Assembly (NCBI GenBank): GCA_038496445.1
Contig: JALMLS010000271.1
Coordinates: 62,001 to 126,000, forward strand
DNA: 64,000 nucleotides
Reading direction: 5' to 3'
Origin: Trichosphaerium sp. ATCC 40318
Lineage: Eukaryota > Protista > Tubulinea
Shown here: positions 1 to 64,000 of the stretch, piece after piece
Layout of the letters: each line of letters begins with the position of its first letter
How positions within the stretch are numbered: position 1 is the stretch's first letter
The notes under the pieces: model-generated
Database searches by the model: none
Told to the model about the DNA's origin: nothing
Seen by the model: only the letters and a program-made list of their open reading frames with translations
Position numbers and translations under genes: made by a program

Positions 1-49
1 AAAAAAGGCAATATTTTGTACAAGCATCACTGGGTAACGTACAAGCACT

Positions 50-1137
50 ATGGCTATCACATGGCAGACAGTTATGAATTTTGTAAAGCTCCTTGAGATT
101 ACAAAGGGCAGAGATAAGTTCTCAAAGCTCCTACAGTACACTGCATGGGCTATACGCTGGTACCTGGTAAAATACCAACCAACCAGCAAAGAACTCGCAC
201 AACGATTTCAAAACTTTAGAATGGGCGCTGGTGGTGCGCGTAAACTCTTCAGATTGGGTCGCTCATTGGTTAACGTGCAAAAAATTCGATTGACCATAAT
301 GGCCGCTTCCCATAAGCAATTCGAGGTCAGCGACGCACTGACTGTATTAAGCAACACTGGTTTGGCTGCTTTCTTTTTCTTCGACCATGGTGTTATGCTT
401 AGCACCATGAAAGCCTTTGATTGGGATAAACAAGCATTGGTACGCCATTAAAGACGATTATTACGCACTTTTCTCAATTCAAAAATCTGTCAAAAACGCA
501 GCTGATATCGTAGCTTGTCTGCGATTAATACCCCAAACACCCATATACATTCGTTAACACTATTAAACGATAATTTGTGCAATCCACTCACTTTATTCGT
601 TAGAAGCAATTATCAGCACGTGGATGGTTTTGGGGACTCTTCTTTGGTTTATGTGGTATGCTATAGGCGTTTTGAATAATAATTAGGCACTTTTGCGTAT
701 TTTGTGACAACTTTCTTGTCAAATCTTCACTACGCGAAACGCGTAGTTGGTTTTTTTTAATATTCATGTATCTTACGCGCGTAGCCGATATCACTGGATA
801 CCAAAAAATTGCAGAACAGGACAGAGCAGCAAAATTACAAAAAAATTGGCTTCGTGTGAAGGAATTAAGTGCAAGAAGAGCCAAAATGCAGAGGCAGATT
901 GTTGCGAGATTATGTGATCTTGTGGCTGCTTCAAGGGCTTCAGAAACTATCACCTTTTGGAGCGAGGTACGCTTTAACATTGATACGAAAAAAATTTGGG
1001 CAAAAAGCAGATTTCTCCTTTTAACCTCCATATCACTCATTCTTACTTTTGAAAAGGGTTTTGTCGCTGGGTGTGGTATACTCAGCGCCAGTATTGGCAT
1101 GTATGAACTCTGGCCAAAGAAAAAAGAGGCGCTTTAA
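50..1137 (+). CDS. PEX11: Peroxisomal membrane protein PEX11 family (about 4 exons)
   Basis: N-terminal GRDKFSKLLQY and ARKLFRLGR motifs, hydrophobic C-terminal helix GCGILSASIGMYELW; GT-AG introns at about 440-603, 656-784 and 967-1056 give a continuous frame. Confidence 0.85.
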
Positions 1138-2416
1138 AATTTTTCTCGTTGTACGCGAAATAGACGCTGTTTTGTTAGTATATACGCCTGTTATATAAGA
1201 TAAGCAATTCCATGACCTTTTTGGTCATTGGGCTTGGTTTTTTTTTTGATGTAACGTGCACGCGGGTTTTGTGTACCCGTAGGGAACATACGGTTTCGTG
1301 GTAGCCAAATAAAAGCATGAAACCTAAATGAGGAATGTTTTGGGAGAATAAATGTAGCTGAAGGCTGTTTTAGTACAAAAATAGACTGACTTTGACCTTA
1401 ACTACTTCTAAAGGCGGCAGCGCGCGTTCGACTAGTTGTATTACCTGCTCAAAGGCATTACAGTACTTGGTAATTCTACATTATTGAGATATCTCCCAGA
1501 CGTCCAAATGAACACGAATGCATCGACAGGTACGTTTTATACGCGTTTTATCACGAGTTATTGACATTAGACGCAGTGTGAAAGATCTAGAAGTTTGCCT
1601 TTAAATAAGCGCAAACTATTAACGCATGGCCCTTTGGACATAACAGAAGTGCTCCTAATGGTATTCGCACATATTCTCCCGAAGGATAGAAAAAGTTGTC
1701 AGGCTGTTTGCGTACGTCTAGTTATACTTACAAACCGCCCAAACAAACAAAAGCTATGTTGGTGGTAACCCTTTGTTGGATGTAACGCCAAAATCCTTTT
1801 TTAGCATTGCCCCCTTTAGAGGCCATAACGTTACTCCGTAAACACTATCTAGCATTTCCTCATAAATAATTTTATTCTGGTGTCGTCCAAAAATTCATTG
1901 AGAAAAAAAAAAGTTTCTTTTACAAAAAAAGTACCGCTGTACCAAAGTGATTCGAACATGTGAGTCGCTTTTCGGCACATAACGTTTTTTTTTTAATCTT
2001 TTTTTTTTCCTTTATGTGTGACATGTTCGTTCCTAACCAAGCTTTTTATAGAGTCGTTGGTATTGTGTTTGTAAAGATTATTCTATAAACTGGGTTACAC
2101 TAACAAACTTGCATTTCTCCGACAACAAAACTGCCTATCTCAAGGCTAGTAATAAGCACGTATATAGGTCGTGTAATACTAGACCTTGTAATGCGAACAG
2201 AGCTGAGAATACCGAGATAAATGATGCACGTAGTTGGTTCCTCAAGAAAAACCCAAATCCGCCTGTTGGTATTGATGTACAGGGAACGCGTATTGTTTTG
2301 GTGCGTTATTACTTACTGAGTTTTTGAAATCGCGCACAAATGTGCACGACTGAGGTAGCATGTTGGCACCTACAACTACTGCTATTTTTATGAAGTCTTC
2401 GTTAATGGTGTTGTAG

Positions 2417-2822
2417 GTGGATGAGTACAGCAATGCGGTGAGATTCTTGTCAAACTTGTTCATGCGACATAAAGACTCTGACGAACCAATACTAAGCGAT
2501 ATAAACTACACAGTTCGTATTGTTGTAAGAAACGCAAAAGCCAATCCAAGGTTGTTCCGTTTAAGGTTATTGAAGCAAGAAGGTGATGTAGAACGCTACC
2601 AAGTAAAAGTTCAGATTAATTTTGTTACGTGCGTATTACTATTTCTAGTATTATTAGTAGGCATCACCTCAGGGTTAATGATGAGGCCCTTTTTCGAGAA
2701 TTTTATTTTACTTGTGATACTTTTGTAGAGTACACTTTTTAAATATTCTCGTAGTTTTGTTTTAATGCTCACATCACTTTTTCTAGGTTAGAGACTATTC
2801 TTTTAAGCTCTTTAAGTTCTGA
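2417..2822 (+). CDS. Hypothetical spliced protein (5' end unresolved)
   Basis: Exon-like segment after TAG acceptor at 2416 (VDEYSNAVRF...RYQ), donor GTAAAA, short terminal exon VRDYSFKLFKF*. No family recognised. Confidence 0.35.
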
Positions 2823-3500
2823 CAAGGAAAGTCTGAGAAGTCTAAACGCATTTCTTTGCCATATTTACGCGCAACCAAAAACAGTACGTCATCACTTTGT
2901 TATACCATAGCTTTAATATAAGAAGGTTTTTGTTTTGTAAATTTCGTTTTGGGGTAACAGTTTACGCGCTTTTTAATTTTCCGTAACAAAAAATGAGCTG
3001 AATCTAACTAAAAAACGTATAGAAATTCAGTTGTAGTGTTGATTCGCAGAATATAAAGGTAATGCGCTAAATTAGATACACCGACTACTCAAAAAGAAGA
3101 AAAAAAAATCTCGCCAATCACCATTTTATTACTCTAAAACACAAATTTATACATTTCCATACAACTGAACACCATTCTACCCAAACATTATCTTTTTTTT
3201 GACTTTTTCAATAAAGACCATTCAACCGCTACCTGGAGCGCCAAGATATACTGTATTCTATGATCACTACGCACGATGTCTTATTTCACGACGCGCAGTA
3301 CGTATTCACAAACGTTGAACTCTTTGCGATTTTTTTTTCAAATAAAAACAACCTACACTATCCGTAATGGGTTCTATGATGTATTATGTACCTCTTGGGG
3401 CTATTCATTTATGGTTTTATGAAGTTGCCTAAGAATATCATTCTCATTTTTTTTCTACTTTTGAACTCTCTACTTGAAACAAGCCCTGATGTTGTTTTAG

Positions 3501-5302
3501 GTTGAATTACGTCATAAACTTGCCAGGGCGTTAGCAACAGCAAAATGGCAATTCTGCGCTAATGGTTCAATTGATGTTGACAAAGTGACTGTATTCTACG
3601 ATGACAACGATTGCGAAGCAAAAAAGCTTACATTATGTGCTAAAAAACTGCACTCAGTTAAGAAATCTGGGGTTCTAAAAAACCCTCACATTGTCGCTAA
3701 AGAAATTACGGAATCAGATCAAAATAAGCCTATAATGTTAGATAAGATACAAGTACGTACTCTCCCACATGTTTTCATGACTTTCGGAAATTTACCGCCG
3801 ATGTATTTTCAGCTTCTTTTTTTTTTTTTTGGATTTGTTGGTACTTTCGTTGACATTCTTCTACAGAGTATGCCTTCACGCGCACGTGAAAATTTTGCGC
3901 CGTCTTTTCATCCATCGGAGTACGGAATACTAGATGAAGTACGTATACACTCTTAGCAACAAAAATACGATTTTAGAAAGGACACGTGGGAACAAAAACC
4001 AAAAACTGATTATCACGTGATATTTTTTTTTTTTGGAAATCAAAAAAAAACTCCGCTTTCGTTGTTATCGACCGACCTTTTGGATTTTCTGACACTATCT
4101 CTAAGGTTCATTCTCTTCTGGCACCAGACGCTACTCGTATAAACGCAAGAAAGATGTTTTTGACTGTTAGAGGACAACAGAATGAACACACGGATATCTC
4201 AACAGCAAGTTGCCCACAGGACTTATATGGTGATCTTGAAGCGATAGGAACACTTGTTGTTTGTTTACCTTCTGATTTTGAGGTACAACGAAATTTCCCC
4301 AACCATTTTTCTTCTTCGTCATGCTTGGTTCTTAGACTAATTACTGCTTCTATAGGGAGGTCTTCTAACACTTAGGCATGCTGGTAACACCAAAACGCTT
4401 GATTGGAGCGTTAGATCAGCTTCTGAAATGCAGTGGGCTGCATTCTCTAAGGATGCTACAATAAATGTTTCTCCTGTTACAAGAGGACATCAAATCACAA
4501 TCACGTACTCCTTGTATAAATCACAAAAAAGTGGATCCTCTTCTGATCGCGGAAAGACAGATATAAATCCATTGTATACTCCTCTTTCCGTAGCGTTGAA
4601 AGATAAACACTTCTTACCACAGGTACGTCAAGTCGACCCCCAACACAAAAAAAAACCCAAAAGAAAAACAAGTGTCCAATATTTTTTTTTTTGATTTCTG
4701 GCCATGTTGGACTAAGGTCTAGAGCTTTTTGTTTATTTATTTGTTTGTGTACTTATTGTTATATTTAGGGTGGTAAAATTGGGTTTGTTTGCCAGCATAT
4801 GTATAAAAACACGCCGGTTTATGGTTCCAAGTCTAATCCGGTAAAAGGCGCTGATGCTGCTTTGTTTGCTGCTGCAAAGGCTCTTTCTATGAAAGTCAAG
4901 GTTGTACCTTTAACACATGAATGTACGTAACATAATATATATAACAAAATCACCCAATTTTAATCACGTTGTAAACACGTGCATCGCCAAAAAAACTAAG
5001 TTAAATATTTTCAATCTCAGTTTTTTCTTCTTTTTTTTTTTTTTTCAAACATTCTTCTTTTTATCTCAGACTGACACGTGATTTTGTTTTTAGATCGTGA
5101 AGTTCTCCATGGTACTCCTCAATTAGCTTTGGATCCTCTTTATCGTGAAAGTGCTAGCAACGCTTTTCTAGACTTCACAGTAAATGCACAAGATGTATGT
5201 TGGTGTCAAGACTTATCTGATGTAAAGAGAAGAGGAGCTGGTATTGTAATTGATGTTGCAGCTTTTGAAGAGCGTGTAGAAAATGTACTTTTATGTCAAT
5301 AG
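3501..5302 (+). CDS. 2OG-Fe(II) oxygenase-fold protein with degenerate catalytic residues (multi-exon; true start upstream and unresolved)
   Basis: Spliced translation GTLVVCLPSDFE|GGSLTLRH...DWS...QWAAFSKDATINVSPVTRGHQITITYSLY...FLPQ|GGKIGFVCQHMY...KGAD matches the remembered pattern of a fungal/protist 2OG-Fe(II) oxygenase family. Confidence 0.7.
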
Positions 5303-5869
5303 AAATAAATAAATAAGAAACATAAAAAAAAACTGCCATCAACTTTTAACTACAGTGTGCAATCATATGATTGAGTGACCTTGGGTCTTTTAGAAGGAAA
5401 ATAGAGGTTAGAACGAAAACCATCACACTATTTGAAAAAAAAACCCACTGCCCTCGAAAATGTCACACTACGTTTTACAAGAAAGATATCCAAGTATATT
5501 TGTTAAATACGCACCATTACATCCATACAGTATTTACCTTCTTGTGGTAGGTGTAGACAAGGGCATTGGTTTTTTATTGATTATGTAAGCTGTACTTAAC
5601 GTGTTTGTATGCACGCTTGAGGATTTAGAGTAATCGGTGGTATTGGAGCTCTTGGAGATGTTGGTCCAAAGAACCACTTGTGTGTCCATTAAGTACACCG
5701 CATACTCTACTTAATTGTAAGAAGCACTCAAGTATGTTGATATAACTCTTTTACACGCTAGCTGGTTAGTTTTTGTTTACATCTCGCAAGTGATAATATT
5801 TGCACGACTAACTGTACGTTTAGTATCTAATGGAGTCACAAATAAAGCCTGTACCATAAGAGTGTTACA

Positions 5870-6805
5870 ATGAACCAACAAAGTGATATCTCGTTGATAG
5901 ACATTCCTACAGAGATACTCGCTCATTTGCTTCAATATTTGAAGAAACGCGAAAGATTCTCAGTGTCTCTCAGTTGTATGCGATTATTGGCAATTATCAA
6001 ACATCATGTTGGATATGAGCATATCACGTTAACATCAAGTGAAGATTGTTCGTTTATTTCAGGAAGCCCTCTTCTAAAAAATACAACAATATCTTTACGT
6101 TTTAAAGAAGAAACAGATACAGATCTTGCTCTTCTTTCTGGTGTTAAACGTCTTGGTATTCGTTCAAACGACCACATAACTGATAAAGGACTAACATCAA
6201 TTTGTGGTGTAAATATGTTGCTTCTATTAGCATGTTCAGGTATTACAGATGAAGGTTTGAAGTATTTATATGGTGTTCATGTACCGTCTGTATTTTATTG
6301 TTATGGTATAACAGGTTCAGGAATTAAACCACTTGCGAAACACCTCAAGAAAGTTAATGTCATGAATATTGGACAACGACCAACAGAGTTGGGAATATCA
6401 GCACTCAAGGGAATACCTGATATTGGCATACCATTTGCCTCCTTAACAGATGGCATGTTGTCTATGTTGGCTGGAGTTCACACTATCAATATTAGGTTGT
6501 GTCAGTTAGTTACAGACAAAGGAATTTCAGCATTAGCAGGTGTACATACAATTGATTTGAGTAGTACATATGTGACAGACAAAGGTGTTTCAGCATTGGC
6601 TGGTGTACATGCAATTTATCTCTCAAGCTGTGAGAAAATCAATGGATCGTGTATGAAGAGCCTTTCAACCGCTCACACTATTGATATATCAAATACAAAG
6701 GCAACAGACGATTGGCTTGTTCCACTTTCTGGTGTCAAGGTAGTAATCACTAAGAATTGTAGCGGGCTCACAGACAAGGCTTTAAAAGCAATTAAAAAGG
6801 TGTAA
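5870..6805 (+). CDS. F-box / leucine-rich-repeat protein
   Basis: Uninterrupted 311-aa ORF: F-box-like LIDIPTEILAHLLQYL followed by 21-22-aa repeats of type ALAGVHTIDLSSTYVTDKG. Confidence 0.85.
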   Translation: MNQQSDISLIDIPTEILAHLLQYLKKRERFSVSLSCMRLLAIIKHHVGYEHITLTSSEDCSFISGSPLLKNTTISLRFKEETDTDLALLSGVKRLGIRSNDHITDKGLTSICGVNMLLLLACSGITDEGLKYLYGVHVPSVFYCYGITGSGIKPLAKHLKKVNVMNIGQRPTELGISALKGIPDIGIPFASLTDGMLSMLAGVHTINIRLCQLVTDKGISALAGVHTIDLSSTYVTDKGVSALAGVHAIYLSSCEKINGSCMKSLSTAHTIDISNTKATDDWLVPLSGVKVVITKNCSGLTDKALKAIKKV

Positions 6806-7008
6806 TGGCGGCTATAGAAAAGGATATTAGTCACACAAGCCAATCCTAGACAGTGACAATGCGATCAAAAGACTAAGTGTTGTGGCAATGTAATTTAATA
6901 TTATCAGGTACTATGTCTGTACACAAATAATAGTATTCCATCAAGTTGTTGAACTTGTTACTATAGAATGATTTGTTTATTTTGGCTAAGTTTAAAACAC
7001 GTAAATCC

Positions 7009-7935
7009 TTAAAATATGACCTCACATCCGCTCAATTTTAGACCTTTTCTGCAACTAGCTGTTACTCTTTTTGTATTGCACAAGTAGGCTATTTTAACAC
7101 CTTTTAGAGCCATTACTCCTTTATCTGTTACAAACTTACAACAATCTTAGTGAATAGTGTGTACACCAACAAGCGCCTTCAAGCCAACATCAGTAACATT
7201 TGTTGAAGATAAACCGATTTCATGTACTCCTTCCAGGTCTGATATACCTTCATCTGTTATTTGTTTACAGCTGCTCAAATATATACTATGAACACCTGCC
7301 AACGCTTTGAGACCCTCATCTGTAATGGAACAACAACGCAAGTTGATGTTATGTACACCAGACAAAGTCTTAAACCCATCATCTGTTATTTGACTGCAAA
7401 AACCTAAGAGGATAGTATGAACACCAGATAATTCTTTGAGACCCTCATCCGTTATAGCACAACTACACAAGTCAATATCATGTACACCAGACAAAGCCTT
7501 AATACCATCATCTGTTATTCTTTCACAATCCTGTAACTTGATTGTATGCACACCAGCTAAAGCTTTGATACCTACATCAGTAACATTGGTCCATGATAAG
7601 TCAATATTATGAACACCAGATAATGCTTTAATTCCGTCATCTGTGATACGCTCACAGCCCTTTAAATTAATCGTGTGTACACCTTCAAGTTGTTTAATAT
7701 GAGCATCAGAAACAGTTCTAGTAAGTCCACTTAGATTAGTGGTTGTATTTGAAAGCAAAGGGCTTCCACACAGCAAAGTCATCTCGCTTTCAGTTTTTAC
7801 GTCAATGATATTGTAACCTACGTGGTTGTGGACAATATCGTGCATTAGATTGCATGTTTGGGCTAAACGTAGTATGAATGTGTCACATTTAAGGATATGA
7901 ACTATTAACTCTACAGGGAGTGTAACAAGGTACAT
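7009..7935 (-). pseudogene. F-box/LRR gene with a premature TAA (truncated allele or pseudogene)
   Basis: LVTLPVELIVHIL F-box and about 9 LRRs. TAA at 7147-7149 sits at the conserved Leu of HTIxL, and the repeat pattern continues in frame (DCCKFVTDKGVMALKGVK...) to TAA at 7009. Confidence 0.75.
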
Positions 7936-8282
7936 ATAATTACACTGTTGCGTTTAGTTGCTTGTTTGCTTCTTTAAAGACTGTTACTTGGCCAAGAAAG
8001 TGAGTTGATTGACCTACTCTGACCACGTTGTAGTAAGCACCCTATGGTAATTTACCACTGATAACCTTTTAAGCAGGCTCATCGTTTAGCGTTAAATGAA
8101 CACTGTTACAACAATTTTCGCTATAGCTACACATCAGCAATTATCACATAAAAACAACTAGTTTTTTTATTCAGCGTTTTCTTGTTTTTTCCATCTTCCA
8201 TGCATTCCATCCCACCGATAATTAAGTTCATGATTGACTAATGAGAATGGAATACAGATGTAGAGTAATAAGTACATTTTCT

Positions 8283-10721
8283 TTATTTTTTTGAAGGTGT
8301 TTGGGTGATAATATTTCTGTAGGTATGAATTGATGCGACAATAAAAATTAAAAGAAGTGAAATCAAAAATAGAATAATACCACCTATAAAAACAGTCAGC
8401 TCTATATTTGTATTGTAATGTATAGTACCTATTCTCGAACCCAAGTGGAGTACAAGTATAAAAGTATAGCACGTGATCATCAAAGTAGGGAAGAGAACAC
8501 GGCTCATCTTGTCAACTTTTTTCGCAACCCTATTTTCAAAACGAGTTAGCTCTTCTGATTGTGGCTGTTGAGACTCACTCTTTGGTAAGCATTGCTGTTA
8601 CCGTTAATTCAACTAATGGCATGAATGATAGTATCACATTAACAAGCGCAAAACTTTCAAACCATGTAATTCTACGGGAGTACTTTAGAAAAAAAAACAA
8701 GTTCAACAAACTATGGTGCTCACTTATTAGCTGGAGGAAGGAAGCGATTCGCACTTCCCAGTAGGTTGATTTGAGATAATAATCCAAATAATGTCGGTAA
8801 CACACGGGGTAGCAGTATACCTTGATCAAACCAAATACCAGTCCATGACACAAGCGTCATTATGACGCCCGGAAAAATCTAAAAATAGGACATTAAAATA
8901 AAACAAAATAGCCCTATCAGTTACATACTTGGCGTATTAAGAAAGGTCCCCATATTCTATGTGCATCTACTGTAACTATATATTCAGAAAATAGTATCTT
9001 GCCATCCGATAAACCGTTTTTAATGTCAAGATTTGCGTTTCTTATTTCAAATCCTTGAATCTGAAAGTCTGAACTGTAAGCGAGTAGCTCTTTGAACAAT
9101 AATAAGTAACTAGTTGTAGAGACGGATGCAATAATGTTTGTAAGCTTATGCGTACGTGATTCTTCCTTATCACTGCTCAAAGAAAAGTTACAAACAGTCT
9201 TTCCGCCAGTCTCAGAAGCGAGAACTCCCAAATCAGCTACTTTCCAATAAAGTTGTTGTGTATCAAAAGGGAACTCTATACTGTTAAATCCAAAAGAGAA
9301 TATAGACTAATACGCTCGTTATATAAACCTTTAGAATTTTGTCAACCAGTTAGAACTTCAATCAACAGCTACATGGTGATGAAGTCTAAAGTTGAAACAA
9401 AGGAAAAAAAAAACGGAAAAAAAAAACAAACCTGAAAGTATTGTGCCTTCCAGTGTACCCTTGTACTTGTAACATTTGGCGCAACTATCTTTATTTTAAT
9501 ATAAAAGATATAGTAGACATGACTGAGTGTACCTTGTATTGATTCAAGGTGAATCTCTGTATCGAAGATATCATTTTTAATATGATTTGATACACGAACA
9601 GGAGGGTTCCAAGGAAGCTGTGTTTCACTCGATAGGAAAGTACCGCTCAGACCAAGGTGTCGATAGCCCAGTGGGGTCATGGGCAGGTTCGTCTACCTTG
9701 GGTTGCCGGTTCAAATCCCGTGCTGTCCATTTCTCCTTTCACTGAACGAACAGTCTACATTTCCTCAGGTGGTGCTGAGACGTTGTTCCATTCGTGCTGT
9801 GGATAGTAGAGGATGGATTCTCGAGAATTGTTTCAGTGACCAGTCCAGGCTGGGACCCTGGTTAGTCGCCATCAAACACTCACCCGTCCGTTCCAATCGC
9901 GGTGTACATCGGATAGGCTTTGCCTAAAAACAGCGATCATACTTAATACACTCAAAAACAGCTTGCGGTCCAATGTGAACCAAGCGAAAATGATAACAAA
10001 ATTATTTCAACGAACTTGGTCAGTCTTCTAGACTTGACAATGCTTCCAAGGGCGGAGGGTCACACCCTCTTGTGATTACGAACTGTCTAGTAGATAGCGT
10101 CCTTGTCCTCCCACATTGAGAGCGACAGGTGCAACTCCTGTATAAACCCTTGGTTAGCACCAATGTATGCTAGCCTTAGATTGGGTCGTTCAGTGCAATG
10201 TAGACAAATAAAAGTAAAAGTAAAGTAAAGGAAAGTACCGCTCTCTCTAACAGAATTCTATAATATAAACGTAATAAGCTATTTGCAGGTAGACAAAAAA
10301 AAAAATCACGTGACATCAAGTCAATCAACTCCAAATCAAAATAACGAAAAAAAAAATCACTTTACCATCCTTGAATCCTCCCACATGTAATGAACAAGAA
10401 CATTAGCCAGAAATTCAGCGCGAACGTTTTGAATAACGCGTATATCTCTTATAACAAACGCTATATCAACCGGAACAGGCAGAGGACTATAAGAACGTTA
10501 ACAAGAGAGAAAATCTGTCTTCTCTAAAAAGTGAATAAATAAAAAGAAACGCATTTTTCCTTACAAGCCGTTAATTGAACAGCAAGCGCAGTGATATAGC
10601 TGAATCTTGAAGATAAACTGTACCTTGGTGGGTTTCGAGTAAATCTCGATTGAGGCGGTAACGCAGCAAGGGATAGACCCAGATACATAAAAACCAGAAA
10701 GATTTTCCCAAGCTTGAACAT
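8283..10721 (-). CDS. Pentameric ligand-gated ion channel subunit, Cys-less (Pro-loop) type; interrupted by a SINE
   Basis: Spliced exons give a signal peptide, PVPVDIAFVIRDI...HYMWEDSR (WxDxR), PWNPPVRVSN (WxP), FPFDTQQL, M1 PFLIRQ|IFPGVIMTLVSWTGIWFD, M2 PRVLPTLFGLLSQINLLGSANRFLPP, M3 ITWFESFALVNVILSFMPLVEL and M4 VDKMSRVLFPTLMI, plus one extra hydrophobic helix. Confidence 0.88.
9649..10228 (+). mobile_element. tRNA-derived SINE (about 580 bp) with 15-bp target-site duplication
   Basis: TSD AGGAAAGTACCGCTC at 9634-9648 and 10229-10243; A box TAGCCCAGTGG (9664-9674) with paired D-arm; B box GGTTCAAATCC (9708-9718); no internal TTTT; 3' tail of (GTAAA)n; GC-richer than flanks. Confidence 0.9.
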
Positions 10722-11100
10722 AGTAGTAGCTTCAAAATGACGTCAATATTTAGTTACACAATCAAAATGGTACACAAAGGCTTAACGCCTATACACTTAG
10801 CTTGGATATACACACTTCTTATTGGGTACAGTATCGTGTAATCAATACTATAAAAAAAATCACGTGGGTTATTCGATTCTTGGCGAATAGGCACGTCATA
10901 GTACGTTTAAAGTCAGAATTCGCTGAAACAATTTTTTTTGTGGATGTCTACCCAAAATACACCCGCTTTGTATCTAGATTTCGCTACCCTTGTCTATTTC
11001 TCAAGGAAAGTCAAAGAACAATATCAAGAAGTTAACTAACTAACCAATCGAACAAACAAAAATTTATTATTTAGACTTGGTACTACAACTCTGATAACGC

Positions 11101-12951
11101 CTACAATAATTGTTCTGACAATCTTCTGATACAACGGTCTCTTTCAATAAATGCTGGTGCTACTATTGTAGGCGGAATAGGTGGGTTGAAATTAAACGCT
11201 GATATACCCTCACTTATTGGTACATTTGTAGCCAAAACAGTAACATCAAAAGTTGCAATATCAATTGAAATGTATCTTCCATCACGACAGGAAGCCACCA
11301 AAGTACTTGTTGATATTGACGTTAAACCTAATAAACCAATTAATAGTAACAACTTGTATAAAAGCTTGCCTGCAATATCACATCCATCTAGAGATGTGGT
11401 ACTTCTTTGTGGCGTACATGAACCAGATAAAAAAGTGTCTGAGGCTGTCAGTATATTATTACCACCCATGTATAGAACGCCATCAACAATTTCACCTGTT
11501 CTGTGTAAGTAATATGACTCAATAACTATTTCACTTGCCTGCTGAAGCGAAAGTTCTTTGGTTAGTACAGTAAGGTGTAAATCTACAGTTTTCTAAATCT
11601 ATCTCATGAACAAATGGTACTGGACCATGTCCATATATTATTCCAGTCTGTTTATCTACCATCAATCCAAAGATTTGAGTACCAACGACAATACATTGTT
11701 TATCCTAGGAAAAAGATTATGATGTAATATAACATGTTGAGCTGTCTCATACAATTTGACAAGTGTAAGGATCAACTGAGAATATTCGTTGTTGTGCTAA
11801 GTTTGTTGTAATGTACAGTATTCTATCAAGTGCAGCACTGTACTCCAAAGCGATGGGAAACCTTTCCAGTATTGGATTATCGCAGGCTGAATAGATAATT
11901 AGAAATACAATTAGTCTTGTTAATCTGTACACCCAACAATTTCATTTATGTTTGAAAGCAGCCGATAGTCAAATCCTAGTACAGTATCTCCCTTTGCTGT
12001 GATTAGAACATTAGGCGCTATTGCTCCTTCAAAAAATAATGAAGAAAAGCCACCAGTTCGTGAAGGTAGTGATGTTGTAAACTGAGTTATTATGGATGTA
12101 GAAATGTCCAAAGAAAAGAATCTTATTGGCTCTAGATTAGTGACAATAATTTGATTATCTGAGATTGCTGTCATATCTAGAAACAGTTATGACAACATAA
12201 CAGAAAAAAGAAATACCAGCACTGCTTATTAATGCCGATTGTGGATAGTCGACTATTTGAGAAACTACACAAGATGAAGGTCCTGTTAATGGTGCTATAG
12301 CGACTCCTTGTTCCAATGCAGAAATGTATAATGTATCTCCAATTATTTCAACTATTATTAGAACAAAGTTAGACACAACAAGCAAGTACTGCCTTCGGAC
12401 GCACTTCCAGATAGTCCCGATTGAGTATTGATGTTTACTTGACAAAATTGACTAAATGAGCAATCTGTTGTATCTATCTGAACGATAACCCCACTGGATG
12501 TAAACCCATATAATATTTCTGAAGCTTTGTCAATAGCAATACTCTGAAAATTGGAGCTCAAAGAGCAAGAATGCTTAATCAAAGTAAGTAGTGTATTGTT
12601 TGTGACTTTTCAATATTTTGTTTTCTTATGTTACCTTTACTTCACACGTGCGTGGATCTACTTGCAAAAGATCATCTACAATTTTAACGAATACTGTTTG
12701 TGTTGATGGCAAATAAGCCATAGAAAAAGATGAACCAATATTTGAACCATCACATGCTAGATTACGTTAGAACTTTATCGTTTATTGTAATAGAGTGTTG
12801 TACTTTGTACAGCAGACGTTGGATCATCTATAGGTCGTATTTCAAACCCGCTACCACCCTCTCCAATAATAATAAATGCGTTATAATCTTGTGATAGTGA
12901 ATACGCAATAAACAAAGACAGAAATGAGAAAAACCAAGTTGTGGCGTTCAT
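11101..12951 (-). CDS. Secreted tandem-domain (putative double beta-propeller) family, copy A; lacks the Pro-rich linker
   Basis: Signal peptide MNATTWFFSFLSLFIAYSLSQ; family motifs GFEIR, VDPRTCEV, IAIDKA, EIIGDTLY, GFDYR, CDNP; C-terminus PAFIERDRCIRRLSEQLL*. Confidence 0.8.
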
Positions 12952-13199
12952 TTTGTGTTTTTCTGTTTTGTTCTTTTTGTGTTTTCCCGTTAATTAAGAT
13001 TCAGTTAATGATTTGGGATTCATCGGGTTCCGAGATAAATACACATACAAGCAACTTACTTGCTACTAAAAAGTCAAATTCATCTCAATCCTCTTTTTTT
13101 CCATGTTTGTTAACCAGCTTCACTTTGGGTCTAACCGACACCAAAAAGTCGTTAAACGCTTCGTTAACATGTCTACTCAGATCAGACTTATAAGAACGT

Positions 13200-14071
13200 G
13201 CTAGGGCATTGTATTTTTCTCAAAGTTTTAATACTGTATTCAATTGTTGACTTTGTAAGTAACGGAAACACTTTCTTGTCAAAACGGCGCAAGTATCCTC
13301 TTACAAGTTGTTCACATTGCCAAATTACAGATTTTCAAGTACTTCGAAAAATTGAAGTGCTTCCCAAAGCGAAGACTGCTATACAAAGTGTGAACACCAA
13401 CTAAGTACTTAACGCCTTTATCACTATATTTGTGAAGCTAACATCAATCGCATGTACTCCAGCCAATACCTTTATCCCTTCATCTGTGATGTGATGACAC
13501 TTGCGTAAAAAAACTGAATGAACACCAGCTAACGTCCTTGAGTACTTCGTCTGTCACTAAATAAGTCTAATGTATGTATATTGCCTTTAGACCTTCGTCG
13601 TTAACATAAGTGTCTGAGAACCGTATTGTTTTTACTCCAGACAGATGTTTGAGATGATCATAAGTTATACATTTAGTACTACATCTTAACTGATGTAAGT
13701 CAATACTCAACGCATTTAAAAGCTTTAAAATCAGATGGTTTCAGGTTGATATGCCACGTTCATCTTCAAATACAAGACCATACGCTTCTTTGAGGTACTT
13801 TAAATGCTAACGTTCGAAATAAAACTTAATGGATAGAGTGTTTGTCTTGATGAGATGTCGGCAGTTTTTTGAATAGTTTTTTGAGCTTTTGTTTTGATTC
13901 GATGACAATCACTCTTCTGGTTTCATATCCCACGTGTTGTATTGCTATCATTTTTAATAATTTTGATGTACGTACTGTGGAATGTAGATAGAGGGCAAAC
14001 GAATTGTAAAATAATGACAATAAGTTCAACAGGGATATCATCAAGAATGCGCTCTTTGAGTTCATCGCCAT
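13200..14071 (-). pseudogene. Decayed F-box/LRR gene
   Basis: F-box ILDDIPVELIVIILQF, QHVGYE segment and LRR remnants (LAGVHSVFLRKCHHITDEGIKVLAGVHAIDVS) split across frames. Confidence 0.7.
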
Positions 14072-14365
14072 TTATTTTGGATAATAGAATTTGATTATGA
14101 GTAACGTATAGACCAGAGACGAGAACTAACGCGATATTAGCTGCACTGTGACTTAATATTTTTATGGGTACCAAACCTACCTTTGCTGTATCTTGGAACG
14201 TTGTACACACAAGAATGTAAGAGCTGTTGCGACTGAGTTGAAAGTTAAGTGATTCTATTTTACTTGTGTTTCAAGTTAGACATACAAGTAAACAAGGTGA
14301 TACAAAAAACACGTGTTTTTACAGAAGGTGGTTATGTTTTAAATCCAACAATGTTCATCTCTTCT

Positions 14366-15149
14366 TTACATCATAGCACACCGTCTTTTTGTTTTACTAG
14401 GTTTCGGTCGTTCTAAATGTTTTGACATCTCTCGAACAAGTTGATGAAAAGCTTCATGAACATTTGTGTTTGTTTTAGCTGATGTCTCAAAAAAAGGTAT
14501 GCCATAATGTTCTGCAAGCTCTTGTCCTTCAGATGTTTCTACTTGTCTCTCGTCTTTTAAGTCAACTTTGTTACCAACTAATACACCATAGAAAAACTCT
14601 GGGCTCTTAATCCTATCAACAAGTGTAAGATTGACTCTTGGAATTTGTCTAGCTGAAACACTAGTTTTTTTGTCATCTTGGTCTTCACACGTACGTAGTA
14701 ATAGCCTTGCAATACTTTGGTATTTCTTCAAAGGATGTGCGATCTGTAACGGAATACACAATAAGAAACCCTTTCCCATAACGAACGTTCTAAAACAACA
14801 AAGTAAAACTTCCTGCTCAACCAAAAAAAAAACGTGATAGCTTTCGAAAAATACTTACACCATCAAGCATTTCAGAAGGATCTCCTCTACCTGCTGTATC
14901 CAAAATATCCATCGATACCATATAATCATCTACTTTGACTAGTTTGCGGTGTCTAAAAGGAGTGTGGGTCTTTGTAGTTGTCGAAAAAGGTTAACAGGCC
15001 TCAAAATAGCTTAAAACTGGCTAAACCGCGTACCCATCTTCTATAGTCGGGTCATAGGACTCATAAAAGTGATCCACTACAAACCGGAGTACTAGGTTTG
15101 ATTTTCCCACCCCAGGTTCTCCAATAACTGCTATTTTGTACTCTGACAT
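14366..15149 (-). CDS. Ras-family small GTPase (4 exons) with CaaX
   Basis: [17 protein letters not shown]...YDPTIEDG|HRK...[16 protein letters not shown]|[22 protein letters not shown]...GNKVDL...FETSAK...KRRCAMM*. Confidence 0.92.
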
Positions 15150-15519
15150 CAATGGTATAGCTGGAGTGTGTTTGAATGTCGTAATTTTGTATCCACCAAT
15201 ATTTATAAATAGAATTCACTGAACTAATTTAAACGAGCACGAATATAAGAAGAAGTTCAAGTTGTGTACTGTATCTATGTTGGCTGGTTCTTCCTATGAA
15301 CAGTTTGTTATTTACGCTACCAAAAAATTGACAAAAACAACAATAAAATCTTGAAAGAGTAAGCTTGTGAATGCGACTCACTACTTCGTCTTTTCTACCT
15401 CTTAATTTCATCCTTTGGCTGCCTTCGTTTTCTGCCAAACCAAGACAGCTGTCACTACCTTGCTTGACGATCTAGGTTAAACAGCGATGTGCTTAGTACC
15501 CGTGTGTTAAATTAAATTG

Positions 15520-16040
15520 GTTGCCAAAAGTGTGTTTAGTTGAGAGTATCTTTAGCTTATCAGTAAAAGGTATGTACAATACTCTATCTAATGCAGCACT
15601 GTAAATCAATCCAAAAGCATCACTTCCAAATTCAGGATTATCACATGCTATCAAAAGATCATTAGTTTATCAGGACATCCTATTCTGTCGGAAAGTGATC
15701 GATAATCAAATCCTGTTACTCCAAAACCTTTTCTTGCGATTAAAGTCTCAATCACACGTTGAGGTGCTATGGTTGGTGGTGAAGTTGGCATGACAGGAGG
15801 CATTGTTGTATCATCTGGTGGTGGCGGTTCGTAGGTCCTTCGAGTAATATTGCAGATATGCCACCTCCATTTAGAGGTAACGATGTTGTAATCCTTTTCG
15901 TGCTGATAAAGACGTTGTAAAATCGGTTATCGTTGTTGATAAGCGTCTGACTACTTTAGGCATGTTGCTGTTGATAAGGCAACACAAGTAATAAGGCGTC
16001 TTTAATTCTGGACATATCCTTGTGATTGATCCATGTAGCG
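15520..16040. pseudogene. Scrambled fragments of the tandem-domain secreted family
   Basis: Minus-strand remnant (LPLNGGGISA, PPPDDTTMPP, GFDYR, CDNPEF; frameshifted) at about 15520-15935, next to a plus-strand remnant (VAVDKATQV...VIDP) at about 15960-16035. Confidence 0.7.
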
Positions 16041-16434
16041 TTTATTTAGCACGTGTACTATCATTGGAAAAACAAAAAAGCGTTGCTAAGTTATAACTTA
16101 ACGTGATAATTTGTTAACTTGGCTTTATACATGTTTGTGGGATACAGTTTCTGTAGGCAACTCAATGTGTACAATTTGCAAGGTACAAGATTACAGGGAC
16201 ACCAAATGGTATTGAGCTTCAGAGTTCTTTTGGTACTGCTGTACGCTATTCGCAGGCTCAATGTTTTTGACATTATTGTATCTACCAAGCCTTTTGTGAT
16301 AACGTAGCGCTATAATCCAACGATACGTTTGACTGCAACTTACACAGCTTACTAGGAGTGATGGCAAATTAACTTGTATTTCAATACCAACTAAACAATC
16401 GATTGTGGCAATCGTCTTACAGTTGTTACAAGTA

Positions 16435-18371
16435 TTATACTATTGATTGTGACAATCGCCTTACACACCGCTCTCTATCAACAAATGCTGGTGCTACAGG
16501 TGGAGGTGGTGGATCGTAATTAAATGCAGATATACCAAAGCTTGTTGTTGCATCAATATCAAAGGCAGTTACAGTATCAGTGGTGATGTCAATAGAGATG
16601 TAAGTTCCACCAAAACAAGCAGCAACCAATGTACTTGATGATATTGATGTTAAACCTGAATAAATTGTAAGTTGTACAAACTCTACACACTACACAATGT
16701 ATGTGAACAACTTACTACTAACAAAGCAATCACCAACATCAATTGATCGTGAAGATTCACATGACCCGGACAGAAAGTCAGGCAGCACATCCATAGGAAC
16801 ACCAGCAGTACCAGCATATAGAGTACCATCAATGATTTCTCCTGTTACAATAAAGTATATTAGTAACTAACACATTTGTGATTGGTTTTTAAATACACGT
16901 GCCACTTAAGGTATTTATAGCACGTGCGACACAACTCATAGTATATTTACAACTTTCAGAAATCAACTTCATAAATAAATGTTGCTAATCCCTGTGCAAA
17001 TATTCTTCCACTCTCTTTATCTGTCAGCAAAGCCATTCTAGCACTGGTGGCACATATTTTATCCTTTAAAATTAGTTCACAGTAATAGTTAATACAACTT
17101 ACAATTTCACACGTGTAAGGATTGACTGAGAATATCTTTCGGATATCACCAGCAGGAATGTACAAGATTCTATCAAGTACATTATTGTAAATCAATGCGT
17201 ATGGATCCATTTCAAATTCAGGATTATCACATGCTATTAATAGATCATTAGTTGGGCGGATGGCAATTGAAAAGTATTCGTACATCCTAAAATAGTGGTT
17301 GTGTCTGAAATCAAGCGATAATCAAATCCTGGTATTCCTTCTCCTTTTGATGTGATAAAAGCATCAATCACACCACGCTGAGGCGCTATTGTTGGAGGCG
17401 GCGTTGGAATGACAGGAGGCATTGTTGTATCATCTGGTGGCGGCGGTGTCATAGTTCCATCAAAAAATAGTGCAGAAATGCCACCTCCATTTAGAGGTAA
17501 CGATGTTGTAAATTGAGTTATCGTTGATGTTCCAATGTCTAAAGAAAAGTAGCTATTTTGAGAAACGATAATAATTTGATTATCTGATACTGCAGTAATG
17601 TCTAGGTAACGAATAGTAAGCACAAAAGGAGAACGAAAAGTAGTAAAGTGTGTACCTCCTGAAAAAAAGAAGCCAGGGTTGTCCACTATTTCAGTAAGGA
17701 CACAAGCCATAGGTCCTGTTAGTGGTGCTATACCTAGTTTTCTATCATTTCCAGAAATGTACAATGTATCACCGATTATCTCCACTAAATAATAACGTGA
17801 ATTACATTGATTGAAATAGGCCTTTATATAAACGTACTATTGTTTACAACAATCCCAATATCAGTTATGTCTACTTGACAAACAGGACGGAATGAGCAAT
17901 CTGTTGGATCTATCACAGCAATACCACCATCTCCTACAAGGCCATATAATATTTGTGTTGCCCTATTCACAGCAATACTTGAAAACGGAACTAAACAAGT
18001 ATTCTAAAAAGAAAATCAAATTAACCTTCTTACCCTCCTAAGGAAGCGTACCTTTACTTCACACGTGTGTGGATCTACCTGTATTAATGCATACGGTGAT
18101 AATGTGATTATAAATAGTGTATTCGTGGATTGCAAATACGCTGCTAAACTGAACACACCCAGGTGGTCACATGCTAAAAAATGTAAGAATACTCTCACAC
18201 TTCGGTAAAATGTCTAGTACCTTGTAGAACCATTGTTGGATCATCCATTGATCGTATTTCAAACCCTGTTTCCAGTCCATCTTTAATTACAAATGCGTTA
18301 TTATCTTGAGAGAGCGTATACGCAAATAAACAAGATAGAACGAGGAATAATAAAGGTGTTGTTGTGTTCAT
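16435..18371 (-). CDS. Secreted tandem-domain family, copy B
   Basis: MNTTTPLLFLVLSCLFAYTLSQ signal peptide, family exon structure, PPPPDDTTMPPVIPTPPPTIAP linker, C-terminus PAFVDRERCVRRLSQSIV*. Confidence 0.85.
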
Positions 18372-18884
18372 TTGAGTGTTGTTACACGTAGTAGAAATTA
18401 CTTCAAATACAAATGGAAAAAAACCTTCATTGAGAAGTGACACTTGCAGTTCACAATGTGTCATTTGTCTCCTTTTTTCTGTTAATGTTTTGAAGTTCAC
18501 GTTCAGGTTCAATTGGAAAAGTTTACCTTATTCACACGTGATAGTTTGTAAATAGATTTTGCGTGTAGTAAATATGCGACATAACCTCATACTTTTAGAA
18601 CAACAGAAAAGTGCCAGTTTTTGCAAATGTTAGGAGCTCCTTTACATCTTGTAAATATCTGACTCCTTGCTAGAAAGACATGCGTTTGTCACGTTAACCC
18701 AATCAACTTAACCGCAACAGTTTTCAGTCCCAATTAAATATGTTTGTACAGATACAATCCAATAATAAGTAACGGATATAAATGATACTTCTTGTAGATA
18801 TGGAAACCCGAATGTGAACATAAGTGTCAGTAGTCATGAAGTTTTTTTTCCGTTGTGGGTTTGAACTTTCTGTTCTGCGCAACA

Positions 18885-19370
18885 AACACTCAAACCTCTA
18901 TTATTCCTTTCTATCTTGTTTAGTCGCCTACATACTCTCTCAAGATAATAACATGTATACAATTCGAGGTGGAGCCGGGTTCGACGATCAATGGATGATC
19001 CTACAATGGTTCTACAAAGTAACAAAAAAACTTGCACAGAAACTCCATACTTACAACTTCATACTGTTTAGCCTGCGCCCATGCTGGCTCTATCACCCTT
19101 TCAATAGCCTATTTGCCATCAACACATACACTACTTTATAAAAGATAGTCCCACTGTTAGCCTTAATAGATAAACACATGCACAGTAAAGGTATGGAGAT
19201 AAATAGGTTGCTATTTCGGTTTCTGTTCAGAACATGCATGGCTTGAGCGCTGTAGTTGGTAACCTTGCCATTGATAAGGAAACACAGCTACTTTATGTTG
19301 TATCGGAAATGGCGATGTTGTTGTGATTGATCAAACAGATAGGTCGGTCTGTACTTTTTGCAGTACAGAC
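18885..19370 (+). pseudogene. 5' fragment of the tandem-domain family (ATG lost, frameshifts)
   Basis: SCLVAYILSQDNN, MDDPTMVLQ, YLPSTHTL and LAIDKETQLLY remnants in different frames. Confidence 0.7.
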
Positions 19371-19633
19371 ATAAAATCGCTGAAAATTATTCTTTTAAAA
19401 TTGTTGGCTTTTCCCTAAACTGCAGTAAAATACTGCTACCACGTATCACCAAAAATAAGCACTGTCTATCGAAGTGTCTGAGCACGTGAATACTCTAAAT
19501 CTCACCACAAGTGCGGTTACAACGGTTTTTCACAAGTTTTTGAGCGGTAAGTGAGATGTTTCAAATCACGTGAGTGTTAGAGATTTGCGGGAAAACTGCG
19601 AATCAAGTGTTTTTATTCGCCCTAAACAACACA

Positions 19634-21632
19634 ATGAACACTGTAGCGCCGTTCGTAATTCTATCATGTTTACTGGCGTACACGCTCTCTCAAGATAATA
19701 ACGCGTTCGTAGTTAACAATGACCTGACAGGGTATGAAATACGATCAATGGCGGATCCAACAATGGTTTTTCAAAGTACTAAACATTTTCAAACATTTTC
19801 GCTTCCCAAAATTGAAGACTTCGTATGTATTTAAGTCTAAAGCACTTCATTTAGCATGTGACACCCCAGTATTCACTCAAACACCGCTTTCAATGTCTTA
19901 TTTGCCATCTACAAGTACACTATTTATAAAAGGAAGGGATACGTTGTTTCAAGTAGATCCACGCACGTGTGAAGTAAAGGTACGCTCCTTTTGGGTCACA
20001 ATAACACTATCGTAATATTTATTTTACATTTAGAATTCTTGTGCATTAAGCCGTATTTTTGAGCTTATTGCTGTGGATAAGGCAACACAAATACTATATG
20101 GCATAACAGAAGTAGGTTTCGTTTCCGTGATTGATCCGAATGACTGCTCTTTTTGTCACTATTGCCAAGACATAGCAATCATGGGAGTCACCATCGGAAG
20201 TGAGTCTTCTTCAAATCTTGTGGGTTTTTTTATGTTCGCTAATTCTTGGTTTGTTTAACAGTTGAGATAATCGGTGATACTTTGTACTTTGCTACCCAGG
20301 AAAGATTTTTTATAGCACCACTAACAGGACCTATGGCATGCGTTGTTACCGAAACAGTTGACTTTCCATCACGTGTTCTCACAAAAGGTGACGTGTTTGG
20401 ATTTTCAGTCAATTGTATATTGTTGTACTTATGTGTTACCTAGGTATTACTGCAATATCAGATGATCAAATCATTGGCTTTAATATCGCTTCTAACACGT
20501 ATTTTATTTTGGATATTTCTACATCAATGATAACTCAGTTCACAACAACATTGCCTGAACGACCAGGTGGCATTTCTGCACTATTTTTTGCAGGAACTTT
20601 GCCACCGCCTCCTCCTCCAGATGATACGACAATGCCTCCTGTAATGCCAACTCCTCCACCAACAATAGCGCCTCAAGGAGGTGTGATTGATGCTTTAATC
20701 ACAGCCAAAGGAGAAGGGAACCCAGGATTTGATTCTCGCTCACTTTCAGACACAACCACTATTTTAGGATGTACGAATATACTTCGATTATATCATGATC
20801 CAACTAATGATCTTTTGATAGCATGTGATAACCCTGAACTTGGAAATAGACCGTTTGGAATGGAGTACAGTGCTGTATTTGATAAAGTGTTGTACATACC
20901 TTTCAATGACGACCGACAGCTGCTCTCAGTCAATCCTTATACTTGTGAAATTGTATGTCACAATTAACAGCTACATTATTACGTGATTGTCTTACACTCT
21001 TGCTTTAGGAAAAAACATGTATTACTAGTATTCCGCTTACTGATTTGATGATTGATAAAGAGAGTGGAAGAATATTTGCACAGGGATTAGCACCATTTAT
21101 TTATGAAGTTGATTTTGAAAACTGTAAATTTGTCATTCTTTGTCAGCATCCAACAATAGGCCTTGGTTTTGGTGGTATGAGTTTTTATATCAAAAAAAAG
21201 ACACGTGTTTAGTTTACTAATATAACTTAAACAGGTGAAATTGCTGATGGTGTTCTATACCTCAGTAGTGGTAATTCTATAGAAGCTGTACCAGATTTTC
21301 TATCTGGGTCATGTACATCATCACGCACAATTAGTGCAGGAGATTGTACCATTGCTGGTACGATTCAAACTACCTCTCACTCGTACATGTGTTTCTGTTG
21401 TACAACTCACAATTTCTGTTTAGGTTTAACATCACCAACAGTGAACACTTTAATTGCTTCTTGCCAAGACAGGTCGTATATATCTATTGATATTACTTCT
21501 ACTGATGTTATTGAATTGGATATTGATGCACCTGTGAGCTTTGGTTTTTCTGCGTTTAATTTCAATCCTCCTGTACCAGTAGCACCAGCATTTGTAGATA
21601 AAGAACGTTGTGTAAGACGATTGTCACAATAA
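19634..21632 (+). CDS. Secreted tandem-domain family, copy C (9 exons)
   Basis: Signal peptide MNTVAPFVILSCLLAYTLSQ; 8 GT-AG introns traced; ends PAFVDKERCVRRLSQ*. Confidence 0.85.
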
Positions 21633-22241
21633 AACTAGTATTCTAAATTCAAAAATCGTCCTAACACCACTTGTTGAAGTGGTGGTACACGTGATTGATA
21701 GATATCATCACATGATACTACCGAAAGAAGTAGGCCAATTATTGATGTTTAAGTACTCATAAAGCACACCAAAAACAACTTAATGCGAGGCTAATACTTC
21801 ATTCAGTGCAATAGAAAGATAACACAATCGGTACTTGCTACTAATCACTGTTTTGCTTCAAGATTGGCACGATATTAGACGTTATTTCATCAGTGTTTGT
21901 AAAGCAGCATGGTAAATGTGGTAAAGAGGCCAATACAAGAGTAAACTTCTAATATTGTCACGTGGGAACGGCATGTGGATGAATGTAAAGAATATGCGAA
22001 CAGCGAAGAACTGTAGAAAATTGGAGACAAATGACAGTTCTTGTAAATATGGAAACTCAATGTGAACTGTAAGTGTCACTTCTCAACGACTGCTTTTTTT
22101 TTTTGAACCTTCTTTTTTATAGCTTCTGCTTTATTCACACGTGATATCTCAAGTTCAACAATCAGGTAATATAAAGAGCTTTTGTATTTAACAGAATAGT
22201 AGTAAATATGTGAAACTGTTTTTTTTTGAAGTTTAAACACG

Positions 22242-24050
22242 ATGAACGAATCAACAGCTACCTTATTCTTCGTTCTATTATCTTTATTTGCATGTACACT
22301 CTCTCAAGGTTATAACGCGTTGGCTTTCGGTAACAGTTTAAGAGATCCGATCAAAGGGTTTCAAATACGAGCACTAGATGACCCAACAATGGTTCTACAA
22401 AGTAATACAAGTTTTCCTCCAAAAACACACCTCAAGAGTTTTAAAGCTCACTTCATCTAGCGTGTACATACCCAGATGATTCTGATTTTAAGCCGTTTTC
22501 AATGACATATTTACCAGCAACAAATACACTGTACGGAAGAGGCTCTCAAACACTGTTTCAAATAGATCCACGCACGTGTGAAGTAAAGGTAACACTCTAA
22601 CTTTTGTTACCGTAAAAATGTTAATTACTTTTTAAGCATTCTTGCCCTCTTAGCATTCACTTTCAAGGCATTGCTGTGGACAAGGCAACGCAAGTATTGT
22701 ACGGCATTGATATTAGGGGTTTTGTTGGTGTGATTGATCCGAACGACTGCTCTTTTTGTCATCACTGTAAATTGGATACACCAGATCTTGAGTTTACTAC
22801 TGGAAGTGCGATTTTTTTGTATTTTAATGTTGTGTTTAAGTTCTAATCAATTCGTTTTGAAAACAGTTGAGATACTAGATGATACCTTGTATATTTCAGG
22901 AGATCCTCGTTTTGGTATAGCTCCATTAACAGGACCTATGGCTTGTATTGTTACTCAAACAATAGATTATCCTGAGGAACCAATAGTAACAGGTACAGTT
23001 TTTGTTGGATTTAGTAAATGGTTATATATTTGTGCACTAATGTTGTATTGTTTACTCATTATTTGTTACCTAGATATCACTGCAATATCAGATGATCAAA
23101 TCATTGGATATATTCGATCAGACACTATTGACTCAAGTGGCTATTCTTTGGATATCGGTACCTCAACGATAACTAGATTTACACCAGTATTGTCAGGTCG
23201 TGGCATTTCTGCACTATTTTTTGAAGGAACTTTGCCACCGCCACCTCCTCCAGATGATACAACAATGCCTCCTGTTGCACCGATCATTCCAACACCACCT
23301 CCAACAATAGCGCCTCAAGGTGGTGTGATTAATGCTTTTATCGTGGGGAAAGGAGAAACAATACCTGGATTTGATTATCGCTTGATTTCAGACACAACCA
23401 CTATTTTAGGATGTACGTTCTAATACTTTTTGATTATGCCATGATCCAACTAATGATCTCTTGATAGCATGTGATAACCTTGAATTTGAAACAGATCCGG
23501 TTGGATTGGAGTACAGCGCTGTACTTGATAAAGTGTTGTATGCAAACAAAAACCAAGAGATATTCTCCGTCAATCCTTACACTTGTGAAATTGTACGTAA
23601 TATTCTTGAAAGCTTACATTAGTTCTTATTCCTTTGTTCTAGGACACAAGATGTATCGTTAATGCAAGAGTATCAGGGTTAATGATAGAAAAAGACAGTG
23701 GTAGAATATTCATGGAGGCTATAGGCAGGAGCTCTTTTGAACTCGACTTAGAGAACTGCAAAGTAAATGTTGCATGCAGTGATAAGGAAATCTCTACTAT
23801 TAGTGGTACTTTTATTGATGGTGTTCTGTACCTTGGACGATTTTTATTTTTTGTCGTGGTTGCACCTGATTTTCTATCAATTGGATCGTGTTCACCACAA
23901 CGTATAATTAACATAGGAAGTTGCCAAATTGGCGGTAAGTCTAACACGTGTTTTTTTTTATTTTCATATTTATTTATTTTAGGTTTAACATCAATATCAC
24001 CAACAAATTTAATTGTTACTTGTGTAGCTGGAAATTATCTCTCCGTTTGA
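22242..24050 (+). CDS. Secreted tandem-domain family, copy D (3'-truncated)
   Basis: Family motifs run to TCVAGNYLSV* and then meet the opposite-strand copy E; the C-terminal tag is missing. Confidence 0.75.
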
Positions 24051-25647
24051 AAATCACGTGCAGCTGTAACTGTATTACCACCACTGTATAGAACACCATC
24101 AACAATAGCTCCTGTTCATTAAAGGGTTTGGTTAGTATAAACACGTGATAAGTTTTTTAAGCACGTGCCAGATGAAGCCAAAGTTGTTTCGTCATTGCAA
24201 TATGTTCTAAACTTACAAGTTTCAAAGTCCTCAAGTTCAATAACAAAAGTACTGATGCCACTCTGTCCGAATATCCTCCCACTTGCTTTATCTACTAGCA
24301 ATCCAAAAATGTTGGTACTGATGATGCACATGTTATCCTATTGCATAGAGTAGATAAGACTCAAATAATTAAAATATGACATACAATTTGACAAGTATAA
24401 GGATTGATTGAGAATATCCTTTGATTTCCGTTTATATACAATACTCTATCAAGTGCAGCACTGTATTCCATTGCGAAAGGATCTGTTACCAATTCAGGAA
24501 TATCACATGCTATCAATAGAATTAGTTGGATGTCAGAGATTCAAGTATCCTACTCCGTTCAATATCACCAAGTTCTGAAAGTATGCGAAAATCAAACCCT
24601 GGTACTCCAGGACCCTTTCCGGTGATTATAGTATCAATCACCCCACCCTGAGGAGCCATTGTCGGAGGTGGTGTTGGCATGGCCGGTGCAACAGGAGGCA
24701 TTGTTGTGTCTGGTTGTGATCCAAAGGTGAATGAAGCAAGCCCACCATCTCGCTGAGGCAACGATGTTGTAAAATCAGTTATCATTAAGTTAATAACATC
24801 CACAGATAACATTCCTTGTTGAAACGAAGTAGAAGCAATTATTTGGTTATCAGATATTGCTGCAATGTCTAGATAGAATGAGTAAGAAAAGAGCCTTAAA
24901 TCAATTAAAAAAAAAGCTGTTACAACCTTCTATGAATTTCGGTCCTCCGGGATAAGCCAAAGTTTGAGTTGCAGCGCAAGGCATTGGACCTGTTAAACTA
25001 AACACTCCAAAGGCAATATTACCAGCTATATATAGTGTATCTCCAATTATCTCGACTATTACAAACCATCAACCAAAATAGTTTACTATTAAAACTCACT
25101 TCCATAAGTAAATGGTCCAGTGTTTGAACGGTCCAGTTCACAAAAGTGACAAAATGAGCAGTCCGTCGTATCAATCTCGGCTATAAACCCGTTTTGTGTA
25201 AGACCATAGATTACTTGAGTATTCCTATCGATAGCTATACTAGCAAACCCAGAAATCAAAGGACAAGAGCGCTATCACAAATAACATCGGTTAATTAACC
25301 CAAAAAAAGTTGTTTATTGTTATCGTACTTTTATTACACACGTGTCTGGATTTATTTGAGATAACTCATTAACCGTTTTTACGAATAGTGTACGTGTTGA
25401 CGGTAAATAAGACATTGAAATTGGGTTATCAGTAAACGTTGTGCCGGAACAAGCTAGAATGACCTTAGAACTTAAAAAACTTTTGAAAAATTGCTGTACT
25501 GTTATGTACTGATAGTGGATCAGCCCTTTCCCGTATTTCAAACCCTCTATTATTGGTTGTGGTTATTATGAACGCATCAGATTCTTGCGCGAAGGTATAC
25601 GCGAAATACAAAGGTAACAGGTAGAGTAATAAAGCTTTTGGTTTCAT
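24035..25647 (-). CDS. Secreted tandem-domain family, copy E (divergent; 3'-truncated)
   Basis: MKPKALLLYLLPLYFAYTFAQ signal, GFEIR, INPDTCVIK, EIIGDTLY, GFDFR; ends DGVLYSGGNTVTAARDFQTER*, overlapping copy D. Confidence 0.75.
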
Positions 25648-25775
25648 TTTGTAGTTATTAATTCACTTCTTCCACAAAAAAAAGTCAATAACGATTCTTT
25701 ATACCTCTGACCACCCCTCTTACAACCTTACTTATAGGCGTTGTTCGGAAGAAAATTTTTTTTATTACAAACACG

Positions 25776-28115
25776 TGGTAATCGCTAAAAAAAGAAAGTG
25801 CTTCTTTATCGAATGGTCGAAATAAAAACCAAAAACGCGCCGTCTTATACTAAGAAGAGTTTTTCCCTTTATGCATGAGCTCCCGGTAATTTCGTATTAA
25901 AATTTTGACACTTCAAAACGCACTATAATGTAGCCCAACAGTTGTTTCTACGCTCAACTAAACAGTTGAAACCCACCAAATATCAAACGATGATTACTGT
26001 GCGTTTATCACGTGCTACCTCACAAATTGCCTCCAAAATATAGAAAACTCTTCACTTATACTAGAAGTAAAGCGTGTAAAGTATTTACAAAAATGGAGAA
26101 AACAGAGGGTCACACGCGCATCTAAGTCAACAAAAGCAACGCTTGTAGTGTCAAATTTAATACGCAATTAACGATTCTCATATACTGAGTGGAATGAACA
26201 GTAACAAAACACCATCTAGGCAAGTCATCGGTTTTATCTACAACAGTTCCCAACCATTTCCTTCAACAAGTGCCATACTTGACATCATATACTTTAATCT
26301 GTCGTTCTCGTATTCTAGCTGTTCACAACGTGTTACTAATTGCTGTAAGTCAATCATGTCTTCATTTCCTAGAACAAAGAATTGATACAAAACAGATTAA
26401 TGAGGTAAATGAACGCACTTGGATTTACACTGTAATCGTAAAAAGGTGGATATGCCACGAAAAATAGATTTTGGTTGTAGACGGTAGACTCATTTGTTGA
26501 GAAATCGGTCGGGCTTTGTATTTCTGATGTTTGGAATGTTGTATTGTTGTTATCCAATTCAGGATCAAACCAAATTGTATCACACGCATCAGAGGTGTCC
26601 ATATTATCAACGTGATATACATATTTGTTATTGGTAGACTCAACTACATGCGAAAAGCCTAGGGCAAAGTGAGAACGTGAGTAAGTTACAACAACAAAAA
26701 AGATCTCAAATAAAAACTTATCGAATAATTAACTTATTCATACCTGTTGCTTTGTGTTGGCACACATCCGAATAATCTGAAGGACAATACGGTTTATCCA
26801 TGTCAGGTGCTCGCGGATGGAATATAACAAACTCATACATCCTTACTTGACCAAACATACAGCTCTTGAATTTCCGTCTTTTTTTCTAAACAAGGATTTT
26901 CAGTTTTTCGTAACTCTTTTACAAACTTACCCTTAAAGTAGATCGTATACAATAGTCGTAAGCGTTTCTTATTACTGATTTCTTATTCTTTCCATAATTT
27001 AAAAATGATTCAACACTTTGATTGTCGAGATAAACAAGCCATCCTGCCATTGTCTCACCATTATCAAAATACACCTATTTAAAAAACAACCTTTAAAAAA
27101 GAACTCAATGATTTCAGTTTTTTTTATGTTTTGCGACATTTCTACATAAAAATGCTACAAGAGCTCATCTACATTCATACGTACATTACATGGTCTCGAA
27201 AGAGATACATTTTGTAGGCAAATGGTGAGGAAGTGTTGTAATAGAGTCATGGCTTTGGGATTTTTAAGTAACTGTAACTTCCTAAAAAAGGATACTCAAC
27301 CAAATGCTGACGTAGTTACATAACTTGTAATGATAATATACCTGGTTAACTCAAGGTACAAAACTGCATAAAGGAAAAAAACGTGGGTACCGCAAAATAG
27401 TAGACGGAAGATACCAACCAACCGTTTAAATACTCAGTATCATTTGTATTCAGGTTTGGTATCCTTCTAATCATTTTAAATCATCGGAGATTTTCTTATT
27501 TAATTGTCCGAGTCAACTTTTGGAGAGAAAACGAAGAAACATACAGCTTTGCCAGTTTTGTAAGAGTTCTAGTGAACTCAAAACATGACGGTTTTTGCGT
27601 TGCGGTAACACTTCCACAATTCATTGAATCATGCCTGTTCACGCTTTCACATTTCTGTTCAACTTATATGGAACGCAGTTATCACTGCGATAAAACGAAG
27701 TTAAATTAACATTACAAACAAAAACAGACGTCCTCCTCGTTAGGCATTGTATTTGCTTGTAGGATAACAGTTCCCATTGTGATGCTTGGTGAGAACTTTC
27801 CAACTATCTTTAGATGCCCTGGTGGCGGTCCCTGAGCCAGTATAATACTCTAAGGTGTTAACCTCATTAATAAAACTTAAAACTATCAGTACAAACTTTC
27901 ACGTGCGTAAAGCGTTTGTTTATCACTATCGGTGGCGCATTGTTTACATCTCATTACAGATTTTGGTAATGGGAGTTTTGTACAATAATATACGGGGTCT
28001 GCAGATATACACATGGTCTGTCGATCTCTCAGGCATACACAAAGGGCATCATTTTTTGTTGATAATGGCGCAAACCAGAAGCTAACTTCTTTAGACAATT
28101 CTTGTTGTTTGATAC
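25776..28115 (-). repeat. About 2.3-kb segment duplicated in inverted orientation at about 45605-47947
   Basis: Reverse-complement matches in coding and flanking DNA, e.g. TGGTAATCGCTAAAAAAAGAAAGTGCTTCTTTATCGAATGG (25776) versus its complement at about 47907-47947. Confidence 0.85.
26238..27870 (-). pseudogene. Putative nuclear-protein family X, copy 1 (in-frame stops in the 5' part)
   Basis: Spliced motifs LLQHFL, GWLVYLDNQSVESFLNYGKNK..IRNAYDYCIRSTLR|KKRRKFKSCMF..YEFVIFHP, an acidic region and C-terminal heptad LQQLVTRCEQLEYENDRLK. Start approximate. Confidence 0.6.
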
Positions 28116-28444
28116 ACACAGTATGCCATAAAAACTAAATTGCGCTTCCCATTAGAGCTGACGTACGTTGTGTAGATGCATAGCAGGTGAATAACACAAA
28201 TCCCCATATAATATTGATTTGGTAATGCACTGATTGGTTAAGTTTGACTACCAAAACGTTTTAGAAGAATATGAACGATTCATAGTGTCTGTTGTATATA
28301 GTTCTCTTTAATGTTCCCCATTTGCTCTAGCAAAGACACTACTCCTAAAATATATATGTGAAGCACAAAGAGCTACACTACCTGTGAGAGGTAAATTCCA
28401 CGTGACTTTTGCAATAAAAATGTTGTACTGTGCAACCGATTTTA

Positions 28445-29410
28445 TTATACTTTTTTACCATTTACATAGTTATCACAACTTAACAACTCACCACTGATTT
28501 CCCAAATCTTATACTTTCCTTCTCGTTTACCATTCACATAAAAACCCTTGATTTTTAATACACCATTAAAATGCCACTTCCTGTACATTCCTTCTCGTTT
28601 GCCATTCACATATTGACAAGTCTCTAACTTCCTACCATCATGACCCCATCGGGTATGTTCTCCTTCTCTTACACCGTTTACATAAAAACAGATCTCCAAC
28701 AGCTGACCATTATCATGCCAGTGCCTGTACTTTCCATCAATCTTACCATTGGTATTATTAAACTTCTTCAACAACTGGCCACTATCATTCCAACACTTGT
28801 ACTCTCCTTCTCGTTTACCATTAACAAAATTAGCTCGTCTCCACAGTATGCCAGCATGATTCCAACTCTCACAAAGTCCTGTACGCTGACCATCAATGTA
28901 ATAAAGTCTCTCACTCATCTGACCGTTAGGATGCCACCTGTTAGCCTCTCCTTCAATTTTACCTTTGACATATTGACAACGCTCTATTAATTGGCCGTTT
29001 TCATACCATTGCTTGTATTCTCCTTCACGCTCACCATTGACATATTGACATTGCTCTACAATCTGACCATTGGTATACCAACGTTTGTACTCTCCTCCTC
29101 TCTTATCGTTCACATACATACATGTCTCTAAAATCTGGCCTTCTTCATACCAACGTTTGTACTCTCCATGACGTTTTCCATGTCTCCAGTGTTGTTCACA
29201 TAAAATTATTGAACTCATCTCATTGATATGTCTTTGTTTAATCCATTTGCCATGTTTTTTTATCTCATTATCAAACCTTGTACTAGTAGCTGCCTGTTTT
29301 GATAATATTGGCCACTTGTAAGACAACGTGTTGTCTAAATCCATAATATCGAGCTGTAACTCAAAAGGAAGATTTAAAAGACAGTAGTTAACCATATTAT
29401 CGTTAAACAT
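28445..29410 (-). CDS. F-box-like N-terminus plus MORN-variant (YwqK-like) 24-aa repeats
   Basis: LLNLPFELQLDIMDL followed by about 11 repeats GEYKRWYxNGQxxExCxYVNGKRE in an uninterrupted 321-aa ORF; probable intron just upstream (29413-29449). Confidence 0.85.
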   Translation of the reverse strand: MFNDNMVNYCLLNLPFELQLDIMDLDNTLSYKWPILSKQAATSTRFDNEIKKHGKWIKQRHINEMSSIILCEQHWRHGKRHGEYKRWYEEGQILETCMYVNDKRGGEYKRWYTNGQIVEQCQYVNGEREGEYKQWYENGQLIERCQYVKGKIEGEANRWHPNGQMSERLYYIDGQRTGLCESWNHAGILWRRANFVNGKREGEYKCWNDSGQLLKKFNNTNGKIDGKYRHWHDNGQLLEICFYVNGVREGEHTRWGHDGRKLETCQYVNGKREGMYRKWHFNGVLKIKGFYVNGKREGKYKIWEISGELLSCDNYVNGKKV

Positions 29411-30883
29411 CCCTGAAAATATCCTTAGTGAACTGACAATGTAACTTACGTTATATGGTTTTTAGTCGGGTATTTAAAGTCAATCAAAATCAAGTTGTCA
29501 TTACAAACCCACCAAGTCATGGCACATAACAACTTTGGTAAGCTTACCAGGTGGTTGTAAGGCGATTATTTGGAGTATGTCATTACACTTCGATCTTGAA
29601 CGTGGCACTCATTTGTGGGAACAAATTTCGGAGCCTGATCGGGCAAGCTGAGATGGCGCTACGGCTTGTTTGAAAAAAAAAATTACCCTCGAGTCTTTGC
29701 GCCACATCTGCGCTTGATTTTCTTTTCCAGTATTACAATGCAACGTGAAAAAGTGCTAAAACGAGTAATTCCACGATCAACTTTAAGTGCGCATTAAAGC
29801 GTAAAAAGGGAAAATCGTTTAGTTGCACGTTTGACGAACAAAATATCGCCAAAACGGTTCTCACACGTATAAACAGGTTGCACAACGCTTTGTAAGCATT
29901 TCAAAGTGTGCATTATCCATATTTGAGTATTATTAGTGGATATTTCTGTGAACTCTATCCCACAATTTATTTTTTGGATATTATGTTGTGCATAAAAGTA
30001 TTGTTGGATTTCCATATTAATGTGAAAGAGATCGAGGTTTCTTTCATAAAAAAACAACGGCTGTACAATGAGTATGATATAATAGAGTACACACAAGAAG
30101 GCAATTTTATCTTCCAACACATCGTGACTTGATGTAAGAGTTGGGTAGCAAGGTCTAGTGCACAGTGTATTCTAGTATCCGTCTCATTGAGGTGGGCTGC
30201 CATCGAAATTGGCTCAAGGCTTTGATGTAGAAGATCAAGCTTTGGCTGCCATTGGACTTGGCCTCCAGGAGCTTGCTTCCTAAGGGCCCTCAACTGCTAT
30301 CTTCGGGTTCTACAACTGATGATTAAGGTAGTTGCGTTGCTTTTTTGTAACATATTCTACACTGTTCGTGGCGATAGTCGCTCATGTTTTTCTAGTAGTT
30401 ACAGTTGTTGTAACTGTGTTTTTTCAGTAATTGTACTGAGAAGGACTCTGTATTCTGCCATCAGCCTCTAGTACTGTTGTTTTTAAGTACAATAAATGAG
30501 TATTGCTTACATCATTGTTGCCGAAAACTCTCCTTGCCACTAGGTCTATCTATTATATATTAAATATATTAGCATATATTTCGCTATATAGCGTTACATC
30601 TCGGACTCACGGAGCCCGTTGAGTCTCAGGTCATAAACTGAATACTGAACATACATTGTGAATGTAAGAATGCTACCTCCTGCTGCAGAAGGCGGGAGTG
30701 CTACCTCGTAGACTAAAGAGTTACAAGTTGGTTCACCCCATTAGTACTATGTACTAGCAAAATTACATCGCTAGATGCTGATATGCATATACAGTCTCAG
30801 AGTCCGTATTAATACTCTGAGCATTCAATGAAGCCACGCTACTTCACGCGACGAACGGAAATTTTCAATCAAAAAAATTTACT

Positions 30884-32851
30884 ATGCACGCATCAGCAGG
30901 GTTTATAGTTATTGTTCTATCTTCTTTGTTTACGCATACACTCTCCCAAGGTACTGACGCGATAGCAATTGGTAGGGATTTCGAGCAGAGGCCCAATGGG
31001 TTTCAAATACGAGCACTAGATGATCCAACAATGGTTCTACGAAGTAATATGCATAAAAAACACATGCTGGACTATTTTAGCTAAATCACTTCATTTAGCG
31101 TGTTCATACGGTGATAGTGATTTTACGCCTATTTCATTGTCATATTTACCATCAGAAGGCTTACTAATAGGAAGAGGTTTTAGCACATTGTTTCAAGTAA
31201 ATCCACGCACGTGCGAAACAGTATGCTTCTTTTGGTTATTAATATTGCCATAATAATTGTTGTAGACTTCTTGTCTGATTAGTTCTCTCATTCAGTACAT
31301 TGCTGTGGATAAGGCAACGCAAACTCTATACGGTATTACAGAACTAGGTTTTGTTGCCGTGATTGATCCGAATGACTGCTCTTTTTGTCACTATTGTAAA
31401 GTGGACACAACAGATTTATTTCGAACAACTGGAAGTGCGTTTGTCCTTTGTTCTAATCCATTTATTTTGAAATCATAGTTGAGATAGTTGGTGATACCTT
31501 GTACATATCTGGAACTGCGAAATTTGGTATAGCACCATTGTCAGGACCTATGGCTTGTGTTGTTACTCAAACATCAGACTTTGAAACCTTAGCTATTCCA
31601 ACAGGTACAATTTTTTTTGCCGGCCTCAGAAATTATTTACTTCGTCCACGTGTTACCTAGCTTATGTTGCCTAGACCTTACTGCAATATCAGATAATCAA
31701 ATTCTTGGCGCATATAATTTATTTAGCACTTTTTACACTTTTGATATTATGACCTCAATGATAACTACGCTCACAACAACTTTACCCTCTACGGGAACTG
31801 GCTTTTCTGCACTATTTTTTGAAGGAACTTTGCCACCGCCACCTCCTCCAGATGAAACAACAATGCCTCCTGTAATGCCAACGCCACCTCCAACACAAGC
31901 GCCTCAAGGAGGTGTGATTGATACTTTGATCGCTGCAAAAGGGGATACAATACCAGGATTTGATTATCGCTCACTTTCAGACACAACCACTATTTTAGGA
32001 TGTACGAATATACTTCGATTAAATCATGATCCAACTAATGATCTTTTGATAGCATGTGATAATCCTGAATTGGAAACAGATCCGGTTGGATTGGCATATA
32101 GCGCTGTGTATGATAGAGTGCTGTACTTGAACAAAAACCAAAAGATATTCTCTGTTAATCCTTACACTTGTGAAATTGTACGTCATATTCTTAGCAGGAT
32201 ACATTAGTTCTTATCCCTTTGTTTTAGGACAAAACATGTTTTGTTACTATAACATTATCTGGATTGATGATAGACAAAGACAGTGGAAGAATATTCGTAC
32301 CCGTAGAGGGCATAGAAACTTATAATTATGAACTTGACTTAGACAACTGTAAATTTAGCATTTTTTGCGCTGATAAACCTCGCTTTGCTAGTGGCGGTAC
32401 ATTACATAAATGCTGCATAATTGTATATACTTTGCTAACCTATTTTAACAGGAGAAATTCTTGATGGTGTCTTGTACCTTGGTGGGTCTGGTAGCAATGC
32501 TTTTATACTGGTTATACCTGATTTTATATCTGGATCTTGTCAGTTGTCACGCTCAATTCGCGTAGGTTGTACAATTGGTGGTAAGTCCTACAGATTTGTT
32601 AACATTATTGGTAAAGTACAGTCACATTTATCCTGTGTTTAGGTTTAACAGCAATATCACCAACCACTTTAATTGCTTCGTGTACAGATGGGAGTTACCA
32701 CTCTGTAGATGTCACCACTGATGAAGTTACAACCTTTGATATTGATGCTCCGACTAGCCTTGGTATATCTGCTTTTAATTTCAATCCTCCAGCCCCAGCG
32801 TTTGTTGATAGAGAACGTTGTGTAAGGCGATTGTCACAATCATTTATGTAA
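30884..32851 (+). CDS. Secreted tandem-domain family, copy F
   Basis: Signal peptide MHASAGFIVIVLSSLFTHTLSQ, all family motifs, ends PAFVDRERCVRRLSQSFM*. Confidence 0.85.
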
Positions 32852-33511
32852 CCAATAGAAACACCAATAACCAATAATTTTTATTTCTGCTATACCTGTC
32901 TGGATCAGTGAAAGCGCTACAGTTTGTGTACCGTCTTTGTGCTAAATTTTACCTGCGTCCGCGGTGTAAACTACCTAACCCATATCACGATTTAGCACTA
33001 GCGTTGAGGTACATGAAAAGTTGTGGCACGTGAACTGCTGCTTGTCTGAAACAGTTGTAGAACATACCTTTCCAGAACACGCTTCAGCACATATCATTCG
33101 CAATAGAGTGGCTCAAAGGAGACTTTCCTAAAATGACAAGAAGTCAAATGGCGTTGTGATTATATTTTTTTATGCTACTTCTACAGCGAAACAAACAATA
33201 CAAACAAATGATAACACCTGTTTTTCAGATATTATTGTTAGTTGACGTAATCTACCTAATGCAAAAATAGCTCTAAACCCAAACTTGAAACACTGCCATA
33301 TTGAATTAGACAAGTGATTTTATTTGTTTAGGCTTCTTTGACAGAGTATGAATATCCGACGAAGGTTTAGCATCTGGGGGATGTAGTTACACAACATTAA
33401 AACTTAAGTGTTTGACAATCATTCGTGCTACTATTGCAGTTGAACCATAGTACCAAAGTTTGGTGGAGAATGTTAATATGTATTTTGTCTTACAGTTGTT
33501 GTTTACATGTA

Positions 33512-35437
33512 TTATAGTATTGATTGTGACAATCGCCTTACACACCGCTCTCTATCAACAAACACTGGCGCTACAGGTGGAGGTGGTGGATTGTAATTAA
33601 ATGCAGATATACTAAAGGCTGTTGCATCAACATCAAAGGCAGTTACAGTATCAGTGGTGATGTCAATAGAGATGTAAGTTCCTCCAAAACAAGCAGCAAC
33701 CAATGTACTTGATGATATTGATGTTAAACCTGAATAAATTGTAAGTTGTCATGCGCTACACTACACAATGTATGTGAACAGCTTACTAGTAATATAGCAA
33801 TCACCAATACCAATTACTCGTGAAGGTTCACATGATCCAGATAGAAAATCAGGCCAAACATCCAATAACCTACTACTACCAACGTATAGAGTACCATCAA
33901 TGATTTCTCCTGTTACAATAAAGTATATTAGTAACTAACACATTTGTGATTGGTTTTTAAATACACGTGCCACCAAAGGTATTTATATCATCCAAGACAC
34001 AAATAGGAGTATATTTACAACTTTCAAAATTAACTTCATAAATAACAGCTCGTTGACCCAGTGCGAATATTCTTCCACTCTCTTTATCTATAACCAAAAC
34101 CATTCTAGTACTGATGGCACATATTTTATCCTTTAAAATTAGTTCACAGTAATAGTTAATACAACGTACAATTTCACACGTGTAAGGATTGACTGAGAAT
34201 ATCTTTTGGATATCACCAGCAGGAATGTATAAGACTCTATCAAGTACAGCGCTGTACTCCAACGTATTTGCATTCATTTCAAATTCAGGATTATCACATG
34301 CTATTAATAGATCATTAGTTGGGCGGATGGCAATTGAAAAGCATTCGTACATCCTAAAATTGTGGTTGTGTCTGAAATCAAGCGATAATCAAATCCTGGT
34401 ATTCCTTCTCCTTTCCCTGTGATAAAAGCATTAATCACACCACCTTGAGGCGCTATTGTTGGAGGTGGTGTTGGAATGACAGGAGGCATTGTTGTATCAT
34501 CTGGAGGAGGTGGCGGTGGCAAAGTTCCTTCAAAAAATAGTGCAGAAATGCCACCTCCAAATAGACGTAATGATGTTGTAAATGGAGTTATCGCTGACGT
34601 TCCAACGTCGAAAGAAAAGAAGCTATCTTGAGAAACGATAATAATTTGATTATCTGATACTGCAGTAATGTCTAGGTAACGAATAGTAAGCACAAAAGGA
34701 GAACGAAAAGTGTGTACCTCCTAAAGAGAATCCAGCGTCCACTGTTTCAGTAAGGACACAGGCCATAGGTCCTGTTAGAGGTGCTATACCCAATTTTGTC
34801 CGGCCAGCAATGTACAATGTATCACCGATTATCTCAACTGTTACAAAACCTGAATTAGCACAAAATACAAAACAGATTTGCTAGCTAAAAGACGCACTTC
34901 CAGGAGTAACGTCTAAATCTGTTACATCCACTTGACAATAAGCACATACCGAACAATCTGTTGGATCAATCACGGCAATATGACCGTCTAGTGTTGCGCT
35001 ATATACTATTTGTGTTGCCTTATCAACAACAACACGTGCAAAATAATCACTCAGGTCACAAGTATTCTGAAAAGTAAATCAAATTAACCTTCTTACCCTC
35101 CAAGGAAGCGTACCTTTACTTCACACGTGCGTGGATCTACCTGTGCTAAACTTGATGGACTACCCGTCTTAATAAACAGTGTATGCGTTGATGGCAAATA
35201 TGACGTTGATACAGACAAACCAGGGAGGTCACATGCTAAATAAAAATAGTAAATATTCTGGCTAATACAAAAAGCTCTTTGAATAATACTTTGTAGAACC
35301 ATTGTTGGATCATCCATTAATCGTATTTCAAACCCTGTTTCCAGTTCGTCTTTAATTACAAATGCGTTATTATCTTGTGAGAGTGTATACGCAAATAAAC
35401 AGGTTAGAATGAGGAATAATAAAGGTGTTGTGTTCAT
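33512..35437 (-). CDS. Secreted tandem-domain family, copy G
   Basis: MNTTPLLFLILTCLFAYTLSQ through PVFVDRERCVRRLSQSIL*. Confidence 0.85.
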
Positions 35438-36141
35438 TTGAGTGTTGTTACACGTAATAGAAACTACTTCAAATACACAATGAAAAAACACCTTCATTGA
35501 GAAGTGACATTTACGTTCACATTGTGTCATTTGTCTCCATTTTTCTGTTATTTCTTTGAAGTTCACATTCAGGTTCCATTAGAAAAGTGTAATGAGTTAT
35601 CTATCTCGGATATCAGATAAACGTGACTAGGAATCATACGCATATTTTGCGGAAAGGTGATGTGGTTTTAAGGTCGTTTACTGTCTTTTACAAGAAAGAC
35701 ATAAATCTATTTTCTAATGCGAGTTTTCTACCCTTTGCACCTCAATGACAATAGAAACAAAGAAGCACTTTCAAACTCATGTTAAGTTAGCAGACAGAAA
35801 ATGTTTGTGTCCAACTGTGGGTGTCAGTTTTATATGAGCTGCGACATGTTACTATCACTGATATACTAAGATTGCTTTGGTGCTTTTCTTCTTGTACACC
35901 ATTGACGCAAAAACTTCACTCTTTCTGGTTTTTAAGCAATGCCAGCTACATACCTACCAAACAAATGACACAATATTTCACGAAATACGAAAGGCAATAT
36001 AGACGTGTTTGTACAAGATTGGAAGTAATTTATTTTTGGACAGTTTGTGTTGCAAACTGTCTTTTGTTCTTTTTGAGCAAGTAAAAACAACAACAGTACA
36101 GTTGTTGCACGTGAAACCCAAAGAAAAAAGACCCAAAAAAA

Positions 36142-39100
36142 TTAGTTAAGGCCTTCCCAAGAATCTGGCCATTCTCTACCCCAACCTAGACATCCTTCAT
36201 CAGCAAACAACCCAAAGGGAAAAAAAAAAAAAAACGAAAAAAAAAATTCAATACAAGCACGTGATACACGTGGAACAAACAACAAAGAAGACCAAACACA
36301 TGAAGAAAAACAATAAACTTTTTTAAACAATGTCGATTTTTTGTATCACGTGATAAATGTACACGACCAAGAAGTAAAAGAAAACTGCAAAAAAAAAAAA
36401 AAAATTGCACGCACCGTGGTTTGCAACAGGAATGTTTGTAAAATGATCCATAACAGAATATCTCTCAGGATACTTATAAGATGTCCAATATACATGCTTA
36501 TCATTTGGAATTTGCTTCATGTATCCACGTAACCGTGTAATATATCCAGTAAAAGTAGATAACCTACAAAAAAAAAGTAAGAAAACGAAAAAAAAGTTAT
36601 AAGCAGAAACTGCTCATGAGGCATAAAATTGTTGCATTTAAATAATGGAGCGTGTATTGAAGACATATATAATTATGTTCAGAAAGTCTAAAAAACATTC
36701 TTTTGACTACACGCCATAGAATGGTTATTTGAAGAAAAAAAAATGGACCAAAATTTTCCGTACAATGTGCCAACGAACACCCTACCCTGGGTGCATAATA
36801 CCATCTCTGTTGGAGGTATCCAAATCTTTTTCACACCATCTGAGTGTAAATGAGAGTATTGACTCCAGTATACAATATGATAACGCTTCTTGAAAACAGA
36901 AACAAACTCTTTTTCAAAAACATCAGGTTTCTCATCAGTAGCAACATAAATTGTTTCTCCTTCCTACAAAAAGAGATTAGAATTTAACAACATGTAACAA
37001 CAAAAATAATAACTAGAGTATCAATAATATACTACCAGGAGCAGTAAAAAGGTTATAGTGTGAAACAAAAACTTGTAGCACAACAAAGTCAAAAAAAAAA
37101 AATCTGTTTGAAAAAAAAATACCAAATGACGTACTTTGAATAGTCCTAAAGTGTTATTGTATATCAATTCTGGTTTTAGGTTTCTTTGGTCTTTATACTC
37201 TAAGGAAAAATATCAATAAATCATAACAAGACAATGGAAACCAAGGAACCGCGAGAAACGGCAAAAAAAAACCAAAAAAATAAACAGCAGTGTCTAATCA
37301 ACATACGTAAATCCCCTCTACGATAATGCATCGTTGAGAAAGAAGGAGGTAAGCAAGCCAATATTCTAGCAGCAGTCTCATAAATCTCTTTACGGAAATG
37401 AACATGATCCTAAATTGAAGAAAATTAACTCAACAACAAAGACAAACAACAGAAAAAAAAATCTCAAAAAAATACTTTGGGGTCAGCTGACAAAAAATTG
37501 GTGCATTTTGTTATGATCACGGAATCTCTCAAACAGAAGAAAAGTATTACTTGGTGTTAAAGAAAAGTAAAACTTAACTTCTATTCAAGAGGAGTATTCA
37601 CCTATCCGTTCTAACGCGGTGATAATCACACCCAAAACAAAACAGAAAAAAAGTGTGAAAACTTAATGAAAAAAAAAAGCAGGAACAAACAAGGATCACC
37701 AAGCGATCACACGTGCCTTGACAAGTTGACGAATTTGTGTGTACAAAGGATTAGTCTTTTGAAAGTAGAACCAAGAGTAATAATGATTGAAAAGTGTAGA
37801 AGGAGGGAAGTACAAGACATAAGATGTGTTGAATTCTGAAGAAAAAAATACAAGTTAGACGAAACCAAATAAACCACTCTGTGACGTACTTGGTACACTG
37901 AAAGAATCATAAGTATTCCTTGCTCTTTTATGTATAATATCTTCCATCTCTTTAAACTCAGGTGTACCCTCAGCAGGTGTTTTTGGCCAAACAAACTGAG
38001 TGACTTGATGAGGAACATTCTTCCAAGAGCAAATAGCACTATCTTTGTTTTCCTTCGCCCACCAATTTTCTGGACCGTAACTCTTTGACATCTCTGTAAA
38101 TTCTTCATGTGCAATAACAGGAATACCACTCTTCATGTGTTCATAGTTATAGACCTATAACACGCCGATAAATTTGAGAGAAAAGTTGATGCTGTCGGAC
38201 TTACATCTTGGTATCCTTGTCTATCAGGGATAGGATGCTGTACATACTTCTTAGGTACTACCAAGGTACGCTTAGTAAGGAAGCTCATTACATAAACCAT
38301 TTCAAGCGAAATACGACGATTATTAAGTCCAGCTTGCCTATAAGAGATAATGAGACTTACGCAACAAAAAAAAACAATTAAAAAAAACAAGCGTCAAGTA
38401 CCATGGAATAAAAGCAAGAATCCTTGACTTATCAATAGGTTTTTCAGTAGGATTAGGATGCCAATATTTCATATGCTCAAACCATTTACCTAATTAGGAA
38501 GGTTATAAAACCCAAACAAACAAAAAACCAAAAATTCGCGACAATTTTTCGAAAAAAAAAATTGTGCAAGTACGTACTCTGTACAACTGCAACATCAGGG
38601 ATTGTACACTGACTTGGTGCTTGACCATCTACACCATAGCTTGGTGGAGCGTTAGGAATAGCAACCGCTGCTGTAGGGGGAGCTATTGGAGGAGCGGTTG
38701 GCGCTGCTGTTTGAGCCACTGTTGGTGGCGCTGTTTGCGCTACTTGCGGCTTCTCAGGTAGTTTACCAGCATCGCTACGACCCTACATGCACGTTTTAGT
38801 AATATAATCAACGAGAGTTATCGGGGCGACGTTTGAGCGCTATTCGACGCATCTTTCGTCAGCTGCTTTCCAGTACATACCGAAGCGAGTGCTTCATAGA
38901 GCGTCTCAAGGGTTTTAACACTCTTTCGAAGTTTTTCGACCTAAAATAGTTTATTAACGTTAAAGATAGGCGTAAGTGCGTATGCGAAGTAAGCGTGATG
39001 AATTGTGATGCATCATACACGTTTTGAACCACACCTTCGCCGTGACATGAAACGAGGTAATTGGTGCGTTCATTCGCTTATTCGTACGCGCAAAAACGAA

Positions 39101-39371
39101 GTGTGGCTCAAATTGGCGCGTTTAAAAAAAAGTTGCGGCCTGATAGGGAAATCAATATTTGATGTGGGTACCTCCAGTTCTAGCTGTAGATATTTTTTAT
39201 CGTCCTGGCTACGAGATTGAAACACAAATGTCATAAGTATGGTTGATGCTACCACAATCACTGCCAATAATATATAAGTGATATTAGGCGCTGCTAAAAG
39301 GGTTTTAAAAAAAATGTCTACGTTGCGATGTTTCGAAAGTACGCTATTGCGCTACAAACTAACATACCCAT
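36142..39371 (-). CDS. GDP-fucose O-fucosyltransferase-like type II membrane glycosyltransferase (multi-exon)
   Basis: N-terminal TM (ITYILLAVIVVASTILMTFVF), Pro/Ala stem, AGLNNRRISLE...KRTLVVP, HVHFRKEI, MHYRRGD, IYVATDE, TGYITRLRGY, terminal WGREWPDSW. Confidence 0.78.
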
Positions 39372-39487
39372 GCTAGCTGGCGTAGTATAACAGTTGGTAT
39401 CGCTAATACTCAATTTACGAAACAACAAAAGTCTTGGAGGCCATTTTTTCTTCAACTTGTTTTTTTGTAGCTTTTTGAAACAACAAT

Positions 39488-41976
39488 ATGTCGCGACGCG
39501 TTTCTCCTTACCCAATGGTACTATTTTGCTACAATATAGACCATTCACGTGCTAAAACGCTATCCAAGGTTCCAGTTGATGAAGCACTTGCTACAGTGCT
39601 TGCTGAAGCGTCGCCATTGCAAACAGTCGAAATGTCATTGGAAGAGGTGAGTTTTATTCAAACCGAAGCGCGAACAGTATCATGCGCTTTATTAGAATGC
39701 TTGACCATTGTTTCAGATGCTTACAGTAAGTTAGTCTCTTGGTTCTCTTCTGGCAGCTCCAGTGATCGCCAAGGAACCTTTACCGCCGTTTAGAGCTTCC
39801 ATTAAGGACGGTTACGCGGTTGTGGCAGACGTACGCGAAATACAACTGTTTTCTGTTTTTTGCTTTTTAAATGCGTCTCTGTCTTTTTATGTGCTTCTTC
39901 AGCGCGTTTGATCCTATCTTCGGTCACCAACGATTTCTGTTCTTTGACATGTTGACGTTTTTTTGAGAATATGAACTGTCTAAAGTGCCCAATGGCATCA
40001 TTTCTTCTAGAAGATGCTTTTTGGTGCATCGTGTAGCTGTCAATTAGTGAAACTTTTTTTTCTGTTTGCTCTGACTTTGCAACCATGCGTTTGTACCCTT
40101 CCCTATCAAGTAAATCGTACAAACTCTTTGGACGTTCAGACATGACGCTCAAAGTTGGCTCCAGTTGAGTTTTTATGACTACATCACGTAGTGGTTAGCA
40201 ATCTACGCGTTGCGCATTGCCTTTTTGAGGAAAATTGGTGTGAATTTCGTGAAAATTCATTTTTTGTTTGTATTGCCTCTAACATTGTTTGGTTTAGGAT
40301 GGTGCTGGGGACTATCCAGTAGTACAAACAGTACGTTACATAAGTCACAAAAACATTGTTTAAGACTAACTGTCCAAAAGGTTACCGCTGGTGATGTACC
40401 TGATTTTGAACTCAAAAAGGGACAAATATGTAAGATAATGACAGGCGCAGTAAGAACTTTGTTTTGTTTCTTCAATTGCCTAACTTAAAGTGCTGTTAGG
40501 CTGTACCTGAAGGTGCCACTGGTGTAGTTATGGTCGAAAATACTCTCTTAAAGGATGATGGTACAGTAGAAATTTGTAAGGCTGTATCTACTGGTACAGA
40601 TATCAGACAGATTGGTAGCGACATACAGTACGCCATTTTGCTATAGAGTAGGCGATATAACGTATTAGGAAAGGCCAGACTGTTTTAGAAAAGGGAGAGC
40701 GTTTGGGACCTGCTGAGATAGGCCTTCTTGCCACTGTTGGCGCTGCAAAGGTATCTATTTGAGCTAGAGAGTTGGAGATAACAAACGTTTTAGGTTTCTG
40801 TGTTCAAGACGCCCGTAATTGCACTAATTTCTACAGGAGATGAATTACTAGAGCCTCATGAACCTCTTAAACCAGGGTACAATCATTTAAATTGGCGAGT
40901 AGCTGATGAAGTTTAAGTAAAATCCGGGATTCAAATCGCTCAATGTTGAAAGCTCTCATTGCAGCAGTCAACCCAAAAATCGAAGTATTAGATCTAGGTG
41001 TAGCTAGAGACACTCAAGGAGAGTTGGGTACGCATACAACACGTAGTGGGACTACTGAAATATGTTTACTTTTTTTTCCTGTGTTATTTTTTTGCGTAGC
41101 TATTTTGACCCGGTTAGTACTTTTAAATAGTTAACAAGTGTTTTAGAACAAAAGGTTAAACGAGGTCTAGAACAAGCAGATATCGTTATATCCTCTGGAG
41201 GTGTTTCAATGGGAGACTTGGATCTCCTTAAACCGCTACTTGAAGCTGAGGGAAAAGTTCACTTTGGAAGAGTCTTAATGAAGCCTGGTAAACCGACTAC
41301 ATTCGCTACAGTAACCATAAACGACAAAAAACGACTTGGTACGCCATCCAAAACGCGCGTAGTGATTTTACTACTAACGTCTACGCGATGTTTTAAAAGA
41401 GCGCCAGACTTGTTCGACTTTGTAGGCTGAGCTACAGTTCGGGTTCTAACTCATTTTTGTAGTATTTGCACTGCCTGGTAATCCAGTTTCAAGTTATGTC
41501 GCTTTTTGCTTGTTTGGCATACCTGCAATAAAAAGAATGTCTGGTTACACAAACGCGAACCTGCCTTGCGTTCAAGCAAAGGTACTTAAGTTTAAATGTA
41601 TCTGCATTAAGTCATGACTTTCACTTAGCTTGCACAACGTCTTAAACTTGATCCTGTCAGACCTGAGTATCATCGTGTTTCTTTATCTTGGGATTTTAAA
41701 GACAGCTGTTTCACAGCAACTACAACAGGTTCGTTTATTTATTCTCATTTTTTTCTTGGTTTTTTCCTTGCAAAGCTAAGATGTTGTAGGAAGCCAAGCA
41801 AGTAGTCGTCTACTAAGTATGAGGACTGCAAATGCGCTTTGTCTACTACCAAAGCAATCAGGATTCTATGAGAAAGGTACATCAGTTCCAAAGCTTTTTT
41901 TGTAAATAATCACGTGACTTACAATTTGGACGTAGGCCAGATTGTTACAGCTTATCTCATAGGTGAGATGGTATAA
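39488..41976 (+). CDS. Molybdopterin molybdenumtransferase, stand-alone MoeA / gephyrin E domain
   Basis: RVSPYPM|VPVDEAL, LPPFRASIKDGYAV, KIMTGA|AVPEGA, STGDEL, RDSNRSML, SSGGVSMGDLD, MKPGKPTTFA, FALPGNPVS, RPEYHR, QASSRLLSM; no G/MogA domain seen at either end. Confidence 0.93.
39802..40143 (-). CDS. Small basic hypothetical protein nested antisense in a MoeA intron
   Basis: 113-codon open frame from MSERPKSLYDLL, filling an unusually long (about 467-nt) intron at 39832-40298 and overlapping the neighbouring exon by about 30 nt. Confidence 0.55.
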   Translation of the reverse strand: MSERPKSLYDLLDREGYKRMVAKSEQTEKKVSLIDSYTMHQKASSRRNDAIGHFRQFIFSKKRQHVKEQKSLVTEDRIKRAEEAHKKTETHLKSKKQKTVVFRVRLPQPRNRP

Positions 41977-42510
41977 ATAAAAAAAAATATAAGTACTGTA
42001 GCCCAGGTTTATCAAATAAGTTATTTTTTTCGTATTATTTGAAGAAAGCGCACGGTTCATGTAAAAAGACCACATGAGTGTTGTAGTTGCATAGTGCAGG
42101 CACGTCAAGCCACTAACTACTCTGTGATATTGTAACATGAAGATATCTTTACGTAATGCTCCGAGTTGAGACTCTGTGGTTCTGAGACTCCGAGAAACAT
42201 ATAGTGGGAATATAGACTTAGCGCCACACGTCTGTTAATGTAGCGGTTGAAGTATTTGCTAGCCATTTATTTTGATCTATACAAGACGTAGACGTCATCC
42301 AAACGTCGTACAATCGCTAGATATCTGAGCATGTGAATATTCTCTCGACAATTTAGCGAACTCGGGTAGACATTTGACAAAGTTTGCTGTTATGGTACTA
42401 ATAAATCGTTCAAATGTTTTGAGAGAAGTCTCCTCCAACATTATTAAAATTCGCATACTAGTATAAGGCATTTCTGAAGTTTTTTTTATTATTTACAGCT
42501 GAAGTTTCAT

Positions 42511-43520
42511 CTACAACAGTCCCCAACTATTTCTTTGTACAAATACTATACTTGACATCATACACTTTAATCTGTCATTCTCGTATTCAAGCTGTTCACA
42601 ACGTTTTACTAATTGCTGTAAGTCAATCATATCTTCATTTCCTAGAAAAAAGAATTGATACAAAACAGATTAATGAGGTAAATGAACGCACTTGGATTTA
42701 CACTGTTATCGCAAACAGGTGGATACGCCTCGAAAAACTGAACTTGGTTGTTGATGGTAGAGTCATTTGTTGAGAAATCGATTGGGCTTTGTATTTCTGA
42801 TGTTTGGAATGTTGTATTGTTGTTATCCAATTCAGGATCAAACCAAATTGTATCACACGCATCAGAGGTGTCCATATTATCAACATGATGTATATATTCG
42901 TTATTGGTAGACTCAACCACATGCGAAAAACCTAGGGAGCAATGAGAACGTGCGCTCATGCTACAACAAAAGCCGCTAAGGAAACTATAAACGACCAACG
43001 TTTTCGTGCCTGTTACTTTGTACTGGCATACATCCGAATAATATGAAGGATAATACGGTTTATCCATGTCAGGTGCTCGTGGATGGAATATAACAAACTC
43101 ATACATCCTTACTTGACCAAACATACAGCTCTTGAAACTCCGTCTTTTTTTCTAAACAAACGATTTTCAGTTAATCGTAATAATCTGGTAGTTTACTAAC
43201 TTACCCTTAAAGTTGATCGTATACAATAATCATAAGCGTTTCTTATTACTGATGTCTTATTCTTTCCATACTTTAAAAATGATTCAACACTTTGATTGTC
43301 GAGATAAACAAGCCATCCTGGCATTGTCTCACCATTATTAAAATACACCTATTAAAAAAATCTCGATCAGTTTCATAGATACGAATAAAAATCCTACAAG
43401 AGCTCAACTATATTCATACGTACATTACATGGTCTCGAAAGAGATACATTTTGTAGGCAAATAGTGAGGAAGTGTTGTAATAGAGTCATGGTTTTGGGAT
43501 TTTTAACTACTACAATTCCT
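42511..43520 (-). pseudogene. Family X, copy 2 (5' part missing)
   Basis: Near-identical to 26238-27280 (DTSDACDTIWFDPELDNNN etc.); similarity stops near 43560. Confidence 0.6.
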
Positions 43521-44139
43521 AAAAAGAATACTCCACAAATGTTGACGTAATTAACACGTGATATCTTGTATAATGATGTATAATATGTTTTTACAACGTA
43601 CGAAAGAATAATTGAGAGCCCTTTAACAAAAGGCACCCTGTACTGCCAAAAAAGCTGACGGAAGATGCTTTCAACGTGAAAACGTGTAATGACAGAACAA
43701 ATAAAGTTGTACGTATGTATGCGTTCAAATAATTTAACAACATTGGTAAAAACAGATAGCGTTATCATACGTCAAACACAATATAGAAAAGTAGGAAATA
43801 ATCTAGTGCAACGGGAGTGATATCTGACCAAGTTATTACGTCATGTACTAACTGTTTATTGATGCTCACAATCCCTACGCCCTTAATAAGAAGTCATACC
43901 TAATAATCGGAGGGGTAAATAGTGCCGAAGGTACTGTAAACGCTGCCCGAAGTAATAAGCGTTAAACTCTTTGTTAGAGGTAGCTGTGGTACTATCCCGG
44001 CGTATTAGAGCGCAAAAATTAACAGGGGGAGTCATTGAACTGAAATCATGCTGCAGAATTTGTTTGCTAAAATTACGGAAAAAGTCAACAGTTTTCCAAA
44101 AAAATAATCACGTGAAAAGTACGAATAAAACGTGTTACC

Positions 44140-45078
44140 ATGAACCGCACAGAATACAATAAAAAACCGTTTAAATCGGCGTCTGATACATTGAATAGAA
44201 GGTAAGCGCATCTGGTGATTGTATTGCTCTAAAGAGTTGTAGTGCTCAAAAAACGTTATTGGACATGCCTATTGAGATTCTGGCGAAAATTGTAAGTCAT
44301 TTGCGGCTTGTCAAACATGTCGTATCCTTTCTTCTATCATTCATGGCATTGTTGGGTACCGTAGTATACGTATAAAAACAGAAGAACAAGCAAAACAAGT
44401 TGTCAAACATAAAGGAATCATTAAGCACACAAAAATCAAGATAGAGTTTGATAACCAATGAGTTTCCTTCTGACAAGATTCTGGAACAATTCGCAGGAGT
44501 TCATACAATTTATCTTACATGGTCAAGTGTGACTGATGAAGGAGTCAAAGCACTCACTGGTGTTCATACTATTGACCTTTCTTACACGGATGTGACAGAT
44601 GAAGCTGTCAAAACACTTGCTGGCGTTCATACTATTGACCTTTCTTGCACTGATGTGACAGATGAAGCAATTAAAAGTCTTGTAGGTGTACACTATTATC
44701 CTCCGTTGTTGTAAGAATATTACTGTTGAAGGAATTAGAGCAGTCAAAGATGTACATAAGATTTGGCTCACTTACCCAAAAGAAGACTCATGGCTCAAAC
44801 ACCTTTGCAATGTACACTCTGTTACTATTGGTTATGGGACTACTGTAACAAATGATGGTTTCAGAGCATTGATTAATGTCAAATGCCTTGAGCTTTACCA
44901 TTGTGTCACAATAACTGACCTGGCTTTTGAGACATTGGTCAATCTTGAGCAACTCAAACTGATTAGACTTGGCAATATTACCAATGGTTGTTTGAAATAC
45001 TTAAAGTCTTTAACACGTTTAATATCTGTGGGGTGTACTGGTATTACAAAAGAGGTTGTTGAGTCCTTTTGGTATTAA
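44140..45078 (+). pseudogene. F-box/LRR pseudogene, paralogue of 52070-53333
   Basis: Same short first exon and intron, LLDMPIEIL F-box; a deletion after the F-box and a frameshift near 44693; only about 3 core LRRs. Confidence 0.75.
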
Positions 45079-45849
45079 ATATGTACAGTTAAGTATGGTT
45101 GGAGATCCAGAGGATGCTATTGCGATAGATGCAGTGTGTGAGGATGTGGATGAGAAAGAGATAGCAATGTTTTGATGTTCACAAAGAAAAAAAAAGTTAA
45201 GTCCGAAAAAAAAGTGTATATATTAATTTTATTCGCATAACTTATCTATTGACCCAGTAAGTTATTCGATAAAAAAGACTATTGATAATCTCATTTCGAG
45301 CCTGCATTTGATAGTCACTATTATAAAGAAGTCTAGTTTACAGCTACGCCAAAAGGCGGTGGTCCAAGCCCACTTTCTTATATGATCACTTAGTACATTG
45401 TAGCAACACATACAGTTTTTTTTTCACCTTCTAGTGTCCGTCATGTAAATATGAGGCAAGAAAATGGTTTGGGTAAAGAGTTTGCTTAAAATAAAACTTG
45501 TTAAGAAGTACTGCTGTATACTACACTGTATTAATACGATACTCTAATTACATAGTAGTAAGTAATTGGGTAACAGGAAATAAAACAATCATTTCGAATT
45601 TGCCTGACACACAAACAAGAATTGTCTAAAGAATTTATATTAACTGGTTTGTATGCCATTAACAACAAAAAAACGATGCCCTTTGTGTATGCCTGACAGA
45701 TCGGCAGACCTTGTGTATATTGTTGTACAAAAGTCCCCGTTAATACAAACTGTAATGAGATGTAAACAATGAGTTGCCGATAGTGATAAATAAACGCTTC
45801 ACGCATGTGAAAGTTTGTACTGATACTGTTTTAAGTTTTATTGTTGATG

Positions 45850-47496
45850 TCAACACCTGAGAGTATTATACTGGCGTCAGGGACCACCGCCAGGGCATGT
45901 AAACATAGTTAGAAAGTTCTCACTAAGCATCACAATGGGAACTGTTATCCTACAAGCAAATACAATGCCTAACGAGCAGGTTAGGTTTTTGTTTGTAACA
46001 GTAATTTGACTTCGTCTTATCGTAGAGATAACTGCGTTCCAGAAAAGTTGAAAAGAATGTGGAAAATATTAAGGGTAATTTGTGAACATTTTACAACACA
46101 ACAGCATCAAGTTCTGAGTTCGCTAGAACTCTTACAAAACTGGCAAAGCTGTGTATTTCTTCGTTTTCTGTCCAAAAGTTGACTCGGACAATTACAAAGG
46201 AGAATCTCCGATTATTTTATAATGGCTAGAAGTGCTACCAAACCTGAATACAAATGATACTGAGTATTTAAACGGTTGGTTGGTATCTTCCGTCTACTTT
46301 TTTTTAGCGGGTGTCCACGTTTTTTTTGCGGTCACGTTTTTTTTTCCTTTATGCTTGTTTTGTACCTTGCGTTAACTAGCTATATTATCATTTCAAGTGT
46401 TCACATGTTATTACGTCCGACATTTGCGTGTGATTACGTCCGACATTTGTGGGAGTCATCCTTTTTTTAGGAGTGTTGTTATCGTTACTTAAAAATCCCA
46501 AAGCCATGACTCTATTACAACACTTCCTCACTATTTGTCTACAAAATGTATCTCTTTCAAGACCATGTAATGTACGTAAGAAAGTAGATGAGTTCTTGTA
46601 GGATTAGAAATGTAGAAATGTCGTAATTAAATTCATTGAGTATTTTTTTGTAGGTGTATTTTAATAATGGCGAGACATGCCAGGATGGCTTGTTTATCTC
46701 GACAATCAAAGTGTTGAATCATTTTTAAATTATGGAAAGAATAAGACATCAGTAATAAGAAACGCTTACGATTATTGTATACGATCTACTTTAAGGGTAA
46801 GTTTGTAAAAGAGCTAGTTACGAAAAACTGAAAATCCTTGTTTAGAAAAAAAGACGGAAATTCAAGAGCTGTATGTTTGGTCAAGTAAGGATGTATGAGT
46901 TTGTTATATTCCATCCGCGAGCGCCTGACATGGATAAGCCGTATTGTCCTTCAGATTATTCGGATGTATGCCAACACAAAGCAACAGGTATGAATAAGTT
47001 AATTATTCGATAAGTTTTTATTTGAGATCTTTTTTGTTGTTGCTGTAACTTACTCACGTTCTCACTTTGCCCTAGGCTTTTCGCATGTAGTTGAGTCTAC
47101 CAATAACAAATATATATATCATGTAGATAATATGGACACCTCTGATGCGTGTGATACAATTTGGTTTGATCCTGAATTGGATAACAACAATACAACATTC
47201 CAAACATCAGAAATACAAAGCCCGACCGATTTCTCAACAAATGACTCTACCATCAACAACCAAAATCTATTTTTCGACGCATATCCACCTGTTTGCGATT
47301 ACAGTGTAAATCCAAGTGCGTTCATTTACCTCATTAATCTGTTTTGTATCAATTCTTTGTTCTAGGAAGTGAAGATATGATTGACTTACAGCAATTAGCA
47401 AAACGTTGTGAACAGCTTGAATACGAGAATGACAGATTAAAGTGTATGATGTCAAGTATGGCGCTTGCTGAAGGAAATGGTTGGGAATTGTTGTAG
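45850..47496 (+). pseudogene. Family X, copy 3
   Basis: Inverted paralogue of copy 1; in-frame TAA near 46220 and a 1-bp deletion near 46676. Start approximate. Confidence 0.6.
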
Positions 47497-48247
47497 ATGA
47501 AACTAGATGAAACTTGTGTGGATGATTTTGTATTTTTTGCTGCTGTAGCCCTTTTTCCACATTAATTTCGTATTAAATTTGACACTACAAGCGTTGCTTT
47601 TTTTGACTTAGATGCGCGTGTGACCCTCTGTTTTCTCCATTTTTGTAAACACCTTATACGCTTTACTTCAAGTAAAGAGTTTTCTATATTTTGGAGGCAA
47701 TTTGTGAGGTAGCACGTGATAAACGCACAGTAAATCACATGTTTGATATTTGGTAGGTTTCAACTATTTAGTTGAGCGTAGAAACAACTGCCGAGCTACA
47801 TTACAGTGTGTTTTGAAGTGTCAAATGTTAATACGAAATTAACGGAGTTCATACATACAGGGAAAAACTCTTCTTAGTATTAGACGTTGCTTTTGGTTTT
47901 TACAGTCCATTCGATAAAGAAGCACTTTCTTTTTTTAGCAATTACCAATGGCTGCACTGATGATGATTTCTGTAAATTTCTAGATCAGTGTACTGCGTTG
48001 TTAGAAATCAGCAAATTATATTAGAGATGTTACAAGGAAAGTGATGCTTGTGACTCATATATATCAAGGCGCTATGCCTCCAGATAAACATGAGGAGTTA
48101 TTCTATGGTTGGGAAGTCGTTGCTAGTATTAGAGAAGTATGTTTTCTGGTGTTCACCATGGACACACAGGGACCTTAAAGAAAGAAAGAATAATCAAGGG
48201 GTGTTACTCCAAGAAAATTTCCGTTCTCTTTTCAGTTTGTGGCCACC

Positions 48248-48620
48248 TTAACTTGTACTTTGTTCTTTACTACAAATGTAATTGTATTGCTTCAACAGAG
48301 TGCTAATCATCTTCCATGTTATGTGTTTTCCATGTAGCTTTCCGTTGACGTAATAACAATGCTTCATTTGACCGTTTGTAGTCAGCAGTAGACACTCTAA
48401 TTGCAACTGTCCATTGTCATACCACACTTTGTACATATAGTTGCCATTGATGCGATGGCAACGTTTCTTCAATTTACCGTTGTCATACCATGTCTTGTAT
48501 TCTCCTTCAAGTGTACCATTAGCATAGTGACATTGTGTTTTTTGGACTTTATCTTAGTTTTGTTTTCCCTGCAACCAATATACTCTTCTCGCTTTTCTTT
48601 CTCTCCTATCTGTATCCCTT
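48248..48620 (-). pseudogene. Decayed MORN-variant repeat gene
   Basis: Remnants YKVWYDNGQL and YYVNGKLHGKH across shifted frames. Confidence 0.65.
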
Positions 48621-48800
48621 CTTCACGTTTAAAATCCGCTTAGTAGCACTTCTTTGAAGTCAGATATTGACAAAATGTAAAGGAGCTCCTATCATTTACA
48701 AAAACTGGCCCAGGTATGTTCTAAAAACTATGAGGGCGGCTATGTCACATATTTACTACACAAAAATGTTGATAGTAACTCGTCTACAACTTGTTTGAAC

Positions 48801-48898
48801 TAACGCCCTTCCGTTATGAATACAAGCAATATTTTTTTAGTCGTGAATATTTGTGAATGTAGGCTTTCAAATTATTCATTCATAACGGAAGGGCGTTA
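48801..48898. mobile_element. 98-bp MITE with 21-bp perfect TIRs and 8-bp TSD
   Basis: TAACGCCCTTCCGTTATGAAT ... ATTCATAACGGAAGGGCGTTA, flanked by GTTTGAAC at 48793-48800 and 48899-48906. Confidence 0.85.
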
Positions 48899-49132
48899 GT
48901 TTGAACTGTCCTTTTTGCGTGTATTGACGCAGCTTCTGAGAGCTAGTCATCTATTTATAAACTATCACGTGAACAAGGTAATCTTTTCCAATGGAACTTG
49001 AATGTGAACTTCAAAACATTAACAGAAAAATGGAGACAAATGACACAATGTGAACGTAAATGTCACTTCTCAATGAAGGTGTTTTTTCATTGTGTATTTG
49101 AAGTAGTTTCTATTACGTGTAACAACACTCAA

Positions 49133-51074
49133 ATGAATACAACACCTTTATTATTCCTCGTCCTATCCTGTTTATTTGCGTATACGCTCTCTCAAGATAA
49201 TAACGCATTTGTAATTAAAGATGAACTGGAAACAGGGTTTGAAATACGATCAATGGCTGATCCAACAATGGTTCTGCAAGGTACTAGACATTTTAGCAAA
49301 GCGTCAAAAACAAGCTGTGTCAGAGTATTTAATTCTTACATACATTTTTTAGCATGTGACCACGTGGGTGTGTTCCGTTTAGCGGCGTATTTGCAATCCA
49401 CGCATACTATTTATAATCACATTTTCACCGTATGCATTAATACAGGTAGATCCACACACGTGCGAAGTAAAGGTACGCTTCCTTAGGAGGGTAAGAAGGT
49501 TAATTTGATTTTCTTTTCAGAATACTTGTTTAGTTCCGTTTGCAGGTGTTGCTGTGAATAGGGCAACACAAGTATTATATGGCCTTACAGGAGATGGTAG
49601 TATTGCCGTGATAGATCCAACAGATTGCTCATTCGTTCCTGTTTGTCAAGTGGATAGAGGTGCTATTGGGCTTGCAGTACGCAATAGTACGTTTATACAA
49701 AAACCTATTTCAATCAATGTAATTCACGTTATTATTTAGTGGAGATAATCGGTGATACATTGTACATTTCTGGGAGTGGTAATAAACTAGGTATAGCACC
49801 ACTAACAGGACCTATGGCTTGTGTCCTTACTGAAATAGTGGACGACCCTGGCTTCTCTTTTTTAGGAGGTACACACTTTTCGTTGTCTTTTTGTGCTTAC
49901 TATTCGTTACCTAGACCTTACTGCAGTATCAGATAATCAAATTATTATTGTTTCTCAAAATAGCTACTTTGCTTTAGACGTTGGAACATCAACGACAACT
50001 CAATTTACAACATCGTTACCTCTAAATGGAGGTGGCATTTCTGCACTATTTTTTGATGGAACTATGACACCGCCGCCACCAGATGATACAACAATGCCTC
50101 CTGTCATGCCAACACAACCTCCAACAATAGCGCCTCAGCGTGGTGTGATTGATGCTTTTATCACATCAAAAGGAGAAGGAATACCAGGATTTGATTATCG
50201 CTTGATTTCAGACACAACCACAATTCTAGGATGTACGAATACTTTTCAATTGCCATCCGCCCAACTAATGATCTATTAATAGCATGTGATAATCCTGAAT
50301 TTGAAATGGATCCATACGCATTGATTTACAATAATGTACTTGATAGAATCTTGTACATTCCTGCTGGTGATATCCAAAAGATATTCTCAGTCAATCCTTA
50401 CACGTGTGAAATTGTACGTTGTATTAACTATTACTGTGAACTAATTTTAAAGGATAAAATATGTGCCATCAGTACTAGAATGGTTTTGGTTATAGATAAA
50501 GAGAGTGGAAGAATATTCGCACTGGGTCAACGAGCTGTTATTTATGAAGTTAATTTTGAAAGTTGTAAATATACTCCTATTTGTGTCTTGGATGATATAA
50601 ATACCTTTGGTGGCACGTGTATTTAAAAACCAATCACAAATGTGTTAGTTACTAATATACTTTATTGTAACAGGAGAAATGATTGATGGTACTCTATACG
50701 TTGGTAGTAATGGTTTGCCTATGGCTGTTCTGCCTAACTTTCTGTCCGGATCATGTGATCCATCTTCACGATCAATTGATACTGGTGATTGCTTTATTAG
50801 TAGTGCGCTGTTCACATACATTGTGTAGTGTAGTGTATAACTTACAATTTATTCAGGTTTAACATCAATATCATCAAGTACATTGGTTGCTGCTTGTTTT
50901 GGTGGAACTTACATCTCTATTGACACCACCACTGATACTGTAACTGCCATTGATGTTGATGCAACAACCTTTAGTATATCTGCATTTAATTACAATCCAC
51001 CACCTCCACCTGTAGCACCAGCATTTGTTGATAGAGAACGGTGTGTAAGGCGATTGTCACAATCAATAGTATAA
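49133..51074 (+). pseudogene. Secreted tandem-domain family, copy H (mosaic of B- and G-like segments; 2-bp frameshift in exon 2)
   Basis: Complete exon set ending PAFVDRERCVRRLSQSIV*; CATACTATTT versus AATACACTATTT in copy B shifts the frame near 49405 (real or sequencing error). Confidence 0.75.
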
Positions 51075-52069
51075 TACATGTAAACAACAACTGTAAGGCG
51101 ATTACCACAATCGCGTATTATTATGTATGTTAATTTGCCATCACTCCGCTAGTACGTTGTGTAAATTAAAGACACTATACTATTATTTGTCACTTATCTG
51201 TCAAGTCGATCAAACTAATGTCGTGTACATCAACAAGTTGTTTGAGCCATGATTTTGGTAAATAAAGACTAATCTCTCGTGAAAGTCTTTGAGTGCTTTG
51301 ATGCCTTCAACTATAATATTATGGCAGTATTGGTCAGTTGTGTGTACACCAACAAGATTTTGGAGTCCTTTATCTGTCACTGATGTGCAACAAAGGACAT
51401 CAATAGCTCAACATAAAATTTGATGAATTTGTGCACGTGATTTAAAAAACTGATTTAAATTAAAAAAGCAACCGCATTTATTTTACAAGTTTTAGTACGG
51501 GTAACATGGCTCCACCATCAGTTACTGTTTTAACTTGTTCTTTCAGCTCGCAGCGTATTTGATCTTCTATTACTTTGCCGTCAATAAATTGAATTTATTT
51601 GCACTTGCTGCCATTTGTTTACCACAGTATCGCCTCCAGAGATACTTTGAGCGATTTTGGAATTAATCTTTACGGTTTTTCCCTTTGATACGTCTAATGG
51701 CGCTATGATCGTCAGTACTAGCATGTGGCAGCGTAGTATGTTAACCAACGAAGGAATTTGTACTTTTTGGTTAGTTCGCCTCCTTTGGCGCTTCGTTGGT
51801 GCGTGTAGTATTTACAAGCGCGCTTTGTAAGGGTGCGAAGGTTGGATACATGGAAACTGGTAAACTATTTATTTAAGTAACGCAGTTAAGTACAGAGCAT
51901 TCACTTACTTAAAATACTGCTTTCGTCTTGTTTTATGAAAAAAAGGTACAGAGCTCCACGTGATTTCTTTCAAAAAATAACAATGTAATCCAGTTTCGTT
52001 TCAACAAAAAAAAAAGTGGTTGATGGTTTGAGAGTCAACAGCTATTCCGCACTAAGTACACGTGGCGCT

Positions 52070-53333
52070 ATGCATCGCACAAAAGGTAATAAAAACCCGT
52101 GTGATTTAGCGTCTGATACATTAAATCAAAGGTAAACGTTTATGTTGATTGTATTGTTCTAAAATAATTTGTAGTACTCAAAAAACATTACTGGACATGC
52201 CTACTGAGATTATAGCGATTATTCTGAGTCACACAACCAAATCTCGATTTACGGCTTGTCAAACATGTCGTATCCTTTCTTCTATCATTCACGACATTAT
52301 TGGATACCATAGTATAAGTATAAAAACAGAAGAACAAGCAAAACAAGTTGTAAAGCATTGTGGAATCATTAAACACACAAAAATCAAAGTAGTATCAGTG
52401 ACAGATGAAGGAGTCAAAGCACTCACTGGTGTTCATACTATTGACCTTTCTCGCACATCAGTGACAGATGAAGGAGTCAAAGCACTCACTGGTGTTCATA
52501 CTATTGACCTTTCTCGTACATCAGTGACAGATGAAGGAGTCAAAGCACTCACAGGAGTTCATATAATTAACCTTTCTTCAACACCAGTGACAGATGAAGG
52601 AGTCAAAGCACTCACTGGTGTTCATACTATTGACCTTTCTCGCACATCAGTGACAGATGAAGGAGTCAAAGCACTCAAAGGAGTTCATACTATTGATGTT
52701 TTCTGGACATCAGTGACAGATGAAGGAGTCAAAGCACTCACTGGTGTTCATACTATTGACCTTTCTCGCACATCAGTGACAGATGAAGGAGTCAAAGCAC
52801 TCACTGGTGTTCATACTATTAACCTTTCTCGCACATCAGTGACAGATAAAGGAGTCAAAGCACTCAAAGGTGTTCATACTATTAGCCTTTGTCAGACTGC
52901 AGTGTCAGATAAAGCACTCCAAAGTCTTGTTGGTGTACACACAATTGACATAAAGGGTTGTGATAATATTACAGTAGAAGGAATCAAAGCACTCAAAGAT
53001 GTTCATGTGATTAGGATTGCACCAAAAGACTCCTGGCTTAGACATCTTTGCAATGTACACACTGTCAATATTGCTCTTGGGAGATATTTTACAAATGATG
53101 GAATTAAATCATTGACCAATGTCAAATACCTTGAACTTACCAATTGCCCCTTTATAACAGACTTGGGTTTTAAGACATTGGTCAACCTTGAGCGCCTCAC
53201 CATAGATTACTGTCCACAGATTACAAATGGTTGCTTGAAGCACTTACCATCTTTAAAACAGGTTGCAGGAGTGTACAACAAACTTACAAAAGCATATGTT
53301 GAGTCAATGGGTATCCAATATTGTGGACTGTAA
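52070..53333 (+). CDS. F-box/LRR protein with an expanded 63-bp repeat array
   Basis: Exon 1 MHRTKGNK...NQ, intron at about 52132-52173, LLDMPTEIIAIILSH F-box, then SVTDEGVKALTGVHTIDLSRT repeats. Confidence 0.88.
52395..52898 (+). repeat. Coding tandem repeat, 8 x 63 bp
   Basis: Unit TCAGTGACAGATGAAGGAGTCAAAGCACTCACTGGTGTTCATACTATTGACCTTTCTCGCACA repeated with few substitutions. Confidence 0.95.
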
Positions 53334-53494
53334 CTAGCTCAATTAGTTTGTAATTAGTTAAATAAATAGGCAATATTTATAAGCTATGGATACATCTAGC
53401 AGCTGTTGAGTCAATGGGTATTCAATATTGTGGACTGTAACTAGCTCAATTAGTTTGTAATTAGTTAAATAAATAGGCAATATTTATAAGCTAT
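53297..53494 (+). repeat. About 90-bp direct duplication of the LRR gene's last codons and 3' UTR
   Basis: TGTTGAGTCAATGGGTAT...TTTATAAGCTAT at 53297-53387 and 53404-53494. Confidence 0.9.
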
Positions 53495-53734
53495 TGTAAC
53501 GTTGTTTTGTCTATTGCACAATTTTCTAACTTTTGGATTGTTGAGAGTGACGGCATTAAAGTTCAGCATAAACAATACAGCATTCCAAAATAGTATTCTT
53601 TTCAAGTGTATGTTATAAATAGCTTCTCAACTTATCCCGACTTTGGTAACATACCTTCAAATTGGCACTGGTTTTTTTTGGGGAGATCCTCTCGAAGAGG
53701 GTAATTTCTTGTAGTTGTACTTTCAACTTTGATC

Positions 53735-53915
53735 CTTTTGTTTAGGTTTAACAGCAATATCATCAAGCATTTTAGTGGGCTCTTGTTGTGGTGATGGAAG
53801 ATACAGCACCTCTGTTGTTACCTTCTTTGATACTGATGTTCTAGCAGTAAGTCTTGGTATATCTGGTTTTAGTTCTGTAATTGTAGAGCCAGTAGCACCA
53901 ACGTTTGTTGATACA
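53735..53915 (+). pseudogene. Orphan last exon of the tandem-domain family
   Basis: TTAG|GTTTAACAGCAATATCA (GLTAISS)...GISGF...PVAPTFVD. Confidence 0.65.
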
Positions 53916-54025
53916 ACATTCTACTGACAATGTTTACAAACCAAAGAATTTCATTGCTCATAGTAAATGTCTTTGTGGTTTTTTTTTTCTATTTTTGTCA
54001 TTTATTTTTTACATTCTGTGTAACT

Positions 54026-54340
54026 TTACAAATACCCATTTTCCCTTGCATAGGCTAGCCAATCTTGTTTATTCTGTTGTCGTACGCCTGGGACATCCTT
54101 ATATATATCTCCGGCTATTATTGCTTCTAGAAGGAAGAAATAGAGCAAACTGTGTTCTTCTTGCTCGTACGACTTGAATATAGTTGGTAGAGCAGGTTTA
54201 CCTATCTCTACCATTTTTTTGAACGTTTCATGGTTTGTACGAACTGTAGCTCTTGATCTCATCTTAACGGTCTCGCAGTGTTTTGCCCATGCTGCTAGGA
54301 GCTTCTTTACAGTAGCTTCAACATTGTTTGCGTCTGTCAT
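54026..54340 (-). CDS. Small intronless helical hypothetical protein (104 aa), bacterial-like
   Basis: Clean ORF MTDANNVEATVKKLLAAW...HETFKKMVEIGKPALPTIF...DWLAYARENGYL. Confidence 0.7.
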   Translation of the reverse strand: MTDANNVEATVKKLLAAWAKHCETVKMRSRATVRTNHETFKKMVEIGKPALPTIFKSYEQEEHSLLYFFLLEAIIAGDIYKDVPGVRQQNKQDWLAYARENGYL

Positions 54341-54579
54341 TGCGTTTGAAGTATTATTGAACTGTTTGAAAAATTGTCCACGAAAAAAAATACTTTGTTG
54401 AATTTCTTTGAATAGTTTTTGGTTAGACAACGACTTAAATGGGGCAAACCCCAGGTTCGTTGGAGAATCTGTGTTGTACTCTATTTAATGAAACGGGATT
54501 TTTTTCGACAAAAACTCCATTTTTTAAAAGATCGCTCTGGCACGCTATCAAAAGGCACGTGTTAATAATAAAAAAGCCA

Positions 54580-55250
54580 CCTTGCTTAACAAAGGCACAA
54601 ATATAGAGGTGGATGATTGTACTTAAAAGCAGATATACCAAAGCCGGAGCATCAATATCAACGGCAGTAACTCCATCAGTGGTGATATCAATATGAATCA
54701 TTATTACTACACGGAAAGAGCACAAATTCGACAATACGAAACGCTTATGATTTCTGTATACGCTCTACCATTAAGGTAAGTGTTGTAACCAAAGTAGCTA
54801 AAAACTTGTTTTAGAAAAAGCGAAAAGAATTCAAGAGCTGTATGTTTAGTCACACCAAAATGTATGAGTTTGTCATATTCCAGCCAAACGCACCCGATAT
54901 GAACAAGACTTATCAACCTTCTAACTTCGCTTATGTTGGTCATTACAAAGTAGCAGGTAACGACAAGGTTTTCATAAAAACCACGTGGTAAATTTTCATA
55001 CTGTACAAACTGTTGTGTCTAGGTCGTTTACATTTGGCTGCATACCAGTTTCGTTTAACCCTCAGCTGAACAATATAAGCACAGTACCAATACTGTCGCT
55101 TCCAGAGGAAACCCTTTTATATCCATTTGAAACTGATGGCACTTTGGCGAACGATCTCGGGTTTGTGAACATGCCAAATGAAAACGAGTACTCTCAAACG
55201 TTTGATATTAGTAACAATACTCTTATGAGTGATTACACAAGTATGTTCTA
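54580..55250. pseudogene. Junction of a tandem-domain last-exon remnant (-) and a divergent family X fragment (+)
   Basis: Minus strand 54580-54705 IHIDITTDGVTAVDIDAP..GISAF; plus strand from 54706 YGKSTNSTIRNAYDFCIRSTIK|KKRKEFKSCMF...YEFVIFQP. Confidence 0.65.
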
Positions 55251-55953
55251 GTAACGTATTGGAAGAAATAAAATTATTTTCAGAAGAAACATCAGACAAA
55301 GTTGTTACGTGGTTGCGGAGATTCGCTTAATTTTTGCCTCGTGGACGTACGGGAAATAAAGTCATTATAGATGCTTCCACTATACTGTCAAGTACAAGAG
55401 GATGGTAGCTTAAAGTCGTAAAAACGGTTTAGAGCTTATTAATGATACAATAAATACAATCTTTAGGACATTTTTGGGTGGTATGTGTGATTGCTGCTAG
55501 CCATGTTGTTTAAGCATTGTCGGTTGTTGTTGTTATTGATTTATACGAAGTCAATTGAAGTTTACCCAAACGTCTGTAATGAAGTAAAACACGTGTACAG
55601 CCATTTGATGTTATAATTATACTATGATTAGATCATTCCGGTACAATGTGATTTCTAGCCTGTCACTTGATTACTAATGTATTCACCTTTCTCCGTGGTA
55701 CTAAACGGCAGCTTTTCAAACAAAGTACCTTTATCTAGGATCAAAAAACTTTGAAATCACGTGATTAATAAAGGAATATGAAAAGATAGTTGAAATAATA
55801 AAGACACTCTAGTATGCACAGTATTGTTGATTTTAACAGGATTTACTTTATTTGCTGGCCCAGCGGTTGGATAGGCAATGTTGCTTCACAATCTCTTTCT
55901 TAGGACAAGAATATAAACCTGGTAAAGTGATGCTGGACTAGCAATCTTCGGCC

Positions 55954-57784
55954 TTACAATGTAAAAAATAGAATGATGATCAGTAATGCAATACAAACAG
56001 TAAGTGTTCGACTGCTACACTTGAAAACCTGTATATTGAGAGTCGATAGCAATGAAGATGATCTTGTTTGACGAAGGCATTGGTTTGAACGCAATAGAAC
56101 CATTGGTGAGATTTCTGTACATTCTTTTAGATGTGACAACATAATTGAACCTGCCTACAAACATATGCTTAAGTGTTTCATATAGGATATTTGAGTTGGT
56201 ACCTCAATTGATGTTGCATCGATGCTAAAAGTGCCGAAGATACAGTTGCCCACTTCAAATATTGTATTTGTTTTGCTCAGTTGAAGTGTTGTGTTATTGA
56301 ATCTAGCTGTGCCTTCAAACGTATATTAGATTGTAAAGATTCCTAATGCTCAAAAACAACAATTGTACCATCAACAGAAACATCAAAATCGAGTACAACA
56401 ACACTGTCAGTTGGTATAAAATCTAACAACAAGAGTTAGTAACTAACACTTGGTCTTTAAGTTGAAACAAACCTGTTTTTGGAGCATCAGATGGAGTATC
56501 TGTTGGCGTGGATGTAGGTAAAACTGATAAAATATTAATATTTCTCAACTACATTACATACGTGTTGGAGGAGCTGGTTCAATCTCACATATAAAGCGAA
56601 ACTGTCTATCGCATGTTACATCATGCCATGTTAAAATTCCTGTTGTGTGGTTCCGCATAATTACACAATTTTCCTCGCTTGTATTGGAGGATTGTGGTTC
56701 GTTCGGTCCAAACCACGGGGATACATACAATTCATCCCCAAAATCACGTGGTTCATTCGTTACTGCCTAAGTGTATATCCGTTAATCATACAACTCGGAA
56801 AAATATAATAGTACCCATTGAAAGTCAAGGTGATATCTGTATCCACTTGTCAAGCCAATTACTATAGAGGTTTTGAGACCGTCTTTAGGGAAAATACTTG
56901 TAATAAAATCAAACTCTGCAGCACTGTTGATTGTTACAAGGTATCCATTTTGTTGTAAACAATACGCTAAGATTATTATTGTAATTAGAGTATATAATTT
57001 GTATATAATAGTACCTTGAGCTTCAGTCCATGATAAATACAAACCAATAGAGTTGTAGCAATGACCTGTGATCTGCTTTAAAAAAAGGGAGAATACTTCA
57101 AAAACAAATTTTTCGTTTATATTACCTGAATCGTTGTTGAGGTGCTCACAAGGTACGTTATCCGATATCTCTACGCAAGGCGTTGCTTCTAGTAGACCAT
57201 TTATATAGGGAGCTTCACAAACGAAATGATCTGATGTACAACTATTTTCTACGAACTATCAAAAAGATTAAAAAAAACGTCAACAAATTTTTTTGTGAAA
57301 ACATTGTACGCCTCCATCGAGTGTAGGACAGTTGGTATCATCAATGACACTTCCTCTATATTCAACCAGTTGATTCATAGCGATGATATTGACAGGCGAG
57401 TTATCATACCAAAAGTAATTAAGGCTGTTTGAAGTGGTAATATTCAAACGTAATCGCTATTTAAACCTGTTAAAACAAACACGTGATGGGAGATTCAAAA
57501 AAGATTAAAATATGTGCGCTCTCGTACGGGAAATAAAGTCATTATAGACGCTTCCATTATACTGTCAAGTACAAGAGGGTTGAATCCTACGAGAAAATAA
57601 ACAATTAGGGAAAATAAAGGTACTTTCTAATAGAAAACTTACCCATTTCGCACGAATCGTTGTCTGTGTCATTATGGAGCGTGTATATTGTATTTTCCCA
57701 AGTACATCTTTTAACAACTGCGCACTCGCAGTTGGATATGTAAATAACCATAAACAGTGCGAACCAGGCAAGTCTTGAAGTCAT
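55954..57784 (-). CDS. C-type lectin domain cell-surface protein (signal peptide, degenerate plus canonical CTLD, hydrophobic C-terminus)
   Basis: MTSRLAWFALFMVIYISNCEC signal; CY..LSWTEAQ|AYCLQQNGYLVTINSAAEFDFI...IGL...FQW...NEPQ...ENCV...WHDVTCDRQFRFICE; ends IALLIIILFFTL* (3' end uncertain). Confidence 0.8.
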
Positions 57785-57881
57785 ACTGGAAGCTTGTTTG
57801 AAAGTCTACTTTACCGGAACTTGCTTAAGTGCACTTAATATTATCTAAGTTACAACTCCGAAACGATACCAAATTGATTAA

Positions 57882-59460
57882 CCTGGATCTCCGTTTTTCC
57901 ACGACAGAATTGTTCTCCCGCAGTTCAGAGAATACCGGCCAAAGGAGTCGTCATGAAAAATCACAAAAAAAAAAAAACTGCCATAAATTTATTAGAAGGT
58001 TATTTTCCTGTCCCTGTGAGAAGCAATTCTGTTGCAATTTCGTGTAAAAAACCTTTGGGAGTAAGGGCTCCGTCTTGGCACTTATACAGAATAAAAGCAT
58101 TTGTGAGGGTGTAGTAAAACCAACCAACAAGAAGTGTCATGTGTCATTTTTTGAACCGCCTATCTGTACAATAGGACTTGACCAGCTGGCCAAATTGATC
58201 ACTATTTCCCTTGGTGTCATCATTTTTAGTTTTAAATATACCTTTTCTTGCTACTGTCAAATGAACTTTTGTCATCATGCTCACAGTAGAGAGTGGTGGC
58301 CAACTTTACGATTTCATTGTTATTTGTTGCAACGGCAACAGTTTTGTCCAATGGTGCCAATCTTGTGTATCCCACAGGCACTTTTTTTGCAAGTGATTGC
58401 TTCAAGGCCACTGACAGTGGTTGGTATTACATGACGAAGTAGCGTCTAAGTCAAATTCCCCCGGCTTGTTGAGATCCATGGCTGAACAAAAATTAGAGTC
58501 ACATGTAAAAAAATGGCACCTTCCAATTGTTTTTGACCATTTTGCACATGAAAGAAGGATTTATTTGGTGTGAGATGAGGCTATATCAAAGCGTTGATAA
58601 ATTCAATCAGATGCCTGGTTCGAATCATCGAGACACTTCAACTCTATGGCCCATGCGTATGGTTTCTTAATGTTGTGAGTTTTTATATGGCAATTTAAAT
58701 ATTATGACGGAATACAGATTTCATCAACACAAGTGAAATAACCTGGTACCATGTGGTGCTAAAAGACAATCACTAGAAATGAATGTACCATGTTAGCATC
58801 AAATTTCATGTTGACAGAGATGTTGAAGTAGTGATTAAGTAGCAACAAACCTGTTTTCCCAGTAAATAAAATTTGTGCTTCACCTGTGCTCCACAATGTG
58901 CGAATATTCCGTATTCCAATAATCCCATGCCATATCACTATGCCAGAGAAGTTCGTCATATGGGTAGTGATCCCATTTTATAGGTCAGTGTGATGTTGTT
59001 CATATGTGCTTGTGAATAACAAGTTTTCAAAAATCTTATTATCCCACTTGAAGGTGAAAAATGCCATTGGTGTCTTGGCTTTTCCAATACCAATAATGTT
59101 ATGTTGGTTTGTAAGTTTAGTCCAAACGTCTAACTCGGGATAGTCAACATAGGTAAATCCGTAAGGCTTCAATGCTGCTGTCAAAATCGGAGCCCAAAGA
59201 AATATTAGTTGCCAGTATCGCAGATGTTATGAAGTACATACTGTATGGATTCTCTGTTTGACCGTTTCAATACGTGCTACTTTGGGCGTTTGCCATAATA
59301 CTTGGAATAGACGCGTCGTTGTTGCGACATTGGGGAGTTACGTATTCTTTATTGTGAAATCCACAATTTTTGGGTTTACAACAGTTGACTTTTTTGATGA
59401 CGACTCGATGGGCCGGAGTTGAAAAATCAGGCACAATGCGTCAAAAACGGGATGAGCACT
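57882..59460 (-). mobile_element. Decayed piggyBac-like DNA transposon (about 1.6 kb; transposase remnant about 58000-59300)
   Basis: Stop-riddled translation PGYFTCVDEICIP, KKPYAWAIELKCLD, FFTCDSNFCS, NSDQFGQLVKSY..RRFKK*HMTLL...TNAFILY; TTAA at 57878-57881; imperfect inverted repeats CCGGCCAAAGGAGTCGTCATGAAAAA (57935) and TTTTTGATGACGACTCGATGGGCCGG (59391). Confidence 0.8.
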
Positions 59461-59598
59461 AAACTGCCTTGTTGGCATTTATTCTTCTTATTTATAGCAA
59501 CGAGTGCAAATCTGACGAAATTAAAGGGTGTACATGGCGAGAGAAAGAAGAGCAATAACCAAGACATTTCATATTTGGTTTTCATCTTCGAATATCAC

Positions 59599-60150
59599 AT
59601 GACTTCAAGATTTACCTTATTCTCGGTGTTTGTGTATTTACATCACCACAAGCATTTGCGCAGTTGTTTCGAGGTGTACTAGGGAAAATACAACCTATGT
59701 CCTTCGCAGTGACCCAGAGTTTGCGAGAAAGGTAATTTAGGATTTACAAAATTAAGCACCAACACAACGGATTTTTCTTTTGCAATCTTCTTTAGGCTTC
59801 CTCTTAAAATACATAGTATTATGGAAGCGTCTGTAATGATTATATTTCCTGTACGTTGCCCGTCGAGAAGAATAACCGTTAAATATTTATCATGTGCTTT
59901 TTTCAAAAGTATAACACGCGTGACATTCGAGTCTTCGTTTGGAGAATAAAAACAATTAATGATGATTGTTTTTGGTGTGATGACTCACTTGTACATCGAA
60001 TTACCATGATCAAAGAATACCCTGGTACTAATGTTGATAGTTATAATTGTCCTAAAATGGGGTGAGTACCTGCCATTACACATTTTTGTAGAACAAAAAC
60101 TAATTCATTGTTGTGCGAAATCCAATTGATAGCTACGTTGGTCCCCACTT
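59599..60150 (+). pseudogene. Frameshifted paralogue of the 5' part of the C-type lectin gene
   Basis: ATGACTTCAAGA start, CAVVSRCTRENT and SIMEASVMIIFP match 57784-57520; another fragment lies at about 55300-55530 (-). Confidence 0.65.
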
Positions 60151-60476
60151 GAAGAAGAAAACAGAAGACTCAAAAAGTACTAATACCATGTGCATATCAA
60201 ACACAAGATAATAGTCAACAATGGCAAGAATTTAAAGGAGACACTCTGTAACATTCAATAATAAAAAAAACACCAAATTACAATCTCTTTGGGATTCCGC
60301 CAAAAAGAGCCTTTCCCCACTATGACAAAAAATTGTATGAACACCCGCTAATAGCTTTAAACATTAATCTGTAACTCTTGTTGATTGAGACAGACAACAG
60401 GTCTAGGAGACGTAACCGATTTTTGTAAAATCAAAAGCCATACATTCAATTGGTTATCTGTTTCAATTGTACTGGC

Positions 60477-60700
60477 AAAAAGACAATCTTGTCGGTATAA
60501 GACGACGCCCATGTTGCAATGGGGAACCCTCAGCGTCCACGGTTAATGAACGGTGCCGGAAATATGATGGCTTACATTCACTGGGGTTGTGAACGGTAGG
60601 ATGGAGTATATCAAAGCCATATAGTTCTTCGCTCAAACTGACGCTTTGGATAGTGCACCACGTTAACAGTAGCCGCTTTCCTTCGCCGATACCATACAAC
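60477..60700 (-). ncRNA. Candidate structured non-coding RNA (about 215 nt), family unidentified
   Basis: GC-richer intergenic island with terminal stem TTGTATGGTAT/ATACCGACAA, several internal helices, no T4 run inside and TTTTT about 8 nt downstream. Confidence 0.35.
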
Positions 60701-60862
60701 CAAAATCGAAAACTCACGTGTAATATAGCCTCTTCTATTTATAAGTATTAACATGTGATTTGCTTTGTTCATACACTAAACAACACATAGGTTATTTTTG
60801 AAATTTTTTATTTTTTTTTGATGAACACATCCGAACCGGTTCGTTTTCTTTCTTTTTTCTTA

Positions 60863-62980
60863 TTAATCGTCATCATCGTACACCTCTATAAACGGCTCTT
60901 TAATTTTTACTGACTTTATGTCTGCTGGACCATCAAATCCTGAATGTCTGGGATTACCCGAACCACCATAATGCGATACACGTTTGGCTTGCTTCTCTTT
61001 TTCTTCAATAAGTTCTTCAATCGCTGCTTTTTCTACTTTTTTAGGTAACAATGCCTCATTAATACCACCGGGTATTTCATCACGTGAATATCCTAACATA
61101 TCCTCATAGTATATTCTCTTTTGTTCTTCAAATGGCATCAAGATACCATCTCCTGAAGAGCTGTCAAACGGATCAAGTATACGATCATCTGAAGGTGATA
61201 GTTCTTTAAAGAGAGCTTGATCAGATGTCTCTCCTTGGATTGCTGTAGCAATCATATTATTGACTATAAGAAAGAGAGAAGTGTCAGTAACAGAAGGGAG
61301 AAATGTGTAGAATGAAGGAGCAAAGAAATAGATTTGTGTAAAAAAGACGTACTGCTGTTGCATAAGGTAAAAGCATCATTCTCGTACTGACATTCATGCA
61401 TCTGGTAATTATGTATACCAAGGCACTTATCTAAATCAGATAGCTCATCAGGACATAGTGCAGATCCTATAATTAGTTGTTATTGGACAGTTTTAAGCAA
61501 CAGAACATGGCTATGAAAAAAGATAAAAACGAGAAGTTAAAAAAAATCACGGTTTTTTTATGTCACAGCCATTAACAACACGCATTATACTTCACTTGTG
61601 AATACACACGCGTAATATTATTGTGTAATTATTTCGGTAGGTTTTTATACTTTTAAGTAGTTGTCATGGAGTTGGTGTACTCTAAAAAAGAGACAAGAAA
61701 ATCTCGACTCTGTTTCTGTGAAGAAAAAAAGAAAAGAAAAAAAAATTAGTTTTCAGAATGACAAAGAACGCGACATATACATTTTTAACACATACCTATT
61801 CTCATCATAACTCCTAAGCTGTCATACTCACTTTTGTACTTAAGCAAAAAGTAAGATAACTACAAAACGAGTACTAAAACAACAAAAAACAAAACAGAAA
61901 AAAAGAAAAAAAAACTCAACTAACCGCCTCGTATCTATCTCGTAATTGTGTCCTCCCCATTCTTTTTTGTGCCTTATCCCTCATCTTTGGTATAATAGAT
62001 ATTAACCTATCCTCTTCTCCATTGTTTACTGTAATAGATCCCTTTTGAGGCCTTAAAGAGATACATTAGCAAAGGAGTAAACAACAAACAAATTTGCAGT
62101 AAAGAAAGTTAAAAAAACTTAGCATAAATGTTGTACGTACACTGGAGGTATATTACCCATTAATTTATCATGACGGGATTCTGTTTCTGCAACTAACTTA
62201 TCTCGTAAAGCTGTACAATCCTTTGGATTTCTAAATGACTAATGAGGCGTCGAGTTTCGACAAGAAGACGAAAATGGAAAAGAAAAAAAAAATGGAAAAA
62301 AAAGAACAAAGCCAAAGCACAAAACAAAAGCAATGAAATTGATCTGTATCTATTGGAACCAATGCAAAGTATAGTATATAATGCTTTAAGCGTATAATTG
62401 GAACAAAATAGCCGCAAGGAATGTCAAGACTTAAAAAAAACGTTTAACCTTACCTGACATTATTCAAAAAGTCTATCTCTTCTTCTGCTTCGCAGTCCCT
62501 GAACTCCCAGTATAGCTTCGTTGGTACTAAACAGATTTAAAAACAAAAGTACAATAAAACGGTCCAAAGTTGTTTTAATGAGAAGTCGTTAATGTATTAA
62601 AGCGTAGGAGATGTTTTATTGTTCGTTTAACGGACCTAGCCAAGGTAAAAAGCATTTAAATGAGTCTTCTATTTGTACTGTGCATGCCTGCATTATTTGT
62701 TCATCGTCTAAGCCTAACGTGGTGAACGAATCGCTGAAAAACATGTTAGCCGCATTGAGTTCACAAAACGTTGCCAAGTACATAAATTACTAAACGTACT
62801 AGCAATCTTGCTCCTCTAAAGCCATTCTCGCACATCTGTCCAGTTCAACCTGTGCTAGTCTTATATTACGTTACATTTGTGCGTATGGAAGGCGTAGATG
62901 TGATAATTACCTTTCTGTTTGTTCAATATTTACAATCTTGTTAATTTCGCTGTCATAAAACGTAGCGTCATCTAGCATGA
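60863..62980 (-). CDS. Multi-exon hypothetical protein with acidic C-terminus (5' exons unresolved)
   Basis: Terminal exon ...GILMPFEEQKRIYYEDMLGY...EVYDDDD* and several GT-AG-bounded exon-like blocks upstream; no family recognised. Confidence 0.45.
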
Positions 62981-63790
62981 TAGTATACTACGTTAGTTGT
63001 TGACTAAAAGCTGCTTACGGCAAGTTGCGTTGAGTTAAGTCGCCAACAGCTTAGAAAGCTCGCGACCGTCATGTGATGTAATAGAACCAATGAAATACTT
63101 GTTTTTGCGACAGTGAAAGGGTTGAATTTAACGGCGATTGTTTTTTCCTTTGTCCTTCGCTTAGGAACAGAGTAGACTTTGTAGACGATGGGTAGCGCGC
63201 AAAAACTTCTCTAGACAAAGTTTGTATTACGTTGTTGCCAGGTTCAATGTGCTGGGTGTTCAAACGAGCATAGGAAAAAACGTGATGTGCCAATAATAGA
63301 CTAGCACTACAGTGCTGTACAATCACGTATAATGAAGTGTTCAGGCAGTTCTACTGGGAAATTAGTTGAACTCAGAGGCTGAGAAAAAATGATTCTACAG
63401 CAATACTCTGAGCAGATATTCATAAAATACACCTTTACTATGTGCTGCTACAAAAAGCTTGTGTAGCAAATCAGGAGGTACAAAACAAGTCGTTATGTCC
63501 ACACTTAAAACCGTTCACAATGGTATAGTAAACATTGGCTGGAGAGAGCAATAGAGAGTACGTCATAAATAAAACACAAACCATTCTTTGAAACAGTTGT
63601 CTTTTAAACCACAGCCACAACCAACGTAGATTTAAGTGCATTGCTGTTGGATGTGAGAAAAAAAATGGAAAAGTTTACCCAAGAGCTACAAGTACTACTA
63701 TTTTTCTCTTAATAATGTGTTAAGCGCTCTTGCAACACAAACAGAAAAACTATATCAATAACGAACAATAACCTATAAGAAACAATCGTT

Positions 63791-64000
63791 ATGGCTGAAC
63801 AAACAATAAATACTCAACGAAAGAGGTTTTACCTCACTACCGCTATTAATTACACCAACGGTGCCCCACACATGGGTATGCGCGTTTATTGCGTTTTTTC
63901 ATAACAAATTTCAACTCTATAGCCTTGTTTTCCCTTTAATAAACGCTAATTCATAGGCCATGCGTATGAAGCGATAATGACCGATATTATTGCGCGATAC
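63791..64000 (+). CDS. MetRS: Methionyl-tRNA synthetase, 5' part (runs off the window)
   Basis: RFYLTTAINYTNGAPHMG|HAYEAIMTDIIARY: HIGH-type motif split by a GT-AG intron. Confidence 0.92.

Follow-up and report, generated by a model that had tools for sequence, protein, structure and literature searches.

A 580-nt non-coding element at positions 9649-10228 of the forward strand, in the window analysed here (64,000 nucleotides of contig JALMLS010000271.1 of the marine amoeba Trichosphaerium sp.), is very probably a genuine, young, low-copy, non-autonomous SINE of conventional design with a LINE partner. An earlier note, made from the sequence of the window alone, had read the insertion as a mobile SINE with a tRNA-type promoter, and this reading is supported by a second copy, TSDs, an empty site, and a 3' end shared with a LINE. 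The perfect 15-bp TSD that the note described is indeed present, with AGGAAAGTACCGCTC being the same at 9634-9648 and 10229-10243. GC content of the element equals 47%, in comparison with approximately 36-37% for the window, and no credible ORF was found in it. The element starts with (A)GACCAAGGTG and ends with AAATAAAAGTAAAAGTAAAGTAAA, a tail of the pentanucleotide-repeat type proposed earlier, whose repeat number differs in the sister copy. The features of the insertion are as follows.

9634-9648, no strand: left TSD copy AGGAAAGTACCGCTC, host exon sequence, identical in 15/15 bp to 10229-10243
9649-10228, plus strand: the SINE, 580 nt, with the core beginning GACCAAGG at 9650; its first base, A at 9649, may be an untemplated 5' addition
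9650-9730, plus strand: tRNA-like head with a putative Pol III type-2 promoter, similar to tRNA-Arg(TCT)
9664-9674, plus strand: box A TAGCCCAGTGG, which fits TRGCNNAGTGG, 15-16 nt from the 5' end of the SINE
9708-9718, plus strand: box B GGTTCAAATCC, which fits GGTTCRANNCC
9731-10004, plus strand: SINE-specific body of unassigned origin, found only in copies L002-L006 (L020 is a head alone)
10005-10205, plus strand: LINE-derived 3' module, comprising the last ~30 nt of the LINE ORF2 and a structured 3' UTR
10206-10228, plus strand: tail with an A-rich start containing AATAAA, then AAAGT/AAAAGT repeats; LINE copies end alike
10229-10243, no strand: right TSD copy AGGAAAGTACCGCTC, in which AAAGTA is microhomologous to the tail repeat

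Copies, empty site, and age

Copy number was assessed, as the earlier note had suggested, by BLAST of the SINE against the whole 70.3-Mb assembly, with all 38 of 38 candidates scored and their flanks compared. Of the copies found, on 7 contigs in all, 2 are full and about 5 partial. Apart from the copy in the window, these include the following.

L002, C352:4093-4661: full length, 99.65% identity (a single substitution), a shorter tail, flanks of unrelated sequence, and a separate 16-bp TSD TATTCTTCAAGTTTTT
L003, C45: SINE positions 2-351, 97% identity, 3' portion absent
L004, C87: SINE from ~196, 93% identity, an older, 5'-truncated variant
L005, C86: fragment, 90% identity, older
L006, C37: fragment, 82% identity, older
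L020, C158: SINE positions 2-69, 93% identity, head alone

Since both full copies differ by a single substitution, the SINE appears to be young, as previously proposed. The 5' start GACCAAGG lies at the same nucleotide in 4 copies. The left flank of the C352 copy is found again on C261 with 99% identity, and these two contigs align in two blocks, one of 1.85 kb with 96.8% identity and the other of 0.94 kb with 97%. On C261 the blocks overlap by exactly the 16-bp TSD with no SINE between them, which represents an exact empty site and implies that the duplication arose upon insertion. Judging by these alignments, the C352 insertion postdates the split that left C352 and C261 ~3% diverged; these two contigs are alleles or recent duplicates, and if they are alleles, the insertion on C352 is heterozygous. 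Recurrence at another locus, bordered by a TSD of its own and matched by an exact empty site, thus places the element beyond chance. The earlier note had named, as the case that would speak against a SINE, a single copy without relatives or an empty site; instead, both relatives and the empty site on C261 exist.

As for an empty allele, the check succeeded for one of the two full copies: C261 is empty for the C352 insertion, whereas for the window site a genome search with both flanks yielded none in the assembly, in which no second haplotype is assembled. The only contiguous counterpart of the window site is a paralogous exon.

An assembly artefact or a DNA-level duplication, rather than retrotransposition, might be considered because the draft assembly combines long and short reads (PMC10521059) and the full copies number only two. 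However, a perfect TSD at two unrelated loci together with an exact empty site, tail lengths that differ among copies, precise 5' ends, and the presence of the older 5'-truncated copy L004 make such an origin extremely improbable.

The tRNA-related head and the partner LINE

According to the box motifs, the head corresponds to a tRNA-type promoter. Both boxes, claimed earlier to be intact, are canonical, and the distance from the start of box A to the start of box B is 44 nt, i.e., the spacing of tRNA genes. Inspection by eye also agrees with the D and T arms lacking an acceptor stem that had been described: the D stem GCCC/GGGC is complete, the T stem has 4/5 pairs, the anticodon stem is degenerate, and the acceptor stem is absent.

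For comparison with tRNAs, 64 sampled genes of the same genome were used, an incomplete set representing 34 distinct sequences and 16 anticodons. Against the resident tRNA-Arg(TCT) the head has 47/65 identical columns (72%) over a 62-nt overlap and a local score of 23, while 200 shuffles give 11.2 ± 1.6 with a maximum of 18. The closest match among the sampled tRNAs is thus tRNA-Arg(TCT), the parent tRNA being uncertain given the incomplete sample. ARAGORN calls no tRNA in the window, and the Rfam tRNA model (RF00005) gives no match either at E<=1 on 1.1 kb or at E<=10 on 101 nt of the head; other Rfam matches on the region (snoRNA and CRISPR) are at chance level only. Folding of the head predicts no cloverleaf, and the stability of the predicted structure does not exceed that of shuffles. 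A functional tRNA gene was rejected on the negative ARAGORN and RF00005 results. The head is nevertheless tRNA-related, though too diverged for tRNA detectors. As stated in the earlier note, the 580-nt SINE contains no TTTT on the plus strand, the first one downstream being located at 10427, and a T4-free sequence is compatible with Pol III transcription.

In comparison with two LINE loci, the body of the SINE shows BLAST homology nowhere outside the 3' module. SINE positions 357-580 (~220 nt plus tail), in contrast, match at least 30 other loci with 72-85% identity. In two of them (L009 and L007) the shared stretch is preceded by long RVT_1 ORFs, which stop ~30 nt inside it. Once extended, L009 becomes locus L098, an intact LINE of ~4.66 kb (L098 ~4006-8675) with a 15-bp TSD TACTAGAACAAAATT. 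Its ORF1 (385 aa) has no Pfam match, and its ORF2 (1092 aa) contains Exo_endo_phos and RVT_1. Residues 3-843 of ORF2 align with human L1 ORF2p (E=5e-37); the solved LINE structures are those of L1 and R2 only, so this match does not fix the clade. The LINE tail, AAATAAAAGTAAAGTA, is the same as that of the SINE, and the TSDs are alike in length, with 15-16 bp in the SINE copies and 15 bp in the LINE. The shared stretch, the position of the ORF2 stop, and the common tail together indicate that three parts of the SINE come from a LINE family, namely the end of ORF2, the entire 3' UTR, and the tail. A LINE sharing the 3' end of the SINE, sought on the suggestion of the earlier note, was therefore found in the form of a resident APE+RT family with the same pentanucleotide repeats. 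The closest LINE 3' ends are 70-85% identical to the SINE, too distant to single out the present partner subfamily. A segment of ~40 nt is kept in the older copy L004 and in the LINE copy L010 and is lost from the young SINE copies, consistent with a module inherited from a lineage resembling L010.

The secondary structure of the 3' domain was derived from an alignment of the SINE and 13 LINE-type 3' ends, for which RNAalifold yields nested hairpins; one upstream hairpin was added by hand. Across the 24 pairs tested, 94.1% of cells form a standard pair; with the 3' partners shifted by 1-3 columns this share drops to 31-42%, and the number of pairs changed on both sides drops from 14 to 0-4. 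None of 500 shuffles equals the observed pairing values. Almost no variation occurs in two parts of the 3' domain, GGTGCAACTCC (a loop region) and AGACAAATAAAAG, and a single-sequence fold of the SINE module recovers the same hairpins. The conclusion that the 3' domain of the LINE family is a structured RNA is thus well supported by the aligned sequences.

With a covariance model built on the final 105 nt, and 150 of ~15,000 crude candidates scored, at least 55 3' modules were found in the genome. A tRNA-type head with A and B boxes was found within 1.1 kb upstream in 0 of 43 other modules, while the C352 sister copy, serving as a positive control, was detected; no sister SINE family sharing this tail was therefore found. 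Among the at least 55 modules listed, only two carry a tRNA-type head. In the stringent-type LINEs and SINEs treated in PMC4176376, ORF2p binds a 3' stem-loop, and by analogy we infer that ORF2p binds the Trichosphaerium 3' module as well.

Transcription by Pol III and dependence of the SINE on a LINE, both inferred, would proceed as follows. Directed by the internal A and B boxes, a promoter of tRNA ancestry, Pol III would initiate ~15 nt before box A and would read through the T4-free SINE into the flank. The ORF2 protein of the resident APE+RT LINE would then recognise the 3' module of the SINE (the hairpins, the invariant GGUGCAACUCC loop region, and (AAAGU)n) and, by target-primed reverse transcription, copy the RNA at a nick in the target, giving rise to duplications of 15-16 bp.

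Alternatively, the insertion might be a LINE-derived element independent of Pol III, e.g., a chimeric template-switch retrocopy whose A and B motifs are a relic and which is transcribed by Pol II, as proposed for EhSINEs. The failure of tRNA detectors to recognise the head, the low copy number, and the invariant AATAAA before the tail, which could serve as a Pol II poly(A) signal, are in line with this explanation, as is the lack of a small-RNA precursor in EhSINE1, the best-known amoebozoan 'SINE' (PMC2996970). However, both boxes have the full consensus and their starts are separated by precisely the 44 nt seen in tRNA genes, the head shares 72% identity with a resident tRNA, the 5' ends of four copies coincide exactly at a point 15 nt before box A, and the SINE has no T4 run. 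Taken with these features, an element independent of Pol III is unlikely, and a tRNA-derived SINE remains the preferred reading.

Relation to known SINEs

To count as a SINE in SINEBase (PMC3531059), a repeat needs a length below 1 kb, a copy number of 100 or more, and a stretch of no less than 60 nt that shares 60% identity or more with a tRNA, 5S or 7SL RNA. According to the first and the last of these, the present element qualifies, being 580 nt long, interspersed, non-tandem, and non-coding, with 72% tRNA identity over the 62-nt overlap. The 2 full and ~5 partial copies in the 70-Mb genome, however, fall below the required number. An exception from this threshold is stated for repeat-poor genomes (PMC3531059), and the threshold itself is operational and lies outside the mechanistic definition of a SINE. 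As for the mechanistic features, the family has A/B-box motifs, a LINE-shared 3' end, LINE-like TSDs, and a filled/empty site pair (for the sister copy). The 3' end also has the covarying stem-loops and the tandem-repeat tail of the stringent type.

The closest likeness in design is provided by UnaSINE1/UnaL2 of eel and ZfL2 of zebrafish, as they are presented in PMC4176376. These systems likewise combine a tRNA-type head, an unrelated body, and a LINE-copied 3' end with conserved 3' stem-loops and a short tandem-repeat tail rather than poly(A). Relative to what that source describes, the Trichosphaerium system differs in its amoebozoan host, in having only ~7 copies, and in its 3' module, a multi-hairpin domain of ~170 nt, not a single stem-loop. 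In addition, the ORF2 of the partner aligns end to end with L1 ORF2p, a likeness that does not settle its clade, L1 and R2 being the only structures comparable.

Within Amoebozoa, EhSINE1-3 and EhLINE1-3 of Entamoeba histolytica (PMC2996970) are similar in that non-autonomous elements of ~0.5 kb with TSDs have LINE partners. EhSINE1, however, has ~400 copies, no identified small-RNA precursor, and imperfect A/B-like motifs, and according to its authors it fails the tRNA/7SL-based definition of a SINE (PMC2996970). In contrast, the Trichosphaerium SINE has canonical boxes and measurable similarity to a tRNA, with only a handful of copies. AfuSINE2 of Aspergillus fumigatus (PMC5063351) also represents a small family with a tRNA-related head and TSDs in a compact genome. 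It belongs to another lineage and is comparable by design, whereas for Trichosphaerium the LINE partner and a shared covarying 3' structure are identified.

The limited literature searched contained no account of an amoebozoan SINE with a tRNA head. In the paper on the Trichosphaerium genome (PMC10521059), the words 'transposable' and 'SINE' are absent, and 'repeat' occurs once, for the MORN-repeat protein domain; the LINE/SINE pair is therefore a new annotation. The SINE is thus new as a family and probably new for the phylum, although its design is not. It extends the classical design of a tRNA head and a LINE tail to Amoebozoa, where the 'SINEs' of Entamoeba have no small-RNA head. The broader claim, at a little under even odds in our estimate, is that this is the first bona fide tRNA-promoter SINE in Amoebozoa with an identified partner, an L1-like APE+RT LINE with stringent recognition and a pentanucleotide tail, and that the system may still jump. 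If it does, it would provide strain markers and natural insertional alleles, including the knockout of a putative Cys-less pLGIC paralogue. To our knowledge, no genetic tools exist for Trichosphaerium.

Host gene and probable effect of the insertion

The SINE lies in antisense orientation in exon 3 of a gene that appears to be pLGIC-like, in the part corresponding to the N-terminal extracellular domain. The relevant features are as follows.

8283-10721, minus strand: host gene, divergent and putatively pLGIC-like, ~8 exons, supported by exon-level matches and a paralogue
10244-10257, minus strand: interrupted exon, upstream part NSVRE, with the native acceptor ...tattatag before it (10258-10265)
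9534-9648, minus strand: interrupted exon, downstream part SGTFLSSETQLPWNPP...ESIQ, with the GT donor next to it (~9533)
9695-9693, minus strand: TAG within the antisense head, a hypothetical cryptic 3' splice site, context GGCAACCCAAGGTAG/ACG

Removal of the SINE and one TSD copy gives a single-frame exon, NSVRESGTFLSSETQLPWNPP..., with the continuation SGTFLSSETQLPWNPPVRV...ESIQ. The restored exon aligns without gaps to the contiguous exon of the paralogue on C110 (29/43 residues identical), confirming the exact restoration claimed in the earlier note. The claim that the gene shows no other decay holds as well: all eight exon blocks, from 10721 to ~8424, are open and 47-81% identical to the C110 paralogue.

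The note had also called the host gene a channel. In database searches conducted exon by exon, exon 10360-10488, located just upstream of the insertion, matches positions 25-62 of Neur_chan_LBD with E=0.0099, and the last conserved exon (8424-8546) matches positions 207-230 of 233 of Neur_chan_memb with E=0.024, both below the Pfam cut-offs. Among PDB entries, all 5 of the 5 matches of exon 8723-8878 (52 residues) fall on M1-M2 of GluCl and GABA-A subunits (E=0.066-1.6), and the top two matches of exon 10360-10488 are to the N-terminal domain of GABA-A delta; the pLGIC matches of the two exons, at E=0.07-0.9, are colinear. For the longest exon, PDB returned nothing relevant, and the ESM Atlas returned uninformative, low-recognition matches to mu-homology beta-sandwich families. 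A genome-wide search with Neur_chan_LBD (PF02931) was blank, and its controls were likewise blank. A weak Pfam match to SLAC1, obtained with the mechanical ORF of the last exon, was judged to be transmembrane-helix noise. Thus, the colinearity of the pLGIC exon matches favours a channel, but the matches themselves are weak, so the gene is described here only as possibly pLGIC-like.

The read-through frame enters the antisense tail and reaches a stop after 47 extra codons. Splicing at the native sites would leave 595 extra nt in the mRNA, with the stop 47 codons into the SINE, and the insertion would then probably represent a null or NMD-prone allele. Being located in one of at least 2 channel paralogues, it would amount to ordinary mutational load unless exonised.

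As for exonisation, the in-frame cryptic TAG pointed out earlier at 9695-9693 is present and keeps the reading frame when paired with the phase-0 donor near 10365. Joining this donor to the candidate acceptor would give ...M/TNLPMTPLGYRHLGL-SGTF..., in which NSVRE is replaced by 15 residues. The context of the candidate acceptor is neither pyrimidine- nor AT-rich, unlike that of the native acceptor, which is AT-rich. Exact excision of the SINE via splice sites in the TSD was ruled out, because the TSD contains no AG/GT.

A tolerated insertion, in which the SINE is removed from the mRNA or partly exonised through the cryptic acceptor or another GT...AG combination so that the channel is still made, would agree with the frame being kept at the cryptic site and with the remainder of the gene being open. 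Six more in-frame, stop-free GT...AG combinations were also found by a script in the enlarged exon, none of them with a good consensus. The native acceptor at 10258, however, is intact and much nearer to the donor, and would compete. Moreover, the cryptic intron would span ~670 nt, in comparison with roughly 60-110 nt for other introns of the gene, the ends of the SINE are not GT...AG, and the undecayed appearance of the gene needs no rescue when the insertion is recent. Such a rescue is therefore very unlikely, and a probable loss of function through native splicing remains the preferred reading.

In primates, antisense Alu copies located in genes are known to provide cryptic splice sites and to become exonised. 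The Trichosphaerium SINE differs from these cases in lying within a coding exon rather than an intron, and its candidate acceptor is located in the antisense head, not in the tail.

The full-length partner LINE and the shared 3' module

The partner LINE, which carries APE and RT domains, is represented by a full-length copy in the extended locus L098 (G000 denotes the genome assembly, C-numbers its contigs).

L098:4006-8675 (G000:C433, about 12505-17174): full-length LINE, ~4.66 kb, with 15-bp TSD TACTAGAACAAAATT

This copy is apparently intact, with an ORF1 of 385 aa, for which a Pfam search returned no family, and an ORF2 of 1092 aa (APE + RT). The tail is (AAAGT)n and not poly(A), despite the best alignment of ORF2 being to L1 ORF2p, which together with R2 supplies the only LINE proteins among solved structures.

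Immediately 5' of the tail repeats, AGACAAATAAAAG (columns 180-192) shows almost no variation across the whole alignment of the SINE (window 10186-10214) with 13 LINE-type 3' ends. This near-invariant stretch includes AATAAA, and may represent the poly(A) signal of a Pol II LINE transcript or a piece of the priming site.

An additional ~40-nt segment of the 3' module is common to an older, 5'-truncated SINE copy (L004, G000:C87:40955-41355) and the LINE subfamily of copy L010 (G000:C132); young SINE copies are without it. The segment hints at the LINE lineage that would have donated the 3' module of the SINE.

SINE copies on other contigs

Regions L121 (G000:C352:2242-5589) and L122 (G000:C261:33328-36675) correspond to the same region on two contigs with ~97% identity, and are distinguished by presence of the SINE in the former and its absence from the latter. 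The pair represents either haplotypes that were left uncollapsed or copies made by a recent segmental duplication.

As for the 97% copy on G000:C45 (L003), around L003:1490-1520 (-) the element stops at position 351, and ~14 nt following the break are the reverse complement of the 3' hairpin region of the same SINE. This stretch may be a scar of inversion or twin-priming, or may have arisen by chance.

The host-gene paralogue and other genes in the window

On G000:C110, the host gene's paralogue has two stop codons side by side within the block matching window 8920-9306 (L100:5581-5952). They indicate either an additional intron or a damaged paralogue, which is relevant to deciding whether the window gene or the paralogue is the functional copy.

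Other genes in the window are as follows.

5870-6805 (+): intronless ORF, 311 aa
7147-7935 (-): intronless ORF, 262 aa, facing the previous one
11101-12951 (-): multi-exon gene, tandem paralogue of the next
15493-17785 (-): multi-exon gene
14366-14824 (-): putative exon for a small Rab/Ras-like GTPase (C-terminal half)

Both intronless ORFs have F-box-like N-termini and leucine-rich-repeat-type repeats (GVHxIxL...ITDxGxxxL). The tandem paralogues have in common a proline-rich stretch and motifs such as IIGDTLYIS...APLTGP. A Pfam scan covered five of their ORF pieces, four belonging to 11101-12951 and the fifth to 15493-17785; none scored above noise, the sole match being a weak one to DUF7485 (E=0.19). 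The product of 11101-12951 starts with a signal peptide-like sequence. The GTPase assignment is suggested by the NKVDL...ETSAK motif in the ORF list.

Follow-up and report, generated by a model that had tools for sequence, protein, structure and literature searches.

The window, i.e., the whole stretch of 64,000 nucleotides analyzed here, harbors a tandem cluster of paralogous genes, and we hold it to be rather probable that their products are lineage-restricted, secreted, disulfide-rich proteins of ~500 aa that are built as double five-bladed propellers and serve as extracellular binding modules. Searching the window by tblastn with a hand-spliced copy as query revealed one gene family with eight near-complete paralogues (summed E-values down to 1e-116; 46–86% protein identity between copies) and, in a more permissive search, five fragments. 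All eight copies announced by an earlier, sequence-only reading were recovered where it had placed them, but half of them are defective: four are intact (c1, c4, c7, and c8), two carry a frameshift (c3 and c9), and two are 3′-truncated (c5 and c6).

The reference model is c4 (19634..21632, plus strand; 504 aa, 9 exons), spliced by hand and refined by spliced alignment. The other intact copies are c1 (11101..12951, minus strand; about 488 aa by spliced alignment), where GC-AG donors at introns 7 and 8 give the best model, c7 (30884..32851, plus strand; about 511 aa), and c8 (33512..35437, minus strand; about 502 aa). Copy c3 (16435..18371, minus strand) is of full length, but one inserted nucleotide at 16958, within exon 7, shifts its frame, and a 2-nt deletion near 49409 shifts the frame in exon 2 of c9 (49133..51074, plus strand). 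Neither frame change is a change in homopolymer length; the extra base in c3 interrupts a T run. The truncated copies stand tail to tail, with both 3′ ends missing at a junction at 24047/24050: c5 (22242..24050, plus strand), in which exon 7 runs directly into exon 8 without an intervening intron, lacks about the last 50 aa and abuts c6 with its TGA end, and c6 (24050..25647, minus strand) lacks about the last 110 aa. Fragments comprise an exon 5/6 region with frameshifts (15541..15949, minus strand), a small degenerate exon 3-like piece (15910..16042, plus strand; tblastn E 0.006), a degenerate N-terminal piece with the putative signal peptide exon and remnants of exons 2–3 (18886..19370, plus strand; tblastn E 8e-8, ORF), an exon 9-like C-terminal piece (53736..53921, plus strand; tblastn E 1e-5), and a short exon 9-like piece (54607..54698, minus strand; tblastn E 6e-4).

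Spliced alignment of the copies yields a common gene model of nine exons and eight introns of 39–81 nt, in which introns 1–4 (domain 1) match introns 5–8 (domain 2) in position and phase. Directly ahead of the codon before domain 2's first Cys (SCDNPE) lies an intron of 44–55 nt; its length in c4 and c7 is 51 nt, which keeps it in frame, and as it also contains no stop there, it is easily mistaken for coding sequence. A “frameshift” shared at one place by six copies was rejected, being actually an intron. The encoded proteins start with a putative signal peptide, followed by domain 1, which a conserved Pro-rich linker (missing from c1) connects to domain 2, and close with a short tail that contains Cys. 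That the two domains are homologous, as had been proposed, is borne out by profile comparison (hhalign of domain 1 against domain 2: 99.7%, E 1.7e-25, 207 columns) as well as by the matching introns. N-termini display a hydrophobic core (Kyte-Doolittle 2.0–3.0 over 11 residues) and small residues at −3/−1 before Q21; intact copies contain no TM-like segment after the N-terminus, and the tail ends polar, with RRLSQ followed by 0–3 residues. The copy alignment confirms the conserved motifs picked out previously and, following the first Cys, the loops of variable length.

No significant sequence match to the family was found in Pfam, NCBIfam, or PDB, and a single, distant homologue (P0001) was identified among 1.84 billion protein representatives, in agreement with the view that the family was unrecognised. 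P0001 is encoded on an intronless contig of 1788 nt, so that this contig probably represents a transcript; P0001 runs colinear with every modelled splice junction, and its C-terminus continues with a Pro/Thr stalk and then a hydrophobic tail. Fourteen Cys are invariant across the copies and this 34–38% identical homologue alike. A metagenome contig scan with the conserved exon-6 pattern gave 80 pattern matches and no relatives, and feature- and shape-based searches of the ESM Atlas returned generic propeller families only. We take the family to be lineage-restricted; at the sequence level, it has no entry in Pfam or NCBIfam, the fold itself being well known.

Structures were predicted for P0001 rather than for the window copies, from shallow alignments of exon fragments; the AlphaFold inputs were a domain 2 alignment (A4) and a mixed domain 1 alignment (A7), some rows of which are blade-shifted. 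When P0001 was aligned with single-exon fragments, MAFFT superimposed the homologous blades, and likewise the domains, which shows the repeat homology. For each domain, the prediction is a small beta-propeller of about 20 strands, and the top structural matches include five-bladed propellers. The scores of six-bladed NHL and YWTD propellers are only a little lower, and the nidogen YWTD propeller ranks second for domain 1. Strand order, topology convention, and the five-bladed propellers among the top matches are the basis for blade count and face assignment. The models support proteins consisting of two predicted five-bladed beta-propellers with blades of ~40 residues, each corresponding to roughly one exon, and the strand number and top matches speak for the two five-bladed propellers suggested beforehand. 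Two such propellers in tandem, in which each exon encodes one blade and the intron positions are duplicated, would provide a clear example of how proteins of this type are built.

Tachylectin-2, the five-bladed propeller lectin of horseshoe crab (PDB 1TL2), resembles the family in fold only (identity 11%), and differs from it in that each chain of the window family has two propellers, 14 conserved Cys, and a Pro-rich hinge; P0001, its domains, and window fragments gave no Pfam match to tachylectin-2/tectonin-type lectins at E up to 10. Blades of ~40 residues are likewise found in the YVTN/YncE/DUF5074 propellers that occur in surface proteins of bacteria and archaea. Foldseek matches to YVTN-repeat models reach a probability of 1.0 and E about 1e-9, but TM-scores of only about 0.5, and the only nearby Pfam family is DUF5074, below threshold (E 0.008, 15.7 bits compared with a cut-off of 27.2), with nothing in NCBIfam. 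Propellers of this type have seven blades, and the window family is, unlike them, eukaryotic, intron-rich, and disulfide-rich. Polymorphic or multigene recognition families such as that of Dictyostelium TgrB1 and TgrC1 share with the window family the predicted extracellular location, the amoebozoan origin, clustered genes, and variability on a presumed binding surface. Tgr proteins adopt an Ig-like/TIG fold, however, and the window copies differ further in that they show no sign of a membrane anchor.

Variation among the copies is distributed unevenly over the predicted propellers. Entropy amounts to 1.56 in the D-A and B-C loops, compared with 0.66 for A-B and C-D (Mann-Whitney p 2e-14) and 0.95 in strands, and indel columns are found in 18 of 99 positions of the former loops vs. 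1 of 91 of the latter. By propeller topology, the D-A and B-C loops form one face, whereas conservation prevails in the strands and in the A-B and C-D loops, so that entropy and indels alike concentrate on a single face, as had been anticipated. The window accordingly holds a multigene family (eight copies plus fragments) whose variability, by loop entropy, is concentrated on the presumed binding surface. In propellers, loops commonly vary more than strands, and a change of ligand need not follow. The proteins would act outside the cell as lectin- or adhesin-type binding modules, and, owing to the variable face, ligand preference may differ from one paralogue to the next.

The variable face is the one that usually holds active sites in five-bladed enzymes such as the bacterial/plant-type glutaminyl cyclase and SCAN apyrase. 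We consider it very unlikely that the family consists of extracellular enzymes with an active site in each propeller, of the glutaminyl cyclase, apyrase, or GH43-type glycosidase kind, as identity to such enzymes is 7–14% and Pfam yields no match to their families. For Glu_cyclase_2, which has no Pfam match either, structural alignment gives 13% identity with few invariant residues on the variable face. Propeller active sites usually lie in D-A or B-C loops, yet these loops hold only 4 of the 78 invariant columns, and Cys, Pro, Gly, Tyr, Ile, and Thr make up most of the invariant residues.

Selection on the family is purifying overall, with a maximum-likelihood (ML) omega of 0.35–0.41, or 0.35 for the four intact copies alone. 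In the variable loops, ML omega is 0.53–0.66 in all three taxon sets; pairwise values range from 0.43 to 1.3 among most pairs, reach 1.1–1.3 in some, and rise to 1.8 for c3–c9, a pair in which both copies are frameshifted and counts are small. Positive selection (omega >1) on variable positions was not detected, in loop averages over loops that are near saturation; as dN/dS averages in the variable loops remain below 1, diversifying selection is not supported by them. Variation is confined to one face rather than even, but dN/dS averages stay below 1. The paralogues are old, given a dS of 0.5–1.1 between them, and their variable loops evolve at close to neutral rate, which makes “hypervariable” an overstatement.

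These numbers bear on the proposal that the cluster encodes a recognition repertoire under diversifying selection, acting in self/non-self fusion control or in prey or pathogen recognition, where new binding faces would arise through positive selection and segmental exchange. Variation restricted to one face, a tandem multigene cluster with gene conversion, the birth-and-death turnover typical of such families, and the elevated omega of some pairs in the variable loops fit this proposal. However, the ML estimates for the variable loops, the frameshifts and small counts behind the single highest pair, the age of the paralogues, and the presence of only four intact genes in the window speak against it, and we regard it as unlikely. 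A diversified recognition or coat repertoire, the function originally assigned, is a candidate role only, with loop dN/dS averages below 1 and half of the copies broken. It is similarly doubtful that the cluster is part of a new extracellular recognition system of a slime-mould-like amoebozoan, in which paralogue-specific, perhaps allele-specific, faces decide binding and conversion between inverted paralogues shuffles loops; the cell would thereby bind kin when fusing, or else bacteria and fungi that serve as prey or pose a threat. To our knowledge, the fusion-compatibility and prey-recognition molecules of such protists are mostly unidentified. If the variable face binds ligands, the family would offer a handle on extracellular recognition in these protists; otherwise, it would simply be a further putatively secreted family restricted to one lineage.

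The linker stands out for its conservation (identity 0.84; omega 0.1–0.3 in most pairs), the mature forms of c1, c3, and c9 contain an odd number of Cys, and the tail Cys is conserved in all full-length copies. Together with the near-neutral loop rate, these features would suit structural parts of an extracellular layer (slime sheath, cyst wall, or spore wall) that are cross-linked via tail Cys and the Pro-rich hinge and tolerate loop variation. Such a role appears very improbable to us, since c1, the only copy missing the linker, is nonetheless intact, and since the confinement of variability and indels to one face, the opposite one being conserved even beyond the strands, fits a binding module better than filler. 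For binding modules, the conserved and presumably flexible Pro/Thr-rich hinge joining both propellers may allow bivalent binding or cross-linking, and attachment to a surface or to partners might be achieved by the extra Cys of the short basic tail or, in P0001, by the mucin-like stalk with its hydrophobic end.

The tandem cluster would evolve by duplication, gene conversion among paralogues, and decay. Upstream regions are alignable only within the group of c3, c8, and c9. Gene conversion between paralogues is apparent from the sequence of c9, a mosaic in which positions 50373–50672 are 100% identical to c8 and the part upstream of them is c3-like.

The window is eukaryotic DNA with ~36% G+C and short introns. 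Copy c4 (19634–21632, +) was spliced by hand and used as a tblastn query, which recovered eight copies with summed E-values down to 1e-116, all at the positions claimed by the sequence-only reading, as well as a weak internal match between one half of the protein and the other. Five additional fragments, where at least four had been noted, were identified in the window with four intact models and P0001, an outside homologue from protein collections. Gene structures were derived with a purpose-written protein-to-genome spliced aligner allowing GT-AG or GCAAG-AG introns and penalising frameshifts, yielding a common model of nine exons and eight introns of 39–81 nt. An apparent frameshift at one common site in six copies was rejected, the site being a 44–55 nt intron that starts immediately 5' of the last codon before domain 2's first Cys; its c4 and c7 versions, at 51 nt, are in frame and stop-free and therefore escape notice.

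The eight copies previously read as near-complete comprise four intact genes, c1 (11101–12951, −), c4, c7 (30884–32851, +) and c8 (33512–35437, −), and four defective ones. Copy c3 (16435–18371, −) has an additional C in exon 7, at position 16958, and c9 (49133–51074, +) lacks 2 nt in exon 2; neither lesion changes a homopolymer length, although the c3 base does break up a T run. Copies c5 (22242–24050, +) and c6 (24050–25647, −) are 3'-truncated, missing ~50 and ~110 residues, respectively, and meet tail to tail at 24047/24050; the 24040–24060 region, where both adjoin without their 3' ends, is a rearrangement breakpoint between convergent paralogues. Protein identity among copies is 46–86%. 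Copy c9 is a mosaic, 94–100% identical to c3 across most of ~49200–50370 and identical to c8 (100%) over 50373–50672. The cluster is shaped by birth-and-death turnover and gene conversion.

This is a real tandem family absent from family libraries, in line with its earlier description as unrecognised. Exons gave nothing significant in Pfam, searches of Pfam and NCBIfam with E-values up to 10 returned nothing beyond DUF5074, which fell below threshold (15.7 bits versus a cut-off of 27.2), and neither a profile search of PDB sequences nor a metagenome scan yielded a meaningful match or a relative, respectively. When 1.84 billion representatives were searched exhaustively by HMMER, exon 5 retrieved a single true relative, P0001 (570 aa, E 1.1e-9); two further matches were rejected as long, repetitive and unrelated proteins. 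As this query spans just the linker and a single blade from each domain, very distant relatives could have escaped it. Word-index searches with P0001, whole or as domain 2 alone, retrieved P0001 itself only. This singleton contains both domains and stays colinear across all the splice junctions of our models, including that of the intron before the first Cys of domain 2. It is encoded by a 1788-nt JGI contig that has no introns and includes 3' untranslated sequence, and that is thus probably a transcript from another organism. Where the window proteins have a short tail, P0001 carries a long stalk of Pro, Thr and Ser and then a hydrophobic C-terminus.

The intact proteins, which are predicted to be secreted, have a hydrophobic N-terminus (Kyte-Doolittle 2.0–3.0 over 11 residues) with small residues preceding a conserved Gln at position 20–22, and no TM-like segment beyond it, as anticipated. 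Domain 1, a Pro/Thr-rich linker (missing in c1, consistent with its being noted as usual rather than constant) and domain 2 are followed by a C-terminal tail with a short proline run and a basic stretch containing one Cys. Fourteen Cys are invariant across all copies and P0001, six in domain 1 and eight in domain 2. Homology of the two domains, likewise proposed before, is borne out by profile-profile comparison (99.7% probability, E 1.7e-25, 207 aligned columns, 24% identity). Introns 1–4 match introns 5–8 in position and phase, with roughly one repeat per exon; the duplication thus copied a block of exons.

The protein modelled was P0001, with alignment rows drawn from window exons and from exon-intron-exon stretches free of stops. 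The domain 2 model (alignment A4) is all-beta, with a mean pLDDT of 81.5 and a pTM of 0.75, and resembles WD40, YVTN, TolB and YncE propellers in fold (Foldseek probability 1.0). Domain 1 (alignment A7, including some blade-shifted rows) reached a pLDDT of 74.6 and a pTM of 0.75 with 20 strands. With about 20 predicted strands in about 220 residues per domain and five-bladed propellers among the best structural matches, five blades per domain, as the sequence-only reading held, are the best reading, although six-bladed NHL and YWTD propellers score similarly. Judging from strand order, the conserved C-terminal strand (GISAFNF-like) would close the first blade.

Strands A–D of each blade were assigned from DSSP strings and mapped onto the eight-copy alignment. 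Mean column entropy is 1.56 in D-A and B-C loops, 0.95 in strands and 0.66 in A-B and C-D loops (Mann-Whitney p 2e-14 between the two loop classes), and indel columns are 18/99 in D-A/B-C loops versus 1/91 in A-B/C-D loops. Standard propeller topology places the D-A and B-C loops together on one face, opposite the A-B and C-D loops. Hence, as far as a predicted structure can show, the proposed confinement of variation to one face stands. This variable face may bind ligand. Enzymatic activity is less likely, as propeller active sites usually lie on what is here the variable face, whose loops hold only 4 of the 78 invariant columns, and invariant residues are mostly structural.

The dN/dS check suggested alongside the claim of a recognition or coat repertoire did not support it, with variable loops averaging below 1. 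In maximum-likelihood codon models (GY94, iqtree2, three taxon sets), omega is 0.53–0.66 in variable loops, 0.31–0.32 in opposite loops, 0.32–0.39 in strands and 0.35–0.41 overall. Pairwise Nei-Gojobori estimates are 0.37–0.63 for whole genes among most pairs (dS 0.5–1.1 for most), 0.43–1.3 in variable loops and 0.2–0.55 in opposite loops; the sole high value, 1.8, belongs to c3–c9, both frameshifted. Based on the maximum-likelihood values, purifying selection acts on the four intact copies, and evolution of the variable face is faster, yet on average not above neutral. As these are regional averages, with loops near saturation and gene conversion breaking the single-tree assumption, individual selected sites may still exist. 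The family may still form a recognition repertoire, although the selection statistics lend this no support. A purely structural role in a matrix is possible, and conservation of the linker is striking (identity 0.84, omega 0.1–0.3 in most pairs). A hinge would make the protein bivalent, and the tail Cys may attach it, by analogy with the stalk and hydrophobic end of P0001.

Several introns are peculiar. For introns 7 and 8 of c1 (11496–11538 and 11328–11369, −), the best models use GC-AG donors, GCAAGT and GCAAGC; an alternative 34-nt GT-AG intron 7 would give two more residues, and intron 8 (42 nt, in frame, stop-free) would add 14 residues if retained. Retention would also be frame-neutral for the stop-free intron 5 of c4 (20771–20821) and c7 (32002–32052), 51 nt and a multiple of three, and for the equally stop-free 39-nt intron 6 of c3 (17064–17102), c8 (34131–34169) and c9 (50414–50452), possibly reflecting alternative isoforms or chance. 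In c5, exon 7 and 8 equivalents are contiguous (23643–23934) with flanking introns present, which might reflect the exact loss of an intron, perhaps through cDNA-mediated conversion.

Neighbouring features include a Ras-family small GTPase exon (14366–14824, −; Pfam Ras, E 1.9e-18) between c1 and the family fragment at 15541–15949 (−), a 321-aa single-exon ORF of MORN_2 repeats (28445–29410, −; Pfam E 2.7e-34), and an F-box protein with leucine-rich repeats (52149–53333, +), encoded in a tandem array of a 63-nt unit (7.9 copies, 90% matches); an LRR gene fragment at 44528–45078 (+) is related to this gene. A 107-nt unit is repeated 1.9 times with 98% identity at 53297–53494, shortly before an exon 9-like fragment at 53736. 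CACGTG palindromes occur near several copies, ~60–130 nt before the ATG of c4, c5 and c6 and also downstream of c4, and could represent a shared regulatory element or chance.
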